A stretch of DNA of 64,000 bases from Psammoneis japonica (taxonomy: Eukaryota): positions 1-64,000 of the forward strand of contig QPGO01000280.1 of the NCBI GenBank assembly GCA_008632985.1. Reading direction: 5' to 3'. The position numbers and the translations under genes were made by a program. Shown here one piece after another: positions 1-64,000 of this stretch. Under the pieces are notes generated by a model that was given only the letters and a program-made list of their open reading frames with translations, searched no databases and was not told the DNA's origin. How positions within the stretch are numbered: position 1 is the stretch's first letter; each line of letters opens with the position of its first letter.

Positions 1-1090
1 GTTGCCACTGTCAAATCGCTGAAGGTGACCCCCAACACACTGGGCAGCACACTGAGCGTCATCTTTGTTCTCCACAGTGGAAAGGTTGAAGCCATCTGTC
101 AGGGATTCCAGTTGTTCCAACAGGGCATTTGCATGTTCACAATCCGTCTTGAACAGCAGCTTTTGTAACTGAGTTCCGACAATCTCTCTGTTGTGCGACA
201 GATGGTCAAACATTGTGTTTGTGATGGGCACCGAATGCCTTCTCAGTTTGTCCACCAAATCTTTGCCAATGTTGCAATCCTGCCAATCACCAATGAACAC
301 AACACCATTGCCAGTGTCATCCAAGAGGAATTCCCGCTCATTTTCCAAGTTGAAGTGTTCGAAAGGAAAACCGGCAATGTGAGATCCTGCCTCATTGAGC
401 TTTAACACACCTCACAATCATTCTGGGCAACCCAACCAGACTTGGTGTTTCTCAGACAATCTTCGTCTTTCCTCCAACATTTCTCCTTGGGAAGACCTTG
501 GTGTTCAGTGCAAAGCTTTTTGGTGCATGACGTGAACCAAAATCACGGTCAGTTGCAAAATCCACTGTCTGCATCTCGGAGAGAGGTCTTTTTCCTTTTC
601 TGTTGTTCCAGGCTTTGCAACACCTGATCCACCATTGCGGCTCCAACCTTGAGCAATCACTCCATTCACACCAAAATCTTTGGCAACAGTCCCTCGAAAT
701 GAACGGTCAAACTTTGCAGCAAGTGAAAACTCTCATGCTGGCCCACTGCTCAGCCCCTGTTCAACAATGGCTCTGATCTGCATTGACAAACCTGATCCAA
801 GAATTCTTTCATCAAACTTGCACGACCTGAAGACGACATTGTTGGCAATTCCCTCCATTGTGTCCAGGTTCAAAATGAATGGACGAGTTGGATCGCGTGC
901 CTGGTGCGGGTGGTTGGCATCCGAATGTAGAATCTCTGCCTTGCACTGAAGGCACCGACACATTTGCTCCAAAGCATTCGGACCCATCGCGCCATGTGCC
1001 ATTGCATGTGGCTTGAAGTGGATGACAAGGGAACACCTTGTTCCCTCCCTGCCTGGTTTTTCAACAAATGGGACGTCATTGTCGAGTGCA

Positions 1091-2323
1091 TCAGATGGCT
1101 TGTTGGACTTCCAGCAGGGTTGTTTCAGGTGGAATTTTCGCTTGAGTTCTCTTTTGTTGTTCGAATTGTCGCCAATGCTTTTGCGGCGCATTGACAACAA
1201 AGCCCAGTTCTTGCCACCCACCCCATGTGGTTTGGTCCTTCTGCCTCCAACAGCTGACAAGATCAGCACTGCACTGTTTGATTTGCTGGAGGAGAGATTC
1301 TTCCTTGGTTTTCTTGCTGTTTTTTGTTCCACATGCTGAGTCAGGTGTGTCTTTGTGGTCAAGATCAAACTGCACAGCATTCTGGATGGGAGCTGGCCTG
1401 CAATGTGGGCATTGCAGAAAATGCTTGTGTCTCTTGAGACTGCATGTTGGACAATGCACACAGTTGTCACCGGTGAAAACTGGAACATGGCAAGGGTCCT
1501 TTCTTCTTCCAGTTGGTCCGATGTGTTTGACTGGACCCTCAAAATCTGGAAAATGCACCAACGTAGCTTCGCCTGTTTGTGTGAGCCGTTTCACTTCTTT
1601 GTGTTTTAACTCATGATCCTCGGTGCACTCTTCCCTTGCACAAAACTTTCCGCAGGCAGAGATGTCTGCTTGTGCCTCGTCTTGAAGGATGGGGACCTCA
1701 TCGTGTGCTTGCTCTTCACGCAAGAAGCAAATCAGGCACTCTTCCGACATGCGTTGTTTCTTCCATTCAATCCAAAACTCGGAAAAAGCAAGATTGCATG
1801 CAGGCAAAAAGAATGTCCCATCATCCATCAGTGACAGCAGCAGCTCCCTGAGTGCATCTTGGAAAAAAGGTCCCTTCAGAACTGAAGCCGAGAGATGTGC
1901 CAGGTTTGAACACACACAGTCAAAGCAAATGTGATCGAACTTTGTCTCTTTGGACAATCTCTTCCATTCCGCTGATCTGTGCAAATGTAGAACATCGCAC
2001 TCCATGTGCTTTGGTGAGGAAGTGCAGCGCATCCTCTCATCAATTGTGTGGAAGTCACATCCAAGATCCTGCAGGCGTTGAGTTTGAATGCTGTCGTGTG
2101 CATCTTTGTTGCTTCCATTTAAATCACCACCAACTTCCATGCCAGCTGCCAACAATCTGCCAGCATCAATTGGATGTTCGTCGTCCATGTCCTCCGTCTC
2201 CACCCATGTTGCGTCATTGTCATGGGCAGCCTCCTCAACTGAGTTGATGCTGGTGGCGATTGTTTGACTTTGAGCTTTGCTTTCATTCTGGGAGACATCA
2301 ACAAGCATTTTGTCAGGAGACAT
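1091..2323 (-). pseudogene. Degenerate ORF of unknown function (410 aa) with a possible Rossmann/methyltransferase-like segment and a CxxC..CxxC zinc ribbon
   Basis: Long ORF with no Tyr. Segments GCDFHTID..KFDHICFDC..DDGTFFLP and CPTC..CPHC. No family confidently recognised. Confidence 0.3.
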
Positions 2324-2622
2324 TTTTGTCAGGCAGGGAACAGATGGGAAATGGAAGCAGTGTGGCAGATGAAATTCCTTGCCAGCAAAACTTCTTCACT
2401 CTCTGCACCAGTCAAAATTTGATGTTTGTCATCCATGACATCCGTCTCCGCCCATGTTGTGTCATTGTTGCAGTCATGGGTGGCCTCCACACCGGAATCA
2501 ATGCCAGTTGCAATCACCGGACTTTCAGCTTTGCTTTCATTCTAGGACACATCAACAAGAATTTTGTTGGGTGAGGAACAGATGGGAAATGGAAGTGGTG
2601 CACAAGATGCAATCCCTTGCCT
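2170..2622. repeat. Diverged tandem duplication, unit about 240 bp
   Basis: ccgtctcc.cccatgttg.gtcattgt, agctttgctttcattct.g..acatcaacaag.attttgt and gaacagatgggaaatggaag each occur twice, about 240-250 bp apart. Confidence 0.75.
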
Positions 2623-3360
2623 GAACCGCTGTGGATCTTTTGCATTTTTTGGTTTGGAAGCAGCGCGCATTGATGATTTTTCTGCATGCCTTTTTTTCTT
2701 TCATTGAGCCAGCTCTGGGAGGGCTGCCTCCTTCAAAGCCAATCCAGCACAGCTTGGGTGTGCCGGCCATTTTGCAAATTCACTGAGGTGGTTTGGGTTG
2801 CATGCATTGCTCTTCCTGCTGCTCTCAAACGCAAAGATTTTTGCATCAAACATCATCAGCATGATGCCGCGGATCAAGTGGTCTGTCAAACCCCTTTTTT
2901 TGAGTGACAAATGAGCATGACCGCGTTTGTTCACCCAACGTGCGGGAGAACAATGTAGCCTCAATTTGGTGTCAAGGCTGTTTTCTGTGCCAAATGGGGC
3001 CAGATGCACCGGCGGGGAACAACGGCCAGATGGAACGTTGGTCAATGCTGTTTTGGGACATGGCAGCGGCAAAGCAACATCAGGTTGAGTCAGGTGGAAT
3101 GTCGTTGGGAAAGAAGTGCAATGCACTGGATGAAAAAGAGATTCGTCGGCTCCATTTTGGCAGTGTGGCGCAACAGATGAGGGACTGGGCAGCATTCTTT
3201 GGGGTGGAATCATGTTGAGGTTGTTGTTTTCCCAATGTTGTCTGTTCACTGCTCAACATGCATTGATCAGCAACTTGGACAAGATTTGGGAGAATGTGGT
3301 TTGCTGCGGGAGATGTGCTTCACATCATGACAATGCACAGGCTGGTGTCAAGTGTGCAAA

Positions 3361-3512
3361 CAAAAAAGTGATGCCAAAGGGATCTGTCAACAGATGTGTG
3401 CATCAATGAAAAAGTGACACCAAAATCTTCTGTTGACAAATGTGTGCAACAACAGAAAAGTGACACCAAATTGCTCTGTTGACAGATGGGTGCATTGACA
3501 AAAAAGTGATGC
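3361..3512. repeat. Minisatellite, about 47-bp unit, 3 copies plus a partial copy
   Basis: aaaagtga(t/c)(g/a)ccaaa...ctgt(c/t)(a/g)aca(g/a)atg(t/g)gtgca is repeated. Confidence 0.75.
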
Positions 3513-3935
3513 CTGTCATTTGCAATTGTTCATCATGTGCATTGTTCCAAAAGAGTTTGTTTGTGGCATGGAATGAACAGTGGATGGTGGCTGTTCCTTT
3601 GTGTCTGCCGCGGTGTCGACATGAAAATGTCACACAACACCAACAAGATGGCGTGCAACCAAATTGTTTTCTGCGCTTTTGAGACAGCCAGGATGACCCA
3701 TTCAATGAGATCATGCAGCAAACAGGATGGACGAAGATCATGTCACATGGGACTGTTTGCAAAAAAAATGTCTGTGGTGCACCCAACAGATGGACTGCCA
3801 TTGGCAGCACACATTTCGCGAGAAAGCCGTGTTTGTTGCACAGCAATGGATGCGGACTTTTGCTGAATTGGGTGTGCTCCACTTAAAAAAAAAGACTGGG
3901 TGCCATTTGATTTGTGGAGCCGGCATGTTCAGAGA

Positions 3936-4706
3936 ATGGCGCCAAAGTGTTCTGTTGATGGGTGCCGGAAATTTGCCCGCTGGCTGACAATGTCATGTCA
4001 GAAACATGGCAAGTCACTGACACACCCGGGTGAAATGAAATCTCATGTCGTCAAGAGCAAGACGGCCGGGTCCAAAGAAAGAGTGCACCAGGAAGGAAAA
4101 AAAGGCCACTTGCAAAAATTCAAAACACCACAACCCCCACTCAACCAGATGACAACACTGGCAAACAAGGCACCAAGTGGCAAGCAAGAGAAGGAAGGAT
4201 GCTGTTTTGTCGGTGAGTTTGCCATTGACAAAAAGGACAAGGCGGAAGGCATTGAGTTGGCAGAAAAAATGTTGGAGCAAATTCCTGGCTTTCCCCCAGC
4301 AGGTGATTCATGCAGAAAGATGTCCCGGCACACAGTGGCAAGTGCTCTTGCTTCAAGTTCAAGATCAAACTTCTGGTCAAAGGGGGAAATTCATCGCAAT
4401 TGCGTGGAAACAGAATCATTGCCTGGCAACAAAATTTTCACCATGTTTCTGTTCCTTGATGACACAACGGAGGACAATGGTGCAGTTGAGACATGGCCGG
4501 ATGGTTGTGAGGTGACATTGAATGAGAAGGAACATGAAAGACACTTGGTCAGGTTGGGTTTGGAAAAACAATTGCTGGTTGGAGAAGCAGGCGCTGCATT
4601 TGTTTTTGATGCAAGAATGTTGCGCTGAGCTTTGCCCAACAAAACAAACTTGGATCTGAGGAACATGGCATGTCCAGTCCACAATTTTGACATGGCAAGC
4701 ATGTGA
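3936..4706 (+). pseudogene. N-terminal CxxxxC..CxxHG zinc finger fused to a PhyH-like 2OG-Fe(II) dioxygenase domain; in-frame TGA at 4626
   Basis: KCSVDGCRKFA..CQKHG; IHRNC..FLFLDDTTEDNGAVETWP..GEAGAAFVFDARMLR*ALPNKT. This matches the HxD / LDD.T..NG / G..G...FD...H...N pattern of PhyH-family enzymes. Confidence 0.6.
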
Positions 4707-7700
4707 ACAAGCAGTTGTTGGAATGCAAAACCAGCCAAGTGGCAAGTCAGTGGAGGTAAAAAGTGGGTTTGTGAAAAGGGCTGGTTGACAATGCACTGCT
4801 TGCACAGAAGAAAGTTGCATTAAAAACAAAGGGGAATTGCAAAGTTGCCCAATTTTGGCAGGCTTGAATTTTTGTTTGATGTCAGACCCTGGGTCGTTCC
4901 AAGTGGAGTGCCTTGGCTCCACAGCATCGTCTTTTTTCTTGGTGTGCTTGTGAAGCAGGTGCCTGTCAACACCGCCTTCCCATGACAGATTGTCTGGATG
5001 GGCAGGAACAAAGAATGCTTCATGCCTCCATTTGCGGGCATGCACACAAAACATCACATCCAGCGAAACAACGACAGTGCCTTCAGGACACTCGTTGGAC
5101 AGTGTCTCCTCAAGTTGGTTCTGTGTCGCGTTGTTGTCAAAAAGCATTTGCCCATTGCAGTTGTTGAAGAAAATCTTTAAGTTGTTCAGACGGTGCAACC
5201 GACACACAGCGTTGCACCATGCTTGAAGAGCGAGTGTGAAGGAAGGTAGAATCAAGTGTGAAAAGTGAAAATCATGAGATTAAATTTCACTCTGTGATTT
5301 TTGGTTTTTCCAAACAAGTTCTCAATGGCCTGAAGCTTCTGCACTGCTTCCACAGACAAAAGGCCTTTCGGAGAATGTGTTCGTGACAACAGATTGTCCG
5401 GATGCCATTGCCATTGACACGTGCATCAATCGATCGCACTTGCAATTTTTGACATCCGATCAACTCTGTGTGATCGTTCTGTCCTTTGCACGCATCCATG
5501 ACTGTGGTGCAATTGACGTGTGAGTGACGCATGATTGTGAATGTGCACACAACAGTTGCACACTGCGCTTGCCTCCCCAGTTGCACACTGGAGTCATTTG
5601 TTGAGTGGAGCAATTCAACGGACATTGACGTGTCAATGATGTCTCCACATTGACTGCACTGTGCCATTGGCAATGACTGTTGTTGTTTTGCGTGGGCCAG
5701 CACAGGGCCGCTTCAATTTCCAAATGTCTTTCGAGAGTGTCGTGGTTTTTCTCATGCTCTGTGTGTGTGTGTGATGCTCCACGTGCACACATGCACAAAT
5801 GTGCTGCAGTGTTGCGTCAAGCTTTCTCTCTGACATTGTTTTGTTCATGAGGACACAAGGACCAAATGTCCTGCTGTTCTTTCATGGCATTGATTGCACA
5901 CGGCATTTTGCCCAGCACTCAATGTGCACTCTTGTTTGTGGTGTTCACTTGCTTGCTTGTGGATTTCGTGCAGTTTGGCGGCTTGCTTCACATGCCACAT
6001 TGCTCTGCTGCACTGCCGCGTTTCATGAGCAGCAATTGACGATGGTCAAGGATGTGACCATTTCGTCTTGATGACGATCCTGTGATGGTTGTGAACTCCA
6101 TTGTGGATTTTTTGCACTTCAGCCATCCATCAGTTGGATTTTAATCATCATTTGGACGTTTCTTTTTGACACACTGGTGTCGCTTTGTCATTCCAAAGGC
6201 ACTGCTTTTGTGCACTGGTGGACAAATGTCCATTTTTCTTTCATTTTTCTGAATCTTTGGCACATCTCGTGTGTCAACATGATGCACATTTTAATGTTTT
6301 GCCTTGTGCATTGTACAATTCAACCGCGTGGGTGTTGTGAGATTGTCTTTTGCCAGTGTGAAGTGGACACTGCACAGTCATGTGCTGCACCAATCTGTCA
6401 CAGAGTTTTTTTTCTAACCATCCTTTGTGCAAGACAATTTTGTCCTTGTGACATGAGCATTTTACGATCTCACTCGCCTCCACAAAAAGTGTTTGTGTGA
6501 TGTGTTGCGTCCGACAATTTGGAGGGAATGTCTTTGTCCCGTTTCAATGGCATTTTAATTCAGGACTGAAGTTTTCTGTTGTAAGTTGCCAATGCATGAC
6601 TTTGTCCGTTGTGTCTTGTGATCCGCACATGTGTCAATCTGTTGGCCAAACAGCACATTTCGGAATTTTGCAAGTGTTTCACTGTGGACAGAAGTTCTTT
6701 TTTCCATTGCAACATGTGACATTGAAATTCATGCATGACAACAACACAGTTTTTGATTTGATGCGCTCCACATTTTCGGAGACTTTTTGTTCCGCACTTG
6801 TGCTTTTGCTGTTTGACCTTTGTTGAGGTGAATTTGGCTGGCACTGCACAGGAGATCATTGAGACTGCATGTCTTGACAGTGGCAACATGTGATGACGAG
6901 ATGTCGCAGTGTTCTTTGCATTTTTCTTGTGTTGCAATTGCTTGAATGGCCTCCATTTTCTTTCTGATCAAATGCACGTCATTGTGCATGGAGGTCTTGA
7001 CAGTTTGTCTCAAGTTGAACAGTGAAGGACTTTAGTTGTTGACCTTCTGGGTGACTGTTCCAGTCATTTGAATGCCGTGTTGAGCTGTCACTTGCACAGG
7101 CGACATTTTGAAGTCACTTTTTGTCAGGCACAAACAATCATTTGCAATCATTCTGACAGCCATGAGTTCGATCATGTGTTGCACAAGAACATCTGGGGCT
7201 CTGTGGCTTCTCGTTGGAAGTCCACAGCACTCATTTTTCCCCACGGCATGATTTTCGTGCTGTCACGACATGTGCTTTTTTAATTTGATGTGACAGTGTC
7301 CCACATTCAAATCAAGCAAGGTCGCACACATGAAACCTTCTAGTTTCTGAAGCATGTCCTGAACATTTGGCAGAGGATGCGGTGTGTGCACTGGCCTCTC
7401 ACTCAGTTCACGAAAGTTGGACAGAAACCAAGCTTCGACCATTTTTCTGTTTTTTTAAAGGTTGGAGCTGTCCATTCAGAACAGCCCATTTTCCTTTAAA
7501 CTTTTAGCTTGCAGAGCCTTTCAATCTCCTTACGAGTCGCCTCCAAGGATTGTGGAAACAGGAAACCTTTTGCGTGATGCGGTTTTGAGCCAGATTTCAC
7601 TGCAAGGTTTTCCGGTCCACTCGCCCAGAGAACCATTAAAAAGAGATTTAAATCTTTTCAAAGGGAAAGATCAATTGCTTCTGCTCCTCTGGAGTCAGAT

Positions 7701-7869
7701 GAGTTGCCACAGCTGTCACATTTTTGAGATTGGCAGCGTGACAATGTGAGTCGAGGACCATTGGCTCTGTTGTTGACTCTGTTCACGGTGTCACATTTTT
7801 CAATGTGATCGGCACTCAGCTGGAAACGTTGGCTTTGAAGAGTGGATCTGCAACACACAGCCACTGACA

Positions 7870-8293
7870 AGAGCCAACGCATCACGGCGACGTGTCACAG
7901 CCTTTAAATGTCACAAAGGGTGTGACAAAAACAACCTTTTGTCTGCATGCATGCTGCGTTGTGAATTCACATCGGAGTGGTTCATCGCAACCATTGGGCA
8001 GGAGGCCAGGGGTTCGAAACCCTGAGTGGGAGTTGTCTGCAGCAACGTTGATCACTGTCAAACGCGCAAAACTCTGTGCAGTTCTGCACGCTCCTTTGCA
8101 CGTACCCACACTGTTCCACCAAAAATGTGCAGTGTCGTGCACATTGGCAAAGAGCTGCATGGACGCGTGACACATGGGGAGGAGCGCAACACACAGCTGC
8201 CAACAAGAGTTCATGTGTCACGGTGACGTGTCACAGCCTTTAAATGTCACAAAGGGCATGACAAAAATGACCTTTTGTCTGCATGCACACTGC
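7870..8293. repeat. Dispersed repeat X (about 300 bp), followed by a second copy of its first ~75 bp. An inverted homolog is split at 32905-33062 plus 49821-49977.
   Basis: cacgg(c/t)gacgtgtcacagcctttaaatgtcacaaaggg at about 7883 and 8219. The reverse complement of 7870-8174 matches the two flanks of the CoDi-2 element. Confidence 0.75.
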
Positions 8294-9152
8294 AGGATCA
8301 ACATTCTTCACAGATGCAGTTGCTTCTTCCTCTTTGATTTCTTCACTTGCATGGTCCAATGTGATTTCAAGACTGGACATTAAGTCACGTCTCATGATCA
8401 CATCACACGGACTTGAAGAAGAGTTGTTGTTGTCAACATGTGCTGTTTGAACATCAGCATGTCTTAAATTTGCACAGTGAGAACTGAGTTCGGTGTTTGC
8501 CATCAGCTGTAAAGAGCTCACCCTTGGTTTCACAAGTTTTTGATGGCAGATTCTTGTGTTCTCAACTTTCGCATGAATTTGCGCAAAATTGTGGTTGACG
8601 ATGTTCCGTCATCGACAGGAACATGCAGATGTTTTTTTCTCTCCTTTCCCAAGGAAGTGTGCACACAAATGATGACTCCTGGACTGGTGTGAATTGTTTC
8701 TGCCTTTTTTCTGGGCTTCCTGACATCCAGCAGAGCATGGAATTTGTGGGTGGACCCAAATTGTTTTTCGGATTCACTCTGGATCATCCAACAATCAAAT
8801 TGGTGATTTTCTTCACTGAGGGTGTCAGAATCCAATTCTTTGCCCTTGTGAACCTTTTGTTCACTTTGGATCATTCAGGCACCACACAGGAGACCATTTT
8901 TGGAACCAAATTTGGGGCCATTGTGGTTTTTAAATCTGTTCCACCATCAGAGCCTGATTTGACATGGTTTGTTGTCACAGACGTCATGAACGACTTCTGG
9001 ACGACTCAAAACTCAATCAGCTCATCAAGAGCATGTTCCAGCATTTCAGTGTTTTGGACAGTCGACTGATGCCGCCATCCTTGCGGTGCGAGTGACAGCC
9101 AACAGCTCACGGCTCAGTTTCCCACTAGATTCAACTTAGAATCGATTGAAGG

Positions 9153-9336
9153 TGAACAAACGCTGATGTGCTGTCACAAACACAGGCAGTTTATGTGCCA
9201 TTGGGGATTGGTCCACTGTCGCTTGTTTGGCGGTCCCAGCAGAGCAACTTTTCACAATTCTGGAACCTGCCGATGCTGTTCAACACTCTGTGTTGTCTTG
9301 CACCCAATTCTCAGCTGTCATGGCAGCATTTGTTCA
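9153..9336 (+). repeat. 5' LTR of CoDi-1
   Basis: Starts TGAACA and ends TGTTCA. Homologous to 16112-16295, 33063-33246, 48444-48627 and 49637-49820. Confidence 0.9.
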
Positions 9337-9349
9337 CTTCATCAGAGCC
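9337..9349 (+). promoter_or_regulatory. Primer-binding-site-like motif (partial match to the tRNA-iMet PBS TGGTATCAGAGC)
   Basis: cttcatcagagcc directly after the LTR. Copy 2 has ctttgtcagagcc, implying ancestral ctttatcagagcc. Confidence 0.55.
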
Positions 9350-9936
9350 AATGCGCTGTGATGTTCATTGCCTGGAACGGGCATTGCGAACGGCACAATG
9401 GCATTGTTGCGATCGATCAATTTTTGCAGCAAGCGCCATGTTGGTCCCATGGTTGCTTGCACGATCGCTGAGTCCTTTGTGCACGTCAATGTTCATGGAC
9501 ACCAACGACATGCTCTTGGAGACCAGAGCTGTGATCCGTTGGACATGACGTCAGTGGACAGAATGTTTGATCACGTGGATGGAGTGTGTTGGCTGAGACA
9601 CACAAACATTCGTGACAAAGACAACACAATGATTTGTGCATTGGGTTTGTTTTGACCACACACATTCAGTTAATCAAAGCACGTTGTCAAACTCTTTAGA
9701 CACTGTGCATGCAGATGCATGTCTGTTGCTGATCATTGCTCAGGAGCAACACCGCCTGCTCGTGGGTTTGCCAAGCAGAAACTGCCAAATCGGCACGAGA
9801 ACCACACATTTTTCTCACTTTTCTCCACTCACACAAGTGGATGCTCACGCGTCGAAACGCAAACAACCATTGACACACCACAGCCGCTGCCGCAGCCTTT
9901 GCCGCTTGTCTTGCACATTGTGGATGCAATGCGCAG

Positions 9937-11301
9937 ATGCGCACCCACATGGCCCGTCAAGGCTTTGCTGCTGTCGAGGACTTGGAACAGGTCCCCATGA
10001 CAGAAATTGCTGACATGACTGAGGGCATTGTGAAAAGCGTGGATGCCGCCGCCAACCCCCAAGTCCGCTTCCCACACCTGGCGAATCGCAAGCTCAAGGC
10101 ACTGCGTGCATGGATTGACTGCCGCAGGGCCCGAAACCAAGAGCCGACCGCTGCTCTTTTCGCTGGCAACGTTGTTGGAACATGGACGGCACATCTCACA
10201 GAACTAGAGCAATTCAAGTCAGCAGACTCGGACGACGAATCGGCCTCCAAAACAGCCGTGGAGCTCAAGAATCTGTGTGGCTGGCCCACCATCCAAGAGT
10301 CACTGGAGACCAAACTGCGCCACCACCGCAGTGCCGTCACCAGCATGCCCCTTGTCTGCTCAACTGGGGAGCACTAAGACATCACCGCCAAAATGTTGGC
10401 TGCCACCTGCACTGCCATTGACGAGGACCTCATTGCCACCACTCGACTTGCAGGAGCTCAGCACACTCAGGATGGGCAACACCTGCATGATCTCTTGAAG
10501 AAGTCAGTGATGGGGGGGCCCGGATGGGCTTTTGTCAAGCCTTCCAATCACAATCGCGATGGTCGAACTGTTTTCTTTGCACTTGAGAGGCAGGCGGAAG
10601 GATCGGCTGCCACCACCACCCAAAAGAACCGTGCTTGTGCACAGATTGCCACTGCAAAGCACACCGGATGGGGTCGATTCACTTTTGACCAGTGCACTCA
10701 ACACCATCAAAAGGCTCACAACGACTTGTCTGAGCTTGATGAACCAGCAGCCGAGACCAAGAAGGTCTCTGACTTTCCAAAGGGTGTCTCTGACCCCAGG
10801 TTGGAAACTGGCAAGAGTGCAGTGGACGGCAACCCAACGAAGCTCGCGGATTTCGAAGCATGCCAGCAGCACATGAAGACTCTGGTGGAAAATGCTAAGA
10901 ACCGCAATGCTGACACTTGTGGAATCGCGTCCATCCAATGCTGCAACAACCGGCGCGGAAACCCTGGTGGAAAGCACCAACCCAAAGAGGATGAGCCCAG
11001 GATCCGGGCAGGCCACCATCCTGTTGAAGAGTGGAGTGCTCTTGACGGTCCTGAGCAAGAGCAAGTTAAGAAGCTTCGCAATGCCAAGAAAGCCAAAAAG
11101 AAATGCAAAGCTGCAGCTGTGTCCTCAGAGGCTGAATGGGTTGACACCGAAACGCGCGCTGTTAAGAAAGTGGCTGTTGCCGAGCCTGATTCTCAACCTG
11201 CTGATGAACAAAAGGACTCCGAAGAGTCCAACAAACCTGCCACCAATGCAGGCACGCAGTTCGGACGTGGCGCACATGAGAAACCTCAGAAGGAGGAATG
11301 A
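9937..11301 (+). pseudogene. gag: CoDi-1 gag-like ORF (internal stop at 10375-10377)
   Basis: Lies after the PBS. GGPGWAFVK..RDGR..AEG and FTFDQ..HQKAHNDL..KKVSDF motifs. Collinear with 38733-39848. Confidence 0.75.
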
Positions 11302-14300
11302 ATGGTTGCGCCAGCACCAAAAGGTGTAGAACCGAATGTTGCCAAACCTGCTGGCACCACACATTTGTCCAAGCAATTCTTAAAGGACACACATGTCTCT
11401 TTGTCATCTGCTGGAAATTCAGATGATGAAGCAACCACTGATTTGGACTCGCACGCTGACACGTGTGCTGTTGGGTCCAATTTTGTAATGCACTCTGACA
11501 TCGACAGAACTGTTGTGGCACACCCTTGCTCCGAACAGTGCGCACCAATGAAAAACATTCCCATTTGCACGGCTGCTGCCATGTGGGTTGATCCAACTGA
11601 TGGACAACCACACCTGCTGCCAGTCCATGAGGCTGTGTTTTTTGGGGACAAGATGACTGACACTCTCCTGTGCCCCAACCAACTGCGAGTGAATGGACTG
11701 ACTGTCCACGACACCCCTCGCCAGTTTGACCCGACTGGCACACACTCTGTTTCTTTCTCTGACTCAAAGATCAGGATGCCATTGCGCATGCGAGGTGTTG
11801 CTTCAGTCTTTGACTCACACAAGCTGACAAAGGAGGATCTGGAGAACCTTCCCCGGCTGGAACTCACACCACCCCTGAGATGGGAGCCTTCTGCTGATGC
11901 CCTGGCACAAAAGGAGGAAGCGTGTGTGTGTGCCAGTGTGCGCCAAGGATCAGCAAAGTCTGACGGACAGTCAAAGATGATGAATGCGACCAGGTGTGTC
12001 GCTTCCATTCATTCACATCAAACATCACATCACAATGAGAATGTCATCATGGATGCCAACGACGATGATTCTCTGCATCACCGCCTGGTTGCTCAGGCAA
12101 ATGTCTCCCACAATGACATTGAGGGAGACGGGCTGCATGACCGGTGTGACCTGGACATCCACCCGGATTGTGCCGAGCAGAAACGGGTGCATGCACTGTC
12201 GACCTCGAGTCGTGCATCGACTGTCACACCCGAGATGCTTTCTAAAAGGTGGAACATTGGCCTGACGGCCGCTGAGAACACCCTTGGAGTGACGACCCAG
12301 GCAGGGGTCCGCAATGTCCACACACCATCCGAACGGAAAGTCCGGAAGAAAGCCCCTTGGCTTAAGTTCCCTGCTGTCAAGGGCTGCTTCTACTCTGACC
12401 AGATGTTTTCGAAGGTTGGGTCAATGCATGGCGGGACAGGAGGAAGCGTGTTTGCCAACGAAAGAGGGTGTGACAGGTTCCATCCTTGGAAGAGGAAACA
12501 GGACCACCCAAACACCGTCATGTCATTCATGCATGACGTTGGCGCACCACAAGTCCTTGTGTCGGATGGCATGCCGGAAATGGCGGAAGGCCAGACCAAA
12601 GAGATTTGCAAGGCATGCAGGACACACCAGGAGGTGTCCACCCCGCACAGCCCCTGGCAGAACCCAGCCAAGGCATCCATTCGTGAGTTGAAGAAGAGAG
12701 TCCGCGTGACTCTGCGCCGGACTGGCGCTCACAGGCGACTTTTTCCCACAGTGCCAAATGGACATGTGACATCCAATGCATGATTGCGAACAGCATGTTG
12801 GACATGGGAGGACGAGTCCCAGAAGAGGAGGTGACAGGTTCAACACCTGACATTTCGTCCCTCTCTCTCTTTGATTGGTGTTAACCTGTCTGTTGCTGCA
12901 TGCCTGTGGCGGAGTTCCCACTCGAGAAGAAGTGCATTGGCCATTGGCTCGGAGTGGCTGACAATTGCGCTGATGACACAGCATTCATTGTTTTGCCCGA
13001 ATCAGGCAAACCCATCATTCAGAAGGATGCACGGGCCATGCCGGAGGATGACCTTAAAACTCCGGCAATCCAGACGGATCTTGCATCGGTCGATCAAGCT
13101 TTGATCGAACGGCTTAACATCCCGGAACAGGATGCCAGTGCTGACTTCCCTGAACTCCCTGACAACTTCATGGACAAATGGGACAATGCCGTTGAACCCA
13201 TGGAACCCGATGCTTCCAAACCCGAAGCTGATGAGTGCAGCCCGGAGGGGCTGGATGAGCATCTCACAGCTCAAGTCATGTCACCATGCAGAGGCAAGCT
13301 GACTCATGCCAGGGTCATTGCACGCAAACGAGACAGCGACGGGGTTCCCATTGGCACTGGGAATGACAACCCTGTCCCAGACTCGAGGACACACGATGTG
13401 GAATTTCCTGATGGATCCACTGGTTCCTGTGCTGCCAACGCAATTGCAGAGAACCCATTCACTCAGATCAACTCTGAAGGGAATGCCCACCAGATTATGA
13501 AGGAGACAGTCGATCACCAACGTGATGCCCGTGCCGCAATGGCTGATGACAGGCACATGACGACTGAGACTGGCAGGCGTGCTCCTGGGAGGACGACCGC
13601 AGGCTGGGACCTGCAAGTCGAATGGAAGGATGGGACTGCATCCTGGGCTCCTCTCAAGGATTTGAAGGAATCCAATCCAGTCAAGGTTGCTGAGTGCGCT
13701 GTGGCAAACAAAGTGGCCAGTGAACCAGCTTTTAACTGGTGGGTCCGAGACATCTTGCGTCGCAGGTCAAGGATCCTGAAGAAAGTCAAGTTGCGTTGCT
13801 GGAAACGTGCACACAAGTTCGGAATTGAACTCCCGAAATCTGTCAAGGAAGCCATGGAGATGGACAACAGAATGGGGACTGACTTCTGGTTCAAGGCTGT
13901 TGAGAAGGAAATGCGTGACATCATGCCTGCATTCGAGTTCCGCGATGACGACACTGTGCCGGTCGGGTGCAAGCATGTTGATTGTCACATGATCTTTGAC
14001 ATCAAGAGCACCCTCCAATGCAAGGCAAGGTTCGTGGCCGGAGGTCATCAAACTGATCCACCCAAGGAATCAACCCATTCCAGTGTGGCATCGCGTGACA
14101 GCATTGGGATGGCATTCACTGTGGCAGCTCTGAATGACCTGGAGGTCCTGAGTGCTGAGGTTCAGAGTGCCTGCTTGAAGGCACACACCAAGGAAAAGTG
14201 TCACACTGCTGCTGGCCTAGAATTTGGGAAGCACAACAAGGGAAGGCCAGTGATCATTGTCCGTGCCTTGCATGTTCTCAAGTCTTCAGGTGCAAGATTT

Positions 14301-15960
14301 GGGGAACATGTGGCAGTCACTTTGTGCGATGCTGGGTTTGAGTCTTGCAAGGCTGACCCGGATGTCTGGATGCAAGCTGCGGTTAAGCCAGATGGCTTCA
14401 AGCACTGGGAATGTGCACTCATCTACGTGGGCGACTTGCTGTGTGTCTCCCATGAACCTCAGAAGGTCATGGATCATGTGAGCTCCAGGTGCACGCTCAA
14501 GGACGGCAGCGTCTGCGAGCTGGAAGAGCACTCAGGCGCCCAAATCAGAAAGCACCAGCTGTCTGACTCGGACGGCAAGACACGCTGGGCCATGTCCTCT
14601 GACCTTTGTGTCAAAAGGGCACTGGCTGATGTTGAATTAGAGCTTGAGAAAACTGACAGGCGTCTTCCGATGAAGGCGTCGACGCCCTTGAGCTCAGGAC
14701 ACAGGCCTGAACTGGACGGTTCACCTGAGTTGAATGCCAAAATGGCCAACTGCTGCCAAGGCCTTGTTGGTGTGCTGCGATGGGCAGTTGAACTAGGGCG
14801 AGTGGACATTTTTGTCGCTGTCTTGCTCATGTCCTCCTGCTTGGCAGCACCACGAGTTGGACACCTGGACGAGGTGCTCCATGTCTTCACATGCTTGAAA
14901 GCTCACTCCAAGTCTGTGCTGGTGTTCGACGACACTGAGCCTGTCTTTGACAAGAGTCATTTCACCAAGCGCAATTGGGAAGAATGTTGCAGCAGGCATC
15001 CCTGCTGCAGCCGCTGATGATGCCACTTTCCTGTGTCTGTGGGCTGTCCGCAGCCACGCTGATCCCACAGAAGCATGTTGCAGAAAACACGACTCCCAGT
15101 GCGAGACCTGCAACAGGCTGCAGGAGTGACCCATGCGACTGAGACTGGTGTGACTGGCCATCGTGCAAGTGACTCACCTTGTGTGAAGGGTCTGTGTAGG
15201 ATGCACGCAGTGCCGAGCATGAGCCTGTGAATTGGCTCCGCACAAGTGTCAATGAGTGTTGCAAAAGACTCAAGTCTTTCCAATGACTTGTTGTGTAACA
15301 AGAATTCTTGTTTCTTGGAAAAAGACACCATTGCGCATTTGCACTCCAATTAAAATAATCTCACAATTTTCACAACACATGAATTGTCAACCTCTTTGCG
15401 ACCAAGCACTTAGACCCAATTTTTGCATGGGGCAATGTCACCCTGGCACAGCTGAACCAATGCCGCCGAGTGTGCCAGAGGCACACGGGAACAGCGTGAC
15501 CACTGCTTGCTTTGTTGATGCCGATCACGCCGGATGCCGTGTGACACGCAGGTCCCATGCTGGGATCCTGACATTTGTCCAATGAGCACCCATCTTGCAT
15601 TGCTCTGAGCGGCAGAACACCGTAGAGTCCTCTACTTTTGGGTGGGAGTTTGTGGCTGTGAAGACTGCAGTGGAGCAAATTGAAGCCTTGCGTTGCAAGC
15701 TTCGGATGCTCAGAATCCCCATGGATGGGGCCGCTGACGTTTTCTGCAACAATGAGGCTGTCTTCAAGAACTCAACCAAACCAGAGTCCACTTTAAAGAA
15801 GAAGCACAATGCAATTGCCTGTCACAGGACTCGTGAGGCACAAGCCACTGGAACAGTGTGCATTGCTTGGGAAGACGGACACACCAATTTAGCGGACATG
15901 CTAACTGAGTTGTTGCCTGGACTGAAGCTCCGGGAAATCACAAGTCACATCCTGTGGTGA
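11302..15960 (+). pseudogene. pol: CoDi-1 pol (protease, integrase, RT, RNase H), disrupted by frameshifts, stops and an insertion
   Basis: Protease LDSHADTC; integrase VSDG and TPHSPWQNPA..IRELK; RT KARFVAGGH and IYVGDLL; RNase H FVDADHAG, CNNEAV, NLADMLT. Confidence 0.92.
14991..15433. mobile_element. 443-bp non-coding insertion in CoDi-1 pol, with a decayed 8-bp TSD and no TIRs
   Basis: Absent from CoDi-2, where gaagaacattgccct is contiguous at about 43406. Flanked by aatgttgc (14983-14990) and aatgtcac (15434-15441). Confidence 0.75.
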
Positions 15961-16111
15961 GTCCCAAAAGGGGACAAACCGAACGGGTTTGCCGCGCAGG
16001 TGTGGCTTTTCCCATCCCCAAAATGAAAACACCACCCTGGAGTGGGGCAGCATCAGGTTGCATTTGTCTGTTGATCTGGCCCGAGCGGAGCTGGTGTCAG
16101 TTCGAGGGGAC

Positions 16112-16295
16112 TGAACAAATGCTGACACACTGTCACGAACACAGGCAGTTTATGTGCTGTTGGTGATTGGTCCACTGTTGCTCATTTGGTGGTCCCAGCA
16201 GAGTGACTTCTCACAATTCTAGAACCTGTTGATGCTGTTCAACACTCTGTCCTGTCTTACACCCAATTCTTGGCTGTCATGGTGGTGTTTGTTCA
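16112..16295 (+). repeat. 3' LTR of CoDi-1, preceded by a short polypurine tract gagggga
   Basis: Homology to 9153-9336 with the same termini. Confidence 0.9.
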
Positions 16296-16788
16296 AAGGG
16301 TCGTGTGGACACTCTTCATTGACCTCTTGGGTCCAACAGGCACTCTCTTGCTGCTGAGAGCCTTTGGTTTCTTCAGATCATCTTGAAAATGACAACTCTG
16401 ATTCTGAAGTGCAATTCCTGGAAAGACATGAGACAAGAGACTCTTGAGGTGCTTTCCAACGGTTCCTTCTTGCTCTTTGGACTCAAGGCTTGTCGATTCG
16501 GTCTCTAAAAACTCTGCAACAGTCTCTCCTTGCATGCCAGATGCATTTCTCGGACCTGATTGACTCAAGACTTGAAATTCTACCCAACCATGACTTGGTG
16601 CAGACATTTCTGTGACACTGTGTGCTTGTAGAGTCCTTGGTCCTGAGGCACTTGGAATGGATTGCATTGGAACGAATCCTCTTGTCTTGCAGACGAAAAA
16701 CAGGGTTCCATCTTGAGGCACTGCTCGGATTGAGCTGCTTCTGCTCGGAAATCAATTCCAGCAGAACCAACACATTTCACACCTGCTC

Positions 16789-17070
16789 ATGGAAGAATTT
16801 ACAAAGGCATCACAAAGCATTCCAGAGCTGGTGACCAAACACCTTGGATGTCCCCCAGTCCCCAAAGGGCATGTTCCCTCCATGCAACGTGCTCTTCAAG
16901 GACAGCCTGAATCTTCCCTTTTTTGGAACATTCACACGGATGAAATCATTTGTGAACATCTCCATTTGACCCCTGCTGCTCATGAACCTTGCGTCAATGA
17001 TGGCACAGTGAATGGCAAAGAGTTGCCCATCAGAGTGCATGAAATGTTAAAAATGTGTGGATTTGCATGA
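16789..17070 (+). pseudogene. Isolated fragment of a Copia-type RT from another family
   Basis: QRALQGQPES..W..H....HEPC..GTVNG resembles the ALQGHPES..W / HEPCLY region of Copia RT. Confidence 0.55.
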
Positions 17071-17324
17071 TGACAATTTGTTAAAATGTTGCAAAAAATC
17101 ATTGTCATGTGATGACAGGCCAACCTCTGGTTGCAAGTTTGGCACACCAACGTTGCAATGACTCATTGAGAATTGTGCATGCTGTTTTTCACTGCGCGCA
17201 CATCACCATTTCTGCCTCCACCTTGTTGCCACATGCCAGTGTGTGATTGCATTGCCGCACAATCCTTGGTTTGTTGATTTTTGCAAACATTGTTTTAAAC
17301 AAGAAAATCATTTCATCCATTGAG

Positions 17325-18627
17325 TCAATCCCTTGTTACATCTGCAGTGCAATGACCGAGTGCCATGTCAACTGTGTGCACATTTTCTTGCTGCAACTCT
17401 CTTGAACTAAGCTGACGATCATCATTGGACTCGTCTCCATCGGACTCGTCTCCTCCGCTGTCCGTTTTGCCTTTTGCCCCTTCCTCCTGCTCATCGTTGT
17501 TGCTGTTGTCGTCCCTGCTGCTCTCCACCATCAGGCTGTTCATTGCCTTCACCTTCTCCATGTCACCAGTTGGTGCTTTCTTTTTCTTCTTTTTTGCTTC
17601 TCCAGACTTCTCGCACTCGCTTTTCTTGATCTCTGCACGCCACTTTTCAAACTCCTTGCCCTCCCTGGAGTCTCTGTCTTTCGTCACCTCTTTGCACAAA
17701 TCGTTGAACCGATTGATTCCTTCGTCTCCCAAGACACTGTTGTTTCTTTGGCTTGGTGTGCCAAGGGGCAGGCCTTGTTTCTTCGGGCTCCATTTCCTCA
17801 CCCAATTCTTCCACCGCCTCCTCCTTGTTCCTGCATGCCCACACCTGCCAACAATTCTCCACAGCCAACAGCGCCAAAGCTTTGTCACCGACCGCAAACA
17901 ACTGTGAGACCTGTGTGCTCCCAGTTTTGACGGTGCTGCTCCATGCCTGCTTTTGCTTGGTTTGAGGTAGCATGTGATCACAGAACCACTTGCATGTCTG
18001 CTTGTTCCTTCGTTTACCGCCGGTGACAGTGTCCAGGCTGAACGGATCCCATGTCGGCACAAACAGGGTGTCATTCTCTTCATTCTTGTCACAGCTTGAC
18101 TTTTTCCTGCCTTGCTTTTTCCTCCTGACTGCCGCCTTGAGTTTCTTTTCTTTTTCCTTTCCCTCTTCCTCAGTGACAACGCCTGTGCAGACAAAGCATC
18201 ACCGTCATCTTCTTGTGAGATGCGCGCAACTCTTGAATCACACACATTGGTCACTTGGCTCACGGGCCATTGCCTCCACCCCAACAGCCGAACACACCGT
18301 GTTTCTGCGATTGTCAATTTGCCTTTTTGCCGCCTTTTTTGCCCATTCCTCCCAAGTTCCTGACCAATTTGAAGTGTCCATGTTGCCACCAGCAATCTGT
18401 TTCTTGACAAACATTGAGACGCTCCCATTGCTTGCCAATTCTGATGGACTGAGAAACTTCACCTGTGGAAACAGATCATTTCCAGCCACCTTCTCTGCTT
18501 CTGATTTCAATGCACCATGCGCTGCCTGCGCACCTGTTCTCTTCAACACTGCCTGAAGTCTCGGGCTCATTGGCTCAACAGTCTCATTTTTCTTTCTCTT
18601 CTTTGCCGGTGGTGCTGGAGACGACAT
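17325..18627 (-). pseudogene. Transposon-associated accessory protein, divergent from the Plavaka-like transposase; frameshifted
   Basis: LFPQVKF..W..RRN; WFCDHMLP; DKALALLAVENCW; EGINRFNDLCKEVTKDR; charged C-terminus. Homologous in pattern to 30478-31689. Confidence 0.55.
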
Positions 18628-19073
18628 CTTGATCTTTTCATGGCAACAATGAGAGGAGTGGTGCTGTTTGACAGTGCAACTGTCATTTGGGTCGTGTTGA
18701 GACAGCCAGGGACTCTGTTTTTCTCTGTGACATTGCATGGGTTGTTGTCAGCAACATTGAAATTTGAAAACACATTTGTGTGTGACAACGAATGGCCCAA
18801 CTTGCTTTTTGACATGGCTGTCATTGTGTTTCAACGGAGACAATGTCCTGCATTTTGACAGCAAATAAAAAGTGCAATGTTCGTTGTGAATGCCAGATAA
18901 AAAATCAAAATGCAGACACGTCACACCCATGAGAATCATCCAAATCTGGAGCACAATGCAATGTTTGCCAACTTCCCGCCATTTTTTGCGTGTTGTTCTT
19001 CTTTTCCCTTCTCATCCACAAGACAAGGACGACGAGTGTGAGTCTTGATGAAGGCCCTGTCAACATTGTCTGA

Positions 19074-22000
19074 TTGGCAATGGACGGAAACCCTCTTCTC
19101 TGTCCCGGTTGTGGCCAAAGTTTTTTGCGAATGGCCTGCCATTGGAGATGCTCACCGATGTGTTGCTCAGTTGCCCAAGAGTTGCAAACCCAAGATCTGG
19201 TCCCAGATCAAAGTGACATTCCTGCCACAACAGAGGGGCCACCCAAAGAAAGCGGCAGTTCTTCCTCTTCATCCTCTGATGATGACGAATCCCATCCAAG
19301 GCGATCCACTCACAGCAGATTCCCAAGATCTTCAATGAGTGATCCAAGAAGCAGCCCCTTGTTCCCCTCCCAGGATGACACACCGCACGGAATGGACGAC
19401 ATGTCCTCCATTTCATCAAACCACAGCATGCATGGAGTTGAGCTTTTGGCAATGAACGATTTGGATGTTGGTGGTGGTCAATCCTTTGCTGCAGTGTTGG
19501 ACGTGACAATGGAGGAGGAAGAGGACATTCACGATGAGGATCAACGTTTGGGGATCAGGTGTGACGCTCCTGCAGAAGAGGCCTTGGCTTCTGCTCCCTC
19601 TTTGACAAATCTTGATGGAGCTTGCGCAGAGTTGTGCAAGAAGATCATGGACACACGTGGTGCTCCCCTGGAATTGCACAACTGCATTGTTGATTTCATT
19701 GAGAGGCACGCTGGCAACAGCAACATCAAGCTTGGCACAGTTCTGCCAAGGAGAAAAGAGTTGATGCGCACCTTAACTGATCATTTCCCTCTTCCACCCA
19801 GCAAGTCTATTCCTGTCACTCTAGAAACCAAAAATTTCAAAACCGGTTTGCCAAAACGAGTGTCAGTGCCAAGATGGGATTTCACAAAGGTTTGGGAACA
19901 GTTTTTGCTCGATCCTCACCTGTGGTGCAGCAGAGAGAATGTGGCCAATCCAGACAATCCTTTTGGGAAGCACAAAGCAAAGGGGCTGGATGACAAGTGC
20001 CTTTTTGTGGGTGAGTGGTGCAGGCGCAGTTGCGAAGAACGGACAACTGACCCAGAGAAACAATTTCTCGAGCGCAATGTCATTTACCTTGACAAGACTG
20101 GTGGGACACAAGGGATGGGATCACATTGCGGAGAACCAGTGATCATGACCTCTGCGCATGTTGCCTTCAACAAATGGTCGGACAAGAGTGTCTGGAAACC
20201 AGTTGGTTGTCTCCCGGATTTGGAAAAGATGTCGTCATCTGTGGCAAAGAATCTCTCAAACAATCACAAGGCGGAGAAGGGACGCTCGTTGAGAGACCAC
20301 CACACTTGCTTGCGTGTCATTTTGGAGCCACTTTTGGAAGTCATGAGAAAAGGAGGCATGAAAACATGCGTGCGACGAGGGGATGAGACACGACACCTCC
20401 ACGCAATCCCACTGATCATTCTGATCACATGAGATGCAAAAAGCGGCGACTGTCTTGTCGGACGATGCAGAGGTCACAACTGTCGTCAACGTTGCTGTCG
20501 TTTTTGCCTCACTGGCTTCAACAAACTGGACGACCCATGGATTGAATGCAAGTTTGTCCGAGGACTGGATCTCCACCAAGTGCAAACCAAGGCCAACGAC
20601 AATGACAGATCAGACCAAGAAAGGAAGCACTGGCTGGGCATCTTGCATTGCCTCAAGCAACACAACGCACCTGCCAACTGTCTTTTTGAGGCAGACTTTG
20701 GTGCACAACCATGCGGCATCACCCTTGCGACAGCAAGCGACATGATGCATCTCTTTGAAAACGGCACCTTGAAAAGGGCAATCAATTCATTTGTAGACAG
20801 CATGACACCTGTGGTTGCAAGTGAGGTGGACAGCACAGTGGAAAGGATTTTCAGCAATCACCGGTCAACTTGCAAAGCATCCTTTTTGCGAACAAACTTT
20901 AAAGGAGGAGCAACGTCGCTTGCCTTCCTCAACTCTCACCACTGGGCTGGAATGGCTTTTGTTTTCTACCTTCTCCTGTTGGCCAGCAAGGGACGAAACG
21001 CATGTGAGTCATGCTTCCTTGACAAGGACGCAGACGAACCCATTGTTCCAGAGAATCGCAAGACATCCAAAGCAAACTTTGAGAGTTGCCACCAACCCAG
21101 TGAGCACTTGGACTCTGATGATGAAAGGTCGGAGGAGTCCGAAGAGGGTGACTGGGACAAAAATGAGGATGAGAAAGAGGAGAGTGAGGCTGAGGATGGT
21201 GACGACAACCAAAAAAAGAAAAAATGCAAGGGAAAAAGACTTGACTGCAGCGTCCGGCAATTCATTCAATTGCTCAATGACCTTCTTGTCTTCCATGCAT
21301 GGCACAGGCCAGGCGATCCACCCATCACAAGCGCAACTCCCAGTTCATCCATTCAGAAAATAAACAAGAAAATCCGTCTCCTCATTGACCGGATGGTGCA
21401 ATTCATCCCGCGAACAGAAGGATGCGGGTGGAAGCTTCAAAAGCTTCATGAAACACTCCATCTTCCAGTGTTTCTTTGTTGTTGCCGACATGCAATGAAC
21501 TTTGATGCAGGGTTGGGGGAGTGTCTCTTGAAAGACTTTTTCAAGCTGCTGTCATCTGCCGCACAACAACGCAAACTCGACAGTTTTCTGAAGCAGGTCG
21601 TGTCGTGTGTGGAGGACCAAATGAGGCTCAACGCCGCAATTTCAGCCAACAGTTGGATTTTGCCAACTGGGAAAAAGGAATCATCAAGAGTCAGGATGGA
21701 CAATCACACGCTGGGAGGAAGTGCGTTCACTCTCACCTACAACCAAGGGATTGGCGCTGTGACGTTTGAGTGGAGCAGCTTGCACACTCGTTGCCAAGTT
21801 CATCCTGTGTCACCCAACTTCATGTCGGAAAAGTGGGAGGATTGTGTTGGTGAAGATGGTGAAAGTGCACACCTGACTTGTGAGACAGAGTTTTGCAATG
21901 CAAGTGGGAGGGATGCGTGCCGTGCGCACCCCAATTGCAAAAGCAAAGGACCATGGCATGACTTTGCCTGTGTGACCTTTGGCACACGAAAGGGCAATCA

Positions 22001-22309
22001 ACAGTTTCCCTCCTGTTTGCTGTGTTTCTTCAAACAGGAAGACACAGGATCGATTTTTGCAGTGGTCCATCCAACTGCTCATCAAGCTGACCAGAGAACT
22101 GTGAGGCAACGGTGTCAGCATGCAGACTTGGTCAGTCGCTGGCAGCTTGATCACAAACGAAACAACTGGCTTTCAACACCTGAGAAGACTCAGTGCTCAC
22201 CTGAGTTACGTGTTGTCCCTGTCGAAGCAATTGGGGACAATGTTTTGGTTTGTGAAGAATGTCCAGGAGCAGCAGAAGCGCAAGAAAAGGCCCCATTTGT
22301 TTGGGCCAC
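19074..22309 (+). pseudogene. Plavaka-like (CMC/CACTA-related) transposase, interrupted near its C-terminus by the Penelope-like element; tail resumes after 27364
   Basis: IYLDKT..EPVIMT..WKPVGCLPDL..HHTCLRVILEPL..*DAKSGD..CRFC; SDMMHLFENG; KLQKLHETLH; RAHPNC.S.GPWHDFACV. Confidence 0.72.
21734..22309 (+). repeat. 576-bp direct duplication, left copy (target sequence)
   Basis: Near-identical to 26789-27364. Confidence 0.92.
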
Positions 22310-22370
22310 TGTTTTCGGGGTTGTCCAATGCACTGACAGCCTTCAGCGTAACAGCAATCTATTGAGAGTT

Positions 22371-22430
22371 GCCTGACATACAAAGCTTGATGATGTGAGC
22401 TTTCGCTTTCACTTCATCAGTGTTGTCGGC
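22371..22430 (-). ncRNA. Type I hammerhead ribozyme in the PLE terminal repeat
   Basis: Minus strand reads GCCGACAACA-CUGAUGA-AGUGAAAGC-GAAA-GCUC-ACAUCAUC-AAGC-UU-UGUAUGUCAGGC. Core motifs are present and stems I, II and III can be paired by eye. Confidence 0.8.
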
Positions 22431-22834
22431 TGTTTTTCGAGCCAAAAAATTCGAAATCGGCATTTTTCTACGGCTGTCGTCGCAGCTGACGTTACAGGCG
22501 TTGAAAAAGCCGCATCAGAAAGATCCACCCGTGCGCGGTGCACATGGTGAGTCAATCGTGTGGATCATAGATCTCGAATGCGCGCGAAGCGTGCATGAGA
22601 ATGAGCGAGGCATCATCAACTCAAAAAAACTCCAACGGTGTTGGAGAAAGAGCGAGTTGATGTTGCTGCTGTCAGATGTAGAAGCATGCTCTACTGTGGC
22701 AAGTGCGCAAGTGAACAAACTCAAAACACAAAACAAAAAAACTCAAAACGGGCGCAAGCCATGGCGCCGCGGCGCGGCAGGTGGCCCGTTTGAGTTTTTT
22801 GCCAGAGGTGACTCGTCGCGACGGAGTCGCCGAG

Positions 22835-24760
22835 TCAGAGCTCCGGTGCATCAGAGAGTTTTTTAATGACATCTGAAGCACGCTGCCCGTTGGGTTCCTT
22901 CAGCGGTGTTCGCATGAGGGCGTCTCTTAGATTTTTGGGTCTTGAGTGCGCCACTGCCAACCGGTTGAACCCGCTGTGCCCTTCGCAGGTTTTTTCACAC
23001 GCTCTTCTTATTTCAGTGCGAGCTGTCCCGCGTGGGTGATGCTCTTGGTGAAAGAAAAGAGTGTTGGATGGGTCAGCGACATTGGAGCGTGGGGCCTTTT
23101 TCCGGTGGACAGTGGCGGCTGCATCCACAAAGAGGTTCTTGAGGTGCTCTCTGTTGTGGCCTCGCACTGTCAGCCGGTTGAAGAACTGGGCCACTGTTTT
23201 TTGGCAATCCTTGTTGTTTGGATTTTGTGCCCGATGCGTCCGAAGGTTTCCATGCACAACACTTCTCAGCACTCCAGGTGGATGTGCTGAGCTTGGGGGT
23301 GTGTAGAGGCACAGGTTCATGGCCTTCTGGTGCGTTCTTGTTTCAACACACCGGTTTGCTCCAATCTTGACATCGAGATCCAGAAATGCAGCTTGGTCAC
23401 TGAGCTCGGAGGTTTCCCATTCCAAGGTGCCGAAGTCACTCAGTTCATGTTTGAACTTCTCCCATGTTTCACCTTCACCGCCTGTCCATGCGCCGAGTGC
23501 GTCATCTGTGAATCGTCCACAATGGGGCAGGTTCAAGTTGAATCGGGTCAGTGTGCTTTGGCGTTCGTGGAGAGCCTTGTGCATGGTGGCGCACATGCAG
23601 GCTGTGCTGGTTCCCATGGCTGCACCATCGATTTGGAGCCAGCAGGCATCGTCAAACTGGACGACATTTCTTGTCATGACGATTTCCAGTGCAGTGAGGA
23701 AGAAGTCAACTGGGAAGTTTTTTGGTGTCTCATCGGGGCACTCAAGGAACCACCGGTGGAATGTTTCCAGAGCATGGTTGGTGTTGACATTGGCGTGCAT
23801 TCCCACTGCATCGACTGTGAATGGCTTGGCATCTGGTGGCAGCTTTCCAAGTGATCGTAAGTCGGCGAGGACTTGGTGAGAGTCTCAGATGTACGTTCGC
23901 AACAGGGGCAGAAGTTCTTTCATTTTGAAATCTGACCATTTTGAGAACACTTCATTTTCACTGTTGATGCAGCTCACTGTTGGTCGTGTCGTCCACGGTT
24001 TTTTGTGGACTTTCGGAGTGATGTGGAACTGTGGCATGCGGTGTTTCTTTTTGAAACTTCTTTCGAAGTAAGTTTTTTCCGCTTCAGAGAGGCCATCGGC
24101 TGCAAGGTCACATGCGTTGCGCAGGCGTCTTCTAGTTGCTCTCACAAATGTGTTCTTTTCTTGTTCCGTGTGGTGTTGGCAGTTCTTCTGGTTGAGCAGG
24201 TGGTTGCTGAGGGCCCGTTTCATGCACACTTCGCGCTCCATGATGGCTGGACCAAGATTCTTGTCCGTAAGACACACGACGAATCGTCTGTCGTTTTGCA
24301 ATGTTCGCAGCGTTCGACACTGCTGAGGCGTCAAATTGAAGCGGGGTCGTTGGCGGTTGGCTGTTCGACTGGCTCTGTCTGTCTTGTTTGCGAAGTCCAT
24401 CATTCGAAGTTCTGTTGTCCCGTCTTCAATCGGTGGAGGGTCGAAATCAGAGGGGACGTGTGGGTGTGGGTTGTGTCCGTCTTCGTCGTTTGCGAGTTCG
24501 GAGTTCTCGATAAAGTTCCGTAGACGTGTGGTTCGTTGGAAGCGTTGCACGCCTCGGCGGTTGTGTGGGAACGGGGTGCTTGATTCCACACAAAACTTGT
24601 GTCCAAGTCCCAACAGCAATCCAGCACCCGGGGGTGGTTGCAGCTTTGTACAGAGGTCATGGTGAGACATGTTGTCCAGGCGGTTGAAGCATGCCGCAGC
24701 TTTCATCTTGCCGACAGCCGTTGCTGCGTTTTCCCACAGGGGGGCGTCAGGATTTGGCAC
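22835..24760 (-). pseudogene. Penelope-type reverse transcriptase; one reading frame with an internal TGA at 23885-23887
   Basis: TDKNLG; PKVHK..RP; FTVDAVGMH; QIDGAAMG; CGRFTDD; HQKAMN..Y..SSAHP; RLTVRGH. The ORF ends without a GIY-YIG domain. Confidence 0.88.
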
Positions 24761-24849
24761 GAATCCATGGATTCTGACGCAGTGGCGGTCCGATTGTTTC
24801 TCGGCAATTTTGATGGGGAGCTCGGTGCGTTGGCAGAGGAGTTTCGCCT

Positions 24850-26313
24850 CTAGTTTCGCCTGTTGCTTCTCTTGCCTCTTTGCTCGCCTCTGTGCTGTCC
24901 TCCGTGATTCCCTTTTCTTTTTCTGTGGCGGATCTTGGCTTCGTTCTTTTGTCTCTTGGCGGATGGTTTCCCATTCGTCTTCGAGGCTTGGGGTTGGCGT
25001 TTCCGCTTTCCTTTTCCTTTTTGCGTTTCGTTGTCTTTTGCTGCGTCGTTCTTTCGTGCCGGTGGGGCTTCCCGACCGCCCTTGTCGTTTTTTTGCCGAC
25101 GGTTTACCTTCTTGTGGAGCTTTTTGAGGCTTGCGACTTTTTTGTCAATCTTTTTGTTGATCAACTCGTCGAGGGCGGGGGATTGAACTGTCGGTTCGTT
25201 TTCAAGAGCTGTTGCGACGAGGTCAGCTGCTTGTTCCTTCTTGCGGCGTTTCCACTTTGCCTCTAGCTTGGCGTTGACCGATTTCAATCGTTCTTCTTTG
25301 TCCAGGGCGTGTTGCAATTGCATGGTGACTTGTTCATAGAACTGTTTCATTTCCTTGAACACTTCTTCTTTTGTGACTTTCTCACCTGTTGAAAGTTCGT
25401 GGTTCGCGCACTCACTTTCGAGCAGGGGGTTCAAGTTTGCCACCAGTGCGGCCTGAGTGCGCGTGGCATCCTCTTGTGTGTGCACGTCTTCGGTGCTCTC
25501 TTGAGTTGAGGGAGGGGTGCTGTCTTCGGTGCTCTCTTGAGTTGAGGGAGGGGTGCTGTCTTCGGGACTGAAGGGTCCTTCATGTCGAAGCTGGCGTTCA
25601 ACTTCCTTGATGATTTCTTTGGGAGAAGTCTCAAGGCAGTCTCTCAGGAAGCTCGATGGCAGCACGTCGCACAAGTGGGGTGTGAGCAGCACTCCACTGA
25701 GTTGACGCGTTGTCAGGTCTGCAGAGCCTTTGAACTCTTTTACATGGTCAATGTAGAATTGGAAGAGAACAAGGCCAGCTTCGACCAATTCTCGTACTCG
25801 GTTGGTTTTCACAACCTCAAGTTCACGTGAGGCCATCTTGTGTGCGAGTTTGGCTGCATCCTTTTCGAAGCATGCAACCAGGTCTTTCATCTCCTGGACG
25901 AGCTCTTGGGCAGTGGCATCATCGTTGAGCCGGTCCGCATGTGTGAGGTTCACATTGAGCCTGCAACATTTGGGGATGCATGGATTGTCATCAGTGCCGG
26001 GGAAAGCCGACAGACTTGGCTTTCTGCTCTTTACAAGCCCACACTGAGTGATCACACGAGTGGCCAGTGACTCGACAACATCCTTGAATCCTGTTAGCTG
26101 CGTCTCGATCGCTTCGTGACAAGGGGCTAGTTTGTCCAACTTACGTTGGTTAGCTGCCAAGATCTGTGGCGCTGAAGGCGCCGTTGACGGCGCCGCAGGC
26201 GCCGTCATTGTCACTGCTGCTGCGGTGGCGAATCGCACGGTGCGCGCGGCTGCGTTGTTTCGTCTGTTGCGAGCAGGTGGGGTCATCGGAGCGGACGCGC
26301 TGGCTGCAGTCAT
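24850..26313 (-). CDS. ORF1 of the Penelope-like element (coiled-coil, basic C-terminus)
   Basis: About 490-aa open frame upstream of RT, starting just past the 5' repeat. Lys/Arg-rich tail. Internal duplicated peptide EDSTPPSTQEST. Confidence 0.7.
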   Translation of the reverse strand: MTAASASAPMTPPARNRRNNAAARTVRFATAAAVTMTAPAAPSTAPSAPQILAANQRKLDKLAPCHEAIETQLTGFKDVVESLATRVITQCGLVKSRKPSLSAFPGTDDNPCIPKCCRLNVNLTHADRLNDDATAQELVQEMKDLVACFEKDAAKLAHKMASRELEVVKTNRVRELVEAGLVLFQFYIDHVKEFKGSADLTTRQLSGVLLTPHLCDVLPSSFLRDCLETSPKEIIKEVERQLRHEGPFSPEDSTPPSTQESTEDSTPPSTQESTEDVHTQEDATRTQAALVANLNPLLESECANHELSTGEKVTKEEVFKEMKQFYEQVTMQLQHALDKEERLKSVNAKLEAKWKRRKKEQAADLVATALENEPTVQSPALDELINKKIDKKVASLKKLHKKVNRRQKNDKGGREAPPARKNDAAKDNETQKGKGKRKRQPQASKTNGKPSAKRQKNEAKIRHRKRKGNHGGQHRGEQRGKRSNRRN

Positions 26314-26394
26314 TGTTGGAAGTCCACACACACTGTTTTCGGGGTTGTCCAATGTGCTGACAGCCTTTGGCGTAACAGCAATCCATCAAGAGTT

Positions 26395-26454
26395 GCCTGA
26401 CATGCAAAGCTCGATGATGTGAGCTTTCGCTTTCGCTTCATCAGTGTTGTCGGC
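26395..26454 (-). ncRNA. Type I hammerhead ribozyme, second copy
   Basis: Minus strand reads GCCGACAACA-CUGAUGA-AGCGAAAGC-GAAA-GCUC-ACAUCAUC-GAGC-UU-UGCAUGUCAGGC, with a perfect stem III. Confidence 0.82.
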
Positions 26455-26788
26455 TGTTTTTCGAGCTGAAAAATTCGAAATCGGCATTTTTCTACGGCTG
26501 TCGTCGCAGCTGACGTTACAGGCGTTGAAAAAGCCGCATCAGAAAGATCCACCCGTGCGCGGTGCGCATGGTGAGTTAATCGTGTGGATCATAGATCTCG
26601 AATGCGCGCGAAGTGCGCATGAGAATGAGCGAGGCATCATCAACTCAAAAAAACTCCAACGGTGTTGGAGAAAGAGCGAGTTGATGTTGCTGCTGTCAGA
26701 TGTAGAAGCATGCTCTACTGCAGCAAGCACGCAAGTGAACAAACTCAAAATGCAAAACAAAAAAACTCAAAACGGGCGCAAGCCGCAG

Positions 26789-27364
26789 CACCTGCAACCA
26801 AGGGATTGGCGCTGTGACGTTTGAGTGGAGCAGCTTGCACACTCGTTGCCAAGTTCATCCTGTGTCACCCAACTTCATGTCGGAAAAGTGGGAGGATTGT
26901 GTTGGTGAAGATGGTGAAAGTGCACACCTGACTTGCAAGACAGAGTTTTGCAATGCAAGCGGGAGGGATGCGTGCCGTGCGCACCCCAATTGCAAAAGCG
27001 AAGGACCATGGCATGACTTTGCCTGTGCGACCTTTGGCACACGAAAGGGCAATCAACAGTTTCCCTCCTGTTTGCTGTGTTTCTTCAAACAGGAAGACAC
27101 AGGATCGATTTTTGCAGTGGTCCATCCAACTGCTCATCAAGCTGACCAGAGAACTGCGAGGCAACGGTGTCAGCATGCAGACTTGGTCAGTCGCTGGCAG
27201 CTTGATCACAAACGAAACAACTGGCTTTCAACACCTGAGAAGACTCAGTGCTCACCTGAGTTACGTGTTGTCCCTGTCAAAGCAATTGGGGACAATGTTT
27301 TGGTTTATGAAGAATTTCCAGGAGCAGCAGAAGCATGAGAAAAGGCCCCATTTGTTTGGGCCAC
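26789..27364 (+). repeat. 576-bp direct duplication, right copy
   Basis: Near-identical to 21734-22309. It is followed by the continuation of the transposase C-terminus. Confidence 0.92.
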
Positions 27365-27657
27365 ACAGGACAGAAGGAAGTGTTGGTCAGATTTGTTTCT
27401 AAAATGGGATGCACACATCAATCTGTCATTCACTCACAGTGATTTCCCAACTCTTTCTTGCAAACATGATGAATTTGATCCTTTCAGAATTGGCAAAGTC
27501 ATTGTGGTGCATGTGAAGCAGTGCGGCACGAGCACCTTCCGTTGCTTTTGTTCTGATGTCTTCTTCTGAAACTCCAAGACAAGCTTCTTCCTGATCGGAA
27601 GGCTTTCCCAACCACCGACATGACAGGAAACTCTCGATGTGTCAGATGTGTGCAGTT

Positions 27658-28623
27658 TTAGAGCAATTGCTTCCTCATGGATTCCATGCAGTGTCCACTT
27701 GCACGGTCCATTTGGTCATCCTGCGCCATGAAATGTTCCCTGGCAGCCACAATCGCCTGCTGAAAGTCGGAGCTGTGGTCAGGCTGGTTGACAGCCACCA
27801 ATTGTGCCTCGATTTGCAATGCCAACTGCAGGACCCTTTCTCTTGCCACGGCTTCTTCGTCCATGGCCCGGATCGTGGTCCACATCCCTCCACGCATTTG
27901 ATCTGTGCCCAGCCTCAGATCATGCAAAGCTTGCCACTGTCGCTGCAAGGCAACGTCTTTCCTTCTCAAATCGTCAAGGGCCTTGTGGAGCAACGTGATT
28001 GTGTCCTTCAGGACGCACAGGGGCTGTGTTAGATGTCGCCTTCGAAGGAGTGGCACGGCACGGCAGTGGATGGATTTGTCAATGCTGTTAATCACAGATT
28101 GCTCCCTCTCTGCTCTTGTGGCGTCTGTGTCAGAATTTGCCCTGAGGCTTCTCAGAAGCAACGTCGAGTCACAGCTGTGCAGCATGTGCAGCCTTGATTC
28201 TGATTTTTGATGTCCCGCAACAGAGATTGGGAGCCCCAGTTCTTTTGCATCAAATGCGTTGCCATGAAGAAAGCGTTGGAAACTCATTTCCGCTTCACTG
28301 CAATTTTCCACTGCAACAATGTGGTCGTTGACTGAACAGTGTGTCTTGATCGATGACTTAATGCACTGCACATGGATGTGCTTAAATTCGTGAGTGGTTG
28401 TTGCTTGATTTAACAAAGCAATCTCAAGTGCGGTCGTTGCAGCCACAATGGCACGACGGGCTTCTGCCATTGCTGCTGCCAATCTTGACACAGCAGCCTT
28501 TGCATCCTTTGCTGTCTGTTCCTTTGAACAACAAGCAGTGTCAGCGTGAACAAAGCCATCAACTGTCTCCATCATCCGGCAATGGAAATCCTCATCAGCG
28601 GACAGACGGAGTTCATCTGACAT
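27658..28623 (-). pseudogene. Degenerate helical protein ORF of unknown function (321 aa)
   Basis: Long Ala/Leu/Arg-rich ORF with no Tyr. No motif recognised. Confidence 0.3.
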
Positions 28624-30477
28624 GGTTTTTTTCTAATGCTCTGATTGTTGTGGTCGTGGGTCCGCCATTGCATTCACCAGATTGGTCGTGCATCAGTCAC
28701 AAAATTGTGGTTTCTGTGGAAATGTGCCAGAGTGGTGCGCGGGAGAAGTTGCATGCGCGCCTGGCAGGATTTGGAGTTTTAAACACAAAAACCTGCCAGA
28801 CACGTGTGCAACTTCTCCCAGGGAAATCCTGCGTGAGATTGTGCCAGGAAAGGGCAGTGCGGAGTGTGGAATTGATGGAAGAAAACATTGTGCAAACATG
28901 CATCAGGAGAAAGGGTGCATGTGCTGGAAAACAACATGGATTTCTACACACGCATTAAGGTGTGTGAAGAACATGTGGGTGCCTTCAAGTGACGCATGCG
29001 AACAATCACAAAGAAACATTCAGAAATGGACACAGCACAGAGAGAAGTCAGAAACATGGATCCAAAACAAAGTGACACACAATGAAGGCAATGGCAATGG
29101 GATCGATGAAAAAGAAGGATTCGGATGGAAAGACGCCAGAGATGGTGAAAACAGGCGGCGCCAAGAGGAAGAAGGGAGAGAAAAACAGGACGGGCAAAAT
29201 GAAGAAAGAGAAAAAGAAGCAGACGATGCGATGTCAAGAGGGGAGCAGCGATGCGATTCTGTGTTTCAAGGGACCTCTTCCTCTCGATGATGTTCACCCA
29301 AATGCAAGAAATGCAGTTTGGCTTTTTTGGAATGGTGATGAGGAAACATCCAACGCGGCAGTGGCACATTTGAAATTCTTGCAAGAGAGCGGACAAGACA
29401 TGTGGAATGAAGAGGACGATGCGGACAAACAGGCTGATTGGAGCACAGTTGTTGATCAAATGATCAGTGCACACTTCACATGATGAAAATTTCATTGCGT
29501 GCAATTGCAATGTTTGGCTTGTCGTCAAAGATTGTCAGTTGTTGTGAAAAAGGCAGAGCACAAAAATTAAAAAGCATCTGTGTTCAAACATGAAGAATGG
29601 CAGGAGATTAACAACCAACCAAACAACAAAAACCGTCATGTGCAGACAAGTAAATTTTGTGACATGGCAATGCAATTTTGTCATGCGCGCAGATGTTACG
29701 ATGTTGTGCACTCTGATGATGTGATTGCAACAGAGGGAGCGCACGTTCCTGCAACAGGAACAACTCACAACAACCACATCTCAGTGACAACAACACGCTT
29801 CAGTGGCCATTGAAAGTGGACTGGATAATTTGGGTGACAGAGAGAGCAGTTGGAGAGACACGGCATCGGGGAAGTGGAGAGAATGACCCATTGAGACAGG
29901 GACAAATTAACAAGAGACAATGAGCAATGTGGATTTGCACAAACAAACAGGAGGTTTGACATGACTCAACAAACCAAATGAAACTGATGTTGCACCAGGA
30001 AGCAGGAGCAATGCATGCGTTGACATGAGAAGATAAAATGTGTCATTTGACATTGACCCAAATGACACTGCAATCTTCACTGGTGTGTTGGATTGGCCAG
30101 CAAAGGCACACAATTCAAAACAGCGGAAGGTTGATAGAAATTCAAACATGGGGTTGGGAATGAGCACTCAAAAATGATGCAAAGACCTGTTTGAATCAAG
30201 AGAGGACACGCGAGCAACGACAAACCAGAGAAAATCACATGCAAAGTGCATTCATTTTGCAACTTGCCTGTTCATAAAGCGACAGGGAAGGATGGAAGTT
30301 CCAAATGAGAGGAAGCCATTGAGAAGGTAAAAAAGATGGAAGATGCAGTTCTCACAGGAGCAACGGAGGGAGGAAGTGCAACTTCCAGTGGCAAGTGAGG
30401 TTGAGAAAGGACACGACAAAGAGTTGCTGATGAACTGACAGAACTGGATTTGTCTGTGTGGTGCACATGAAGTCACC

Positions 30478-31689
30478 ATGAGTCCTGCGGTGGTGGCCTT
30501 GTTGCACACACAAAGAAGCGAACATGGGGAATTAAACAGATTCCAGTGCGCGGGCAGGGATTCAAGTTTGGTGGTGACTCCCACAGAGGGGTGTCTTGTG
30601 TTGGATCATGCACCAGCAGTGGGCAAGAAGTTGACAGCATTGATGTTGACAAAGGCAATCAATGAGAGTGTTTGGCCATGTTGCAAGTTCACAATCTTTG
30701 ATCAAGAACTTGCCGCAGGAGGAGATCACATGAAATTGGTTTTGCAGGAGTTGAGGAGCATGGCATCTTCACCGGAGGTGTTCTGGGAAGAATGCAAAGA
30801 GGTGTTCAGGACCAAACTCAACCAAAAGAGGAGCAATGTGCAGGACAACATTGGGAGGAGAATGACAGGCAAGCAGATGTGTGCGTGCCGTTGATTGTGT
30901 TGGAGGTGATTGTCTGATGGGATGAGTGTCACTTCCTTTGCTTTTGTCTGTGCAGCTGCTGCTTTAGAGGGATCGCTGGTGGATTGCAAAGATTTGACAA
31001 AGGGAAGAAATGACAAGGACACATGCGTGTGGTTCTTGGAAACTGTGGTGCCAATGGTGGTGGGACAAGGGCAGTTTGGTGGAAGCACAGCCGACATGCT
31101 TCAGGAGTGGCTTTCCATTTTGTCGGAGGCGTTTGCTCTGCCAGCGCACTTGAACTGCTGTGACAAGGTGAAGGACAGGGCAGAGAAATTGGAAAAGGAA
31201 GAAAATGTTGCAAGGAGAAGAAAGCTGACTGTGAAAGATGCTGCTCCTGCAAAGTGCACAGCACAGGCAGCAGGGGAATCGGCAAAGAGGAGCCAAGGAT
31301 GGAGCAAGGAGGGGATCAAGAAGCACAATGATCCATGTCAGTGGGTGGTGAAAGACAGAGAGAACAACCAGGGATTTGGTGCATGGCTCAAGGAGAGAAG
31401 GCGAGAGAAGATGAACTTGTCTAAGGAGGAAAACAAGAAATGCAAAAGAGAGGAAAAGAGAAAGGAGAGAGAGGAAGGATGGGCGGCGCCGATGGGAGAG
31501 GACCCACCATTGCAGGCGGTGGCTGCAGACAATGGAGCGGCAGCAAATGCCACAATGGCCACCAACCAAACTGGTGTGCAAATGCAATTTGAAACAAACA
31601 ACAAAATCCAGAAAAGCAAAAATAAAAAAAAACATTCTGCAATGCGGTTTAGATGCAAGAACGTGTGGCAACTGGGAATTTGGATTTGA
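30478..31689 (+). pseudogene. Second homolog of the transposon accessory protein, with a probable 99-nt intron at 30869-30967
   Basis: VWPCCKF..FWEE..KRSN; WFLETVVP; SEAFAL..LN; GWSKEGIKKHND..VVKDR. Both ORFs share a frame and are separated by gcaag...ttag. Confidence 0.55.
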
Positions 31690-32169
31690 AAACAACACAG
31701 CAAAGAGACAAAATGTAGGATGCATTGGTGGACAAGGAGGGTGGATTACAAGTGGCAACATTTGTGTTAAAAGAACAAGAAACCACAAATGTTTGTTGGG
31801 GTGCAGGTCAGCATTGTGTGAAAAGAATGATCGTGCTTAAAAGTGGGACAAAATTTGGGTTTTAGAAGCTTGTAAACTTGCGTGGTTCTCACATTGCATT
31901 TAAGGAGAGAACTGGCTCACAAGTTGACAACAATCTGGCATTGAAGTCAACAAATGCCCAGATTGTGGCAGACAGTCAGACCCAGATTGTTGGCATCCCA
32001 GATGGTGTAATTGACAAGGGATGGAAGTGTCCAAGTCACAGCATGTCACTCAATCTTTTTGTGTTTCGTGTGATTGTGATGAGTGCATTTGTTTTGATGT
32101 TGATGAAAGTGTGGGGAACCTGATGGAATCCCATGCTGTGAATGAAGAAGAAATGGGCAGCACTTTGGA

Positions 32170-32904
32170 GTGCACTGCACCAATCCCAAAAATCACAACT
32201 CCCAAACCATTGAATGTGGTGCCTGCGACGTTGATGGCATCGCGCACAATTCAAAATCAAGAGAGCGAGCAAGTGTTGCATGCATTGTCAACTCAGGAGG
32301 TGCTGACACCTTTGTGCATTCTCGAGTTTTGCCAAAGGGAGCCAATCCGACCATGAATGATGAGGGACAGCCAAGTTTTCAAACAGCAGCTGGACAACAT
32401 GAGTCCTCCTGACATGCAATCATGAAGGACTTGGTGCTTCCCAAGTTTGACAAGTCCAAACAAGTTGATGGAATCGCAGCTCAAGCATTTGACTCACCGT
32501 GCAAGCACGACATGACATTGGGTCAAGATTTCCTTGCTGAGGCTGGCACAGTGTTGGGTTTCTGATTTGGAGTGATGAAATGGTTGGATGCTACGATCCC
32601 AATGAAGCAGCCCAGCCATTGGAGCCAGGTTCAGAATTGGTTGGATGCATTGGATGACCACAAGGAGGATGAAGACAGCAAAGATCTCCTGGGCCAGTCC
32701 TGCATGTCAGATGCCCAATGTGAAAAAGCATCGACTGCCAAAGCAGCGCAATTGCAGACTCATTTGATGCAAGAACAATGTGACAAGCTTCAAACCGTGC
32801 TTGAAAAGCACAAGACCCTCTTTGATGGAACACTCAGCAAATGCATGCACGAGACCGTGCATTTGGAAGTTGATGCCAACGTCATTCCCTTTGGTTCCAA
32901 AGCT
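32170..32904 (+). pseudogene. pol: Gypsy pol, part 1 (aspartic protease and linker)
   Basis: NSGGADTFVHSRVLPKG..FQTAAG..LPKFDK..CKHDMTLGQDFL..W....IPMK..LFDGTL..VHLEV..GSKAC. Confidence 0.75.
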
Positions 32905-34072
32905 TGTGTCAAGCGACCACACGGCTCTTGCCAATGTGACACGACACTGAACGTGTTTGGCGGAACGGCGTGGGCATGCATGAAGGAACACACAGAACTT
33001 GTGCAGAGTTTTTGCACGTTCGACAGTGATCAACATTGCTGCAGACAACTCCCACTCAGGGTTGAACAAATGCTGATGTGCTGTCACGAATGTAGGCAAT
33101 TTATGTGCTGTTGGCGATTGGTCCACTGTTGCTTGTTCAGTGGCCCTGGCAGCACAACATCTCATGATTCCAGAACCTGTTGATGCTGTTCAACACTCTG
33201 TCTTGTCTTGCACCCAATTCTCAGCTGTCATGGTGGCATTTGTCCACTTTGTCAGAGCCAATGCGCTGTGATGTTCATTGCCTGGAACGGGCATCGCGAA
33301 CGGTGTGACGGTGTCGTTGTGATTGATCGATTTTTGCGGCAAGTGCCACGTTGGTCCCATGGTTGCTCGCGCAATTGCTGAGTCCAAAAAAATGAACGCC
33401 ATGCTCTTGGAGACCAGAGCTGTGATCTGTTGGACATGACGTTAGAGTGTGGAATGTTTGATCACATGGATGGAATGTGTTGGCCAAGGCATGTAAACAT
33501 TCGTGATGAAGATGACATGATGATCCATGCACTGAGGTCTGTCATTTGATCACACACATTTCATTGATCAAAATGCATTGTCAAACTGCTTGGACAATGT
33601 GCGTGTGGATGCATGTCTGTTGGACATCATTGCTTGGGAGTGACACCGCCTGCTCGCAGGTTCGCTGAGTGGAAGCCGCCAAATCGGCATGAGAACCACA
33701 CATTTTTCTCACTTTCCTCCACTCACACAAGTGGATGCTCGCGCGTTGAAATGTGAACAACTGCTGATGCACCATGGCTGCTGTCGCAGCCTTTGCCACT
33801 TGTCTTGCGCACACCTGCGTGGCCCGTCAAGGCTTTGCTGCCATCAAGGACTTGGAACAGGTCCCTTTGACAGAGATTGCTGACATGACTGAGGGTGTTG
33901 TGAAGAGTGTGGATGCCACCGCTGACCCCCAAGTCCACTTCCCACATCTGGCAAATTGCAAACTCAAGGCACTGCGTGCATGGATTTGGGGGACGTCTCC
34001 AGCCAGCTGCTGGCTGAAAAAATTCTGTCCGTCAGTGCACCAGGGGTGCAATGTTTTTGACATTTTGAAATT

Positions 34073-37000
34073 TTGTCAAATTTTGATCCTGCACCAAGAG
34101 CGATGAGCGGCACATGTTTCACCATGAGGGAAGCTCCAGCACATTGCCAACAATGTGCAGCAGATGTTGCTGGCAAGTGTAAGATGCTAAGAGTTGAGCT
34201 CAATCCTTGTGGCCATCTTTTGTGTCTTGGCTGTCTGTCAGAACTGGAAGCGGCTCGAGGAAAGAACTTGCTTCAGCGCATGGTTTGCGACCATGCCGTT
34301 GCCAGCCATCAAATTTGGAGAGCACCAACAATGAAAAGTTGAACAAGGACAGGGCAGAAGAGAGCAAGGAATGTTGATGGAGATGAGCTTGAGGCACAAG
34401 AGATTTCACGAAGCATTGTTGAGCCTCACAAGGTTGTCAACGCATTCCGTCTGTGGCTGGTGAATTTGAGAAAGATGGATGAATCAGATCAAAGAGACTG
34501 GATGGGACATGGATTGTTGGCGAACATGATGTGCAAGATGTCATTTTCTGAGAATCACCAGCTTGAACTGCAGAAGCTCCAGTGCACTCTGTCTGCCAAC
34601 GCTGAGTTCCTTCCCTTGGCGACTGATGAACAAAACTGTGTTGACACCAATGTTTGGCTCCATTCGGCTGTGATGCCATTGTCGCATGCTTTGTCAGAAG
34701 GCAACGAAGGAAGAGGGGCATTCAGACATGCAGACTCCCAACAATTTGCTTCGGCATGTGGCAAATGTTGATTCGCGGATGCTCGGGAAGGGTTTTTTTG
34801 CAATGAGCACTGGCCGTGCACCACATCAAAATGTCAACCTGAAAGATGCCGGGCACCAGTCCCAGGTTTTTGCTGCGGCCATCTGCCAAGATCTGACAGT
34901 CCGCGCAGCAGATCCAAAGAAGGACATTGGTCATGCTGCAAACATTCTGTCATTTCAAGTCCAAACAAGCCAACAAACACAGCTTTGTGAGCTCTCAGTG
35001 AGGATGAGACTTGTCAAGTCTCGCAGTGCGCTTTCACGTGATCTTTGTAGAAGGGCAGCAGAGGCAATGGCTCAGCGTGTTGATCTTGGAACTCACAAGC
35101 CTCCCATTTGTTCTGGGGACAATGTCAACATGAAGGACGGTCAGGGTGGTGCTGCTGAAAAGACAGTGATGCCATTGCAGGCGCCTCCGATTGGTGAACC
35201 ACCCTGCAATCAGGATCCTCCGCTTGATCGAAATCGCACCAATTGGAACGAATGGATGAAGGAAAGCACTGCTGACAAAGTCCTGGCAGCATTCTTGCCA
35301 AGCAAAAAAGACACACATGAAATTGGGGAAGTGGCATTGTCTGACTTCACTGCTGTTTTGCATGACCTTGACGCGATGCCGTGGGGGGTCAAGGAGTGCA
35401 ACGAATTGTGCTCTCCTCCACATTCGTTTGTCACCACCAAGAAGATCCCACATCTTTGGCATGTTGGTGACAAGCTAGATGTTCAACGACTTTGTTCCAG
35501 TTGGCAGGATCATGAGAAAAGGATTGTTGAGAGGACGGTTGAAATTGACACCACATGGAACAAAAACCACATTCATCCTTGTCCAATTCAGAGTGTGATG
35601 TTTGGGACACAGGGGACTGTGCATGGCATCGTGGACCCATTGAATCTCCAAGCTGATCATCAGATGGCAGCATGCGAGAGTGCACTCTCGCAAGGCCTTG
35701 ATGTGCCTGCACTTGAAAGGCCAATGTCCGCCAATTCTGCATTCTTTTCGGCAGACGGCGCGATGGCATCAAATGCTGTCCAAAAGTGCAGCAAGTCAGT
35801 TGTTGTTCCCGGTCCTTTCCATTGGAAGAACGACACTTTTAAAAAAGCCAATCATTCAAATGAAGATTGGGTCGCACATGTTGGAGACCAGTTTGCTGGA
35901 AAGGAAGGGGAGAGTGCCTCAGATAAAAATTTGTCATTTCTCATTGACTTCTCTGACCCAACTGTCCCCAAAACATGGATTGAAGCAGCAATGGCAGCAA
36001 TTCTGGCTGCAGTCCATTGGAGCATGAAGGCATCAGGAAGGCAGCAAGCGTCACCAGTTGATGCTTGTGACTGGATGTTCGAGCGAGCAATGGAAAGCCC
36101 TCAAACAATGAACCTCGTTCAAATGTGTTTTGATTGTCTTGTCACAAGGCACTTCAAATGTGCGTTCAGAAACAATCTGTGGGATCGATGCTTGAGTGCA
36201 ATTCGATTGAGTGTGCCATTGCAGGCCGTGACGCATGGAACTCTGTGCTCCAGGATGGCCGGAGATCTCTTGCGAGATGCCACAGTGTGTTGGTCCCAGA
36301 TGGAGAAGGCGGTTGTAAAGGATCTCTTGTTTGCATTGAAGAGTGAACAAGATGAGCACATTGAATGTGACATCGTGCAAGAGAAGCATGTCTGGGTCAT
36401 TCGTGAGAGAATCAGCAATGAATTGAAAAGGGGACATCAACCCAAAATCAAGGAAGCCACCCAAGCCGCGGTCTTGCAGGCGAACAAGAGGCACACAAAG
36501 CATGCAATCAAGAGCCTTGGTCTCGATGAAGAGGAACCATTGGAAACAAAAAAGTCATTGTCGGACTGGACGCAGAACAAACAGGCAACAAAGGCTCACG
36601 CGCAAACATTTCGATTGTTGACAAAGGGAAAGTTCTTCTTGCCAGGTCTGTCAGAGAATGAAGAAAATGACAAGTCTCTCATTTCGGTGAGAGACAGAGA
36701 GCCGTTGGATGCAAGGCAACTCGATGCACGAAAGATTGGAGCCGAGCGGTGGACAAGGTGCGTTGCTAAATTCCTTGTCGAGAGTCAGCATGAGGTCCTC
36801 CGAAAAGAAAAGGACATTGGAATGGAAAGGATTCCAGCTGCTGGCCAGAAAATCGCCGACAAAATTGAGCAACGCCGGATCAGGCGAGTGTCAACTAACA
36901 TTGAAGAGTTGAAGAAGAGTGGGACCAAAGAAGAGATTTGTGGAGAATTCTCTGTTTTAGAGCCACATCCAAGTCGCGGTCAAAAGCAAAAGGCTCAAGC

Positions 37001-37334
37001 AGTCATGGACTTGACACCTGAAAAACTGAACGGAACAACCAAGACGTTCTTGGTCAGTCATCTTGTTCAGTTGAGAAAGACCCTTTTTTGTCGTTGGCCA
37101 GAACTTGTTCCAACTTTGAGCAATGGCATCAGGGACGAAGTAGGAGATTCTACCACATCACGAGAGAGGAGACAGGAAACGCTAGGTGATGAGTTTCACG
37201 CACAGAGGGAGTGCCCAGCGCACATGGATCAGTTCTATCTTGACAGAAAAGGTTTGTTGCAGTCGCAGCTGAGACAATCTGTGGCATTTGTTTGCATTGT
37301 GCACATCAGGTACAATCTGTTCTACTTGTTTTGA
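34073..37334 (+). pseudogene. Academ/DUF6589-like DDE transposase with an N-terminal RING-like finger
   Basis: CQQC..PCGHLLCLGC; SGDNVN; SADG; VPGPFH; AFRNN; ECDIVQE. Confidence 0.6.
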
Positions 37335-37468
37335 AGCCTTGCTCAATCTCAATAGAGTTGCAAAGAGAGCAGAAGATGACAGCAGGCTCAAGTTGAAGTT
37401 CTTTGGCTGAATCTTGACACAGTGTCAGCGGCATCTGGTGTGCTCGTACGAGCTGAGCATTGGATCAC

Positions 37469-38572
37469 TCAGAGATCTGAATCCAAGTTGATGATGCACA
37501 ACGTGTGACAAGTGTTTTGGCTTGTCTCTGCTGAGTTCTTGACAGTTTCACACTTTCGATGCTTCACTTTCCTCTCTGAGTAAGTCTCACTCTCATTGTC
37601 ATCAAGCAACCACAGAGTGGTGCTGTCGTCCCCAGTCATGCGTTCGACGCAGTCATCGTTGAAAGGAAGGTTCTCGTGGTTGAGACCAATGACAATTCTC
37701 TTTGGGTGAGGTAGAATGGCTTCATCTAGTGGAGCAACTCCATTTTTGCATGGTGCACCAACATTTCGCTCCAAAACAAGAGACAACTTGTAGTTGACGG
37801 GAACATCTCGCACCAATTCCATGGCGTTGGCCACAGATCTCTCGACAGTCGCCACTGCTCTGCGGACAGGTCGTGACATTGCATGGTGTGGCTTCACCAG
37901 CGAGTCTTCACAAGCACGTTGGCGCTTTCCTGAAAGCTTTTTCCCACTTGCACTGTTCCTGGCATGCTTGTCCAGCATTTCCTGAGCATCGGAACAAAGC
38001 ACGACCTTCTCAAGCTCCGGAATGCACTCGTTGGAAACAGCGGGACGTTGACACATGCACTTCAATCTGTCAAACTCCTTCCTTTTGTCATCTGGAGACA
38101 AGCTGCACCACCAATTCATTGCAATGAGCTTCTCTTGAAGTGTCCTCGCATCAAGGATGAGGGACATTGGCAAGCAACGTCCATCGGCAGCAGTTTTCGT
38201 TCCGCATGGGAGTGCTTCTCTGAGATTCTTGCAAAGCTCGGTGTGGAGCTTTGGATCCATCCACACAGCATTGTCATTGTCTTTCATGTTGTTTGGTGGC
38301 ATGGTGTTGTCAATGAGAGCCTTGACTCCACGAATCTTTGCCGCTGGAATTGGAGCCATGGATCCAGTGGGTGACGATGGAAGCATGAACCCCGCCTTGC
38401 ACACATCACTGCCATTGGCAACGGACACCTCAAATTGTGGCGAGCTTTCTTCATTGTCACTTGCATCAGGTGTGACAGTGTTCATGGAAGGCATTGGACA
38501 CATTGCAGCACACAAAATAGAAGCCCCCGGGAGCCATCTTTTGCCATCGTCATTGGCATCAAATTGTGCCAA
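37469..38572 (-). pseudogene. Convergent second ORF of the TIR element, unknown function
   Basis: 367-aa ORF lying wholly within the TIRs. Confidence 0.45.
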
Positions 38573-38732
38573 CAGTGCGTTGGGTCGTGGAATTTTGTGC
38601 CCCTAATGCACTGACGGACAGAATTTTTTCAGCCACCAGCTGACTGGAGACGTCCCCCAGATTGACTGCCGCAGGGCCCGAAATCAAGAGCCGACCGCTG
38701 CTCTCTTCGCTGGTGACGTCATTGGAACATGG

Positions 38733-41700
38733 ATGGCATGTCTCACGGAACTGGAGCAATTCAAGTCTGCAGACTCGGATGACAAATCGGCTGCCAAAAT
38801 GGCCATGGAGCTCAAGAACCCACATGACTGGCCCACCTTCCAAGAGTTGCTGGAGACCGAACTACGTCACCACTGCAGCACCTTTGCCGGCATCCCCCTC
38901 ATCTGCCTCACCAGGGAGCATGAAGATGTCACCGCCGAAATGTTGGCTGCCACCCACACTGCCATTGACAAGGACCTTGTTGCCACTGCTCAACTTGCAG
39001 GAGCTCAGCACACGCAGGACAGGCAACGCCTGTATGATCTCTTGAAGAAGTCAGTGACAGGTGGGCCTGGATGGGCTTTTGTCAAGCCTTCCAATCACAA
39101 CCGCGATGGTCGCACTGCTTTCTTTGCACTTGAGAGGCAGGCAGAAGGATCGGCTGCCGCCACCACCCAAAAGAACCATGCTTGTGCACAGATTGCTGCT
39201 GCAACGCACACCGGACGGGGTCAATTTGCTTTTGACCAGTGCATCCAGCATCATCAAAAGGCTCACAACGACTTGTCTGAGCTTGATGAAGCGGCAGCCA
39301 AGACCAAGAAGGTCTCTGACTTTCTAAAGGGTGTTTCCGACCCCAGGTTGGAAACTGGCAAGAGTGCAGTGGATGGAGACCCGACGAAGCTAGCGGATTT
39401 CAAGGCATGCCAGCAGCATGTGAAGACTCTGGCAGAAAATGCTAAGAATTGCAATGCTGATGCTCACGGGATTGCATCCATCCAATGCCGCAACAACCGG
39501 CGTGGAAACCCTGGCGGAAAGCACCAACCTAAAAAGGACAAGCCCAGGATCCGGGCAGGCCATTGTCCCATTGAAGAGTGGAATGCTCTTGACGGTCCTG
39601 AGCAAGAGCAAGTTCAAAAGCTCCGTGATGCCAAGAAAGCCAAAAAGAAATGCAAAGCTGCAGCTGCATCCTTGGAGGCTGAGTCGGTCGACACCGAAAC
39701 TCGCGCTGTTAAGAAAGTGGCTGTTGTCGAGCCTGATCCTCAACCCACTGATGAACCAAAGGACTCTGAAGAGCCCAGTGAACCTGCCGCCAATGCAGGC
39801 ACCCAGTTCGGACGTGGTGCACACAAGAAACCTCAGAAGGAGGAATGAACAGTTGCGCCAGCACCAAAAGGCATAGAGCCGAATGTTGCTGAACCTGCTG
39901 GCATCACACATTTGTCTGAGCGATTCTCAAAGGATGTGCGTGTCTCTTTGTCATCTGCTGGAAATTCAGATGATGAAGCAACCACTGATTTGGACTCGCA
40001 CGCTGACACGTGTGCTGTTGGGTCCAATTTTATAATGTGCTCTGATGTCGTTAGAACTGTCGTGGCACACCCTTGCTCTGAAGAGCATGCACCAATGGAA
40101 AATGTTCCTATTTGCATGGCTGCTGCCATGTGGGTTGATCCAACTGATGGGCAACCATGCCTGCTGCCAGTCCATGAGGCTGTGTTTTTCGGGGACAAGA
40201 TGACTGACACTCTCCTGTGCCCCAACCAACTGCGAGCGAATGGACTGATTGTCCACGATGCCCCTTGCCAGTTTGATCCAACTGGCACACACTCTGTTTC
40301 TTTCCCTGACTTGAAGATCAGGACACCATTGTGAACACAAGGTGTTGCTTCAGTCTTTGATTCACACAAGCCGACAAAGAAGGATCTGGAGAACCTCCCC
40401 CAGCTGGAACTCACATCACCCCTGAGATGGGAGCCTTCTGCTGATGCCCTGGCACAAAAGGAGGAAGAGCATGCATGTGCTGGTGCATGCCAAGGATCAG
40501 CAAAGTCGGACGGACGGTCGACGATGATGAATGCGACCAGGTGTGTCGCTTCCATTCATTCATGCCAAACGTCCTGTCACGACGAGAATGTCATTGTGGA
40601 CACTGATGACAACAATTCTTTGTATCACCACCTGGTTGCTCAGGCAAATGTCTCCCACAACGACATTGAGGGAGACGGGCCACATGACCGGTGTGACCTG
40701 GACGTCCACCCGGATTGTGCCAAGCGGAAACGGGTGCATGCATTGTCGACCTCAGGTCGTGCATCAACCATCACACCCGAGACACTTTCTAAAAGGTGGA
40801 ACATTGGCCTGACGGGCGCCAAGAACACCCTTAGAGTGACAACCCAGGCAGGGGTCCGCAATGTCCACACACAATCCAAATGGAAAGTCTGGAAGAAAGC
40901 CCCTTGGCTTAAGTTCCCTGCTGTCAAGGGACGCTTCTACTCTGACCAGATGTTTTTGAAGGTCAAATCGATGCATGGCAAGACAGGAGGAAGCGTGTTT
41001 GCCAACGGAAGAGGGTGTGACAGGTTCCATCCTTGGAAGAGGAAACAGGACCACCCAAACACCGTCATGTCATTCATGCATGACGTTGGCGCACCGCAAG
41101 TCCTTCCATTTCTGAGTTGAAGAAGAGAGTCCGTGTGACTCTACGCCGGACTGGCGCTCACAGGCGACTTTGGTCCCACAGTGCCAAATGGACATGTGAT
41201 GTCCGACGCATGATTGCGACTGGCACATTGGACATGGGAGGATGAGCATCAGAAGAGGAGGTGACCGGTTCAACACCTGACATTTCGTCCCTCTCCCTCT
41301 TTGATTGGTGTCAACCTGTCTGTTGCCACATGCCTGTGGCGGAGTTCCCACATGAGAAGAAGTGCATTGGCCATTGGCTCGGAGCAGCTGACAATTGCAC
41401 TGTTGACATGGCATTTGTCATTTTGCCCAAATCAGGCAAACCCATCATTTGGAAGGATGCATGGGTCATGCTGGAGGATGACCTAAAACTCCGGCGATCC
41501 AGACGGATCTTGCATTGGTTGATCAAGCTTTGATCGAACGGCTTAGCATCCCGGAACAGGATGCCAGTGCTGACTTCCCTGAACTCCCTGATGACTTCAT
41601 GGACGAATGGGACGATGCCGTTGAACCCGTGGAACCCGACGCTTCCAAACCGGAAGCTGATGAGCACACCCCGGAAGGGCTGGATGAGTGTCTCACAGCT

Positions 41701-43826
41701 CAAGTCATGTCACCACGCGGAGGCGAGCTGACTCATGCTAGGGTCATTGCACGCAAACAAGACAGTGACGGGATTCCCATTGGTGCCAGGAACGACAACC
41801 CTGTCCCAGACTCGAGGATGTGCAATGTGGAATTTCCTGATGGATCCGCTGACTCCTGTGCTGCCAACGTAATTGCAGAGAACCCATTTGCTCAGATTGA
41901 CTCTGAAGGGAATGTCTGCCAGGTCATGAAGGAGACAGTCAATCACCGACATGATGCCCGTGCCACAATGGCCAATGATGGGTGCACAACGACTAAGACT
42001 GGCAGGCGTGCTCCTGGGAGGACGACCACAGGCTGGGACCTGCAAGTCAAATGGAAGGATGGGACTGCATCCTGAGTTCCTCTCAAGGATTTGAAGGAAT
42101 CCAATCCAGTCGAGGTTGCTGAGTGCACTGTGGCAAACAAAGCAGCTGGTGAACCAGCCTTTAACTGGTGGGTCCAAGACGTCTTGCGTTGCAGGTCAAG
42201 GATCCTGAAGAAAGTCAAGTCGCGCCACTGGAAATGTGTGCATGAGTTCGGAATTGAACTCCTGAAATCTGTCAAGGAAGCCATGGAGATGGATGACAGA
42301 ATGGGGACTGACTTCTGGTTCCAGGCTGTCGAGAAGGAAATGCGCAACGTCATGCCTGCACTCAAATTCCGTGATGACGACACTGCACCGGTCGGGTGCA
42401 AACATGTTGATTGTCACATGATTTTTGACATCAAGAGCACCCTCCAACGTAAAGCGAGGTTCGTGGCCGGAGGCCATCAAACCGATCCACCCAAGGAATC
42501 GACCCATTCTAGCGTGGTGTCACGTGACAGCGACAGGACAGCATTCACAACAGCAGCTCTGAATGACCTGGAGGTCCTGAGTGCTGATGTTCAGAATGCC
42601 TGCTTGAATGCGCACACTGAGGAAAAGTGATGCACCACTGCTGGCCTGGAATTTGGGAAGCAGAACGAGGGAAGGCCGGTGATCATTGTTCGTGCCTTGT
42701 GTGGTCTCAAGTCTTCAGGTGCAAGATTTAGGGAACACATGGCAGCTGCTCTGCGGGATGCTGGGTTTGAGTCTTGCAAGGCTGACCTGGATGTCTGGAT
42801 GCAAGCTGCGGTTAAGCCGGATGGCTTCAAGCACTGGGAACATGTGCTTGTCTGCGTGGATGACTTGCTGTGCATCTCCCATGAACCTCAGAAGGTCATG
42901 GATTGCATGAGCTCTGGGTGCACGCTCAAGGACGGAAGTGTCTGCGAGCCGGAAGAGCACTCAGGCGCCCAGATCAGAAAGTGCCAGCTGTCTGACTCGG
43001 ATGGTGAGACATGCTTGGCTGTGTCCTCTGACCATGTCAAAAGGGCATTGGCTGATGTTGAATCAGAGCTTAAGAAAACTGGTGGGCATCTTCCAACGAA
43101 GGCGTCAACGCCCTTGAGCTCGGGGTGCAGGCCTGAACTGGACGGTTCACCTGAGTTGAACGCCAAAACGGCTGACTGCTGCCAAGGCCTTGTTGGTGTG
43201 CTGCGATGGGCAGTTGAACTGGGGCGAGTGGACATTTTTGTTGCTGTCTCGCTCATGTCCTCCTGCTTGGTGGCACCACGAGTTGGACACCTGGACAAGG
43301 TGCTCCATGTCTTTGCATGCTTGAAGGCTCACTCCAAGCCTGTGCCAGTGTTCGACAACACTGAGCCCGTCTTTGACGAGAGTTGCTTTGCCAAGTGTGA
43401 TTGGGAAGAACATTGCCCTGGCGCGGCTGAACCAATGCCGCCGAACATGCCAGAGGCATGCAGGAATGGCATGACCACTGCTTGCTTTGTTGATGCTGAT
43501 CACACCGGATGCCGTGTGACACGCAGGTCCCACACTGGGATCCTGACATTTGTTCAATGAGCGCCCATCTTGTGTTGCTCCAAGCGGCAGAATGCCGTAG
43601 AGTCCTCTGCTTTTGGGTCGGAATTTGTGGCTATGAAGACTGCAGTGGAGCAAATTGAAGCCTTGCGTTGCAAGCTTCGGATGCTCAGAATCCCCATGGA
43701 TGGGGCCACTGACGGTTTCTGCGATGATGAGGCTGTCTTCAAGAACTCAACTAAACCAGAGTCCACTTTAAAGAAGAAGCACAATGCAGTTGCCTGTCAC
43801 AGGACTCGTGAGGCACAAGCCACTGC
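38733..43826 (+). pseudogene. pol: CoDi-2 gag-pol, multiply disrupted
   Basis: Same motifs as CoDi-1 (LDSHADTC, KARFVAGGH, VCVDDLL, FVDADHTG). Has an internal deletion near 41106. Confidence 0.9.
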
Positions 43827-44239
43827 TCAGAATGCTGTGCACTGCCCAATGAGTGCGGGAGGTTCTCAACAACCCAAGAGGCAAAGAAATTGCCACTCGG
43901 CTAATTGTTGAGTCCCTTCTCCGCACACACATTTAGGCATGTGTTGTGCACAGCATCATCACACAGCATTTGTCCAACTCTCCCTCTTGTTGCAGGATGG
44001 GGCATCGCCTTGGGGCGCATCCGCATGGTGGACTTACGAATTTGACCATGCACTCCCTCTGTCAGGCAGGCGGATGGGTTAGCGCCATGTGGCGCATCCG
44101 GCCAACACCAAGGGATGAGGAGTGGGTTCGAAGCCCAACCGCCCACCCCAGATGGGGTTGGAAAGGGGCAGGCCGAGAAAGAAAAGGAGGCTTGGATTTT
44201 GAGGCCGATTTGAACCAGCGACCTCAGGAAGCGTAAAGA

Positions 44240-45167
44240 CTCACAACCACTGCGGCATTGAAGGAAGGATGGACTGCACGTCAGGCAGACTACACCACAG
44301 CCTTCTGCCAAGCTGACATCGCCGAGGAAGTTTGTGTGACACCGCCGAAGGGTTTTGCGCCGAGGTCGGGACTCAATGTGGTTCTCAAACTTTTGAAAGG
44401 ACCACACAGCCTAAAACAGTCTCCCAAGGGCTTCTACGAGAACTTGCGAGCTGGTTTAACCGAGCGCGGATGGGTGCCTTCAACAACAGATCCCTGTTTG
44501 TATTTCAAAGAGGGTGTGATGTGTGTGGTGCACGTCGACGACACAGCATTTGCTGGAGCTTCAGCTGAAGCTCTAGAAGAAGAAATTCGCAAGTTGGGAG
44601 TCTCCGACAACAAACATCACCACGCATTTGAACTCAGAGACAAAGGAGAAGTCGGTGACTTTCTCGGTGTCAAGATCGAAAAGCTCTCTGAGGGTTGATT
44701 TCTACTCACTCAACCCGGTCTAATTGACAAGGTCCTGCGCACCGCACAGATGCAGGATTGCAATGGAGCATCTGCTCCAGCTCTACCTGCGGCCATTGGT
44801 GCCAACATGGATGGCCTGCCTTTTGATGAACCCTGCGATTGTCGCTCAGTTGTTGGAATGTTGATGTGCTTGGCAGCGAACAGCCGGCCAGACATTGCAC
44901 ATGCCACACATCAAGCAGCTCGATTTTCGTTTGCACCCCGAGCGTCCCACGCTGCTGCAGTGAAGCAGATGCTCCGACACCTCAAAGCCACTGCCACTGA
45001 AGGTCTCATTCTCAAGCCTGCGCAAGATCATCGAGTTGATTGTTACTTCGATTCTGACTTCGCGGGGTTGTTTGGTGTGGAAGATGGTCAAGACCCAGTT
45101 TCTGTCAAGTCCAGGACTGGACACCTCATCTGCTGCGCCGGCTGCCCGCTTGTCTGGGTGTCCAAGC
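44240..45167 (+). pseudogene. Inverted partial copy of the second Copia family's RT region
   Basis: Reverse complement of about 45878-46800 (ADYTTAFCQ, DPCLYF, HVDD, SRPDIA, FDSDFAG). Confidence 0.88.
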
Positions 45168-45169
45168 TG

Positions 45170-48100
45170 CAGTCGAGATGTGCTCCTGCAGCTGGTGGGA
45201 TGGACAAGACCTCGGAGGTTGGCAGCAATGTGAGTGGCAACAGAGGCAAACAGACGCTTGTTTCAAAGTCGTTGTCTAAAAATTGTGACGAAAGTCGTTG
45301 GTCTGTTTTGAATCGATTTTGTGATGAGCCATTTATTTCGAAGAGAAAATCTGAGTCTGGGTTGCAGTCATGAGATGCGACCAGAATGACGTTGAGTCGT
45401 GACTCTCCCTCTCAACCAAGAGAGCTCACCAGCCCATGAGAGCCTTTCCAGCCGCACGGAACGCATCGGTCCGCAGTCCCTTCGTGAACTGATCGGCCAG
45501 TTGCTCTAGAGTGCTGACAGGTTGGATGTCGATCTCCAATTGTTCGACTTTAGTCCTAAACCAATGGTGCAGGACACCGATGTGTTTGGTTCGCGGAGAC
45601 AACTTGGGCATGCATGTGAACTTGAGGCACGCGGAGTTATCTTCACACACAACGGATGCAGGTGGGACATTCTGCTCAACAGGCGAGTCATCGGTGCCTT
45701 GGTTTGCCAGCTCAAAAGCCTTGGAGTGAGTCGTGATGGGGTTTTGGTGGTCAGACTTTCCGAATGCGTGGTGGTTGCGCTCCTTGAGAACTTCACGAAT
45801 GGGGATGAGATCGCGCACAGCTTGAGAAAGTGCGACACATTCCGCTTCCATGGTCGACAATGCCACAAGAGTCTGTGGCTTGGACACCCAGACAAGCGGG
45901 CAGCCGGCGCAGCAGATGAGGTGTCCAGTCCTGGACTTGACAGAAACTGGGTCTTGACCATCTTCCACACCAAATGACCCCGCGAAGTCAGAATCGACGT
46001 GACAATCAACTCGATGATCTTGCGTGGGCTTGAGAATGAGACCTTCAGTGGCAGTGGCTTTGAGGCATCAGAGCATCCGCTTCACTGCAGCAGCGTGGGA
46101 CACTCGGGGTGCAAACAAAAACCGAGCTGCTTGATGTGTGGCACATGCAATGTCTGGCCGGCTGTTTGCTGCCAAGTGCATCAACATTCCAACAACTGAG
46201 CGACAATCGCAGGGTTCATCAAAAGGCAGGCCGTCCGTGTCAGCACCAATGGCCGCAGGTAGAGCTGGAGCAGATGCTCCATTGCAATCCTGCATCTGTG
46301 CGGTGCGCAGGACCTTGTCAATTAGACCGGGTTGAGTGAGTAGAAATCGACCCTTGGAGAGCTTTTTGATCTTGACACCGAGAAAGTTGCCGACTTCTCC
46401 TTCGTCTCTGAGTTCAAATGCGTGGCGATGTTCGTCGTCGGAGACTCCTAACTTGCGAATTTCTTCTTCTAGAGCTTCAGCTGAAGCTCCAGCAAATGCT
46501 GTGTCGTCGACGTGCACCACACACATCATGCCCTCTTTGAAATACAAACAGGGATCCATTGTTGAAGGCACCCATCCGCGCTTGGTTAAACCAGCTCGCA
46601 ACTTCTCGTAGAAGCCCTTGGGAGACTGTTTTAGGCCGCACAGTCCTTTCAAAAGTTTGAGAACCATGTTGAGTCCCGACCTCGGTGCAAAACCCTTTGG
46701 CGGTGTCACACAAACTTCCTCAACGACATCAGCTTGGCAGAAGGCTGTGGTGCAGTCTGCCTGACGTGCAGTCCATCCTTCCTTCAATGCCGCAGTGAGC
46801 ATGAGTCGGACACTGGACCATTGCACGACCGGCGTGCAGGTTTCAAAACAATCGACTCCTTCTTTCTGTAAATCACCGCGGATGCAGTGTCGGGCCTTGT
46901 GCTTGAGAGGGGTTCCATCTGGGAGTCTCTTGAGCTTAAGTGCCCATGTGCTTTGAAGTGCATTCACATGCGGCTGACGTTCGACTGCTTTCCAGGCTTG
47001 ACGATGTGTGAGTGCGTTGACCTCAATTTTCATCGCCTCAATCCATTCGTCGGCGTCCGGACCTTTCAGAGCATTGTGTGACGAAGGCATGTCAGGGTCC
47101 TTGGTTTTCTCACTAGCCACGCAGGCTCGTGGATCGCCGACATTGATGGTGCCACTGTCCAAATCCGTCTCAAGAGTCGCCAGATGAGCTGGTTGAGCCT
47201 CGTGTCCAATCGGCAGTGGCATTTCCTTGATGGAGCTGAAGCAGACTTCATCTGCAAACTTGGCAGAGTTGAACTGTCCCTTGGTTGACCTTGAAGACCG
47301 TCGCAGCCCTGATGCTCCCTCTGGATTTGTCATGGGAGGTGTCTCGACTGGGGAGGAGCTGTTGGTTCCGTCGGCGCTTCGGGTGGTGGAAGTTTGTCAC
47401 TGTCTTGAGGTTCAGGTGGCTGAATTGGTGCAGAGTCCATAGAGTCTGTAGGAGCTTGAGTCGCAGGTGGGACTGGTGGCATTGGCTGTTGAATCGCAGG
47501 TGCGACTCGATCGGCAACGTCGTCACGAGAAGTGGGTGAATCCCGTGCAGTGATCAATGGAGTGGGCTCAAAATGGCCGCGAACACGTGTTGCTCTGGCC
47601 AGTTCTCGCTCTTTACATTGACACTCTGGAGGGGCAAGCCACTCATCGTGCAAATGGACTGATTGATCCTTCTCCAGAGGGATGCACATTGATTGGTTGA
47701 GACATGAGTGTTCCCAGTGACCAGGTGGATCTGTCTCCCTCTCGATTGATGGTGCGGTGGTGAAGAGATTGTCAAAGACCACATGATGCTGAGGAGCAAC
47801 ACTTCCAGTTTGTAGATTGAGGACCAAAGGAACCTCACTGGAATGGATGGCACTGAGTCCCACGAACAAAGCGCGACGAGTGCGAGGTTCCCAACGTGGG
47901 AGTTTCTTTCCGGAAGTGAGGGTTGGATCAAGTGCGTGCGCTGGACATCCCCATGTGTGAATGTCTCGCAACCAATGTCTTGGCACTGTCGAACTGGTGA
48001 AAATGTCCGCTGGGCAATGTCCCTTGGAATTTGGGGTGACATTGCAGATGTGCGTGGCACAAGAAACAGCCATGGGCCACAGGGAGCTGTCAATCCCTCC

Positions 48101-48178
48101 CTTCCTGTGAATGGATGCATGAAGCAACATCGCTCTCGCCATGTTGGAGATGCTTCGGATGCCCCGCTCTGCGACGCC
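45170..48178 (-). mobile_element. 5'-truncated Ty1/Copia of a second family (integrase C-terminus, RT, RNase H, PPT, probable partial 3' LTR)
   Basis: LWPMAV..WGCPAH..KLPRW; KHKARHCIRGDLQKEGVDCFET; HVDD; VALSTMEAEC; CEDN; RTKHI; QLADQFTK. PPT gagagggagag at 45403-45413 on the minus strand. Confidence 0.88.
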
Positions 48179-48556
48179 CTGGAATGGTGCACATTGCTTG
48201 GGAAGACGGACGCACGAATTTAGCGGATGTGCTGGCCAAGTTGTTGCCTGGACCGAAGCTCCAGGAAATCATAAGTCATGTCCCATGGTGAGTCCCAAAA
48301 GGGGACAAACCGAATGGGTTTGCCGCGCAGGTGCGGCTTTTCCCACCCCCAAAATGAAAATGCTGCCCTGGAATGGGGCAGCATCAGGTTGCATTTGTTT
48401 GTTGATCTGGCCCCGAGCGGAGCTGGCGTCAGTTCGAGGGGACTGAACAAATGCTGATGTGCTGTCACGAACACAGGCAGTTTATGCACTGTTGGCGATT
48501 GGTCCACTGTTGCTTGTTTGGCGGCCCCGGCAGCACAACATCTCACAATTCTAGAA

Positions 48557-49200
48557 CCTGTTGATGCTGTTCAACACTCTGTCTTGTCTTACACCCAATT
48601 CTTGGCCATCATGGCAGCATTTGTTCATCAGCAATGACCCCCACTTGTTCACACTTGAGGAGTTCACTGACCATTTTCTTGGTCCTGAGTGTGCAGCATC
48701 CCTCTCCATGGGTGCAGTGCCATCTGCTCCCACTCCTGGCTTGTTGCCACCAAAACCACGTTACCCCGTGCATGACTTTAAACAAGGAATCAAACATGAT
48801 CCACTTGCCTTTGTGATTCTCAAGTCAGACAAACAGCAGCACACATGGCACACCTCTGTTGTTGCACAGGCCCGCTCCCAGGACATTGACCGCATTCTCA
48901 ATCCAACACACAAGCCCTGTTGATGCTGTTCAACACTCTGTCTTGTCTCACACCCAATTCTTGGCCATCATGGCAGCATTTGTTCATCAGCAATGACCCC
49001 CACTTGTTCACACTTGAGGAGTTCACTGACCATTTTCTTGGTCCTGAGTGTGCAGCATCCCTCTCCATGGGTGCAGTGCCATCTGCTCCCACTCCTGGCT
49101 TGTTGCCACCAAAACCACATGACCCCGTGCATGACTTTAAATGAGGAATCAAACATGATCCACTTGCCTTCATGACTCTCAAGTCAGACAAACAGCAGCA
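48557..49200 (+). repeat. Tandem duplication (359-bp period) of an LTR end plus a gag-like fragment of another Copia family
   Basis: 48557-48841 matches 48916-49200. Peptide DFKQGIKHD..LKSDKQ..W..AQARSQD. Confidence 0.85.
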
Positions 49201-49993
49201 AATTGAAGCCTTGCGTTGCAAGCTTCGGATGCTCGGAATCCCCATGGATGGGGCCACTGACGTTTTCTGCGACAATGAGGCTGTCTTCAAGAACTCAACT
49301 AAACCAGAGTTCACTTCAAAGAAGAAGCACAATGCAATTGCCTGTCACAGGACTCGTGAGGCACAAGCCGCTGGAATGGTGCACATTGCTTGGGAAGATG
49401 GACGCACGAATTTAGCGGACGCACTGACTGAGTTGTTGCCTGGACCGAAGCTCCGGGAAATCACAAGTCATGTCCCATGGGGTGAGTCCCAAAAGGGGAC
49501 AAACCGAACGGGTTTGCCGTGCAGGTGCGGCTTTTCCCACCCCCAAAATGAAAATGCTGCCCTGGAACAGGGCAGCATCAGGTTGCATTTGTCTGTCGAT
49601 CTGGCCCGAGCGGAGCCAGTGTCAGTTCGAGGGGACTGAACAAATGCTGATGTGCTGTCACGAATGTGGGCAGTTCATGCACTGTTGGCGATTGGTCCAC
49701 TGTCGCTCATTTGGTGGCCCCGGCAGCGCAACATCTCACAATTCTAGAACCTGTTGATGCTGTTCAACACTCTGTCTTGTCTTGCACCCAATTCTCAGCT
49801 GTCATGGCAGCATTTGTTCAGGGGGTTTCGAACCCCTGGCCTTCTGCCTGATGGTTGCTCAATGAACCACTCTGCTGTGAATTCACAACGCAGCATGCAT
49901 GCAGACAAAAGGTCATTTTTGTCACAACCTTTGTGACTTTTAAAGGCTGCAACACGTCGCCGTGATGCGTTGGCTCTCATGAGCAGCTGGACA

Positions 49994-50867
49994 TTGCAAG
50001 TGTCCAAACAAGACGAGGCGGTCTTCAAGAAAGAACTGCAACACCTCTGCAACATTGGCGCATTGGAGCCAGTGGGACCGACGGAATGGGCAGCAGGAAC
50101 CTTCACAACACCCAAGAAGGACGGTCAAGTCAGGTGGGCATCCGACTTTCAAGATTTGAACAAAGTCCTCAAGTGAAAAGTTTGTCCTCCACCCATCATG
50201 CAAGATGCACCACACTGACGATCAGGGTGCAAGTTTTTGACCAAGTTGGACCTCACCATGTTTTGCTGTCACATCGAATTGGACGATGAGTTGAAGGACC
50301 TTTGCACAATTGTCACCCCATTTGGGGAGTTCCAACATTGCAGACCAGCCATGGGGCTGAAAACTTTGCCGGATGTTGCTCAAGCCATCATTGAAAAAGT
50401 GGCAAACGAACTTGATGTGGAGTCCTGCATTGATGACATTGCTCAATTTGATGATTTGTTTGATGCTCACATGTGTCGACTTGACAAGTTGTTGTCCAGG
50501 CTGGAGGAAAATGATCTCAAGGTCAATCCACTCAAGTGCAAGTGGTGCATCCAGGAGATGGATTTAAAAGTTGATGCAGTGTTGTGGATGCAACCTCCTC
50601 AGAACGTGACACAACTGTGATCTTTTGTCAGTGCAGTGACCTGCTGTCAAAACATGTGGCCCTGTTGCTCTCATGCACTCACTCCACTCACTAAATTGAC
50701 CAGCAAGAGTAAATTGGAATGGACCCCAGAGTGTCAGAAGGCTTTTGAAGATGTGAAGACTTTGACAATGGATGACACCCTTTGGGTCTGTCCAAATCAT
50801 GACAAACCCTTCCACATTTGTGCCGACTCCTCCGATCATCAAATGGGCACCATGATCATGCAAGATG
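49994..50867 (+). pseudogene. pol: Gypsy pol, part 2 (RT and start of RNase H)
   Basis: VFKKEL..EWAAGTFTTPKKDGQVRWASDF..LNK; KLDL; TIVTPFG; MGL; CIDD; KVNPLKC; PFHICADSSDHQMG. Confidence 0.88.
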
Positions 50868-50974
50868 AAAACAAAACCCAATGTCTGTGTTTTAAGTGCT
50901 GCCACGCTTCCACCCTGCAACTCCGGCAACAAGCTAACCCACACTCCCAGTGCACAATGTGCGGCAGGAGCGCA

Positions 50975-53900
50975 TGACAATTGGCCATCATCGGCATTGC
51001 CGGAAGGCGATGCCGACCCGAAGCAGCCAGCAACAGAGCGTGTGCCTCGCACGGCAAGCCGCTCAGCTTCCCGTAGATTAGACTTGAACATGGGCTTTGC
51101 CACAGCCAACCAATTTCGCATCCGATGGGTGGAATGGGTCAAATGCTCTTCAACCGAATCAAGCAGTTGGTGCTTGTCTCTTGCTGAGTGCTCATCCGCC
51201 CTGGAATGTGTTTCTTGGACTTCAGCCTCCGTGTCACGGCGTTGAGCAGATTTCTTTGTTTCAGAATCGTGTCCATGCACGGCATCATTGTGCATGTCCC
51301 ACAATTCCCACCACTGTGACCAGATGTAACTGCCAACAGTCGCCGCCCAATCAAGACGTTTCTCCCTGTTGGACAAAGCATGACACACACCTGTGGCTAG
51401 CAGGTGCAACCGCTGGGCCACATTCCACAAAGTGGAAAACCTGCCACTAAAAACGTGTTGCCATCCAATGCTTTCTTGGGACCGAAAAGTTGCATGTGTG
51501 CTGCAATGAAATTCCTCAATGTGTGGCATTTCTTCACGAAACCACCCTTCTGGAGAACCCAGGAGCATGTCCCGCAAAGCCGGGGAGGCATTTGTGTCAT
51601 CGCATTTCTTTTGAAGACCTTGAAGAAATTTGCGTCTCCACACCTCATCATGAGGGCAACAAAGGATGTGATTGCGGTCCTCCATCGGATGTTGACAATG
51701 GATGCAACAGTTGAGACGAGCAGGGTTGCACCTGTGCACAATTTTGTTTGTTGGAAGGAGATCTTGGACTAATTTGACGGTGCTCACCTTGTGCCGGATG
51801 TTCCTCGACATCAGTTTTGAATGCACTTGCCAATCGATTGACTGAAACACAGTGTCGGACCACCCACACTTCTCTTTCATGTGTTGCATAAGAGCTGGAC
51901 TGGATGCCTCACACCAAAGGATGGTCTTGAAGTTTGAAGTCAAGGCACCCGCTGGAATGTCAAGCAATGCGGAGCAATTGGGCATGCGGGGCACAATGGA
52001 GGTGTCACCATCACACTGGCCTTGAAATCCGGTGGCTAGTGTGTCTGCTCGAATGTTCAATTTAGCGGGGAGAGACAAGTGTTGACACGGAATGGTGTCG
52101 TCTTGGTGCCCTTTCACCCAGGAAAGCATCGCTGGTGTGCCCTGCACGCCTTCACTCTGTGTGCCTTGCAATTGTTGCAAAGAAATGAAAATTTCATGAA
52201 TGACATCCCAACCAGGAGCCAGGGTGTTGGAAATGTGGTGCCTCAGGCGAAAGTCCCGTTCACGGTGAGTCTCATCCGCATCGTTGGGGTGTGGGGGCAG
52301 TGCCTTGAAGTTCTGAACGTTGCGGACCAAGGAAGAGTTGTTGCAGTGACACTCTGTCCCAAGTGGAAAGGTCCGATTGCAAAATTTCATAACACAAAGA
52401 AGGAACCGCACCACTGAAAGGTGGCCATGAGCCTCTGTGCGATGCAAGGAAGGACAAAATCCAAAGACTGGGCCTGCACAATCCACCAGAAAAACTCCAC
52501 CGATGGACAACGTCCAGCCAAAGGTGCCATTGTGCTGCACCACCGAGCCATCACTGCCGACCATTGCACGAGAGTTAGCCAATGTTTCCACCAGTTCAAA
52601 CACCAACACGTGCAGTGTCAAGTCTTGAAACAGGGCCGATTCCCATTTAGGTAAAGAACGGACCCAAGCAACAAATTCACCTGGGATGGGGAGACTCGGA
52701 GGAATGGATGCTTTAGAGAATGATGATTGAAGACGCCACTTTCCATCGTCGGCGGTGTCAACCAAAACGGGAGATGCCAAAGGTGACAAGTCCGGAACAG
52801 TCTCCAGGTGCCTCAAAGATTCTGCGCATCTGTCTCGGACGGGGTGTGCATTGCATCCGATGTCAGACCGGATGTACAAAAACTGTTCGCTCGGTTCAAA
52901 GTGAGCCAGGAATTGCACGCGCATGTCGGCAGCAGTGACAATCCATTGTCCTGATGGATGTTTCAGCAAAGAAGTGTCATCCTTGCAAAACATGGCACAT
53001 GCTCAACGCCACTGCTTCCAAGCTCTGGGAGATGGAGACGGCTGTTCCACTGGGTTGTTCAATAAAAAACTGCTGAGGAGGGATCGATCACCTGCCAATT
53101 TAAATTCATCAATGGACAGACTGTCTGGAAGAGCAATGTCAGAAACCGTGAGCACGTTGAGATGCAATTGACAGCAATTGATCCAGCAGATCTCTTTGTC
53201 GGAGAATTCACCAGACTCGAGCACAACATCCATGATGCACTGATCGTTGTCCCGCTGAAGGGGCAACACACCCGCATCGTCCAAGTCGAGAGAGGCATCA
53301 ATCTGAGCCAGAAAAGATTGCAGAGACATGAACCATTTAGATTCAGAATGAGGCAGTTTGGAATGGACATCCACTAAAAAGCTGATGCCAGTGCCCAATT
53401 GAAACTGCATCCAAGCCACCGTAACACGTGACAAAACATGAGGTTGACCCCTGCTGCGCCAGTGCCGAACAAACTGCGTGCATTTGGACATGCCTTGTTC
53501 CACATCTAATGACCGAAAACCGCCTCCACCAAGAGTGTGCGGACCAAACAGCACGTCTCGTTTTGTGTTTCGGTTGTGCCCGCTCTTTGCAAAAATCGTC
53601 CGCATCGCTTTCCGCTGAACCTCCAACAATTCCTTTGGCAAGAAGTGAGCATTCGGGAGATTGTAAGACACAGACGACAAGCAGCAGGCGAAGCAATGCG
53701 TCCAAGCTTTGTGTCCATCAAGAGGACACGCTCTAAGGAACAAGGCAATGTCATCACTCTTCCTCTTTAACGCCAAACATTGCATTTTCTGAGCACCAGC
53801 AGGAGACTTGTAATGCCCCAAGGTCTTGTGAGATGAGCAAGCTGAAAGCTGGGTGCTGGACCTCTTGGCAGCACGGTCGGCGGAGAAAATTTCAATGTCA

Positions 53901-56748
53901 ATTTTGTTGTTAAAGGGGTGCAAGCAAGGTTCGCCATCCTCCATAAAAATCCACTCGATGGCATGAAATGAGCATTTGGGAAGCTCAAGTTCGTGGCCAG
54001 CAGCATTGAGAAGGTCACACCACATTTGGTTGTCTTCCTGCATTTTTGGAACCAGGTCCACAGCGGACGGCTGAGGGGAGGCACAAAAGTCATTGACTTG
54101 CTTCAAGGTGTCATCCACGTGTCCTCAGATGAACAGTTTGAGGGACTGTTGTCAGTTGGGAGATTCGAAATGGGCGCCGTGAGCTTTCTCATCGAACAGC
54201 CAGAACAGACTGTTGCACATTTGATTCCAGTAGAATGGGGAATTGCCACTGCCCTGTCCCGTGCCATAGATTGGGAACTCAGAAGAGTGAGAGCATGAGG
54301 TCGCAGACAGGCCAAGAACCGTCTTTGGCCAATGCCCGGCGCCCTCCAAGGTAGCGTCAGCGGACTGTGTGATCTGCTTGGGCATGCCGTTGCTTCTGCT
54401 CTCCAGTGCCATTAAAGCAGGGACATTTCTGTCACAACAAGAAGTGCAGTCATCATCACTGTGAATGGCAGTCTTCCTCAACACTCTGCTGATTTCCAGC
54501 ATTAACTCCTCGAGGTAAACAGGAGTGTTGGCATTCAAGAATGGTCTTGTGCCGTAAACACCTGGATTGCACAGACGCTGATGCTCCATGTTCTGAGCAA
54601 GGGACTGCCATTTCACACTGGAAATGAGCTGAAAATCGGCCTCATGTGTGTGGATGACGCGAAGTCGGTGAATTTTGGCATTGCCAGGTTCCTTGAAGAT
54701 CATGACATCAACGATGTCTTTCCAATGATCATGCGAGTACCCCCAGTGCAGGGCACAATTGAGCAAGTTCAAACGGATTTGAATCAAGGTGCGTTGGACC
54801 TTGTCCAATGAAGCACATTCCGGAGCAGGTTCGCCATCGGCAGTTTGGGAATGAGAGTGAGCGTGGGAAGTGCACATTGCTTTCCAATGACCCAGATGAA
54901 GGCCTGAGAAAAGCGACGTTGATGTGGATGCTTTCCATGGCTTAATCTTGCCTTCCAAATCCTGAGCCATTAAGAACTGTGACACAGACACTGGAGAACG
55001 GCATTGCAAATGAGTGACAAAGCATGACGCAGCTTCATTGAGCGCAGACGTGTCATGCTCTCTGTCCAGAATAAGATCCGCCACAATTGTGTCCCCTGAT
55101 CAACCTGAGTCCACAGACAGAGGGGGAACAGTGGGAGGCGTCCCATCAGCTTGCCCAAAATGTTTCTGATTCCGTGTGCACAGTGCCGAAGCTGCTTCAT
55201 CCAGAGCATCAACAGCAATCCAGTCCATGCATTCCTTTGGAGGGATCGCCGGATTCCGTGGAACTTGAACACTGTTGATCCCAGTGTCACGTTGAGCTCC
55301 GCACGACTTGATCTTCTGGAACAGCTTGGTGGTCTCTGCTGCCTTGCGAAGGTTACGTAGAACAATCGCCTTTTTACGAGAAGCTGCAGCACTCTCCATT
55401 TCTAGCCAAGCAATCTTGTCGGCAATTTCATTGTCTCGATGCTTGACGCTCTCAGCCGCGACCTGTCTACACTCATTCTGCGCTTGTCGTAAAGCTTGTT
55501 GACACTCTTCAAAGGCAGACGGGATCATGAATTTGCCACTCAGGCTGGTGCGGACATTTTGAATCTGAGCCGCATGATCAATGCGGGTCCGCATCATGGA
55601 CAACACACGGGATAAGACACACACTCGACAACGTAAATCCGCCAACTGAGTCGACCACTCCGGTTCTCGGTGAAGGCGACACTTCTTTGCCACTGCTAAA
55701 GAAAACTGTGACAGATCCCCATCCAGCCTTTCTGCCAATTCATGATCAGGAGTGATGGACTCCAAGAGTGAAGCAGACCTCTCCAAAACGTTCCGACTCT
55801 CTAGCATGGGATTGATGGTTTGTAGGCAGGTGGCAACTTGAGGTTTCGAAGACGCTTGTAAGTCTCGAAAGGCTGTGCCTTCGGAAGATCAACAGTCGGG
55901 TTGCCAAAAAAAGCAATGGCATCAAAGTCCACGAAGTTAGCGCGATGATCCGAAGCAATGCGGTGTCCAAATGCTTCACAGCCACCAAATCGTGCAGCGG
56001 CCAAAGCACCAGGGGCAGCTGAAACGAAATCCAAGCGTTTTGACCCCCTTGTGCAAGTAGAAAATGCCGTGTTGCCTGTGAGAGAAAACATTGCATCGGA
56101 GAGATTGAACCATTGGGCCAAAGTGGACAGAGAGTCGGTGTCAACAACGAAGTCCGTGTTAAAGTCCCCGAACAAAATAACCTCACGGTTGGAATCTGCA
56201 AGAAACTCTTGCAACAAACGAGACAGATCAGTGCAAAATGCTTTGCGAGGGTCAAGGTGTTGGCGGCCTTGCTGACGCAAAAGATGAAGCTGCTGAGCGT
56301 GTGCTGTTGTTTTCCCAGGCCGTGTTTGATTTTTGGCACAAACTCTGCAGCAGGAAATGAACATGACTTGTCTGCCATTTCTGCCATCAAATGTCTGGAT
56401 AGACCAACGGCCTAACGGATCAGCCTCCTGAGAATGGCAGCGAGCAGACACCGCATTGCATGACAACAAAGCCGTGCCACCAGGTTTGTGTTGTGTAGAG
56501 AAAGGAGTTGAGCTGCAGGAAAAGGCACCTCTGCCGTGATGGAGGGAGTTTGTCACTGCAGAACGGCAAACCGACAAAACCGAATGTTGAGCAGTGTCCA
56601 AACAAACTTCCGATGTGCCCACAATGTCAGCCTGCATCTCGTTTGTGATCTGACAGCACACAGCGAAGTCTCCTCCACGTTTGTCAAACTTGCTGCTGTT
56701 TGCATTGAAGGCGTGCAGTCTGGTGTGGTGTGAGAGCTTGGGCCCCAC
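50975..56748 (-). pseudogene. LINE ORF2: AP endonuclease, RT, RNase H and C-terminal Cys/His motif; several stops
   Basis: APE GDFN, RLDFV, SDHR; RT IHRLRVIH, GTGQGSGNSP, GHVDDT, KTLG; RNase H SDGS, RTEAHG, WVKGHQD, NIRADTLA; CIHC..H..C. Confidence 0.88.
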
Positions 56749-57117
56749 AGAGTCGCCAACGGAAACGTTTGTCTTCAGGCGGGAAAAATCGATGCATCAT
56801 CTGGCAGAGGATTGAAACCGCCTGCCATCCAAGAGAGTCTGCCATGTGGAAGAAGATGTGTCTGTTGAAACGGCACTGCTCATGGTTGGGCCACGCTCCT
56901 CCGAAGAGAAGACTGGGGCTCACAGCACTGCCAGCAGGTTGAACCGAAGAATGAGGACACGGATGATTTGCAGATCTTGAAAGAAGGTTAAAGGTCCCAT
57001 GACGGGAAGTCCGACGAAAAACATGAGAGAGAGCAGGCGGAGCAGATGCTCGGGAAAGGATGTCAGGAGGGCACCTTAATGTTTGAGGGGGTGGAGACGG
57101 CGAGATCCAACCCCTGG

Positions 57118-58885
57118 CTAAAAATCCTGCCCTTGGTCCGTTTGATCGTAGGAACATTCTGGAGTTTCCATGTGGTTGTGTTGTTTCTGAGCTGGAGGTG
57201 AAGCATGTTGAGATGTTTGGAGCATGGTGACCATCTGATTCATTTTGTCTTGCATGCTGGAAAACTGTTTGGTGTTGGCATCTTGCAACGCTGCCATGTC
57301 ATTGGCATGCTGTTTTGAAAATGCACCGTGCAATGCGTCAATCTCCTTTGAGTGTTGAGCACAAAGTTCCACTGAGGCTTGATCAGTCTTGGCCTGCATT
57401 TGATTCAGCTGCTGTTGAACTTCAGCCATCTGAGCAGACGTTAGAGACGAACTTGCAGATGACTGAGCAGCTTGAGCGCAAGAACAGGAAGGAGACTGCA
57501 TGCCAGGATGTCCTTGCATCCCGCACGAACACCCGAGAGGTTGTAAGGAGGATGGAGCGCACTCGTTCGACTGGGTAAAAACAGGTGGAGGAACGGCAGA
57601 ACCTTGAGGAGTTCCGCAACCAGGCATGCCACCACGACCGGCCCCTCTGCCAGCAGACGGACGATTCAAGTGCGAAGGATCAGATTGGGGAGCTTGGGTG
57701 TCGGTTAACGGGGATGCATCCGAGAAAGTCAGTGATTCAAGGCTGCAAATGCTGGCTGACACAATGGACTTGCTGGCATCGGATTGCTCTTTGAACACTC
57801 CAGACACTTGGGGATGATCCGGAAAGGGAGGAGAAGTCCATGATTCTTCTGGAATGTTTGGAATTTCATCCACAACACATGTAGAGACAGTGGCATGGGC
57901 AGCTTTGAACTCGGCTCGTTTGACCAAAATGTTGTAGCGTCCGGAGATGGTGTTTGTCGTGTGAATTGCCTTGACTCCTTTGATGGCTTTAATGTGATTT
58001 TCGAATTAAAACATCATGTCAGAATTCGTGTGCAGCAATGGAACCACACATGTGTCTTGATTGCGGTGGGCCTGAATTTTTGCAGCATTGTAAAAGGCAA
58101 GAGGAGACAAGCAACGAGTCTTGGCCAGGACAATGTGAGTCAGGAGCTTGTTGGAAGCACACAAAAGGGCTTTTCCTGCAGTGCGGTAATCGCCGAGCTG
58201 CACTTCAACAGCACAGGTCACTGCACGAATCGGAGGAGCCAAATGGTCATTGTCCACATGAACAGCAGTCGGAATCAAAAAAAAAGAACTCGCCAAGATC
58301 CTTCGCAAACAATTTGGCAGCTTCTTCAACAGGTGCATGCTTGGATGGAGTTGCAACACAGTGTGCCGGAGTGGCCGCATCAATGACAGATTCATTCCAA
58401 CAGTGACGTTTCATGCCCACATTGTTCAAGTCAAGAACAGATTGAATGTGAGGGTGAGCACGAATTTCCTTAAGAGGCACCCCAGCCAGGATGCGATGAC
58501 AAAGTCGATGAGTGACGGGACGTTTTTTGCCGCTACGAGTCGTTGAGACCACAAAGTGACGTTCATGCTGGAGGGAAGAAATCCACTCGGCCACGTTGAC
58601 ATTCGTAATTTGGTTGTTGTGGTTGTCAAAAATCCTTGCATCAGATTGGCATGTAAACAGAATCTGTTGTAGAGCTTGGAGGTGAGCCGCAGTGAGGGTC
58701 ATGGGTTTGCACGACGCCTCCGGGCCACGAATGTCAAAACGGAGAGTGATCTCCTTGAATTGTTGTTCTTTCGGCTTGGAAGAAACCTTGGTGGATGCAT
58801 GATCAACGGTGACATCATCCGCCATGGTGTTGTCATTGTTCTTGGGAGGGGCATGGCTGCCGTCAGCAACGGAAGAAGACGCCAT
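57118..58885 (-). pseudogene. LINE ORF1 (frameshifted), with a coiled-coil/Gln-rich C-terminus
   Basis: ORFs 58247-58927 and 57118-57927 lie upstream of ORF2, inside the TSD. Confidence 0.65.
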
Positions 58886-58964
58886 GGTGGGTCGGAAGTT
58901 CTGCGGAGAGCCTGGCATTGAAAACATGCAGGTAAAATCAATGCTGACATTCGCAGAATTGTGC

Positions 58965-60474
58965 GATCATGCAAGATGGAAAGCCAGCAGTGCATTGGTT
59001 GTGGAAGCTCAGTGCAGTGCAGCACAATTGCTCAACCATTGAGAAGAAACTTCTCGTGGTGGCAATGTGTTTCAAAGAATTTCATTCCATGTTGCTTGGA
59101 GCGGATTGCACTGTTTTCACTGATCATAAAAATCTCACCTTTTGCACGCTCAACTCTCAACGAGTGCTCAGGTGGAGAGTCTTTTTGGAGGATTTTACCC
59201 CAACCTTTGAGCATGTTGATGGCAAGAACAACCTGTCAGCAGATTGTTTTTTGTGATTGCCACGCATGGATCCACCAATGGAAGGGAAGTGTGCTCCAAA
59301 CAAAGGCAAACTGACAGATTTCAAAGCAATCGACACTGCCACGCTGCCTCATGAAGAGGAGCTCAACAACATGGATCGCGCATCTTGTTTTGCTTGCTGT
59401 CGGGAAGAGCCATCTCAGTTTCATTCCTCCTTTGTTGATGATCCGGAGCTGTGTGAATCATTCTTGAACTGCCCCTCACTTGATGAAATGCAAAACCCAA
59501 CAACTGTGCAACAGATTCAGGAGCATCAATTTGTTGATGTGGAGCTGAACAACATGAGACAACAATGCCCGGAACAATTCGTGATTGAACATGTGAACCA
59601 GCATCCTGTCATTTGCTGTTGTGCTCATCCCAATGCTCTTGCAACAGAGTGGAAAATTTGTGTCCCCACTGTTTTGTTACCTGATGTGATCCACTGGCAT
59701 CACAGGACATTGGGGCATGCAGGAATGCACCGCATGCACTCAACTGTTGGCGCGCATTTTTGTCATCCTGTCCTTTGTTGGATTTGTGAGGAATTTCGTT
59801 GTGCTGAGTGTCAACACTTAGAAACTTTGGGTCCGGGACATGGAGAACTGCCTGAATGCAAAGCGTCCTTGCTGCCATGGAATGAAGTTGCAGTCGACCT
59901 CATTGGTCCCTGGAAGATTGACACTCAGGGCCAGGAGATTGAACTCAACACTTTGACTTGCATTGACGCTGTTTTGAATGTTGCTGAGCTTGTTTGCATC
60001 AACAACAAAACCTCCAAGCATGTTCCCCAGCAATTTGAAAATTGTTGGTTGTCTCATCATCCTCTTCCCAACCGTTGTGTTCATGACAATGGCGGAGAAT
60101 TCATTGGAGAACACTTTCAACTGTTGTTGCAGCAGGCGGGAGTGGAGGATGTGCCCGCCACGTCCAGGAGCCCACAAGCCAATGCGGTGTGTGAACATGT
60201 GCATCAAACTGCTGGCAATGTCTTGCATGCTTTGCCTCACCTTTGCCCTCCACAGAACATTGGGCAAGCCAACCAACTGGTGGATGATGCTTTGGCAATG
60301 ACAATGCACGCAATGCGGTGTGCAGTGTCCCGAGCTCTCAAGGTCTCACCTGGTGCTGTGGTGCTTCATTGTGACATGACACAAGATCTGCCAGTGCTGG
60401 CAGATCTCGCCGCCATTCAAGAACATCGACAAGCAATTGTTGGTGCAAATCTCCACAGAGCAAATGCCAAATGA
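58965..60474 (+). pseudogene. pol: Gypsy pol, part 3 (RNase H remainder and integrase)
   Basis: [31 protein letters not shown]...GHAG..C..C; EVAVDLIGPW; HDNGGEF; PQANAVCE. Confidence 0.9.
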
Positions 60475-60739
60475 CGCTCCTGCGATTTTCAAGTTGGCAG
60501 CCAAGTGCTTGTCAAGACTGTTGGTCCCACCAAGCTTGCACCTTGAGTGCATGGTCCTTGTCCCATTGTTCAATGGCTTCATGTGGTGGAGCAACTTGAC
60601 GTTTGGCATGTCGCACCACATCGAGTTTGAGGCCAAGGGTTTTTTCCCAACTCTTGGTCTTCCCTTGTTTCCTCTCATAAAATTTGAATTAGAATTTTAA
60701 AATTTTTGAGTCCCAAATGACTCTCATGATTCGAGTCAT

Positions 60740-60751
60740 GGAAGGGAAGAG
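60740..60751 (+). promoter_or_regulatory. Probable Gypsy polypurine tract; a 3' LTR would start TG at 60752
   Basis: ggaagggaagag|tgcaat downstream of the integrase. No matching 5' LTR found in the window. Confidence 0.5.
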
Positions 60752-61102
60752 TGCAATGTCACGCACCCCATTTTTCTGATGTGTGGTGTCAATGATCCTG
60801 CCAGACACAAGAGGAGCCATTGTGATGGGCTTCGCTGAAAGCAACCTCATCACCTTGGTCTCTCTCTCACAACTTTGTTGTCACTCAAGTCTTTGTCTTG
60901 TTGGACCTTGCAGATCGAAGAGTGGAAATGCATGTTTTTGAGAACGGCAATTTTGTTTGTGCAGTCATTTGGGGATCAAACCTCACCCAATCGGACACAA
61001 TCGCCAATTCAAAAATTGAAACACCAAAGGTGGTGCTTGCTGAAATGGGCACATTGAAACACCATGTGTGGCGCTTGTTTCCGATTGGCGTTGAGCGAAG
61101 TC

Positions 61103-61950
61103 AGGCTTGGTCTGCAGGTGAGCCGAGCTGGATCGGATCACTGGATCGACTCCTTCACAACCCAATGAAGTGTCAGTCCATCGAGTCAAAAAGTCGATCC
61201 GTGGCCTTCGTGGAACTGATCCGCCATCTCGGATCAGACGGTCTTCGAAGCAAAATGTTTTGCTCCGAAGACCGTCCGATCCGAAAATCCAGATTGGACG
61301 TCGGATCCAATTTGGAGGGTTCCATGCCACCATCACGACAATGGCACAACATCACATGATTGTGACACAGAATGGCATGAGATTCAGCCATGAGGGCAAG
61401 GAACATTCTTGGCATTGTGGTCGAAGTCTTTCCATGCTCAAAATGAAGATGAGAAAGGTGGTGTGGCAACAGAGCAGCTTGTCAAACTGACAATGCGATG
61501 CAGATTTGTTGGAGAAACATTGAACAAGCAAAGTGACAAGCACCTGTCATGTGACTCGAAGTTTCAATGCGAAAACATTGCACTGGTTTCCCAGCTGCAA
61601 AAGTGACAGCTTTTTCTTCCTCAGCATTGCTGTGGACATTGAGTGACAACGATTCTCAATGATGCGGTCACATGTGCATGCAAAGCTGCGGCAACAGCAT
61701 GGCTCTGTTGTCATGTCATTGCGTTGTGACAAGATGTGAAGCATCATGGCCACACTTCTTGTTGTTCGCTGTTGTCAGTGCTTTGTCATTCTTGGGAGTT
61801 TGGAATCTTGAAACTTGTGTCGTTTTGCGACTCATCAAAATGTCAAATCCGATCCGCGATCCGATCCGGTTCCACCTGTCGACTAACGGAATTCTGACGC
61901 GATCCGATCCGTTGATCCGATCCGGCGCGGTTCACCTGCAGACCGAGCCT
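61103..61950. mobile_element. MITE-like element with ~46-bp imperfect TIRs, GGATC-rich subterminal repeats and an internal 56-bp palindrome
   Basis: aggcttggtctgcaggtgagccgagctggatcggatcactggatcg versus the reverse complement aggctcggtctgcaggtgaaccgcgccggatcggatcaacggatcg. No clear TSD. Confidence 0.68.
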
Positions 61951-62130
61951 CATTCTTCTGAAGTTACCGTACTGAATGACGAAGAGGAAAGTCAACATTT
62001 TCCAAATAACAACAGTTTTATCCAAGAAATGTGTGATTGAATATAAAATAATAATGAAATAAGAATAATACTTGAGTTGAATAGAGAAAATACAAGGACA
62101 AAAAATTTTGTCCTGCGGGTACAGAGAAAG

Positions 62131-64000
62131 TTAACAGTCCGGAAATGGACTCGAGTTTGGAGTAAATCTGGGAGCGTTAACACATGTGGCTGGGGTCGAA
62201 GATGGTCCGTAGCTTGCTGAACTACTGCAATCGAAGGTTCCACCTGTGGTAGTTGTGCAGCAAAGGGTGTTATCAGTGCCATTGCATCTGCCCACAGTAC
62301 CATCAATGATGTCCTGACACACAGGGAGGTTTTCAATAACATTATCTGATATGACACAATATGTAGTGGGTGTGTCTGGGAGGGGACCATTGCCATCAGT
62401 GCCAAGGCATGAGTTGCCACAACTGGTGGAGCACGTTGTAGTGGAGACTGCTCCAAACTGATTCGAAACGCAATTGCTGCTAGCGGGGCAACATTTCGAT
62501 TGCTGGCTCGAAGTGCCAGTGAGTGCCAAGTAGGCTAGATCGCAAAAATCATCTCTTGCACTTGTGCAGCCAGGATCAACTTGAGAAACGAGAGTAGTCA
62601 ACGGGTCCGTGACAGGGTCCGTCTCGTCGCTATCGGCCGTGCCCACGTTCACGATCACGCCAGCTTCGACATCAGCCTGGGTGACCGTGTATGCCGTAGT
62701 CAGCACGCAGGGGTCACCTACTGCAACGGTAGCGCAAGTAGTGCTGCCACCCGTCAAGTCGTCGCTCACCACCACATTCGTCAGGGTGACGTCTCCATTG
62801 TTCGTCGCCGTAATGTTGTAAGTTAGAGTGTCGCCGAGACTCACGTCTTCCGAAAGGTCCTCGTCGGCATTACTCAGCAGTGTCTTGACTACAACCAACT
62901 GCGGGTTTTGCGCAACGGGAGTAGTCAACGGGTCCGTGACAGGGTCCGTCTCGTCGCTATCGGCCGTGCCCACGTTCAGGATCACGCCAGCTTCGACATC
63001 AGCCGGGGTCACCGTGTATGTCGTAGTTAGCACGCAGGGGTCACCTACTGCAACGGTAGCGCAAGTAGTGCTGCCACCGGTCAAGTCGTCGCTCACCACC
63101 ACATTCGTCAGGGTGACGTCTCCATTGTTCGTCGCCGTAATGGTGTAAGTTAGAGTGTCGCCGAGACTCACGTCGCCCGAGCCGTCCTGGTCGGCATTAC
63201 TCAGCAGTGTCTTGACTACAACCAACTGCGGGTTTTGCGCAACGGGAGTAGTCAACGGGTCCGTGACAGGGTCCGTCTCGTCGCTATCGGCCGTGCCCAC
63301 GTTCACGATCACGCCAGCTTCGACATCAGCCGGGGCGACCGTGTATGTCGTAGTTAGCACGCAGGGGTCACCTACTGCAACGGTAGCGCAAGTAGTGCTG
63401 CCACCCGTCAAGTCGTCGCTCACCACCACATTCGTCAGGGTGACGTCTCCATTGTTCGTCGCCGTAATGGTGTAAGTTAGAGTGTCGCCGAGACTCACGT
63501 CGCCCGAGCCGTCCTGGTCGGCATTACTCAGCAGAGTCTTGACTACAACCAACTGCGGGTTTTGCGTAACGGGAGTAGTCAACGGGTCCGTGACAGGGTC
63601 CGTCTCGTCGCTATCGGCCGCGCCCACATTCACGATCACGCCAGCTTCGACATCAGCCGGGGTGACCGTGTATGTCGTTGTTAGCACGCAGGGGTCACCT
63701 ACTCCAACGGTAGCGCAGGTAGTGCTGCCACCCGTCAAGTCGTCGCTCACCACCACATTCGTCAAGGTGACGTCTCCATTGTTCGTCGCCGTAATGGTGT
63801 AAGTTAGAGTGTCGCCGAGACTCACGTCGCCCGAGCCGTCCTGGTCGGCATTACTCAGCAGAGTCTTGACTACAACCAACTGCGGGTTTTGCGTAACGGG
63901 AGTAGTCAACGGGTCCGTGACAGGGTCCGTCTCGTCGCTATCGGCCGTGCCCACGTTCACGATCACGCCAGCTTCGACATCCGCCGGGGTGACCGTGTAT
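62131..64000 (-). CDS. Intact host gene (3' part; 5' end beyond the window): probable secreted/surface protein with tandem 109-aa DUF11/DUF7507-like Ig-fold repeats and a Cys-rich C-terminus
   Basis: Open frame to the window edge. Repeat LVVVKT..DQDGSGDVSLGDTLTYTITATNNGDVTLTNVVVSDDL..YTVT.ADVEAG.I.N...A. Normal Tyr and TpA usage. Confidence 0.85.
   Translation of the reverse strand, partial: YTVTPADVEAGVIVNVGTADSDETDPVTDPLTTPVTQNPQLVVVKTLLSNADQDGSGDVSLGDTLTYTITATNNGDVTLTNVVVSDDLTGGSTTCATVGVGDPCVLTTTYTVTPADVEAGVIVNVGAADSDETDPVTDPLTTPVTQNPQLVVVKTLLSNADQDGSGDVSLGDTLTYTITATNNGDVTLTNVVVSDDLTGGSTTCATVAVGDPCVLTTTYTVAPADVEAGVIVNVGTADSDETDPVTDPLTTPVAQNPQLVVVKTLLSNADQDGSGDVSLGDTLTYTITATNNGDVTLTNVVVSDDLTGGSTTCATVAVGDPCVLTTTYTVTPADVEAGVILNVGTADSDETDPVTDPLTTPVAQNPQLVVVKTLLSNADEDLSEDVSLGDTLTYNITATNNGDVTLTNVVVSDDLTGGSTTCATVAVGDPCVLTTAYTVTQADVEAGVIVNVGTADSDETDPVTDPLTTLVSQVDPGCTSARDDFCDLAYLALTGTSSQQSKCCPASSNCVSNQFGAVSTTTCSTSCGNSCLGTDGNGPLPDTPTTYCVISDNVIENLPVCQDIIDGTVGRCNGTDNTLCCTTTTGGTFDCSSSASYGPSSTPATCVNAPRFTPNSSPFPDC
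62588..64000. repeat. Near-identical 327-bp coding tandem repeat, more than 4 copies
   Basis: Equivalent positions at 62828, 63155, 63482 and 63809. Confidence 0.95.

Follow-up and report, generated by a model that had tools for sequence, protein, structure and literature searches.

A host process very probably converts TpA into TpG or CpA in the integrated transposable element (TE) DNA of the 64,000-bp stretch analysed here (the window), hitting the two strands about equally, running close to saturation and breaking off abruptly where the TE domain ends. The window displays the polarity of this change, its timing after integration, its strand symmetry, its reach over a DNA transposon as well as retroelements, and the border at which it ends.

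Results

We counted the dinucleotides of the whole window. The results showed 462 TA (observed/expected ratio, o/e, 0.116), with TG at o/e 1.58, CA at 1.59 and CG at 0.59, while AA was not depleted (o/e 1.20). Positions 1-61,950 held 376 TA (TpA o/e 0.097), and each kb of the first 62 contained 1-14 TA, whereas the final two kb had 43 and 41; positions 61,951-64,000 held 86 TA, with a TpA o/e of 0.80 and a CpG o/e of 1.12. The preliminary description of this DNA had reported TpA as scarce over about 62 kb and TG/CA as very abundant, and our counts reproduce both (0.097 against about 1.6). The GC content was 0.50. In positions 1-61,850, TG + CA exceeded expectation by 4645, while TA fell short by 3505 and CG by 1653. 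The ratio TA:(TG + CA) was 375:12377, which implies a bias of at least 30-fold if the domain is at equilibrium; the 375 surviving TA could in part be back-mutations.

A 500-bp profile, read together with the sequence, placed the switch in TpA near position 61,900, over about 100 bp. Before it lies the TpA- and CpG-depleted domain of degraded transposons (1-61,850, no strand assigned; TA o/e about 0.10, CG 0.57, TG and CA about 1.6), followed by a border zone of short GATCC(G)-type repeats (61,851-61,960, no strand assigned), with TA-free TE-like DNA on one side and TA-rich DNA on the other. The neighbouring gene (62,131-63,966, minus strand) encodes a DUF7507/DUF11 repeat protein and runs off the window; with a TpA o/e of 0.8, a CpG o/e of 1.1 and intact Tyr codons, it serves as an in-window control. 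Its named relatives are mostly bacterial, and a protein search matched only bacterial DUF7507 clusters, all with scores below 0.9. The tandem repeat in this gene showed no adjacent TG/CA double among 32 differences. CpG depletion changed at the same border (o/e 0.57 in the domain, 1.12 in the flank), which coincides with the edge of the domain and not with the edges of single elements. The sliding TpA profile within the window therefore separates TE DNA from the gene (0.097 versus 0.80), and this contrast, across one border of about 100 bp with 2 kb of non-TE flank in one 64-kb window, supports a TE-specific mutation pattern. Scans of the window for tRNA genes and Rfam families gave no matches.

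The domain contains several kinds of element. A Copia-like element (first termed CoDi) is present as copy A (10,113-15,850, plus strand) and copy B (38,660-43,825, plus strand), which is 88% identical to A and carries the reverse transcriptase (RT) motif CVDD (42,853-42,864, plus). The 705-aa ORF of copy A (12,900-15,017) gave a weak RVT_2 match and contains one Tyr, as had been claimed. The second Copia element (45,429-48,268, minus strand) comprises an RT ORF (46,068-47,333; RVT_2, E 4e-34) and an integrase SH3-like part (47,333-48,268, minus), and its RT segment 46,797-45,878 has an inverted duplicate at 44,248-45,167 (plus), 94% identical, in which the same ancestral Tyr codons read CAC versus TGC. 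Two ORFs of a Plavaka-type DNA transposase lie at 19,074-22,376 (plus). Repeat blocks X and Y (21,734-22,760, plus) have second copies at 26,789-27,364 and 26,331-26,784, with 95-98% identity. A LINE-like element (53,003-56,796, minus) includes an Exo_endo_phos endonuclease domain (55,804-56,796) and an RT-like HVDD motif (54,110-54,121, minus), and an ORF of an LTR-type element (59,257-60,471, plus) gave a weak rve integrase-core match (E 8.5e-4, below the Pfam cut-off). Pfam recognised only 6 of the 64 stop-to-stop ORFs because the proteins are so altered. The best named TE relative came from the diatom Fragilaria crotonensis (56% identity), and no match named Bigelowiella natans appeared. 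A search of a protein collection with a near-length query returned neither a match above 61% identity nor the window's own protein. Comparisons with homologues covered Copia and the Plavaka-type transposase; the LINE-like element, the rve-integrase element and the CoDi-like copies A and B were assessed by composition, motifs or Pfam matches alone.

To determine the polarity of the change, we examined Tyr, whose codons (TAY) contain TA. Tyr accounted for 0.32% of the 8521 residues encoded by 19 long TE ORFs, compared with 2.61% among 120 Copia homologues. Twelve columns have a Tyr majority among 52 Copia homologues, each of which retains at least 8 of the 12 Tyr; in these columns the window had seven Cys, three His, one Phe, one Trp and no Tyr. 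The Plavaka-type transposase, compared with its nearest homologue at 18 Tyr positions, had 10 Cys, 4 His, 2 Tyr, 1 Ile and 1 Gly. We then considered the 66 Copia-type codons with TG/CA whose residue departs from the one most homologues have. Putting TA back regained the majority residue in 36, and putting CG back did so in 3; the remaining 27 match neither ancestor and count against the explanation. These three comparisons confirm the polarity TpA to TpG/CpA, with Tyr (TAY) becoming Cys (TGY) or His (CAY), as first proposed. All the altered motifs quoted earlier were located: besides CVDD, these were HVDD (46,503-46,514, minus; 44,531-44,542, plus; and in the LINE-like element), CIDD (50,426-50,437, plus), GVDCFETC (46,836-46,859, minus), KHKARH (46,887-46,904, minus) and GPWHD (21,948-21,962 and 27,003-27,017, both plus). 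The derivation of KHKARH from KYKARY holds only in part, since the homologue consensus has Phe, not Tyr, at the first position of KYKARY. Among 80 related metagenomic Copia loci, none had a TA o/e below 0.3 (range 0.43-0.92, median 0.62), so the scarcity of TA is not intrinsic to the Copia family.

We compared seven repeat pairs in the window and classed their differences as TG/CA doubles, TA-type (TA/TG or TA/CA), CpG-type or transversions. The 930 differences included 214 TG/CA doubles (428 differences), 49 TA-type, 247 CpG-type and 77 transversions. TG/CA doubles can also stem from CpG. By simple arithmetic, a homogeneous CpG-decay model would yield about 42 such doubles among the 214, and how many are attributed to TA hinges on this simple model together with the codon test. 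A/G differences numbered 49 after A and 50 after G. In the largest pair, copies A and B, there were 131 TG/CA doubles, 156 CpG-type and 28 TA-type differences, while every other double-transition pair occurred at most 10 times. Judging from this comparison, the ancestral 5.2 kb would have had about 250 TA, a normal density for the TE family (median o/e 0.62 in the related loci). Of the 35 differences between repeat blocks X and Y and their second copies, 34 fell into the TA-type, TG/CA-double or CpG-type classes.

In the inverted Copia duplicate, nine Tyr codons could be paired: three had TGY in one copy and CAY in the other, two had TAC in one copy and a mutated codon in the other, and four were concordant. 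Tyr-derived codons were divided evenly between TGY (11) and CAY (11). Because paralogues hold TGY versus CAY at the same Tyr codon and TG/CA doubles dominate their differences, the changes occurred after integration, independently in each copy and on both strands. Near-equal strands, an affected DNA transposon and independently differing copies likewise bear out the earlier view that integrated double-stranded DNA was the substrate, not an RT intermediate. The process covers each TE class that could be tested (Copia and Plavaka-type).

The sequence around the dinucleotide matters as well: ATAT is never retained, and TTAA is retained best. Among 46 'half' sites, a 3' C on the mutated strand was seen 13 times versus 1, which is a hint. 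A 4-mer deconvolution of strand and context choice against the 80 related loci was rejected because the baseline composition was mismatched: the fractions of each class, which should total 1, ranged in sum from -0.02 to 1.91.

Comparison with known systems

The preliminary description knew of no described TE-targeted TpA>TpG process. That statement no longer stands, as a 2026 bioRxiv preprint (Mettrop et al., 10.64898/2026.01.13.699255) describes TpA to TpG/CpA hypermutation of integrated NCLDV and virophage DNA in B. natans. According to this preprint, mutation-accumulation data gave a spectrum confined to TpA and to AT-to-GC changes; for two viral regions it gives a de novo rate of about 6e-7 per site per generation, an elevation of about 1000-fold, with activity in only some lines. 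The preprint reports the viral regions as only mildly depleted so far (NCLDV Rho_TpA 0.45), the NCLDV target as single-copy, and RT, endonuclease-RT and DDE Pfams as enriched in TpA-depleted coding sequences of the genome, and it proposes an ADAT2-like adenine deaminase (10.64898/2026.01.13.699255). As far as the preprint describes that process, the window resembles it in that TpA alone is hit, AT-to-GC transitions yield TpG or CpA according to strand, the changes are localised to foreign or mobile DNA, and TpA is lost in the long term as CpA and TpG are gained. In the viral regions a de novo rate was recorded; the window instead displays a saturated outcome (o/e 0.10), spread over 62 kb that comprise retrotransposons and a DNA transposon and that have also undergone CpG decay. 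B. natans is a chlorarachniophyte, whereas the closest named TE relative of the window is a diatom, and the window is for this reason probably a second lineage with TpA hypermutation; an origin from B. natans itself would make it a repeat of the earlier observation. The main text of the preprint mentions neither diatoms nor stramenopiles, and the literature searched, which covered few subscription journals, contained no TpA>TpG/CpA process in diatoms or in organisms beyond B. natans.

To our knowledge, programmed mutational inactivation of mobile DNA in eukaryotes is almost unknown besides RIP and CpG decay. RIP, in ascomycete fungi, needs duplicated sequence and a sexual cycle. The window resembles it in showing post-integration, dinucleotide-specific transitions on both strands that inactivate repeated elements and stop at a sharp edge. 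As characterised in PMC7296669, however, RIP is C>T (mainly CpA>TpA) and raises TpA and AT, whereas here TpA is destroyed (depleted 10-fold), GC rises (to 0.50) and the polarity is TA>TG/CA. Methylated-CpG decay of silenced transposons co-occurs in the domain, as shown by the CpG o/e of 0.57 versus 1.12 in the flank and by 247 of 930 differences, and it also yields TG/CA; the loss of TA and the change of Tyr to Cys or His are outside its reach. The polarity, with TA lost and TG/CA gained, is therefore opposite to fungal RIP and 5mC decay, as had been noted. ADAR/ADAT and APOBEC editing of retroelements, in published accounts, shares deaminase-type transitions, a preference of A-to-I editing for a 5' U or T and a proposed role in defence against selfish elements, but it acts on RNA or single-stranded RT intermediates and marks one strand, whereas both strands of integrated DNA, DNA transposon included, are equally marked here.

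Alternative explanations

For the chemistry, the foremost candidate is an ADAT/TadA-like enzyme that deaminates adenine. The sequence fits oxidation of thymine at TpA just as well, a rival on enzymology only and not on the phenomenon. In this alternative, silenced DNA would be the substrate of a TET/JBP-type dioxygenase that oxidises the T of TpA to 5hmU or 5fU; the oxidised base would mispair with G and give T>C, read as A>G on the other strand. 5-Formyluracil promotes T>C mutation, and the 5hmU of dinoflagellates is concentrated at TpA. The event had been described as A>G in TpA; TA>TG and TA>CA are indeed the same event on opposite strands, but TA is self-complementary and both read equally well as T>C. 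Moreover, both decays in the domain would then be transitions of the 5' pyrimidine of a YpR step, C>T in CpG and T>C in TpA. Against this, the B. natans authors, in their preprint, favour adenine deamination and point to an ADAT2 homologue with DNA-editing-type residues. We regard a thymine lesion as possible but rather unlikely.

Error-prone repair by a Pol eta-like enzyme (WA>WG), recruited to deaminated 5mC and making A>G, was among the candidates first put forward. The WA preference of Pol eta includes TA, and CpG decay is present in the same domain. Pol eta also produces A>T and A>C. The data speak against this proposal, since A/G differences are no commoner after A (49) than after G (50) although TA-derived sites number at least 214 doubles and 49 singles, transversions make up just 77 of 930 differences, and AA stands at o/e 1.20. 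It is very unlikely to be the cause.

A sequencing or assembly artefact, such as a modified base at TpA miscalled in long reads while the real DNA is still TA, was assessed against unitigs of one DNA run. Modified bases can give systematic consensus errors in nanopore assemblies. The unitigs, at a k-mer depth of about 30 (26-34), had 0-1 differences to the window over seven stretches, all of multi-copy depth, and showed TG/CA as the assembly does; such agreement needs accurate reads. This was the sole run containing the window, with no RNA run among those listed; its platform is unrecorded, and it may be the assembly's own sample and hence not independent of it, which leaves the artefact some room. 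Other genomic copies in the unitigs differed mainly by transitions, including adjacent CA/TG doubles. The outcomes differ copy by copy, and the CpG-decay mass balance, frameshifts and stops indicate real evolutionary decay, making an artefact highly improbable.

A-to-I editing of retrotransposon transcripts (ADAR/ADAT type), fixed through reverse transcription, would fit the UA context, as such enzymes are described as preferring U before A, but it predicts A>G on the sense strand alone (Tyr to Cys), in conflict with the 11 TGY and 11 CAY codons, and the Tyr columns exclude a CpG origin of the CAY outcomes. The DNA transposon is equally affected, duplicates and non-coding repeats show independent TG/CA outcomes, and the border lies at the domain edge rather than at element edges; we consider this explanation barely credible. 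That no special process exists, and that heavy CpG methylation decay acted on an intrinsically TA-poor TE or genome, draws on the CpG o/e of 0.57, the 247 CpG-type differences and the possible CpG origin of TG/CA doubles, yet it has next to no probability, as it offers no route to TA loss or to Tyr becoming Cys or His, related elements (TA o/e 0.43-0.92) and the adjacent gene (0.80) are not TA-poor, and its model yields about 42 of 214 doubles. A non-enzymatic UV TA photoproduct was set aside because it cannot account for a border of about 100 bp.

Discussion

We propose that, after a transposon integrates, TpA would be converted to TpG or CpA on either strand with about equal probability. The conversion would run almost to saturation and come to an abrupt halt where the TE domain ends. 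Within that domain, ordinary CpG to TpG/CpA decay would act too, so that both self-complementary YpR steps drain into TG/CA. The outcome would be permanent inactivation through Tyr to Cys/His, Ile to Met, Val to Ala and Leu to Pro/Ser changes. Such a pattern points to an enzymatic, targeted defence pathway, and a link to heterochromatin or 5mC is suggested by one feature, the CpG decay that shares the border. The process may now be extinct.

On a broader reading, which we advance tentatively and consider somewhat doubtful, TpA editing of integrated DNA would be a widespread, possibly ancient (SAR-wide) defence that permanently kills every transposon class once inserted, carried out by a natural DNA adenine (or thymine) base editor that is targeted together with CpG methylation to silenced domains, prefers ATA/TAT and spares TTAA. 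To judge from the B. natans preprint, the TpA process rests so far on one preprint and one organism, and a second, probably unrelated host, if true, would make the pathway general. Here retrotransposons and a DNA transposon alike have reached the end point of the process, whose limit lies within about 100 bp of a normal gene, and this provides a clean end-state spectrum with extended context as a yardstick for candidate enzymes. Because TAA and TAG nearly vanish in such regions, gene callers report long spurious ORFs and domain searches overlook the TEs. If true, the finding points to diatoms, which are genetically manipulable, as a place to find the enzyme, which may naturally edit A to G (or T to C) in DNA.

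TpA depletion and its border

The window contained 462 TA dinucleotides, whereas base composition predicted about 4000 (observed/expected ratio, o/e, 0.116); across the whole window, TG and CA stood at o/e 1.58-1.59 and CG at 0.59. The TA o/e was uniformly low from base 1 to about 61,900 (0.04-0.18 per 4 kb), and the depletion ended abruptly, at 0.097 in 1-61950 vs. 0.80 in 61951-64000. These values bear out the scarcity of TpA with abundant TG/CA over about 62 kb that the preliminary description had reported. Across the same border the CpG o/e rose from 0.57 to 1.12, and TA per kb from 1-14 to 43 and 41. Read along the sequence, TA-free DNA resembling transposable elements (TEs) extended to about 61,850, followed by a GATCC(G)-repeat patch and by TA-rich DNA from about 61,965. 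The patch (61841-61930), made of CpG-rich short GATCC(G)-type repeats, lies exactly where the TA-free TE domain gives way to normal sequence, and may be a boundary element or simply a TE end. In 1-61850, the deficits of TA (3505) and CG (1653) together came close to the TG+CA excess (4645).

The flanking gene (62131-63966, minus strand, continuing past 64000) encodes a DUF7507/DUF11 repeat protein with a Cys-rich C-terminus and carries a 327-bp tandem repeat (4.3 copies, 97% identical). All named relatives of the protein were bacterial or archaeal, and the contigs bearing its best unnamed matches (58-71% identity) were long; the gene may be of bacterial type, within a eukaryotic genome. The similar unitig depths of the gene (26) and of unique TE stretches (30-34) argue against a chimeric join.

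Polarity of the change in Copia codons

We aligned the best-preserved ORF (46068-47333, minus strand; RVT_2, E 4e-34) with 52 homologues at 47-57% identity, the best named one being from the diatom Fragilaria crotonensis. The results showed that the 12 Tyr-majority columns read F H C W C C C C H C H C in the window (Tyr 0/12), Tyr being kept at at least 8 of the 12 in all 52 homologues, and that other conserved residues were mostly intact (R 15/15, G 15/16). Among the 66 codons of all Copia-type pieces that contained TG or CA and differed from the homologue majority, the majority residue came back in 36 when TA was restored and in 3 when CG was restored, and the other 27 were recovered by neither. 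The TA-restorable changes included Tyr>Cys/His, Ile>Met, Val>Ala, and Leu>Pro or Ser, covering the TA-containing codon classes. The 80 related metagenomic Copia loci had TA o/e values of 0.43-0.92 (median 0.62; none below 0.3), and the depletion was therefore acquired and is no family trait.

The motifs quoted in the preliminary description as having lost Tyr were all found, each at the kind of place it had named. Across 19 TE ORFs (8521 residues) the share of Tyr was 0.32%, vs. 2.61% in 120 Copia homologues. Stops in the six frames of 1-61850 comprised 338 TAA and 209 TAG vs. 2939 TGA. Because TAA and TAG were rare, the TE domain held many long ORFs (127 stop-to-stop ORFs of at least 130 aa on both strands of 1-61850), and only 6 of the 64 scanned had a Pfam match. 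Such regions will be misread by gene callers and TE annotators.

By our own count, Tyr-derived codons comprised 11 TGY and 11 CAY, some at paralogous positions, and neither strand was favored. Since the TA step is its own complement, the change can equally well be described as T>C at TpA. A candidate thymine-oxidizing route of the TET/JBP type, by way of 5hmU or 5fU, which mispairs with G, is inseparable from adenine deamination by sequence alone.

Repeat-pair comparisons and timing

Two copies of a Copia-like element, A (10113-15850) and B (38660-43825), were 88% identical over 5.2 kb. They had 586 aligned differences, of which 535 were transitions. TG in one copy was aligned with CA in the other at 131 dinucleotides, each other double-transition pair occurring at most 10 times; 156 differences were CG vs. 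TG or CA, and 28 were TA vs. TG or CA. Over seven repeat pairs (930 differences), TG/CA doubles accounted for 428 differences (214 sites), CpG-type changes for 247, TA-type for 49, A/G after A for 49, A/G after G for 50, ambiguous cases for 30, and transversions for 77. In the flanking gene's tandem repeat, 32 differences (18 of them transversions) included no TG/CA doubles.

CpGs hit on opposite strands could in principle yield TG/CA doubles; however, by our own arithmetic, homogeneous CpG decay, modeled from the CG/CG and CG/x counts, would account for only about 42 of these 214 sites. Their ancestry was settled directly in a second Copia element (45429-48268, minus strand), whose RT segment has an inverted duplicate (44248-45167, plus strand): nine paired ancestral Tyr codons read TGY vs. 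CAY in three cases, were concordant in four, and set an intact TAC against a mutated codon in two. The tally over the seven repeat pairs also disfavors the Pol eta WA>WG signature put forward as a candidate in the preliminary description, as AA was unaffected (A/G after A 49, after G 50) and transversions were rare (77/930).

The ancestral TA content implied by copies A and B, roughly 250 in 5.2 kb, equals the density of unmutated relatives. This suggests that mutation came after transposition: the family would have transposed with normal TA, its copies being mutated separately afterwards. The 705-aa ORF of copy A (12900-15017, plus strand) retains a single Tyr, in an RT motif reading YVGD, and the matching place in copy B reads CVDD (42853-42864, plus strand); the motif has thus lost its Tyr in copy B and an Asp in copy A. 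The second Copia element, together with its inverted fragment, lies in a block of about 5.4 kb flanked by a 177-bp direct duplication (43649-43825 and 49197-49373, 95.5% identical); this looks like an insertion nested within the 3' repeat of copy B, or a rearrangement there.

Sequence context of surviving TA

We estimated TA survival against the 80 related loci (15,826 TA in 321,762 bp), an imperfect baseline, and found that it depended on the flanking bases. Survival was 0 of about 305 expected for ATAT, 0.012 for ATAC/GTAT, 0.04 for ATAG/CTAT, 0.05 for GTAC, 0.065 for ATAA/TTAT, 0.17 for CTAC/GTAG, 0.22 for GTAA/TTAC, 0.24 for both CTAG and CTAA/TTAG, and 0.45 for TTAA. Counts within the window agreed: TTAA accounted for 3/169 doubly mutated sites vs. 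6/29 conserved TA, and at 46 sites mutated in one copy only, a 3' C on the mutated strand was counted 13 vs. 1. The process thus reads beyond the dinucleotide, favoring ATA/TAT and TAC and disfavoring TAA.

Support from reads

Supporting reads came from one DNA run (X1), possibly the window's own source sample. Its unitigs (k-mer depth 26-34) agreed with seven stretches of the window to within 0-1 differences; one of these stretches, 61923-62400, lies on the gene side of the border and had comparable depth. Other genomic copies contributed thousands of additional contigs, which varied mostly by transitions (A>G 147, G>A 150, C>T 126, T>C 137 vs. 100 transversions); the 40 differences listed of 660 included 5 adjacent CA<->TG doubles, 12 CpG-type changes, and 2 TG/CA->TA changes. 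On the reads of this one run, an assembly or base-calling artefact behind the TA loss is therefore unlikely. Summed k-mer depth in X1 indicated multi-copy TEs; the bin 49527-50140 reached about 29,600 vs. about 30 for unique unitigs, which suggests a repeat with on the order of a thousand genomic copies.

A DNA transposon and the substrate of the process

The ORF at 20580-22376 had 745 relatives, the full-length ones carrying a Plavaka transposase domain (P0364, 28.4 bits; P0365, 40.4 bits; cut-off, 26.3). Of 18 positions that are Tyr in the nearest relative (61% identity), 10 were Cys, 4 His, 2 Tyr, 1 Ile, and 1 Gly in the window, and the 5 Tyr-majority columns read 3 H, 1 C, and 1 R. Its 3' end is overlapped by block X of two permuted repeats (21734-22760 and 26331-27364; 95-98% identical) arranged as X-Y, 3.6 kb of minus-strand ORFs, and Y-X, with a second GPWHD copy at 27003; this layout is not that of a simple LTR pair.

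RNA editing fixed by reverse transcription is excluded by the DNA transposon and by the strand-balanced, copy-specific outcomes, which show that the event took place on DNA that was integrated and double-stranded. The window records transitions that are specific to TpA, symmetric between strands, and made after integration; the process is confined to the TE domain, where CpG decay is also located. It would be enzymatic, and may be targeted via silencing marks, small RNAs, or repeat recognition.

Relation to known systems

The polarity of fungal RIP is opposite to that of the window's process, which is therefore no member of RIP, although the two work alike. Full-text literature searches returned a single description of the TpA signature, a 2026 preprint on integrated viruses of Bigelowiella natans (Mettrop et al., bioRxiv 10.64898/2026.01.13.699255). 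According to its available text, two integrated viral regions received 231 of 302 de novo mutations, 230 of the 231 being A>G or T>C and falling on TpA; the genome has 124 TpA-depleted, CpA+TpG-enriched clusters; and TpA-depleted CDS are enriched for RT, endonuclease-RT, and DDE Pfams. Its authors put forward an ADAT2-like deaminase acting on DNA adenine and note a U/T preference before the edited A. The same available text makes no mention of a diatom or stramenopile. The closest named TE relative of the window was from a diatom, and no B. natans-named proteins were among the matches. The two systems share the signature; the window represents its saturated end state, on TEs.

The window therefore joins a known kind, very recently described. 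In the preliminary interpretation the process itself holds, the Pol eta candidate is disfavored, and the claim of an undescribed process is out of date. The phenomenon is barely known, hence the interest of the case. With a second lineage in which the action is complete across TEs and the border sharp, the process would become general and tractable.

Follow-up and report, generated by a model that had tools for sequence, protein, structure and literature searches.

Two copies of one copia-type retrotransposon family lie in the window, the whole 64-kb stretch of DNA analysed here, and at many aligned dinucleotides one copy carries CA where the other carries TG. Where intact homologs are informative, most of these sites go back to TA, and the pattern is most probably explained by hypermutation of TpA in mobile or silenced DNA after integration, together with a slower decay of CpG. 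An earlier note on this DNA had drawn attention to seven pairs of peptides with His in one copy and Cys in the other, attributing them to independent mutations of an ancestral Tyr codon after insertion. All seven were located, each in the copy claimed for it (His/Cys codons at 14271, 14700, 13260, 13236, 13392, 14412 and 14553 in copy 1 coordinates), and so was the discordance claimed for the primer binding site (PBS), in strings at 9337 and 33247, immediately 3' of the 5' LTRs.

Structure of the Two Copies

The two copies, with the inserts that interrupt one of them, are laid out as follows.

9153..16295, + strand: copy 1, decayed full-length Ty1/copia-type LTR retrotransposon of 7143 bp, with an LTR pair and colinear with copy 2
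9153..9336, + strand: copy 1 5' LTR, with TG...CA ends, 84.8% identical to 16112-16295
9337..9349, + strand: copy 1 PBS, with CA at the discordant dinucleotide
13957..14475, + strand: copy 1 reverse transcriptase (RT) core (Pfam RVT_2, residues 353-525 of the ORF 12900-15014)
16112..16295, + strand: copy 1 3' LTR (LTR match by alignment)
33063..49820, + strand: copy 2, of the same copia-type family as copy 1, split by two nested inserts (blastn)
33063..33246, + strand: copy 2 5' LTR; the PBS then starts at 33247, with TG at the discordant dinucleotide
33987..38659, no strand: nested insert 1, within copy 2; bears terminal inverted repeats (~60-80 bp) and an ORF of 882 aa (34686-37334)
43826..49196, no strand: nested insert 2 in copy 2, with a younger copia RT, inverted repeats and an extra 3' end
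49637..49820, + strand: copy 2 3' LTR (LTR match by alignment)

Among the features expected of Ty1/copia elements, those at the termini were present, namely LTRs with TG...CA ends, a 5-bp target-site duplication and a PBS after the 5' LTR. The flanking 5-mers are GAAGG/AAGGG for copy 1 and AGGGT/GGGGT for copy 2. The segments belonging to copy 2 itself (33063-33986, 38660-43825 and 49197-49820) match copy 1 in blastn blocks of 80-92% identity, and homologs cover copy 1 from 11368 to 15955 (tblastn). Only two of the 120 listed homologs are named proteins, both from Fragilaria crotonensis. The replacement of Tyr by His or Cys brings domain scores below threshold: the RVT_2 match of copy 1 reaches 26.5 bits against a Pfam cut-off of 31.6 and about 60 (59-62) in intact relatives, and the sole Tyr retained in its RT core is that of the YVDD box, at codon 14424. 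Upstream of the RT, an rve match was seen in one homolog, with 17 bits only. Pfam returned no family for five of the seven ORFs first searched, including three from copies 1 and 2 and one from nested insert 1, nor for seven further ORFs in later searches. When TA is restored in the PBS of copy 1, it matches over 10 nt the tRNA-Met-complementary motif given for plant copia elements (PMC3852365), compared with 8 nt when CG is restored.

Nested insert 1 is bounded by an inverted match (33968-34046 / 38600-38678) and is as TpA-poor as its surroundings (TA obs/exp 0.03-0.18). Within nested insert 2 there are a copia RT of younger age, encoded by the minus strand (46068-47330; RVT_2, E=3.5e-34), inverted repeats of 920 bp (44248-45167 / 45878-46797) and an extra partial 3' end that includes a copy of the LTR (48176-48627). 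In sequencing run X1, a contig passes directly from 43665 to 49219, with nested insert 2 absent.

Differences between the Copies

The copies are 87.8% identical (5730 matches, 797 mismatches and 622 gap columns). Transitions make up 726 of the mismatches and transversions 71, and 604 of the 797 fall within changes among CG, TG, CA and TA. Among 6516 aligned dinucleotides, CA faces TG at 182, CG faces TG or CA at 204 and TA faces TG or CA at 36, with no instance of CG facing TA. The CA/TG discordance runs in both directions (TG/CA 72, CA/TG 110). Adjacent double differences, 182 of which are CA/TG sites, number 247, far beyond the chance expectation of 97.4 +/- 8.7 (maximum 129) obtained from 1000 permutations of the mismatch positions. 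In both copies TA is strongly depleted (obs/exp 0.09-0.11) and CpG less so (0.55), CA/TG is enriched 1.5-1.8 fold and ApT stands at 0.9-1.0. As a side observation from the 1-kb table, the asymmetry of TG versus CA relative to element orientation seems to be inconsistent among elements.

Ancestral State of the Discordant Sites

Profiles of intact homologs covered 81 of the CA/TG sites and favoured TA as the ancestral state at 62 and CG at 16, with 3 undecided; at a likelihood ratio of at least 5 the counts were 46 and 13. An upstream replicate with a second set of homologs gave TA at 17 of 21 sites, CG at 3 and one undecided. Together the profiles cover 81 + 21 of the 182 sites, 12057 being in both sets; of the LTR, leader and gag sites, the PBS alone was assessed, by its match to the tRNA-Met motif. 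Single-hit sites had the same polarity, with CG ancestral at 59 (vs 8) and TA ancestral at 9 (vs 2).

The Tyr proposed for the seven quoted codons could have been refuted by Arg, His or Cys in intact homologs. What these carry is Tyr or another aromatic residue, not Arg: Tyr at 14271 (120/120), 14700 (115/115), 13392 (107/113), 14412 (113/120) and 13260 (89/106), Tyr in 47 and Phe in 35 of 102 at 13236, and Trp in 35, Tyr in 34 and Phe in 28 of 117 at 14553. The proposal that CA versus TG records two hits on TA is favoured at 62 of the 81 covered sites, but it fails as a universal rule, with ~20% of the sites derived from CpG. Likewise, the argument that a CG ancestor would give an Arg that is not conserved is sound for the seven quoted codons but not for four other discordant codons, at which Arg is the conserved residue: 13020 (84/86), 15484 (86/97), 15859 (72/89) and 14958 (44/103). 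These four codons indicate that about a fifth of the sites came from CpG decay. As for the reconstruction of the active element that was suggested earlier, two copies alone do not suffice for it, since a site at which both changed alike leaves no trace and only an outgroup can decide between TA and CG.

Timing and Saturation of the Mutations

The changes took place after integration, since the pattern recurs between the two LTRs of a single element and the copies have different target-site duplications, in agreement with the earlier claim of mutation after insertion. Between its two LTRs, copy 1 shows 28 differences, 8 of them CA/TG sites, and copy 2 shows 18, 5 of them CA/TG sites; in one LTR column TA is found in three copies, TG in one and CA in one.

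The near-saturation proposed earlier is borne out by the 29 columns in which Tyr is conserved, where Tyr is left in one of 55 copy-codons, the others being Cys (33), His (19) and Phe (2). In the copy 1 ORF, Tyr makes up 0.14% of residues, compared with 3.92% in the 120 homologs. A model of CpG decay (loss of 0.418 per lineage at ~419 sites) predicts 36.6 CA/TG sites, or 20% of the 182, the same share as the 16 of 78 informative sites that favour CG in the profile test. The remaining sites would imply ~328-357 ancestral TA (5.0-5.5% of dinucleotides), 94-95% of them converted in each lineage. A homogeneous TpA model expects about one shared TA and 16 were seen, a surplus that points to a refractory class of sites or to newly arising TA. 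In the Tyr columns, concordant pairs (12 with Cys in both copies, 5 with His in both) outnumber the 7 discordant ones, which may mean that a part of the hits is older than the split of the copies or is site-biased.

Two younger repeat pairs, with 94-98% identity, contain 14 and 9 CA/TG sites and have lost 0.20 and 0.12 of their CpG. In the 94%-identical pair the loss of TpA is 0.945 per lineage, with other differences at 4/920. In these pairs the TpA process outpaces CpG decay by a factor of at least 13-16. It shows a flank bias, A>G>C>T for the 5' neighbour of T, equally readable as T>C>G>A for the 3' neighbour of A. A flank rule for the choice between Cys and His at Tyr codons was correct for no more than 23 of the 37 cases that could be decided, and it was dropped as an explanation of the concordant sites.

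A TpA-poor Domain with a Sharp Edge

The depletion of TpA extends over a domain that is much larger than the two copies and ends beside a gene of normal composition.

1..61880, no strand: TpA-depleted, CpG-poor and TG/CA-rich domain of mobile elements only; its left edge is outside the window
61840..62000, no strand: sharp edge of the domain, with a rise of TA from 0-3 to 15 per 200 bp and with short repeats of the GATCCG type at 61846-61925
62131..64000, - strand: host-type gene with DUF7507/DUF11 repeats in 327-bp tandem units (Pfam DUF7507, E=7.8e-65)

TA occurs only 375 times in the 61,880 bp, and its obs/exp lies between 0.01 and 0.23 in all 62 one-kb bins; all classes of elements, as well as the DNA between them, are TpA-poor. 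In the three plus-strand frames of positions 1-62,000 we counted 183 TAA, 115 TAG and 1591 TGA. The loss of TAA and TAG gives rise to long false ORFs on both strands, which are a hazard for annotation. The host-type gene serves as an internal control: its TA obs/exp is normal (0.69-0.99), and CA/TG sites are absent from the differences between its repeat units. The sparing of host-type DNA and the confinement to mobile DNA are features of this 64-kb window. The named homologs of the host-type gene are bacterial DUF11 proteins.

Run X1 contains 0.66 of the words of the window, and runs X2 and X3 next to none; the search for runs listed no RNA data set that contains it. X1 by itself yielded 5631 contigs related to the family. 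Within the TA-poor part, X1 contigs (376-672 bp) agree with the window save for 0-1 differences and have a word depth of 30-34; a 699-bp contig matches the normal part at a depth of 26. This run, whose platform is unrecorded, probably consists of the reads behind the assembly itself and does not constitute independent support.

Origin of the CA/TG Signature

Under the explanation that we prefer, two copies of the family would have been inserted separately, from a source whose TpA content was still normal, and two transition processes, both at the DNA level and both at self-complementary pyrimidine-purine steps, would have acted on each copy after its integration. The main one would turn TpA into TpG or CpA according to the strand that was hit. 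As neither product is a target any longer, each TA would end as one or the other, and a conversion of ~94% per copy would leave roughly half of the sites discordant, with TAY codons turned into Cys codons in one element and His codons in its counterpart. An ordinary, slower decay of CpG would add to the same products, accounting for about one-fifth of the CA/TG sites, those in Arg codons among them. Because the TpA process spans at least 62 kb of mobile DNA and halts sharply at a host gene, it resembles a targeted hypermutation of the type reported for Bigelowiella natans (Mettrop et al., bioRxiv 10.64898/2026.01.13.699255). The data establish the signature, its direction, its onset after integration, its saturation and the limits of the domain, whereas the chemistry is inferred, and a signal that marks mobile or silenced DNA presumably directs the process.

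Classical methylation and deamination of CpG as the sole cause, with CG as the ancestor and one strand hit in each copy, would explain the CpG obs/exp of 0.55, the CG ancestry of 59 of 67 informative single-hit sites and the 16 of 78 informative CA/TG sites that favour CG, with the conserved Arg codons at 13020, 15484, 15859 and 14958. It is contradicted by the 62 sites that favour TA, including codons with Tyr in 115/115 and 120/120 homologs, and by its own yield of 36.6 of the 182 sites; moreover, CpG decay cannot lower TpA, yet TA obs/exp is ~0.1. We therefore consider it extremely unlikely as the only process, but it stands as a minor component: CG has been turned into TG/CA and CpG is depleted, as this process would leave them, methylation itself being putative. 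Selection, codon usage or GC-biased gene conversion as the force that removed TpA is scarcely credible. The changes do go from AT to GC, and mild avoidance of TpA exists in many genomes, but invariant Tyr residues were destroyed, LTRs and PBS were affected too, TpA alone was reduced and not ApT (obs/exp 0.9-1.0), and the changes were independent in each copy, all of which already contradicts this reading.

It might also be asked whether the DNA still reads TA, modified bases in silenced DNA having been miscalled during sequencing or assembly. A sharp-edged domain could mirror a chromatin or modification domain, and the platform of X1 is unrecorded; however, contigs with 0-1 differences and a near-normal depth are not what reads that are noisy or discordant between strands would produce, the copies also differ in indels, transversions and nested insertions, and the B. 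natans preprint reports the same signature arising de novo in Illumina-sequenced lines (10.64898/2026.01.13.699255). Such an artefact is very unlikely, and A-to-I editing of RNA by an ADAR- or ADAT-like enzyme before reverse transcription, which would have produced copies already mutated at birth, is a shade less likely still. Retroelements have an RNA stage, and ADAR-type editing prefers U before the edited A, according to the available part of the same preprint (10.64898/2026.01.13.699255), but LTRs that were identical at integration now differ at 8 and 5 CA/TG sites, A-to-G and T-to-C changes both occur in each copy (TG/CA 72, CA/TG 110), and the DNA element with terminal inverted repeats and the intervening DNA are equally TA-poor. 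The LTR pairs contradict this editing as the source of the pattern, and a minor contribution is possible at most. A different question is that of the base attacked. The same DNA-level signature would result from an oxidised or modified T that mispairs with G in TpA; thymine-modifying enzymes occur in protists, and the flank bias fits the 5' neighbour of T as well as the 3' neighbour of A. Since TpA is self-complementary, T-to-C and A-to-G are indistinguishable from sequence. Nothing in the window speaks in favour of thymine chemistry, which we regard as rather unlikely, and deamination of adenine in the 5'-TA context, on either strand, would be the leading idea for the TpA hypermutation that we propose.

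Possible Significance

We suggest, tentatively, that TpA hypermutation could be a saturating, domain-wide means of transposon inactivation, the mirror image of repeat-induced point mutation (RIP), working hundreds of times faster than background with the extended motif TAT > TAC > TAG > TAA, and that its presence in a second lineage, one with diatom-type copia elements, would make it more than a peculiarity of viral inserts in one chlorarachniophyte, B. natans. If this is true, the motif could point to the DNA-editing enzyme responsible, and if this DNA belongs to a host other than B. natans, the process reaches further than published work has shown. A single preprint has to date described natural A:T to G:C rewriting at TpA in double-stranded genomic mobile DNA (10.64898/2026.01.13.699255). 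The window adds a saturated example whose timing is clear from the pairs of LTRs, from nested inserts that differ in age and from a sharp edge beside a normal gene, and supplies numbers beyond those of a mutation-accumulation study: a conversion of ~94% per copy, a speed at least 13-16 times that of CpG decay and a flank preference.

Comparison with Known Systems

The elements resemble diatom CoDi and other Ty1/copia retrotransposons in their copia-type RT, TG...CA LTR ends, 5-bp target duplications and tRNA-Met-type PBS. In our literature search for TpA-directed hypermutation of transposons, the B. natans preprint was the sole precedent, and two diatom transposon papers lacked such terms in the text available; in that of Maumus et al. 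2009 (PMC2806351), on diatom CoDi/Ty1-copia elements, "dinucleotide" and "deamination" are absent and the only "transitions" are between nutrient regimes, not mutations.

Deamination of methylated CpG shares with the TpA process a self-complementary dinucleotide, hits on either strand and TG/CA as end products, but explains neither the loss of TpA nor the change of Tyr to His or Cys. In RIP of ascomycete fungi, as described in the available part of PMC2621366, C-to-T changes at CpA riddle repeats with transitions; the likeness lies in a dinucleotide-specific burst of transitions in repeated or mobile DNA with genes spared, and the difference in direction, RIP turning CpA/TpG into TpA and making DNA AT-rich, whereas here TpA becomes CpA/TpG and GC goes up. 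Fungal RIP does not fit the copies, for the TpA excess that it predicts is replaced by a depletion of about tenfold, with CA/TG enriched 1.5-1.8 fold. Hypermutation of retroelements and viruses by ADAR and APOBEC is of the deaminase type and serves defence, and the U that ADAR favours 5' of the edited A, according to the B. natans preprint, recalls the TpA context; these enzymes act on RNA or single-stranded cDNA, before integration and on one strand, whereas here both strands were hit after integration.

The closest parallel is B. natans, as presented in the available part of the preprint (10.64898/2026.01.13.699255). There, integrated viral DNA undergoes TpA-to-TpG/CpA hypermutation at a rate ~1000-fold above background in mutation-accumulation lines, reverse transcriptase and DDE domains are over-represented among TpA-poor coding sequences, and two viral inserts still keep much of their TpA, the larger, giant-virus (NCLDV) insert having a rho of 0.45 and the virophage insert not being TpA-poor. 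Both cases share changes that are nearly only A-to-G/T-to-C, at TpA only, with strand-dependent TpG or CpA products, and confined to foreign or mobile DNA, here as far as the window goes; in our copies the informative sites point to an ancestral TA in 62 of 78 cases of CA/TG and in 9 of 11 cases of a single hit on TA, alongside a CpG decay that runs the opposite way. The B. natans data concern new mutations in two viral inserts, whereas the window preserves a saturated fossil footprint (obs/exp ~0.1). This footprint extends across no less than 62 kb, in which transposons of several classes are nested in one another; it ends at a sharp edge, shows a flank preference and is accompanied by CpG decay.

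Anatomy of the two copies and their inserts

Element boundaries were set by blastn of the window against itself and define two decayed Ty1/copia-type LTR elements, here called copy 1 and copy 2.

Features of the window
9153-16295, copy 1, LTR element (blastn self-comparison)
9153-9336 and 16112-16295, LTRs of copy 1, 184 bp each, mutual identity only 84.8%
33063-49820, copy 2, LTR element broken up by two nested inserts (blastn self-comparison)
about 33987-38659, nested insert 1 in copy 2, ~4.7 kb, with TIRs of ~60-80 bp
about 43826-49196, nested insert 2 in copy 2, with a younger copia RT, 920-bp inverted repeats and a partial extra 3' end
44248-45167 and 45878-46797, 920-bp repeats of nested insert 2, inverted, not direct, 94.2% identical
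46068-47330, minus strand, well-preserved copia RT of nested insert 2 (RVT_2, E=3.5e-34)
48176-48627, partial extra 3' end of the element with a third LTR copy, inside nested insert 2
55801-56745, minus strand, Exo_endo_phos endonuclease domain of a probable non-LTR element (Pfam)
59257-60471, integrase ORF in the TpA-poor part
62131-64000, minus strand, DUF7507/DUF11 repeat gene with 327-bp tandem units, in normal-composition DNA adjoining the transposon block

Three blocks of copy 2 are colinear with copy 1 in blastn (33063-33986, 38660-43825 and 49197-49820), and in the LTR alignment the LTRs of the family start with TG and finish with CA. The flanking 5-mers differ between the copies (GAAGG/AAGGG for copy 1, AGGGT/GGGGT for copy 2), which indicates separate integrations. 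The 705-aa ORF of copy 1 (12900-15014) has 1017 homologs with E <= 0.001, and RVT_2 is present in all of the best 120 of these; the two named proteins among them come from the diatom Fragilaria crotonensis. Copy 1 itself scores 26.5 bits for RVT_2 against a cut-off of 31.6, with intact relatives at 59-62 bits.

Nested insert 1 carries an 882-aa ORF (34686-37334) with no Pfam match, and its flanks, GGATT and AGATT, suggest a short target duplication. Nested insert 2, with inverted 920-bp repeats next to a copia RT, is oddly built for an LTR element; its second repeat arm overlaps the beginning of the RT ORF. A 177-bp duplication (43649-43825 and 49197-49373) flanks it on both sides; this and the extra 3' end speak for a rearrangement, not a simple insertion. 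One contig of X1, a public sequencing run compared with the window, joins 43665 to 49219 and thus represents a copy without nested insert 2.

CA/TG discordance and its ancestral state

The seven peptide pairs and both primer binding site (PBS) strings quoted in the earlier note were all located where it had placed them. Aligned, the two copies show 5730 matches and 797 mismatches (726 transitions, 71 transversions), and changes among the four pyrimidine-purine steps account for 604 of the latter. Among 6516 aligned dinucleotides, 182 read CA in one copy and TG in the other (CA/TG sites), 204 pair CG with TG or CA, 36 pair TA with TG or CA, and none pairs CG with TA. These 182 sites form most of the 247 adjacent double differences; 1000 permutations gave 97.4 +/- 8.7, with a maximum of 129.

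For each site we asked which of TA or CG restores the residue kept by homologs, using a per-codon residue profile from 120 homologs mapped on copy 1 by tblastn. The profile covered 81 of the 182 sites and favoured TA at 62 and CG at 16, with 3 uninformative; at a likelihood ratio of at least 5, the counts were 46 and 13. Upstream of 12058, a second set of 60 long polyproteins covered 21 of 89 discordant sites (TA 17, CG 3, uninformative 1), site 12057 being counted in both sets. The proposal that facing His and Cys codons descend from Tyr therefore holds for the quoted codons, where homologs carry Tyr or aromatic residues at all seven, and for most profiled sites, but it is not universal. CpG decay accounts for codons at which homologs keep Arg, but as a universal source of CA/TG sites it is contradicted by the excess of TA-favouring sites.

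Homolog residues at quoted and CpG-derived codons
14271, quoted: Y 120/120
14700, quoted: Y 115/115
13392, quoted: Y 107/113
14412, quoted: Y 113/120
13260, quoted: Y 89/106
13236, quoted: Y 47, F 35 of 102
14553, quoted: W 35, Y 34, F 28 of 117
13020, CpG-derived: R 84/86; TA would create a stop
15484, CpG-derived: R 86/97
15859, CpG-derived: R 72/89
14958, CpG-derived: R 44/103

Sites hit in a single copy were polarised as expected (CG ancestral 59 vs 8, TA ancestral 9 vs 2). In the PBS, directly after the 5' LTR, TA would extend the match to a tRNA-Met-complementary motif from 8 to 10 nt, the motif being the one quoted for plant copia elements in PMC3852365.

TpA loss near saturation in a two-process model

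A simple model with two processes, TpA conversion and CpG loss, fits the data well. With a CpG loss of 0.418 per lineage and ~419 ancestral CpG, it predicts 36.6 CA/TG sites, 20% of the 182, and the profile test assigned to CpG 16 of the 78 sites it could decide. The other sites point to some 328-357 ancestral TpA (5.0-5.5% of dinucleotides), close to the expectation from base composition alone, of which 94-95% were converted per lineage in the model. At the time both copies arose, the source element therefore still had its TpA, and conversion took place almost entirely independently in each copy. TpA is self-complementary: TG results from a hit on one strand and CA from a hit on the other, and neither can be hit again, which also accounts for the lack of CG/TA pairs.

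The near-saturation claimed in the earlier note is evident at 29 columns with Tyr in at least 60% of homologs, where 55 readable copy-codons comprise 33 Cys, 19 His, 2 Phe and 1 Tyr. This sole Tyr lies in the YVDD box of copy 1 (codon 14424, CTAC context), in which the next-but-one Asp is replaced by Gly. Across the copy 1 ORF, Tyr stands at 0.14% vs 3.92% in homologs, His at 3.97% vs 2.46% and Cys at 3.83% vs 1.22%. At the Tyr columns the copies agree 17 times and disagree 7 times, and TA is common to both at 16 sites vs about 1 expected. The earlier note's idea that the two copies allow the active element to be reconstructed is only partly right: identical changes in both copies go unseen when just these two are compared, and an outgroup is required to decide between TA and CG.

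At sites where the two copies disagree, a hit A was followed on its 3' side by T in 120 cases, by C in 100, by G in 82 and by A in 62; an unhit A was followed by A in 69 cases, by G in 50, by C in 19 and by T in 12. Surviving TpA showed a flank bias, with the leading contexts TTAA (82), CTAA (76), GTAA (67), CTAC (62) and ATAA (31), followed by CTAG (28), ATAG (15), GTAC (9), ATAC (5) and ATAT (0).

Timing, speed and sequence authenticity

At integration an element has two identical LTRs. Those of copy 1 differ at 28 positions, 8 of them CA/TG, and those of copy 2 at 18, 5 of them CA/TG, which bears out the proposed mutation after insertion; RNA editing before integration is contradicted by these pairs. 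In one LTR column three copies read TA, a fourth reads TG and a fifth CA. Younger repeat pairs reveal fast conversion of TpA. The 920-bp inverted repeats have 14 CA/TG sites, 3 single hits on TA, a CpG loss of 0.20 and 4 other differences, and the pair 21734-22760/26331-27364 has 9 CA/TG sites and a CpG loss of 0.12. In these two pairs TpA conversion is 13-16 times faster than CpG decay and, by arithmetic on the same numbers, would exceed other substitutions hundreds of times over.

X1 contains 0.66 of the sampled words from 52581-62580. Its contigs in the TA-poor part (388, 376 and 672 bp) match with 0, 0 and 1 differences, respectively, and have a word depth of 30-34; a 699-bp contig over the normal part has word depth 26. 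These contigs fit accurate reads and speak against miscalled modified bases, although the assembly may itself have been built from X1. The differences shown by 5631 related contigs of the run are mostly transitions (1691 vs 301 transversions).

A TpA-poor transposon block and its edge

The signature extends beyond the two copies: in every 1-kb bin of 1-62,000, TA obs/exp (observed/expected ratio) is 0.01-0.23; for TG and CA the ratio is 1.05-2.25, and for CpG it is mostly 0.3-0.7. In the final two bins TA stands at 0.69 and 0.99 and CpG at 0.92 and 1.25, and at about 61,880-62,000 TA climbs abruptly to 15 per 200 bp, from 0-3. Exactly at this edge (61846-61925) are short repeats of the GATCCG type and a patch rich in CpG.

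The TpA-poor part consists of mobile elements only, of several classes, including copia copies, a terminal-inverted-repeat element and a weak Plavaka-like match. The run of long ORFs at 50564-57927 (minus strand) is probably a decayed non-LTR retrotransposon, equally TpA-poor. Owing to TpA loss, two stop codons are nearly gone (TAA 183, TAG 115 and TGA 1591 in all three plus-strand frames of 1-62,000), hence the 75 overlapping ORFs of at least 150 aa on both strands of the window, most of which are probably not genes. In the adjoining DUF7507/DUF11 gene, whose best homologs are proteins encoded on long contigs and 57-71% identical, differences between tandem units include no CA/TG sites. This domain family is named mostly from bacteria.

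Comparison with known systems

The change in the window runs in the opposite direction to that of fungal RIP (PMC2621366). One precedent was found in the literature, a preprint on Bigelowiella natans (bioRxiv 10.64898/2026.01.13.699255). It reports that in mutation-accumulation lines two integrated viral regions acquire mutations about 1000 times faster than elsewhere, with almost only A-to-G and T-to-C changes, all on TpA. Reverse transcriptase and DDE domains are over-represented there in coding sequences poor in TpA, and as the enzyme the authors put forward a DNA adenine deaminase resembling ADAT2. The window bears the same signature as B. natans TpA hypermutation, in the form of a saturated fossil over a transposon block.

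Follow-up and report, generated by a model that had tools for sequence, protein, structure and literature searches.

RIP, a hypermutation defence of fungi, converts C to T, mostly turning CpA into TpA so that TpA rises, and is triggered by duplication, tandem duplication included. In animals, selfish nucleic acids are mutated by deaminases of the ADAR and APOBEC type, which take RNA or single-stranded replication intermediates as substrates and leave strand-coordinated clusters. A modified T at TpA that mispairs with G would, for its part, change TA to CA. In dinoflagellates, 5-hydroxymethyluracil (5hmU) marks transposons (TEs) and integrated viruses, and it replaces T preferentially in TA and TC, a preference quoted from older work in the sections of the source drawn on here (PMC11572971).

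The closest described system is that of the chlorarachniophyte Bigelowiella natans, as set out in the main text of a preprint (10.64898/2026.01.13.699255). There, 230 of 231 mutations in two viral inserts, one of them single-copy, were A-to-G or T-to-C, and all of these GC-biased mutations fell on TpA. Clusters poor in TpA and rich in CpA+TpG (Rho_TpA ≤ 0.43; Rho_CpA+TpG ≥ 1.52) were enriched for TE domains, the present-day rate was about 1000 times background in some lines, and an ADAT2-like deaminase was proposed. This preprint is the only place in the literature in which we found the signature in print.

Here we analyse a window of 64,000 nucleotides from Psammoneis japonica (contig QPGO01000280.1) that, judged by signature only, matches the TpA-to-TpG/CpA hypermutation of integrated viruses in B. 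natans and may record a process of the same kind. In both, clustered TpA depletion is accompanied by CpA/TpG enrichment, only A:T-to-G:C transitions at TpA are involved, on both strands, and TE domains are enriched in the depleted blocks; the effect is confined to foreign or mobile DNA and host genes are normal, as seen here at one junction. The extent differs, because depletion is near-complete over at least 62 kb of transposons here, whereas the B. natans viral insert still has a Rho of 0.45. That process was independent of copy number in the preprint, the main text of which contains neither 'boundar' nor 'tandem' and, as far as it was drawn on here, no LTR-pair or sequence-context analysis.

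A sharp TpA edge at the end of the last transposon

From position 1 to 61,880 the window holds 375 TpA (o/e 0.10), against 87 in 61,881–64,000 (o/e 0.79). All 124 of the 500-nt bins up to 62,000 have a TpA o/e of 0.00–0.30, with 0–9 TpA each, whereas the last four bins hold 27, 16, 22 and 19; within the depleted domain, CA/TG o/e is about 1.3–2.2 per bin, mostly 1.5–2.0. One TpA-free gap, at 60,698–61,884, spans 1,185 nt (P = 2.7e-22 under the gene-side rate). A single TpA change-point, fitted to the whole window by maximum likelihood, fell at 61,965 (2-lnL support 61,856–61,970; lnL gain 88), which is 15 nt beyond the right end (61,950) of the TIR element that closes the domain (Table 1). Around that end, TpA counts to the left and right are 1 versus 7 within 100 nt, 1 versus 15 within 200 nt and 1 versus 28 within 500 nt, and TpA is the only one of the 16 dinucleotides with a change-point at the TE end. 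These data confirm that the sharp TpA edge at the end of the last transposon is real. The initial annotation had described near-absence of TpA at 61,320–61,840, had placed the end of the mutated domain near the right TIR and had suggested change-point analysis; at this sole junction in the window, the long gap, the jump in counts past 62,000 and the agreement of change-point and TIR coordinates bear it out. The edge can be placed between 61,818 and 61,965, a resolution of about 150 nt, or roughly one nucleosome.

Table 1 Features of the window and of the junction at its right end.
Feature	Position	Strand	Details
TpA-depleted, CpA/TpG-enriched domain of nested degraded transposons	1..61950	.	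Open at the window's left end
Copia-like LTR element, copy 1	9153..16301	+	LTRs 9153-9336 and 16112-16295; TG...CA termini; purine tract before 3' LTR
Copia-like element, copy 2	33063..49826	+	LTRs 33063-33246 and 49637-49820
Best-preserved reverse-transcriptase frame, in another Copia-type insertion	46071..47396	-	RVT_2, E = 4.1e-34
LINE-like run of open frames with endonuclease domain	50567..56796	-	Exo_endo_phos in 55,804-56,796
Non-coding MITE-like TIR element, last of the domain	61103..61950	.	848 bp; 46-nt TIRs
Interval holding the boundary of the mutated domain	61818..61965	.	Last site shown mutated against other copies, 61,817-61,818; first TpA kept outside the element, 61,965
Unique AT-rich 3' flank of the gene, probable 3' UTR	61951..62130	-	
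DUF7507/DUF11 repeat-protein gene, 3' part, with Cys-rich C-terminal domain	62131..63999	-	622-aa open frame; 5' end beyond the window
Tandem coding repeats	62587..64000	-	Period 327 bp, 4.3 copies, 97% matches

The element at the boundary resembles a MITE in its TIRs (61,103–61,148 and 61,905–61,950, 87% complementary), its length below 1 kb and its many copies, with k-mer depth of up to 1,875 versus 26–33 in the unique flanks; a frame that overlaps it (60,826–61,356) lay outside the Pfam scan. It holds a single TpA, at 61,884, and has a CpG o/e of 0.83–0.98. At six places up to 61,817, other copies show TA, or the opposite one of CA and TG. A search by eye for a target-site duplication found no matching flanks, the left flank being itself mutated TE DNA. 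Also by eye, T/C differences between the window and a TA-rich relative of the element occur beyond TpA sites as well, an observation that counts against the proposed explanation.

Beyond the edge, TpA o/e is 0.58–0.93 in the gene and flank at this one junction; the stretch 61,881–62,130 has 15 TpA in 250 nt (o/e 0.67, GC 0.39). The gene matches DUF7507 (E = 7.8e-65 over four stretches, 215.9 bits against a cut-off of 27) and DUF11 (E = 5.7e-20, 72.2 bits against a cut-off of 24.6). Its near-identical 327-bp repeats had been said to keep TpA, CpG and Tyr, and they do so, with a TpA o/e of 0.93, a CpG o/e of 1.14–1.27 and 12 Tyr in the 622-aa frame. When the array was aligned with itself at an offset, 32 mismatches were found (14 transitions and 18 transversions), none in CA:TG columns (CA in one copy, TG in the other) and two in TA:CA columns. 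Leakage of mutation into the gene was considered, given o/e values of 0.67 and 0.58 beside the edge versus 0.93 in the repeats; the gradient may reflect composition, and those two TA:CA columns are the only ones between repeat copies. Protein-level selection cannot explain the sparing, because a synonymous transition could remove 59 of the 72 TpA in the gene and TpA also persists in the 180-nt non-coding flank; the earlier view that selection on the gene is insufficient thus holds after a direct count.

An edge of this kind could also arise if the assembly had fused a bacterial gene of the DUF11 type to eukaryotic TE DNA, but we consider such a chimera very improbable. DUF7507/DUF11 proteins are mostly bacterial, the best matches that carry a source name are all bacterial or archaeal, the GC content of the gene is 0.59 versus about 0.49, and the longest record of run X1 has 315,122 letters. 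Against a chimera, the best protein identity of the gene anywhere is 71% and its flank is AT-rich; moreover, of the 30 relatives of its C-terminal 157 aa (E ≤ 1e-3), 10 were examined, most of them on short contigs, and a single one carries a name, a protein from a eukaryotic transcriptome (E = 5.6e-4). An atlas search with this C-terminal domain returned no usable match. Over the 2,001-nt stretch 60,600–62,600, in which k-mer depth was examined, contigs of run X1 on either side of the junction are identical to the window (records 1–3 and 8; depths 30.2, 33.1, 43.4 and 26.4), an agreement that is not independent if X1 comes from the same sample as the window's assembly. Record 8, a k-mer contig identical to the window over 61,923–62,600, extends 28 nt into the TIR, which is below the 31-letter bridging rule; its depth over the junction compares with 30–33 on the unique TE-side contigs. 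Next to nothing of the stretch is present in runs X2 and X3.

Mutation in place within the transposons

The two copies of the Copia-like element are 88% identical over 4,757 columns, and 503 of their 552 mismatches are transitions. Adjacent double differences are dominated by 123 CA:TG columns, any other adjacent double mismatch occurring at most five times, and there are also 25 TA:x and 10 TA:TA columns. From these columns together, an ancestral complement of about 281 TpA can be estimated, which at 5.9% of dinucleotides is a normal content; nearly all of them were lost independently in each copy, with about 8% retained per lineage. The per-site rate of TpA loss was no less than 95 times the rate at non-YR sites, a historical lower bound. 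The LTRs of one element are presumed to be identical at integration, and those of copy 1 now differ at 28 of 184 nt (26 transitions, with 8 CA:TG and 2 TA:TG columns) and those of copy 2 at 18 of 184 nt, all transitions (5 CA:TG and 3 TA:x columns). Copy 1 has a 4-nt flank match, AAGG, as a possible target-site duplication, and copy 2 is split by nested insertions at about 33,986–38,660 and 43,825–49,197. A second, ordinary decay process is also acting, as indicated by 147 CG:TG or CG:CA columns between the copies.

Protein-coding remnants carry the same footprint. In comparison with nine metagenome relatives, the best-preserved reverse-transcriptase frame has kept none of nine conserved Tyr columns (six are now Cys, two His and one Trp), whereas 55–100% of other residue classes are kept, and Tyr makes up 0.14–0.45% of five TE frames, against 12 of 622 residues in the spared gene. 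The Copia copies, the LTR pairs and these Tyr columns substantiate the claim of the initial annotation that a mutational process is involved and show that it acted in place. Two Pfam matches in the domain exceed the curated cut-off, RVT_2 (118.7 bits) and Exo_endo_phos (E = 2.1e-07, 31.4 bits against 24.5); rve, Plavaka, SH3_retrovirus and two more RVT_2 matches lie below it. No TE relative above 60% identity was found in the protein collection, and scans of the whole window for Rfam families (at the gathering threshold) and tRNAs gave no matches. The domain contains 30 open frames of at least 250 aa; the loss of TAA and TAG stops produces long spurious open frames in such regions, which is a practical warning for annotation of TpA-depleted DNA.

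Elsewhere in the comparison, one element with terminal repeats that are 95–98% identical was seemingly already TpA-poor when it was copied, so that part of the depletion would be inherited and not acquired in place. All 80 related Copia loci from metagenomes, recovered with peptide patterns that favour intact copies, have a TpA o/e of 0.41–0.92, and none is TpA-free.

If ADAR-like A-to-I editing of double-stranded TE RNA preceded reverse transcription, the edge would simply be an insertion edge. Most elements here are retroelements, and ADARs prefer the edited A to follow a U, a point cited in the discussion of the B. natans preprint (10.64898/2026.01.13.699255). However, editing before integration does not account for the 8 and 5 discordant CA:TG columns between LTRs of the same element, for TpA loss that is almost entirely independent in the two Copia copies, or for the depletion of a DNA-type TIR element. 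Outcomes are also not clustered by strand (84 runs versus 83.5 expected in a runs test, with no strand-coordinated clusters). ADAR-type editing before integration was rejected on the LTR and strand-cluster evidence, and the scenario as a whole is highly unlikely. More generally, ADAR and APOBEC offer a likeness in deaminase-based mutation of selfish nucleic acids, but the changes in the window arose after integration, on both strands and unclustered.

In principle, long-read callers could misread TpA at which the T or A is heavily modified, and selection against TpA might likewise deplete it without a mutational process. We regard a base-calling artefact or such selection as extremely improbable. 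The TpA-free sequence recurs without a single difference in k-mer contigs of run X1 (records 1–3), coding frames are destroyed in the manner that mutation predicts, and a given site can read CA in one paralogous copy and TG in the other, a pattern expected from neither selection nor systematic miscalling. We hold it very probable that a real, TpA-specific process acted in place and was confined to the TE side of the junction.

Candidate chemistry and targeting

We envisage a transposon graveyard that has been nearly saturated by TpA-specific hypermutation, with the window ending at its edge. After integration of the elements, each TpA would have been altered at its T or its A (TA to CA or TA to TG), site by site and on either strand. 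The process would be directed at mobile or foreign DNA and would halt no more than about 150 nt from the end of the last element, leaving normal TpA in the unique 3' flank, the gene and the tandem repeats.

The chemistry is probably enzymatic, and an ADAT2/TadA-like deaminase with DNA as its substrate may turn the adenine of 5'-TA into inosine, a proposal to which we give roughly an even chance. Alternatively, a modified thymine may pair as C. This would resemble 5hmU in that TEs and integrated viruses are the target of a base modification; at 140.7 million letters in all, the contigs of run X1 would make a small dinoflagellate genome, and the sections of PMC11572971 drawn on here describe a dinoflagellate silencing mark, not a mutational footprint, whereas the window displays a footprint in sequence alone.

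Like RIP, the process would be a hypermutation defence that places transitions in transposons within the genome and has fairly tight limits at repeat ends. It runs in the opposite direction, because RIP raises TpA whereas here TpA o/e is 0.10 and CA/TG about 1.6. RIP also mutates tandem duplications, whereas here a 327-bp × 4.3 array at 97% identity has no CA:TG columns and a transition-to-transversion ratio of 14:18. Fungal RIP was rejected on both composition and the spared array.

Targeting may follow a silencing mark or a guide and not mere duplication; whether the trigger is something other than homology we judge to be close to a coin toss. CpG is the only sequence proxy for methylation, and it lends the chromatin or methylation reading no support: as a marker of a methylation boundary it was rejected, because its change-point (62,589) is the start of the GC-rich repeats, not the TE end, and the boundary element is not CpG-poor.

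A RIP-like logic with another chemistry, in which DNA pairing or small RNAs mark dispersed repeats and the edge is the end of repeated DNA, is unlikely overall. Everything that could be checked inside the domain is multi-copy, so that dispersed-repeat homology, for example through small RNAs, would likewise stop at the TE end. Consistent with this logic, bins on the TE side have k-mer depths from hundreds to 1,875 versus 26–33 in unique DNA, the change-point lies at the end of a multi-copy element and the spared flank is unique. By contrast, the 1.4-kb array at 97% identity is untouched, which indicates that tandem duplication alone is not the trigger, and a hypermutated giant-virus insert in B. 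natans was reported as single-copy, a point that is relevant only if the system is the same. The small-RNA version of this logic escapes the tandem-repeat objection and is possible. The earlier statement that the trigger is not simple repeat homology is therefore upheld for tandem homology, in one array, and does not extend to small-RNA or dispersed-repeat targeting.

If a mark or guide other than duplication is at work, the window may represent a TpA-specific, DNA-level editing defence outside the single reported alga. In this tentative picture, the defence would be guided with a precision of about one nucleosome, would edit duplex DNA TpA by TpA, with the context preference ATA > GTA > CTA > TTA, and would be strong enough that active transposon lineages evolve fewer TpA.

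Among genome defences that act by mutating invaders, those based on cytosine (RIP and APOBEC) are understood in detail, whereas for adenine/thymine a counterpart on chromosomal DNA is so far no more than a proposal from a single mutation-accumulation study. To this, the window adds that about 90% of TpA can be erased across tens of kilobases of transposons, that the action follows integration with independent outcomes at neighbouring sites, and that the process has a context preference, which every candidate enzyme has to match. The reach of the process ends at a transposon edge, beside a gene whose tandem repeats are ignored, which narrows the possible targeting signals and offers a concrete junction for methylation, chromatin or small-RNA maps.

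Transposon domain and its edge

Left of about 62 kb, the window is degraded transposon DNA. Beyond the two Pfam matches above curated cut-offs (Table), below-threshold matches were to RVT_2 (two further frames), rve, Plavaka and a retroviral SH3-like domain, so that 7 of 43 frames scanned had a transposon-type match and 34 had no Pfam match of any kind. Self-comparison revealed two Copia-like elements (copies 1 and 2; 88% identity over 4,757 columns), with 184-nt long terminal repeats (LTRs) that have TG...CA termini and a purine tract preceding the 3' LTR. Thirty of the 31 stop-to-stop frames of at least 250 aa lie inside 1–61,950, mostly without a family match; long spurious frames fill this stretch because TAA and TAG need TpA, and gene callers would list them as proteins.

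Table. Coordinates and evidence for features of the window
Feature	Position	Strand	Evidence or description
Copia-like element, copy 1	9,153–16,301		self-comparison
Copia-like element, copy 2	33,063–49,826		self-comparison; split by nested insertions
RVT_2 match	46,071–47,396	minus	Pfam, 118.7 bits, above curated cut-off
Exo_endo_phos match	55,804–56,796	minus	Pfam, 31.4 bits, above curated cut-off
TIR element	61,103–61,950		848 bp; arms 61,103–61,148 and 61,905–61,950, 46 nt, 87% complementary
Open frame, 622 aa	runs off the window	minus	DUF7507, four stretches, E = 7.8e-65; DUF11, E = 5.7e-20

TpA occurs 0–9 times per 500-nt bin over 1–62,000 and 27, 16, 22 and 19 times in the last four bins; in the TpA-poor part, CA/TG reaches around 1.3–2.2 times expectation (500-nt bins). 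Overall, 1–61,880 holds 375 TpA (6.1 per kb, observed/expected (o/e) 0.10), compared with 87 (41 per kb, o/e 0.79) in 61,881–64,000. Given the gene-side rate, a TpA-free gap of 1,185 nt, as found between 60,698 and 61,884, has a probability of 2.7e-22. A single change-point model places the switch at 61,965 (2-lnL support 61,856–61,970), 15 nt past the right arm of the inverted-repeat pair bounding the TIR element, a MITE-like element that is the last of the TpA-poor domain. This bears out the initial annotation, which had TpA nearly absent in 61,320–61,840 and abundant within around 100 bp of the right arm of a MITE-like element. When the test was repeated for all 16 dinucleotides (54,000–64,000), only TpA switched at around 61,965; CpG, AA, GT, GA, AT and TG switched at around 62,525–62,600, the start of GC-rich coding repeats. 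Past the edge, TpA o/e is 0.67 at 61,881–62,130, 0.58 in the unique part of the coding sequence and 0.93 in the repeats; the first two values may reflect composition and are not taken as leakage.

The TIR element, which contains a single TpA (61,884), belongs to a multi-copy family, because k-mer depth in sequencing run X1 reaches 1,875 on it versus 26–33 on unique stretches. Other X1 copies have TA where the window has TG at 61,553, 61,597, 61,810 and 61,817, and the opposite CA/TG state at 61,584–5 and 61,787–8, indicating that the copy in the window has TpA-type changes of its own as far as 61,817 or beyond. For 61,819–61,950, no variant relative to the other X1 copies is listed, and past the element TpA first occurs at 61,965. 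The last changed site and this first outside TpA therefore place the edge within 61,818–61,965; an edge exactly at the transposon end would fit this interval, which is around 150 nt wide. At 61,540–61,600, some contig ends from X1 and a further run, X2, fail to align at 90%; they are TA-rich and clearly akin to the TIR element, so TA-rich relatives of the family are present in the same sample. In a by-eye comparison, a 30-nt X2 consensus there has five TpA where the window has CA or TG, and outside TpA it has T in place of the window's C three times and A in place of G once. The element also contains a near-perfect 27-nt palindrome (61,229–61,284; 93% complementary, 2-nt spacer).

Contamination or a chimera at the junction is an unlikely source of this edge. 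A 699-nt X1 contig with a depth of 26.4 (record 8) reproduces 61,923–62,600 with zero differences, beginning 28 nt inside the TIR and so just short of the 31-letter bridging rule, and unique contigs on the transposon side match exactly at depths of 30.2, 33.1 and 43.4. A scaffolding error is excluded, though not by independent proof, because X1 may be the window's own assembly sample. In a large protein collection, the best identity of the gene is 71%, and the multi-copy transposon frame has no relative above 60%.

Mutational origin and timing of TpA loss

Between copies 1 and 2, 503 of 552 mismatches are transitions, and 246 mismatches fall in 123 CA:TG columns (CA in one copy, TG in the other; TA:x likewise); the next commonest adjacent double mismatch occurs at most five times in either of two alignments. 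Such columns are expected where an ancestral TA is mutated on one strand in one copy and on the other strand in the second. For a polarised test, the reverse transcriptase frame was aligned with nine metagenome relatives (49–60% identity). At nine columns with Tyr in at least 70% of these relatives, the window has Cys (six), His (two) or Trp (one) and never Tyr, whereas 55–100% of other residue classes are kept; Tyr content is 0.14–0.45% in five long transposon frames, compared with 12 Tyr among the 622 residues of the gene. As a composition outgroup, all 80 related metagenome Copia loci have TpA o/e of 0.41–0.92, none lower, in a scan whose peptide patterns bias toward intact copies. Taken together, these data indicate that the depletion reflects mutation and not composition. 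A second, ordinary signature, 147 CG:TG or CG:CA columns between the copies, is attributable to CpG decay.

Under random strand choice, half of the sites hit in both copies come out discordant, and 123 CA:TG, 25 TA:x and 10 TA:TA columns then give around 281 ancestral TpA, or 5.9% of dinucleotides. Because this is an ordinary content, nearly all loss was independent in each Copia copy. TpA survival is around 8% per lineage (2.5 events per site), compared with 0.027 changes per site outside TA/CA/TG/CG columns; the rate ratio is at least 95, and saturation makes this value a lower bound. The two LTRs of one element, presumed identical when integrated, have also diverged: over 184 nt, the copy 1 pair has 28 mismatches with eight CA:TG and two TA:TG columns, and the copy 2 pair has 18 with five CA:TG and three TA:x columns. 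Their origin in one insertion is based on structure and, in copy 1, on 4 nt shared by the flanks; the copy 2 flanks give no clean match. LTR discordance of this kind cannot arise by editing of an RNA intermediate, and the DNA-type TIR element is depleted too. The sequence evidence thus indicates that TpA was lost in place, after integration.

Successive discordant sites are independent in outcome (n = 173; 84 runs versus 83.5 ± 6.2 expected), with no strand-coordinated clusters among these Copia sites. Copy 1 has CA and copy 2 TG at 105 of them and the reverse at 68, a strand asymmetry around 2.8 SD from even between copies in the same orientation. Surviving TpA are a non-random subset: with strands pooled, the base 5' of T is most often T (45%), followed by C (28%), G (20%) and A (6.8%), with ATAT found 0 times and TTAA 82 times. 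This suggests a preference of ATA > GTA > CTA > TTA, an indicative ranking, as the denominators take in native CA/TG.

Another element has split direct repeats in the order A-B ... B-A (21,734–22,760 and 26,331–27,364), one pair being 97.7% identical over 576 nt and the other 95.2% identical over 454 nt. Its CpG o/e is around 1.0–1.1 in several interior bins, with TpA o/e of 0.07–0.28, and its repeats hold just nine CA:TG and five TA:x columns over 1,030 nt. This element seems to have been TpA-poor before it was copied, and transposon lineages may adapt by shedding TpA.

The spared gene and its repeats

The stop codon of the gene (62,131) is separated from the TIR end by 180 AT-rich nucleotides that include a short AT-rich hairpin (62,096–62,113; 8-bp stem, 2-nt loop) 18 nt downstream of the stop on the minus strand. 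The bin at 62,074–62,140 has a k-mer depth of 656 versus 26–45 in its surroundings, which implies that a short piece within the bin is repeated elsewhere in the sample. A synonymous T-to-C or A-to-G change would be enough to abolish 59 of the frame's 72 TpA (42 across codon borders, 16 with T at the second codon position), and the non-coding flank retains TpA as well. Protein-level selection therefore cannot explain why the gene keeps its TpA, in line with the doubt about selection that the initial annotation had drawn from the TA-rich non-coding flank.

The near-identical tandem repeats reported earlier were recovered with period 327, 4.3 copies and 97% matches (62,587–64,000). Offset alignment of the copies gives 32 differences (14 transitions, 18 transversions), with no CA:TG and two TA:CA columns. 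The process that saturated the adjoining DNA has left no mark on this 1.4-kb array of 97% identical units, which excludes tandem duplication as a sufficient trigger. To this extent the initial claim that simple repeat homology is not the trigger stands; the chromatin or methylation state that it prefers is one candidate, because the data do not separate a chromatin state from small-RNA or dispersed-repeat homology as the targeting signal.

The Cys-rich C-terminal 157 aa of the gene (62,131–62,604, minus strand) match no Pfam family. At E ≤ 1e-3, 30 relatives were found, in most cases as the C-terminus of 120–390-aa proteins on short environmental contigs; the 10 looked up are mostly on short contigs, and the sole one assigned to an organism is a eukaryotic transcriptome protein with a weak match (E = 5.6e-4). 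This part looks like an undescribed domain fused to bacterial-type DUF7507 repeats.

Mechanism and relation to known systems

These data demonstrate a site-specific, two-strand, post-integration and non-clustered TA-to-CA/TG process confined to the transposon side. A candidate chemistry is deamination of the adenine in 5'-TA, which is attractive given that A34, the target of tRNA adenosine deaminases, comes directly after the conserved U33; a silencing state or a guide would provide targeting. Alternatively, the T of TpA may be modified (5hmU-like), and 5hmU can mispair with G. In dinoflagellates, 5hmU is enriched on integrated viruses and transposons (PMC11572971); according to older studies quoted in that paper, it occurs preferentially in TA and TC. 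Because TpA is its own complement, deamination of A and modification of T are inseparable by sequence alone.

Our literature search on the signature found a sole matching report, on Bigelowiella natans (10.64898/2026.01.13.699255). Among 231 single-nucleotide mutations that its mutation-accumulation lines show in a giant virus and a virophage, both integrated, 230 are A-to-G or T-to-C; the authors place all of these GC-biased changes on TpA, at around 1000 times the background rate and in some lines only. The giant virus is present as a single-copy insert. Genome-wide there are 124 clusters of TpA-poor, CpA+TpG-rich 1-kb windows, transposon domains are enriched among TpA-poor coding sequences, and an ADAT2-like adenine deaminase is proposed. 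A term search of the main text returned neither 'boundar' nor 'tandem'. With best identities of 71% for the gene and no more than 60% for the transposon frame in the protein collection, the published reference genome would be a less likely source of the window. The window agrees with B. natans on every sequence criterion that could be tested, and fits as a probable further case of this recently described TpA hypermutation, to which it adds proof of in-place action, near-saturation, a context ranking, no strand clustering and an edge within around 150 nt of a transposon end.
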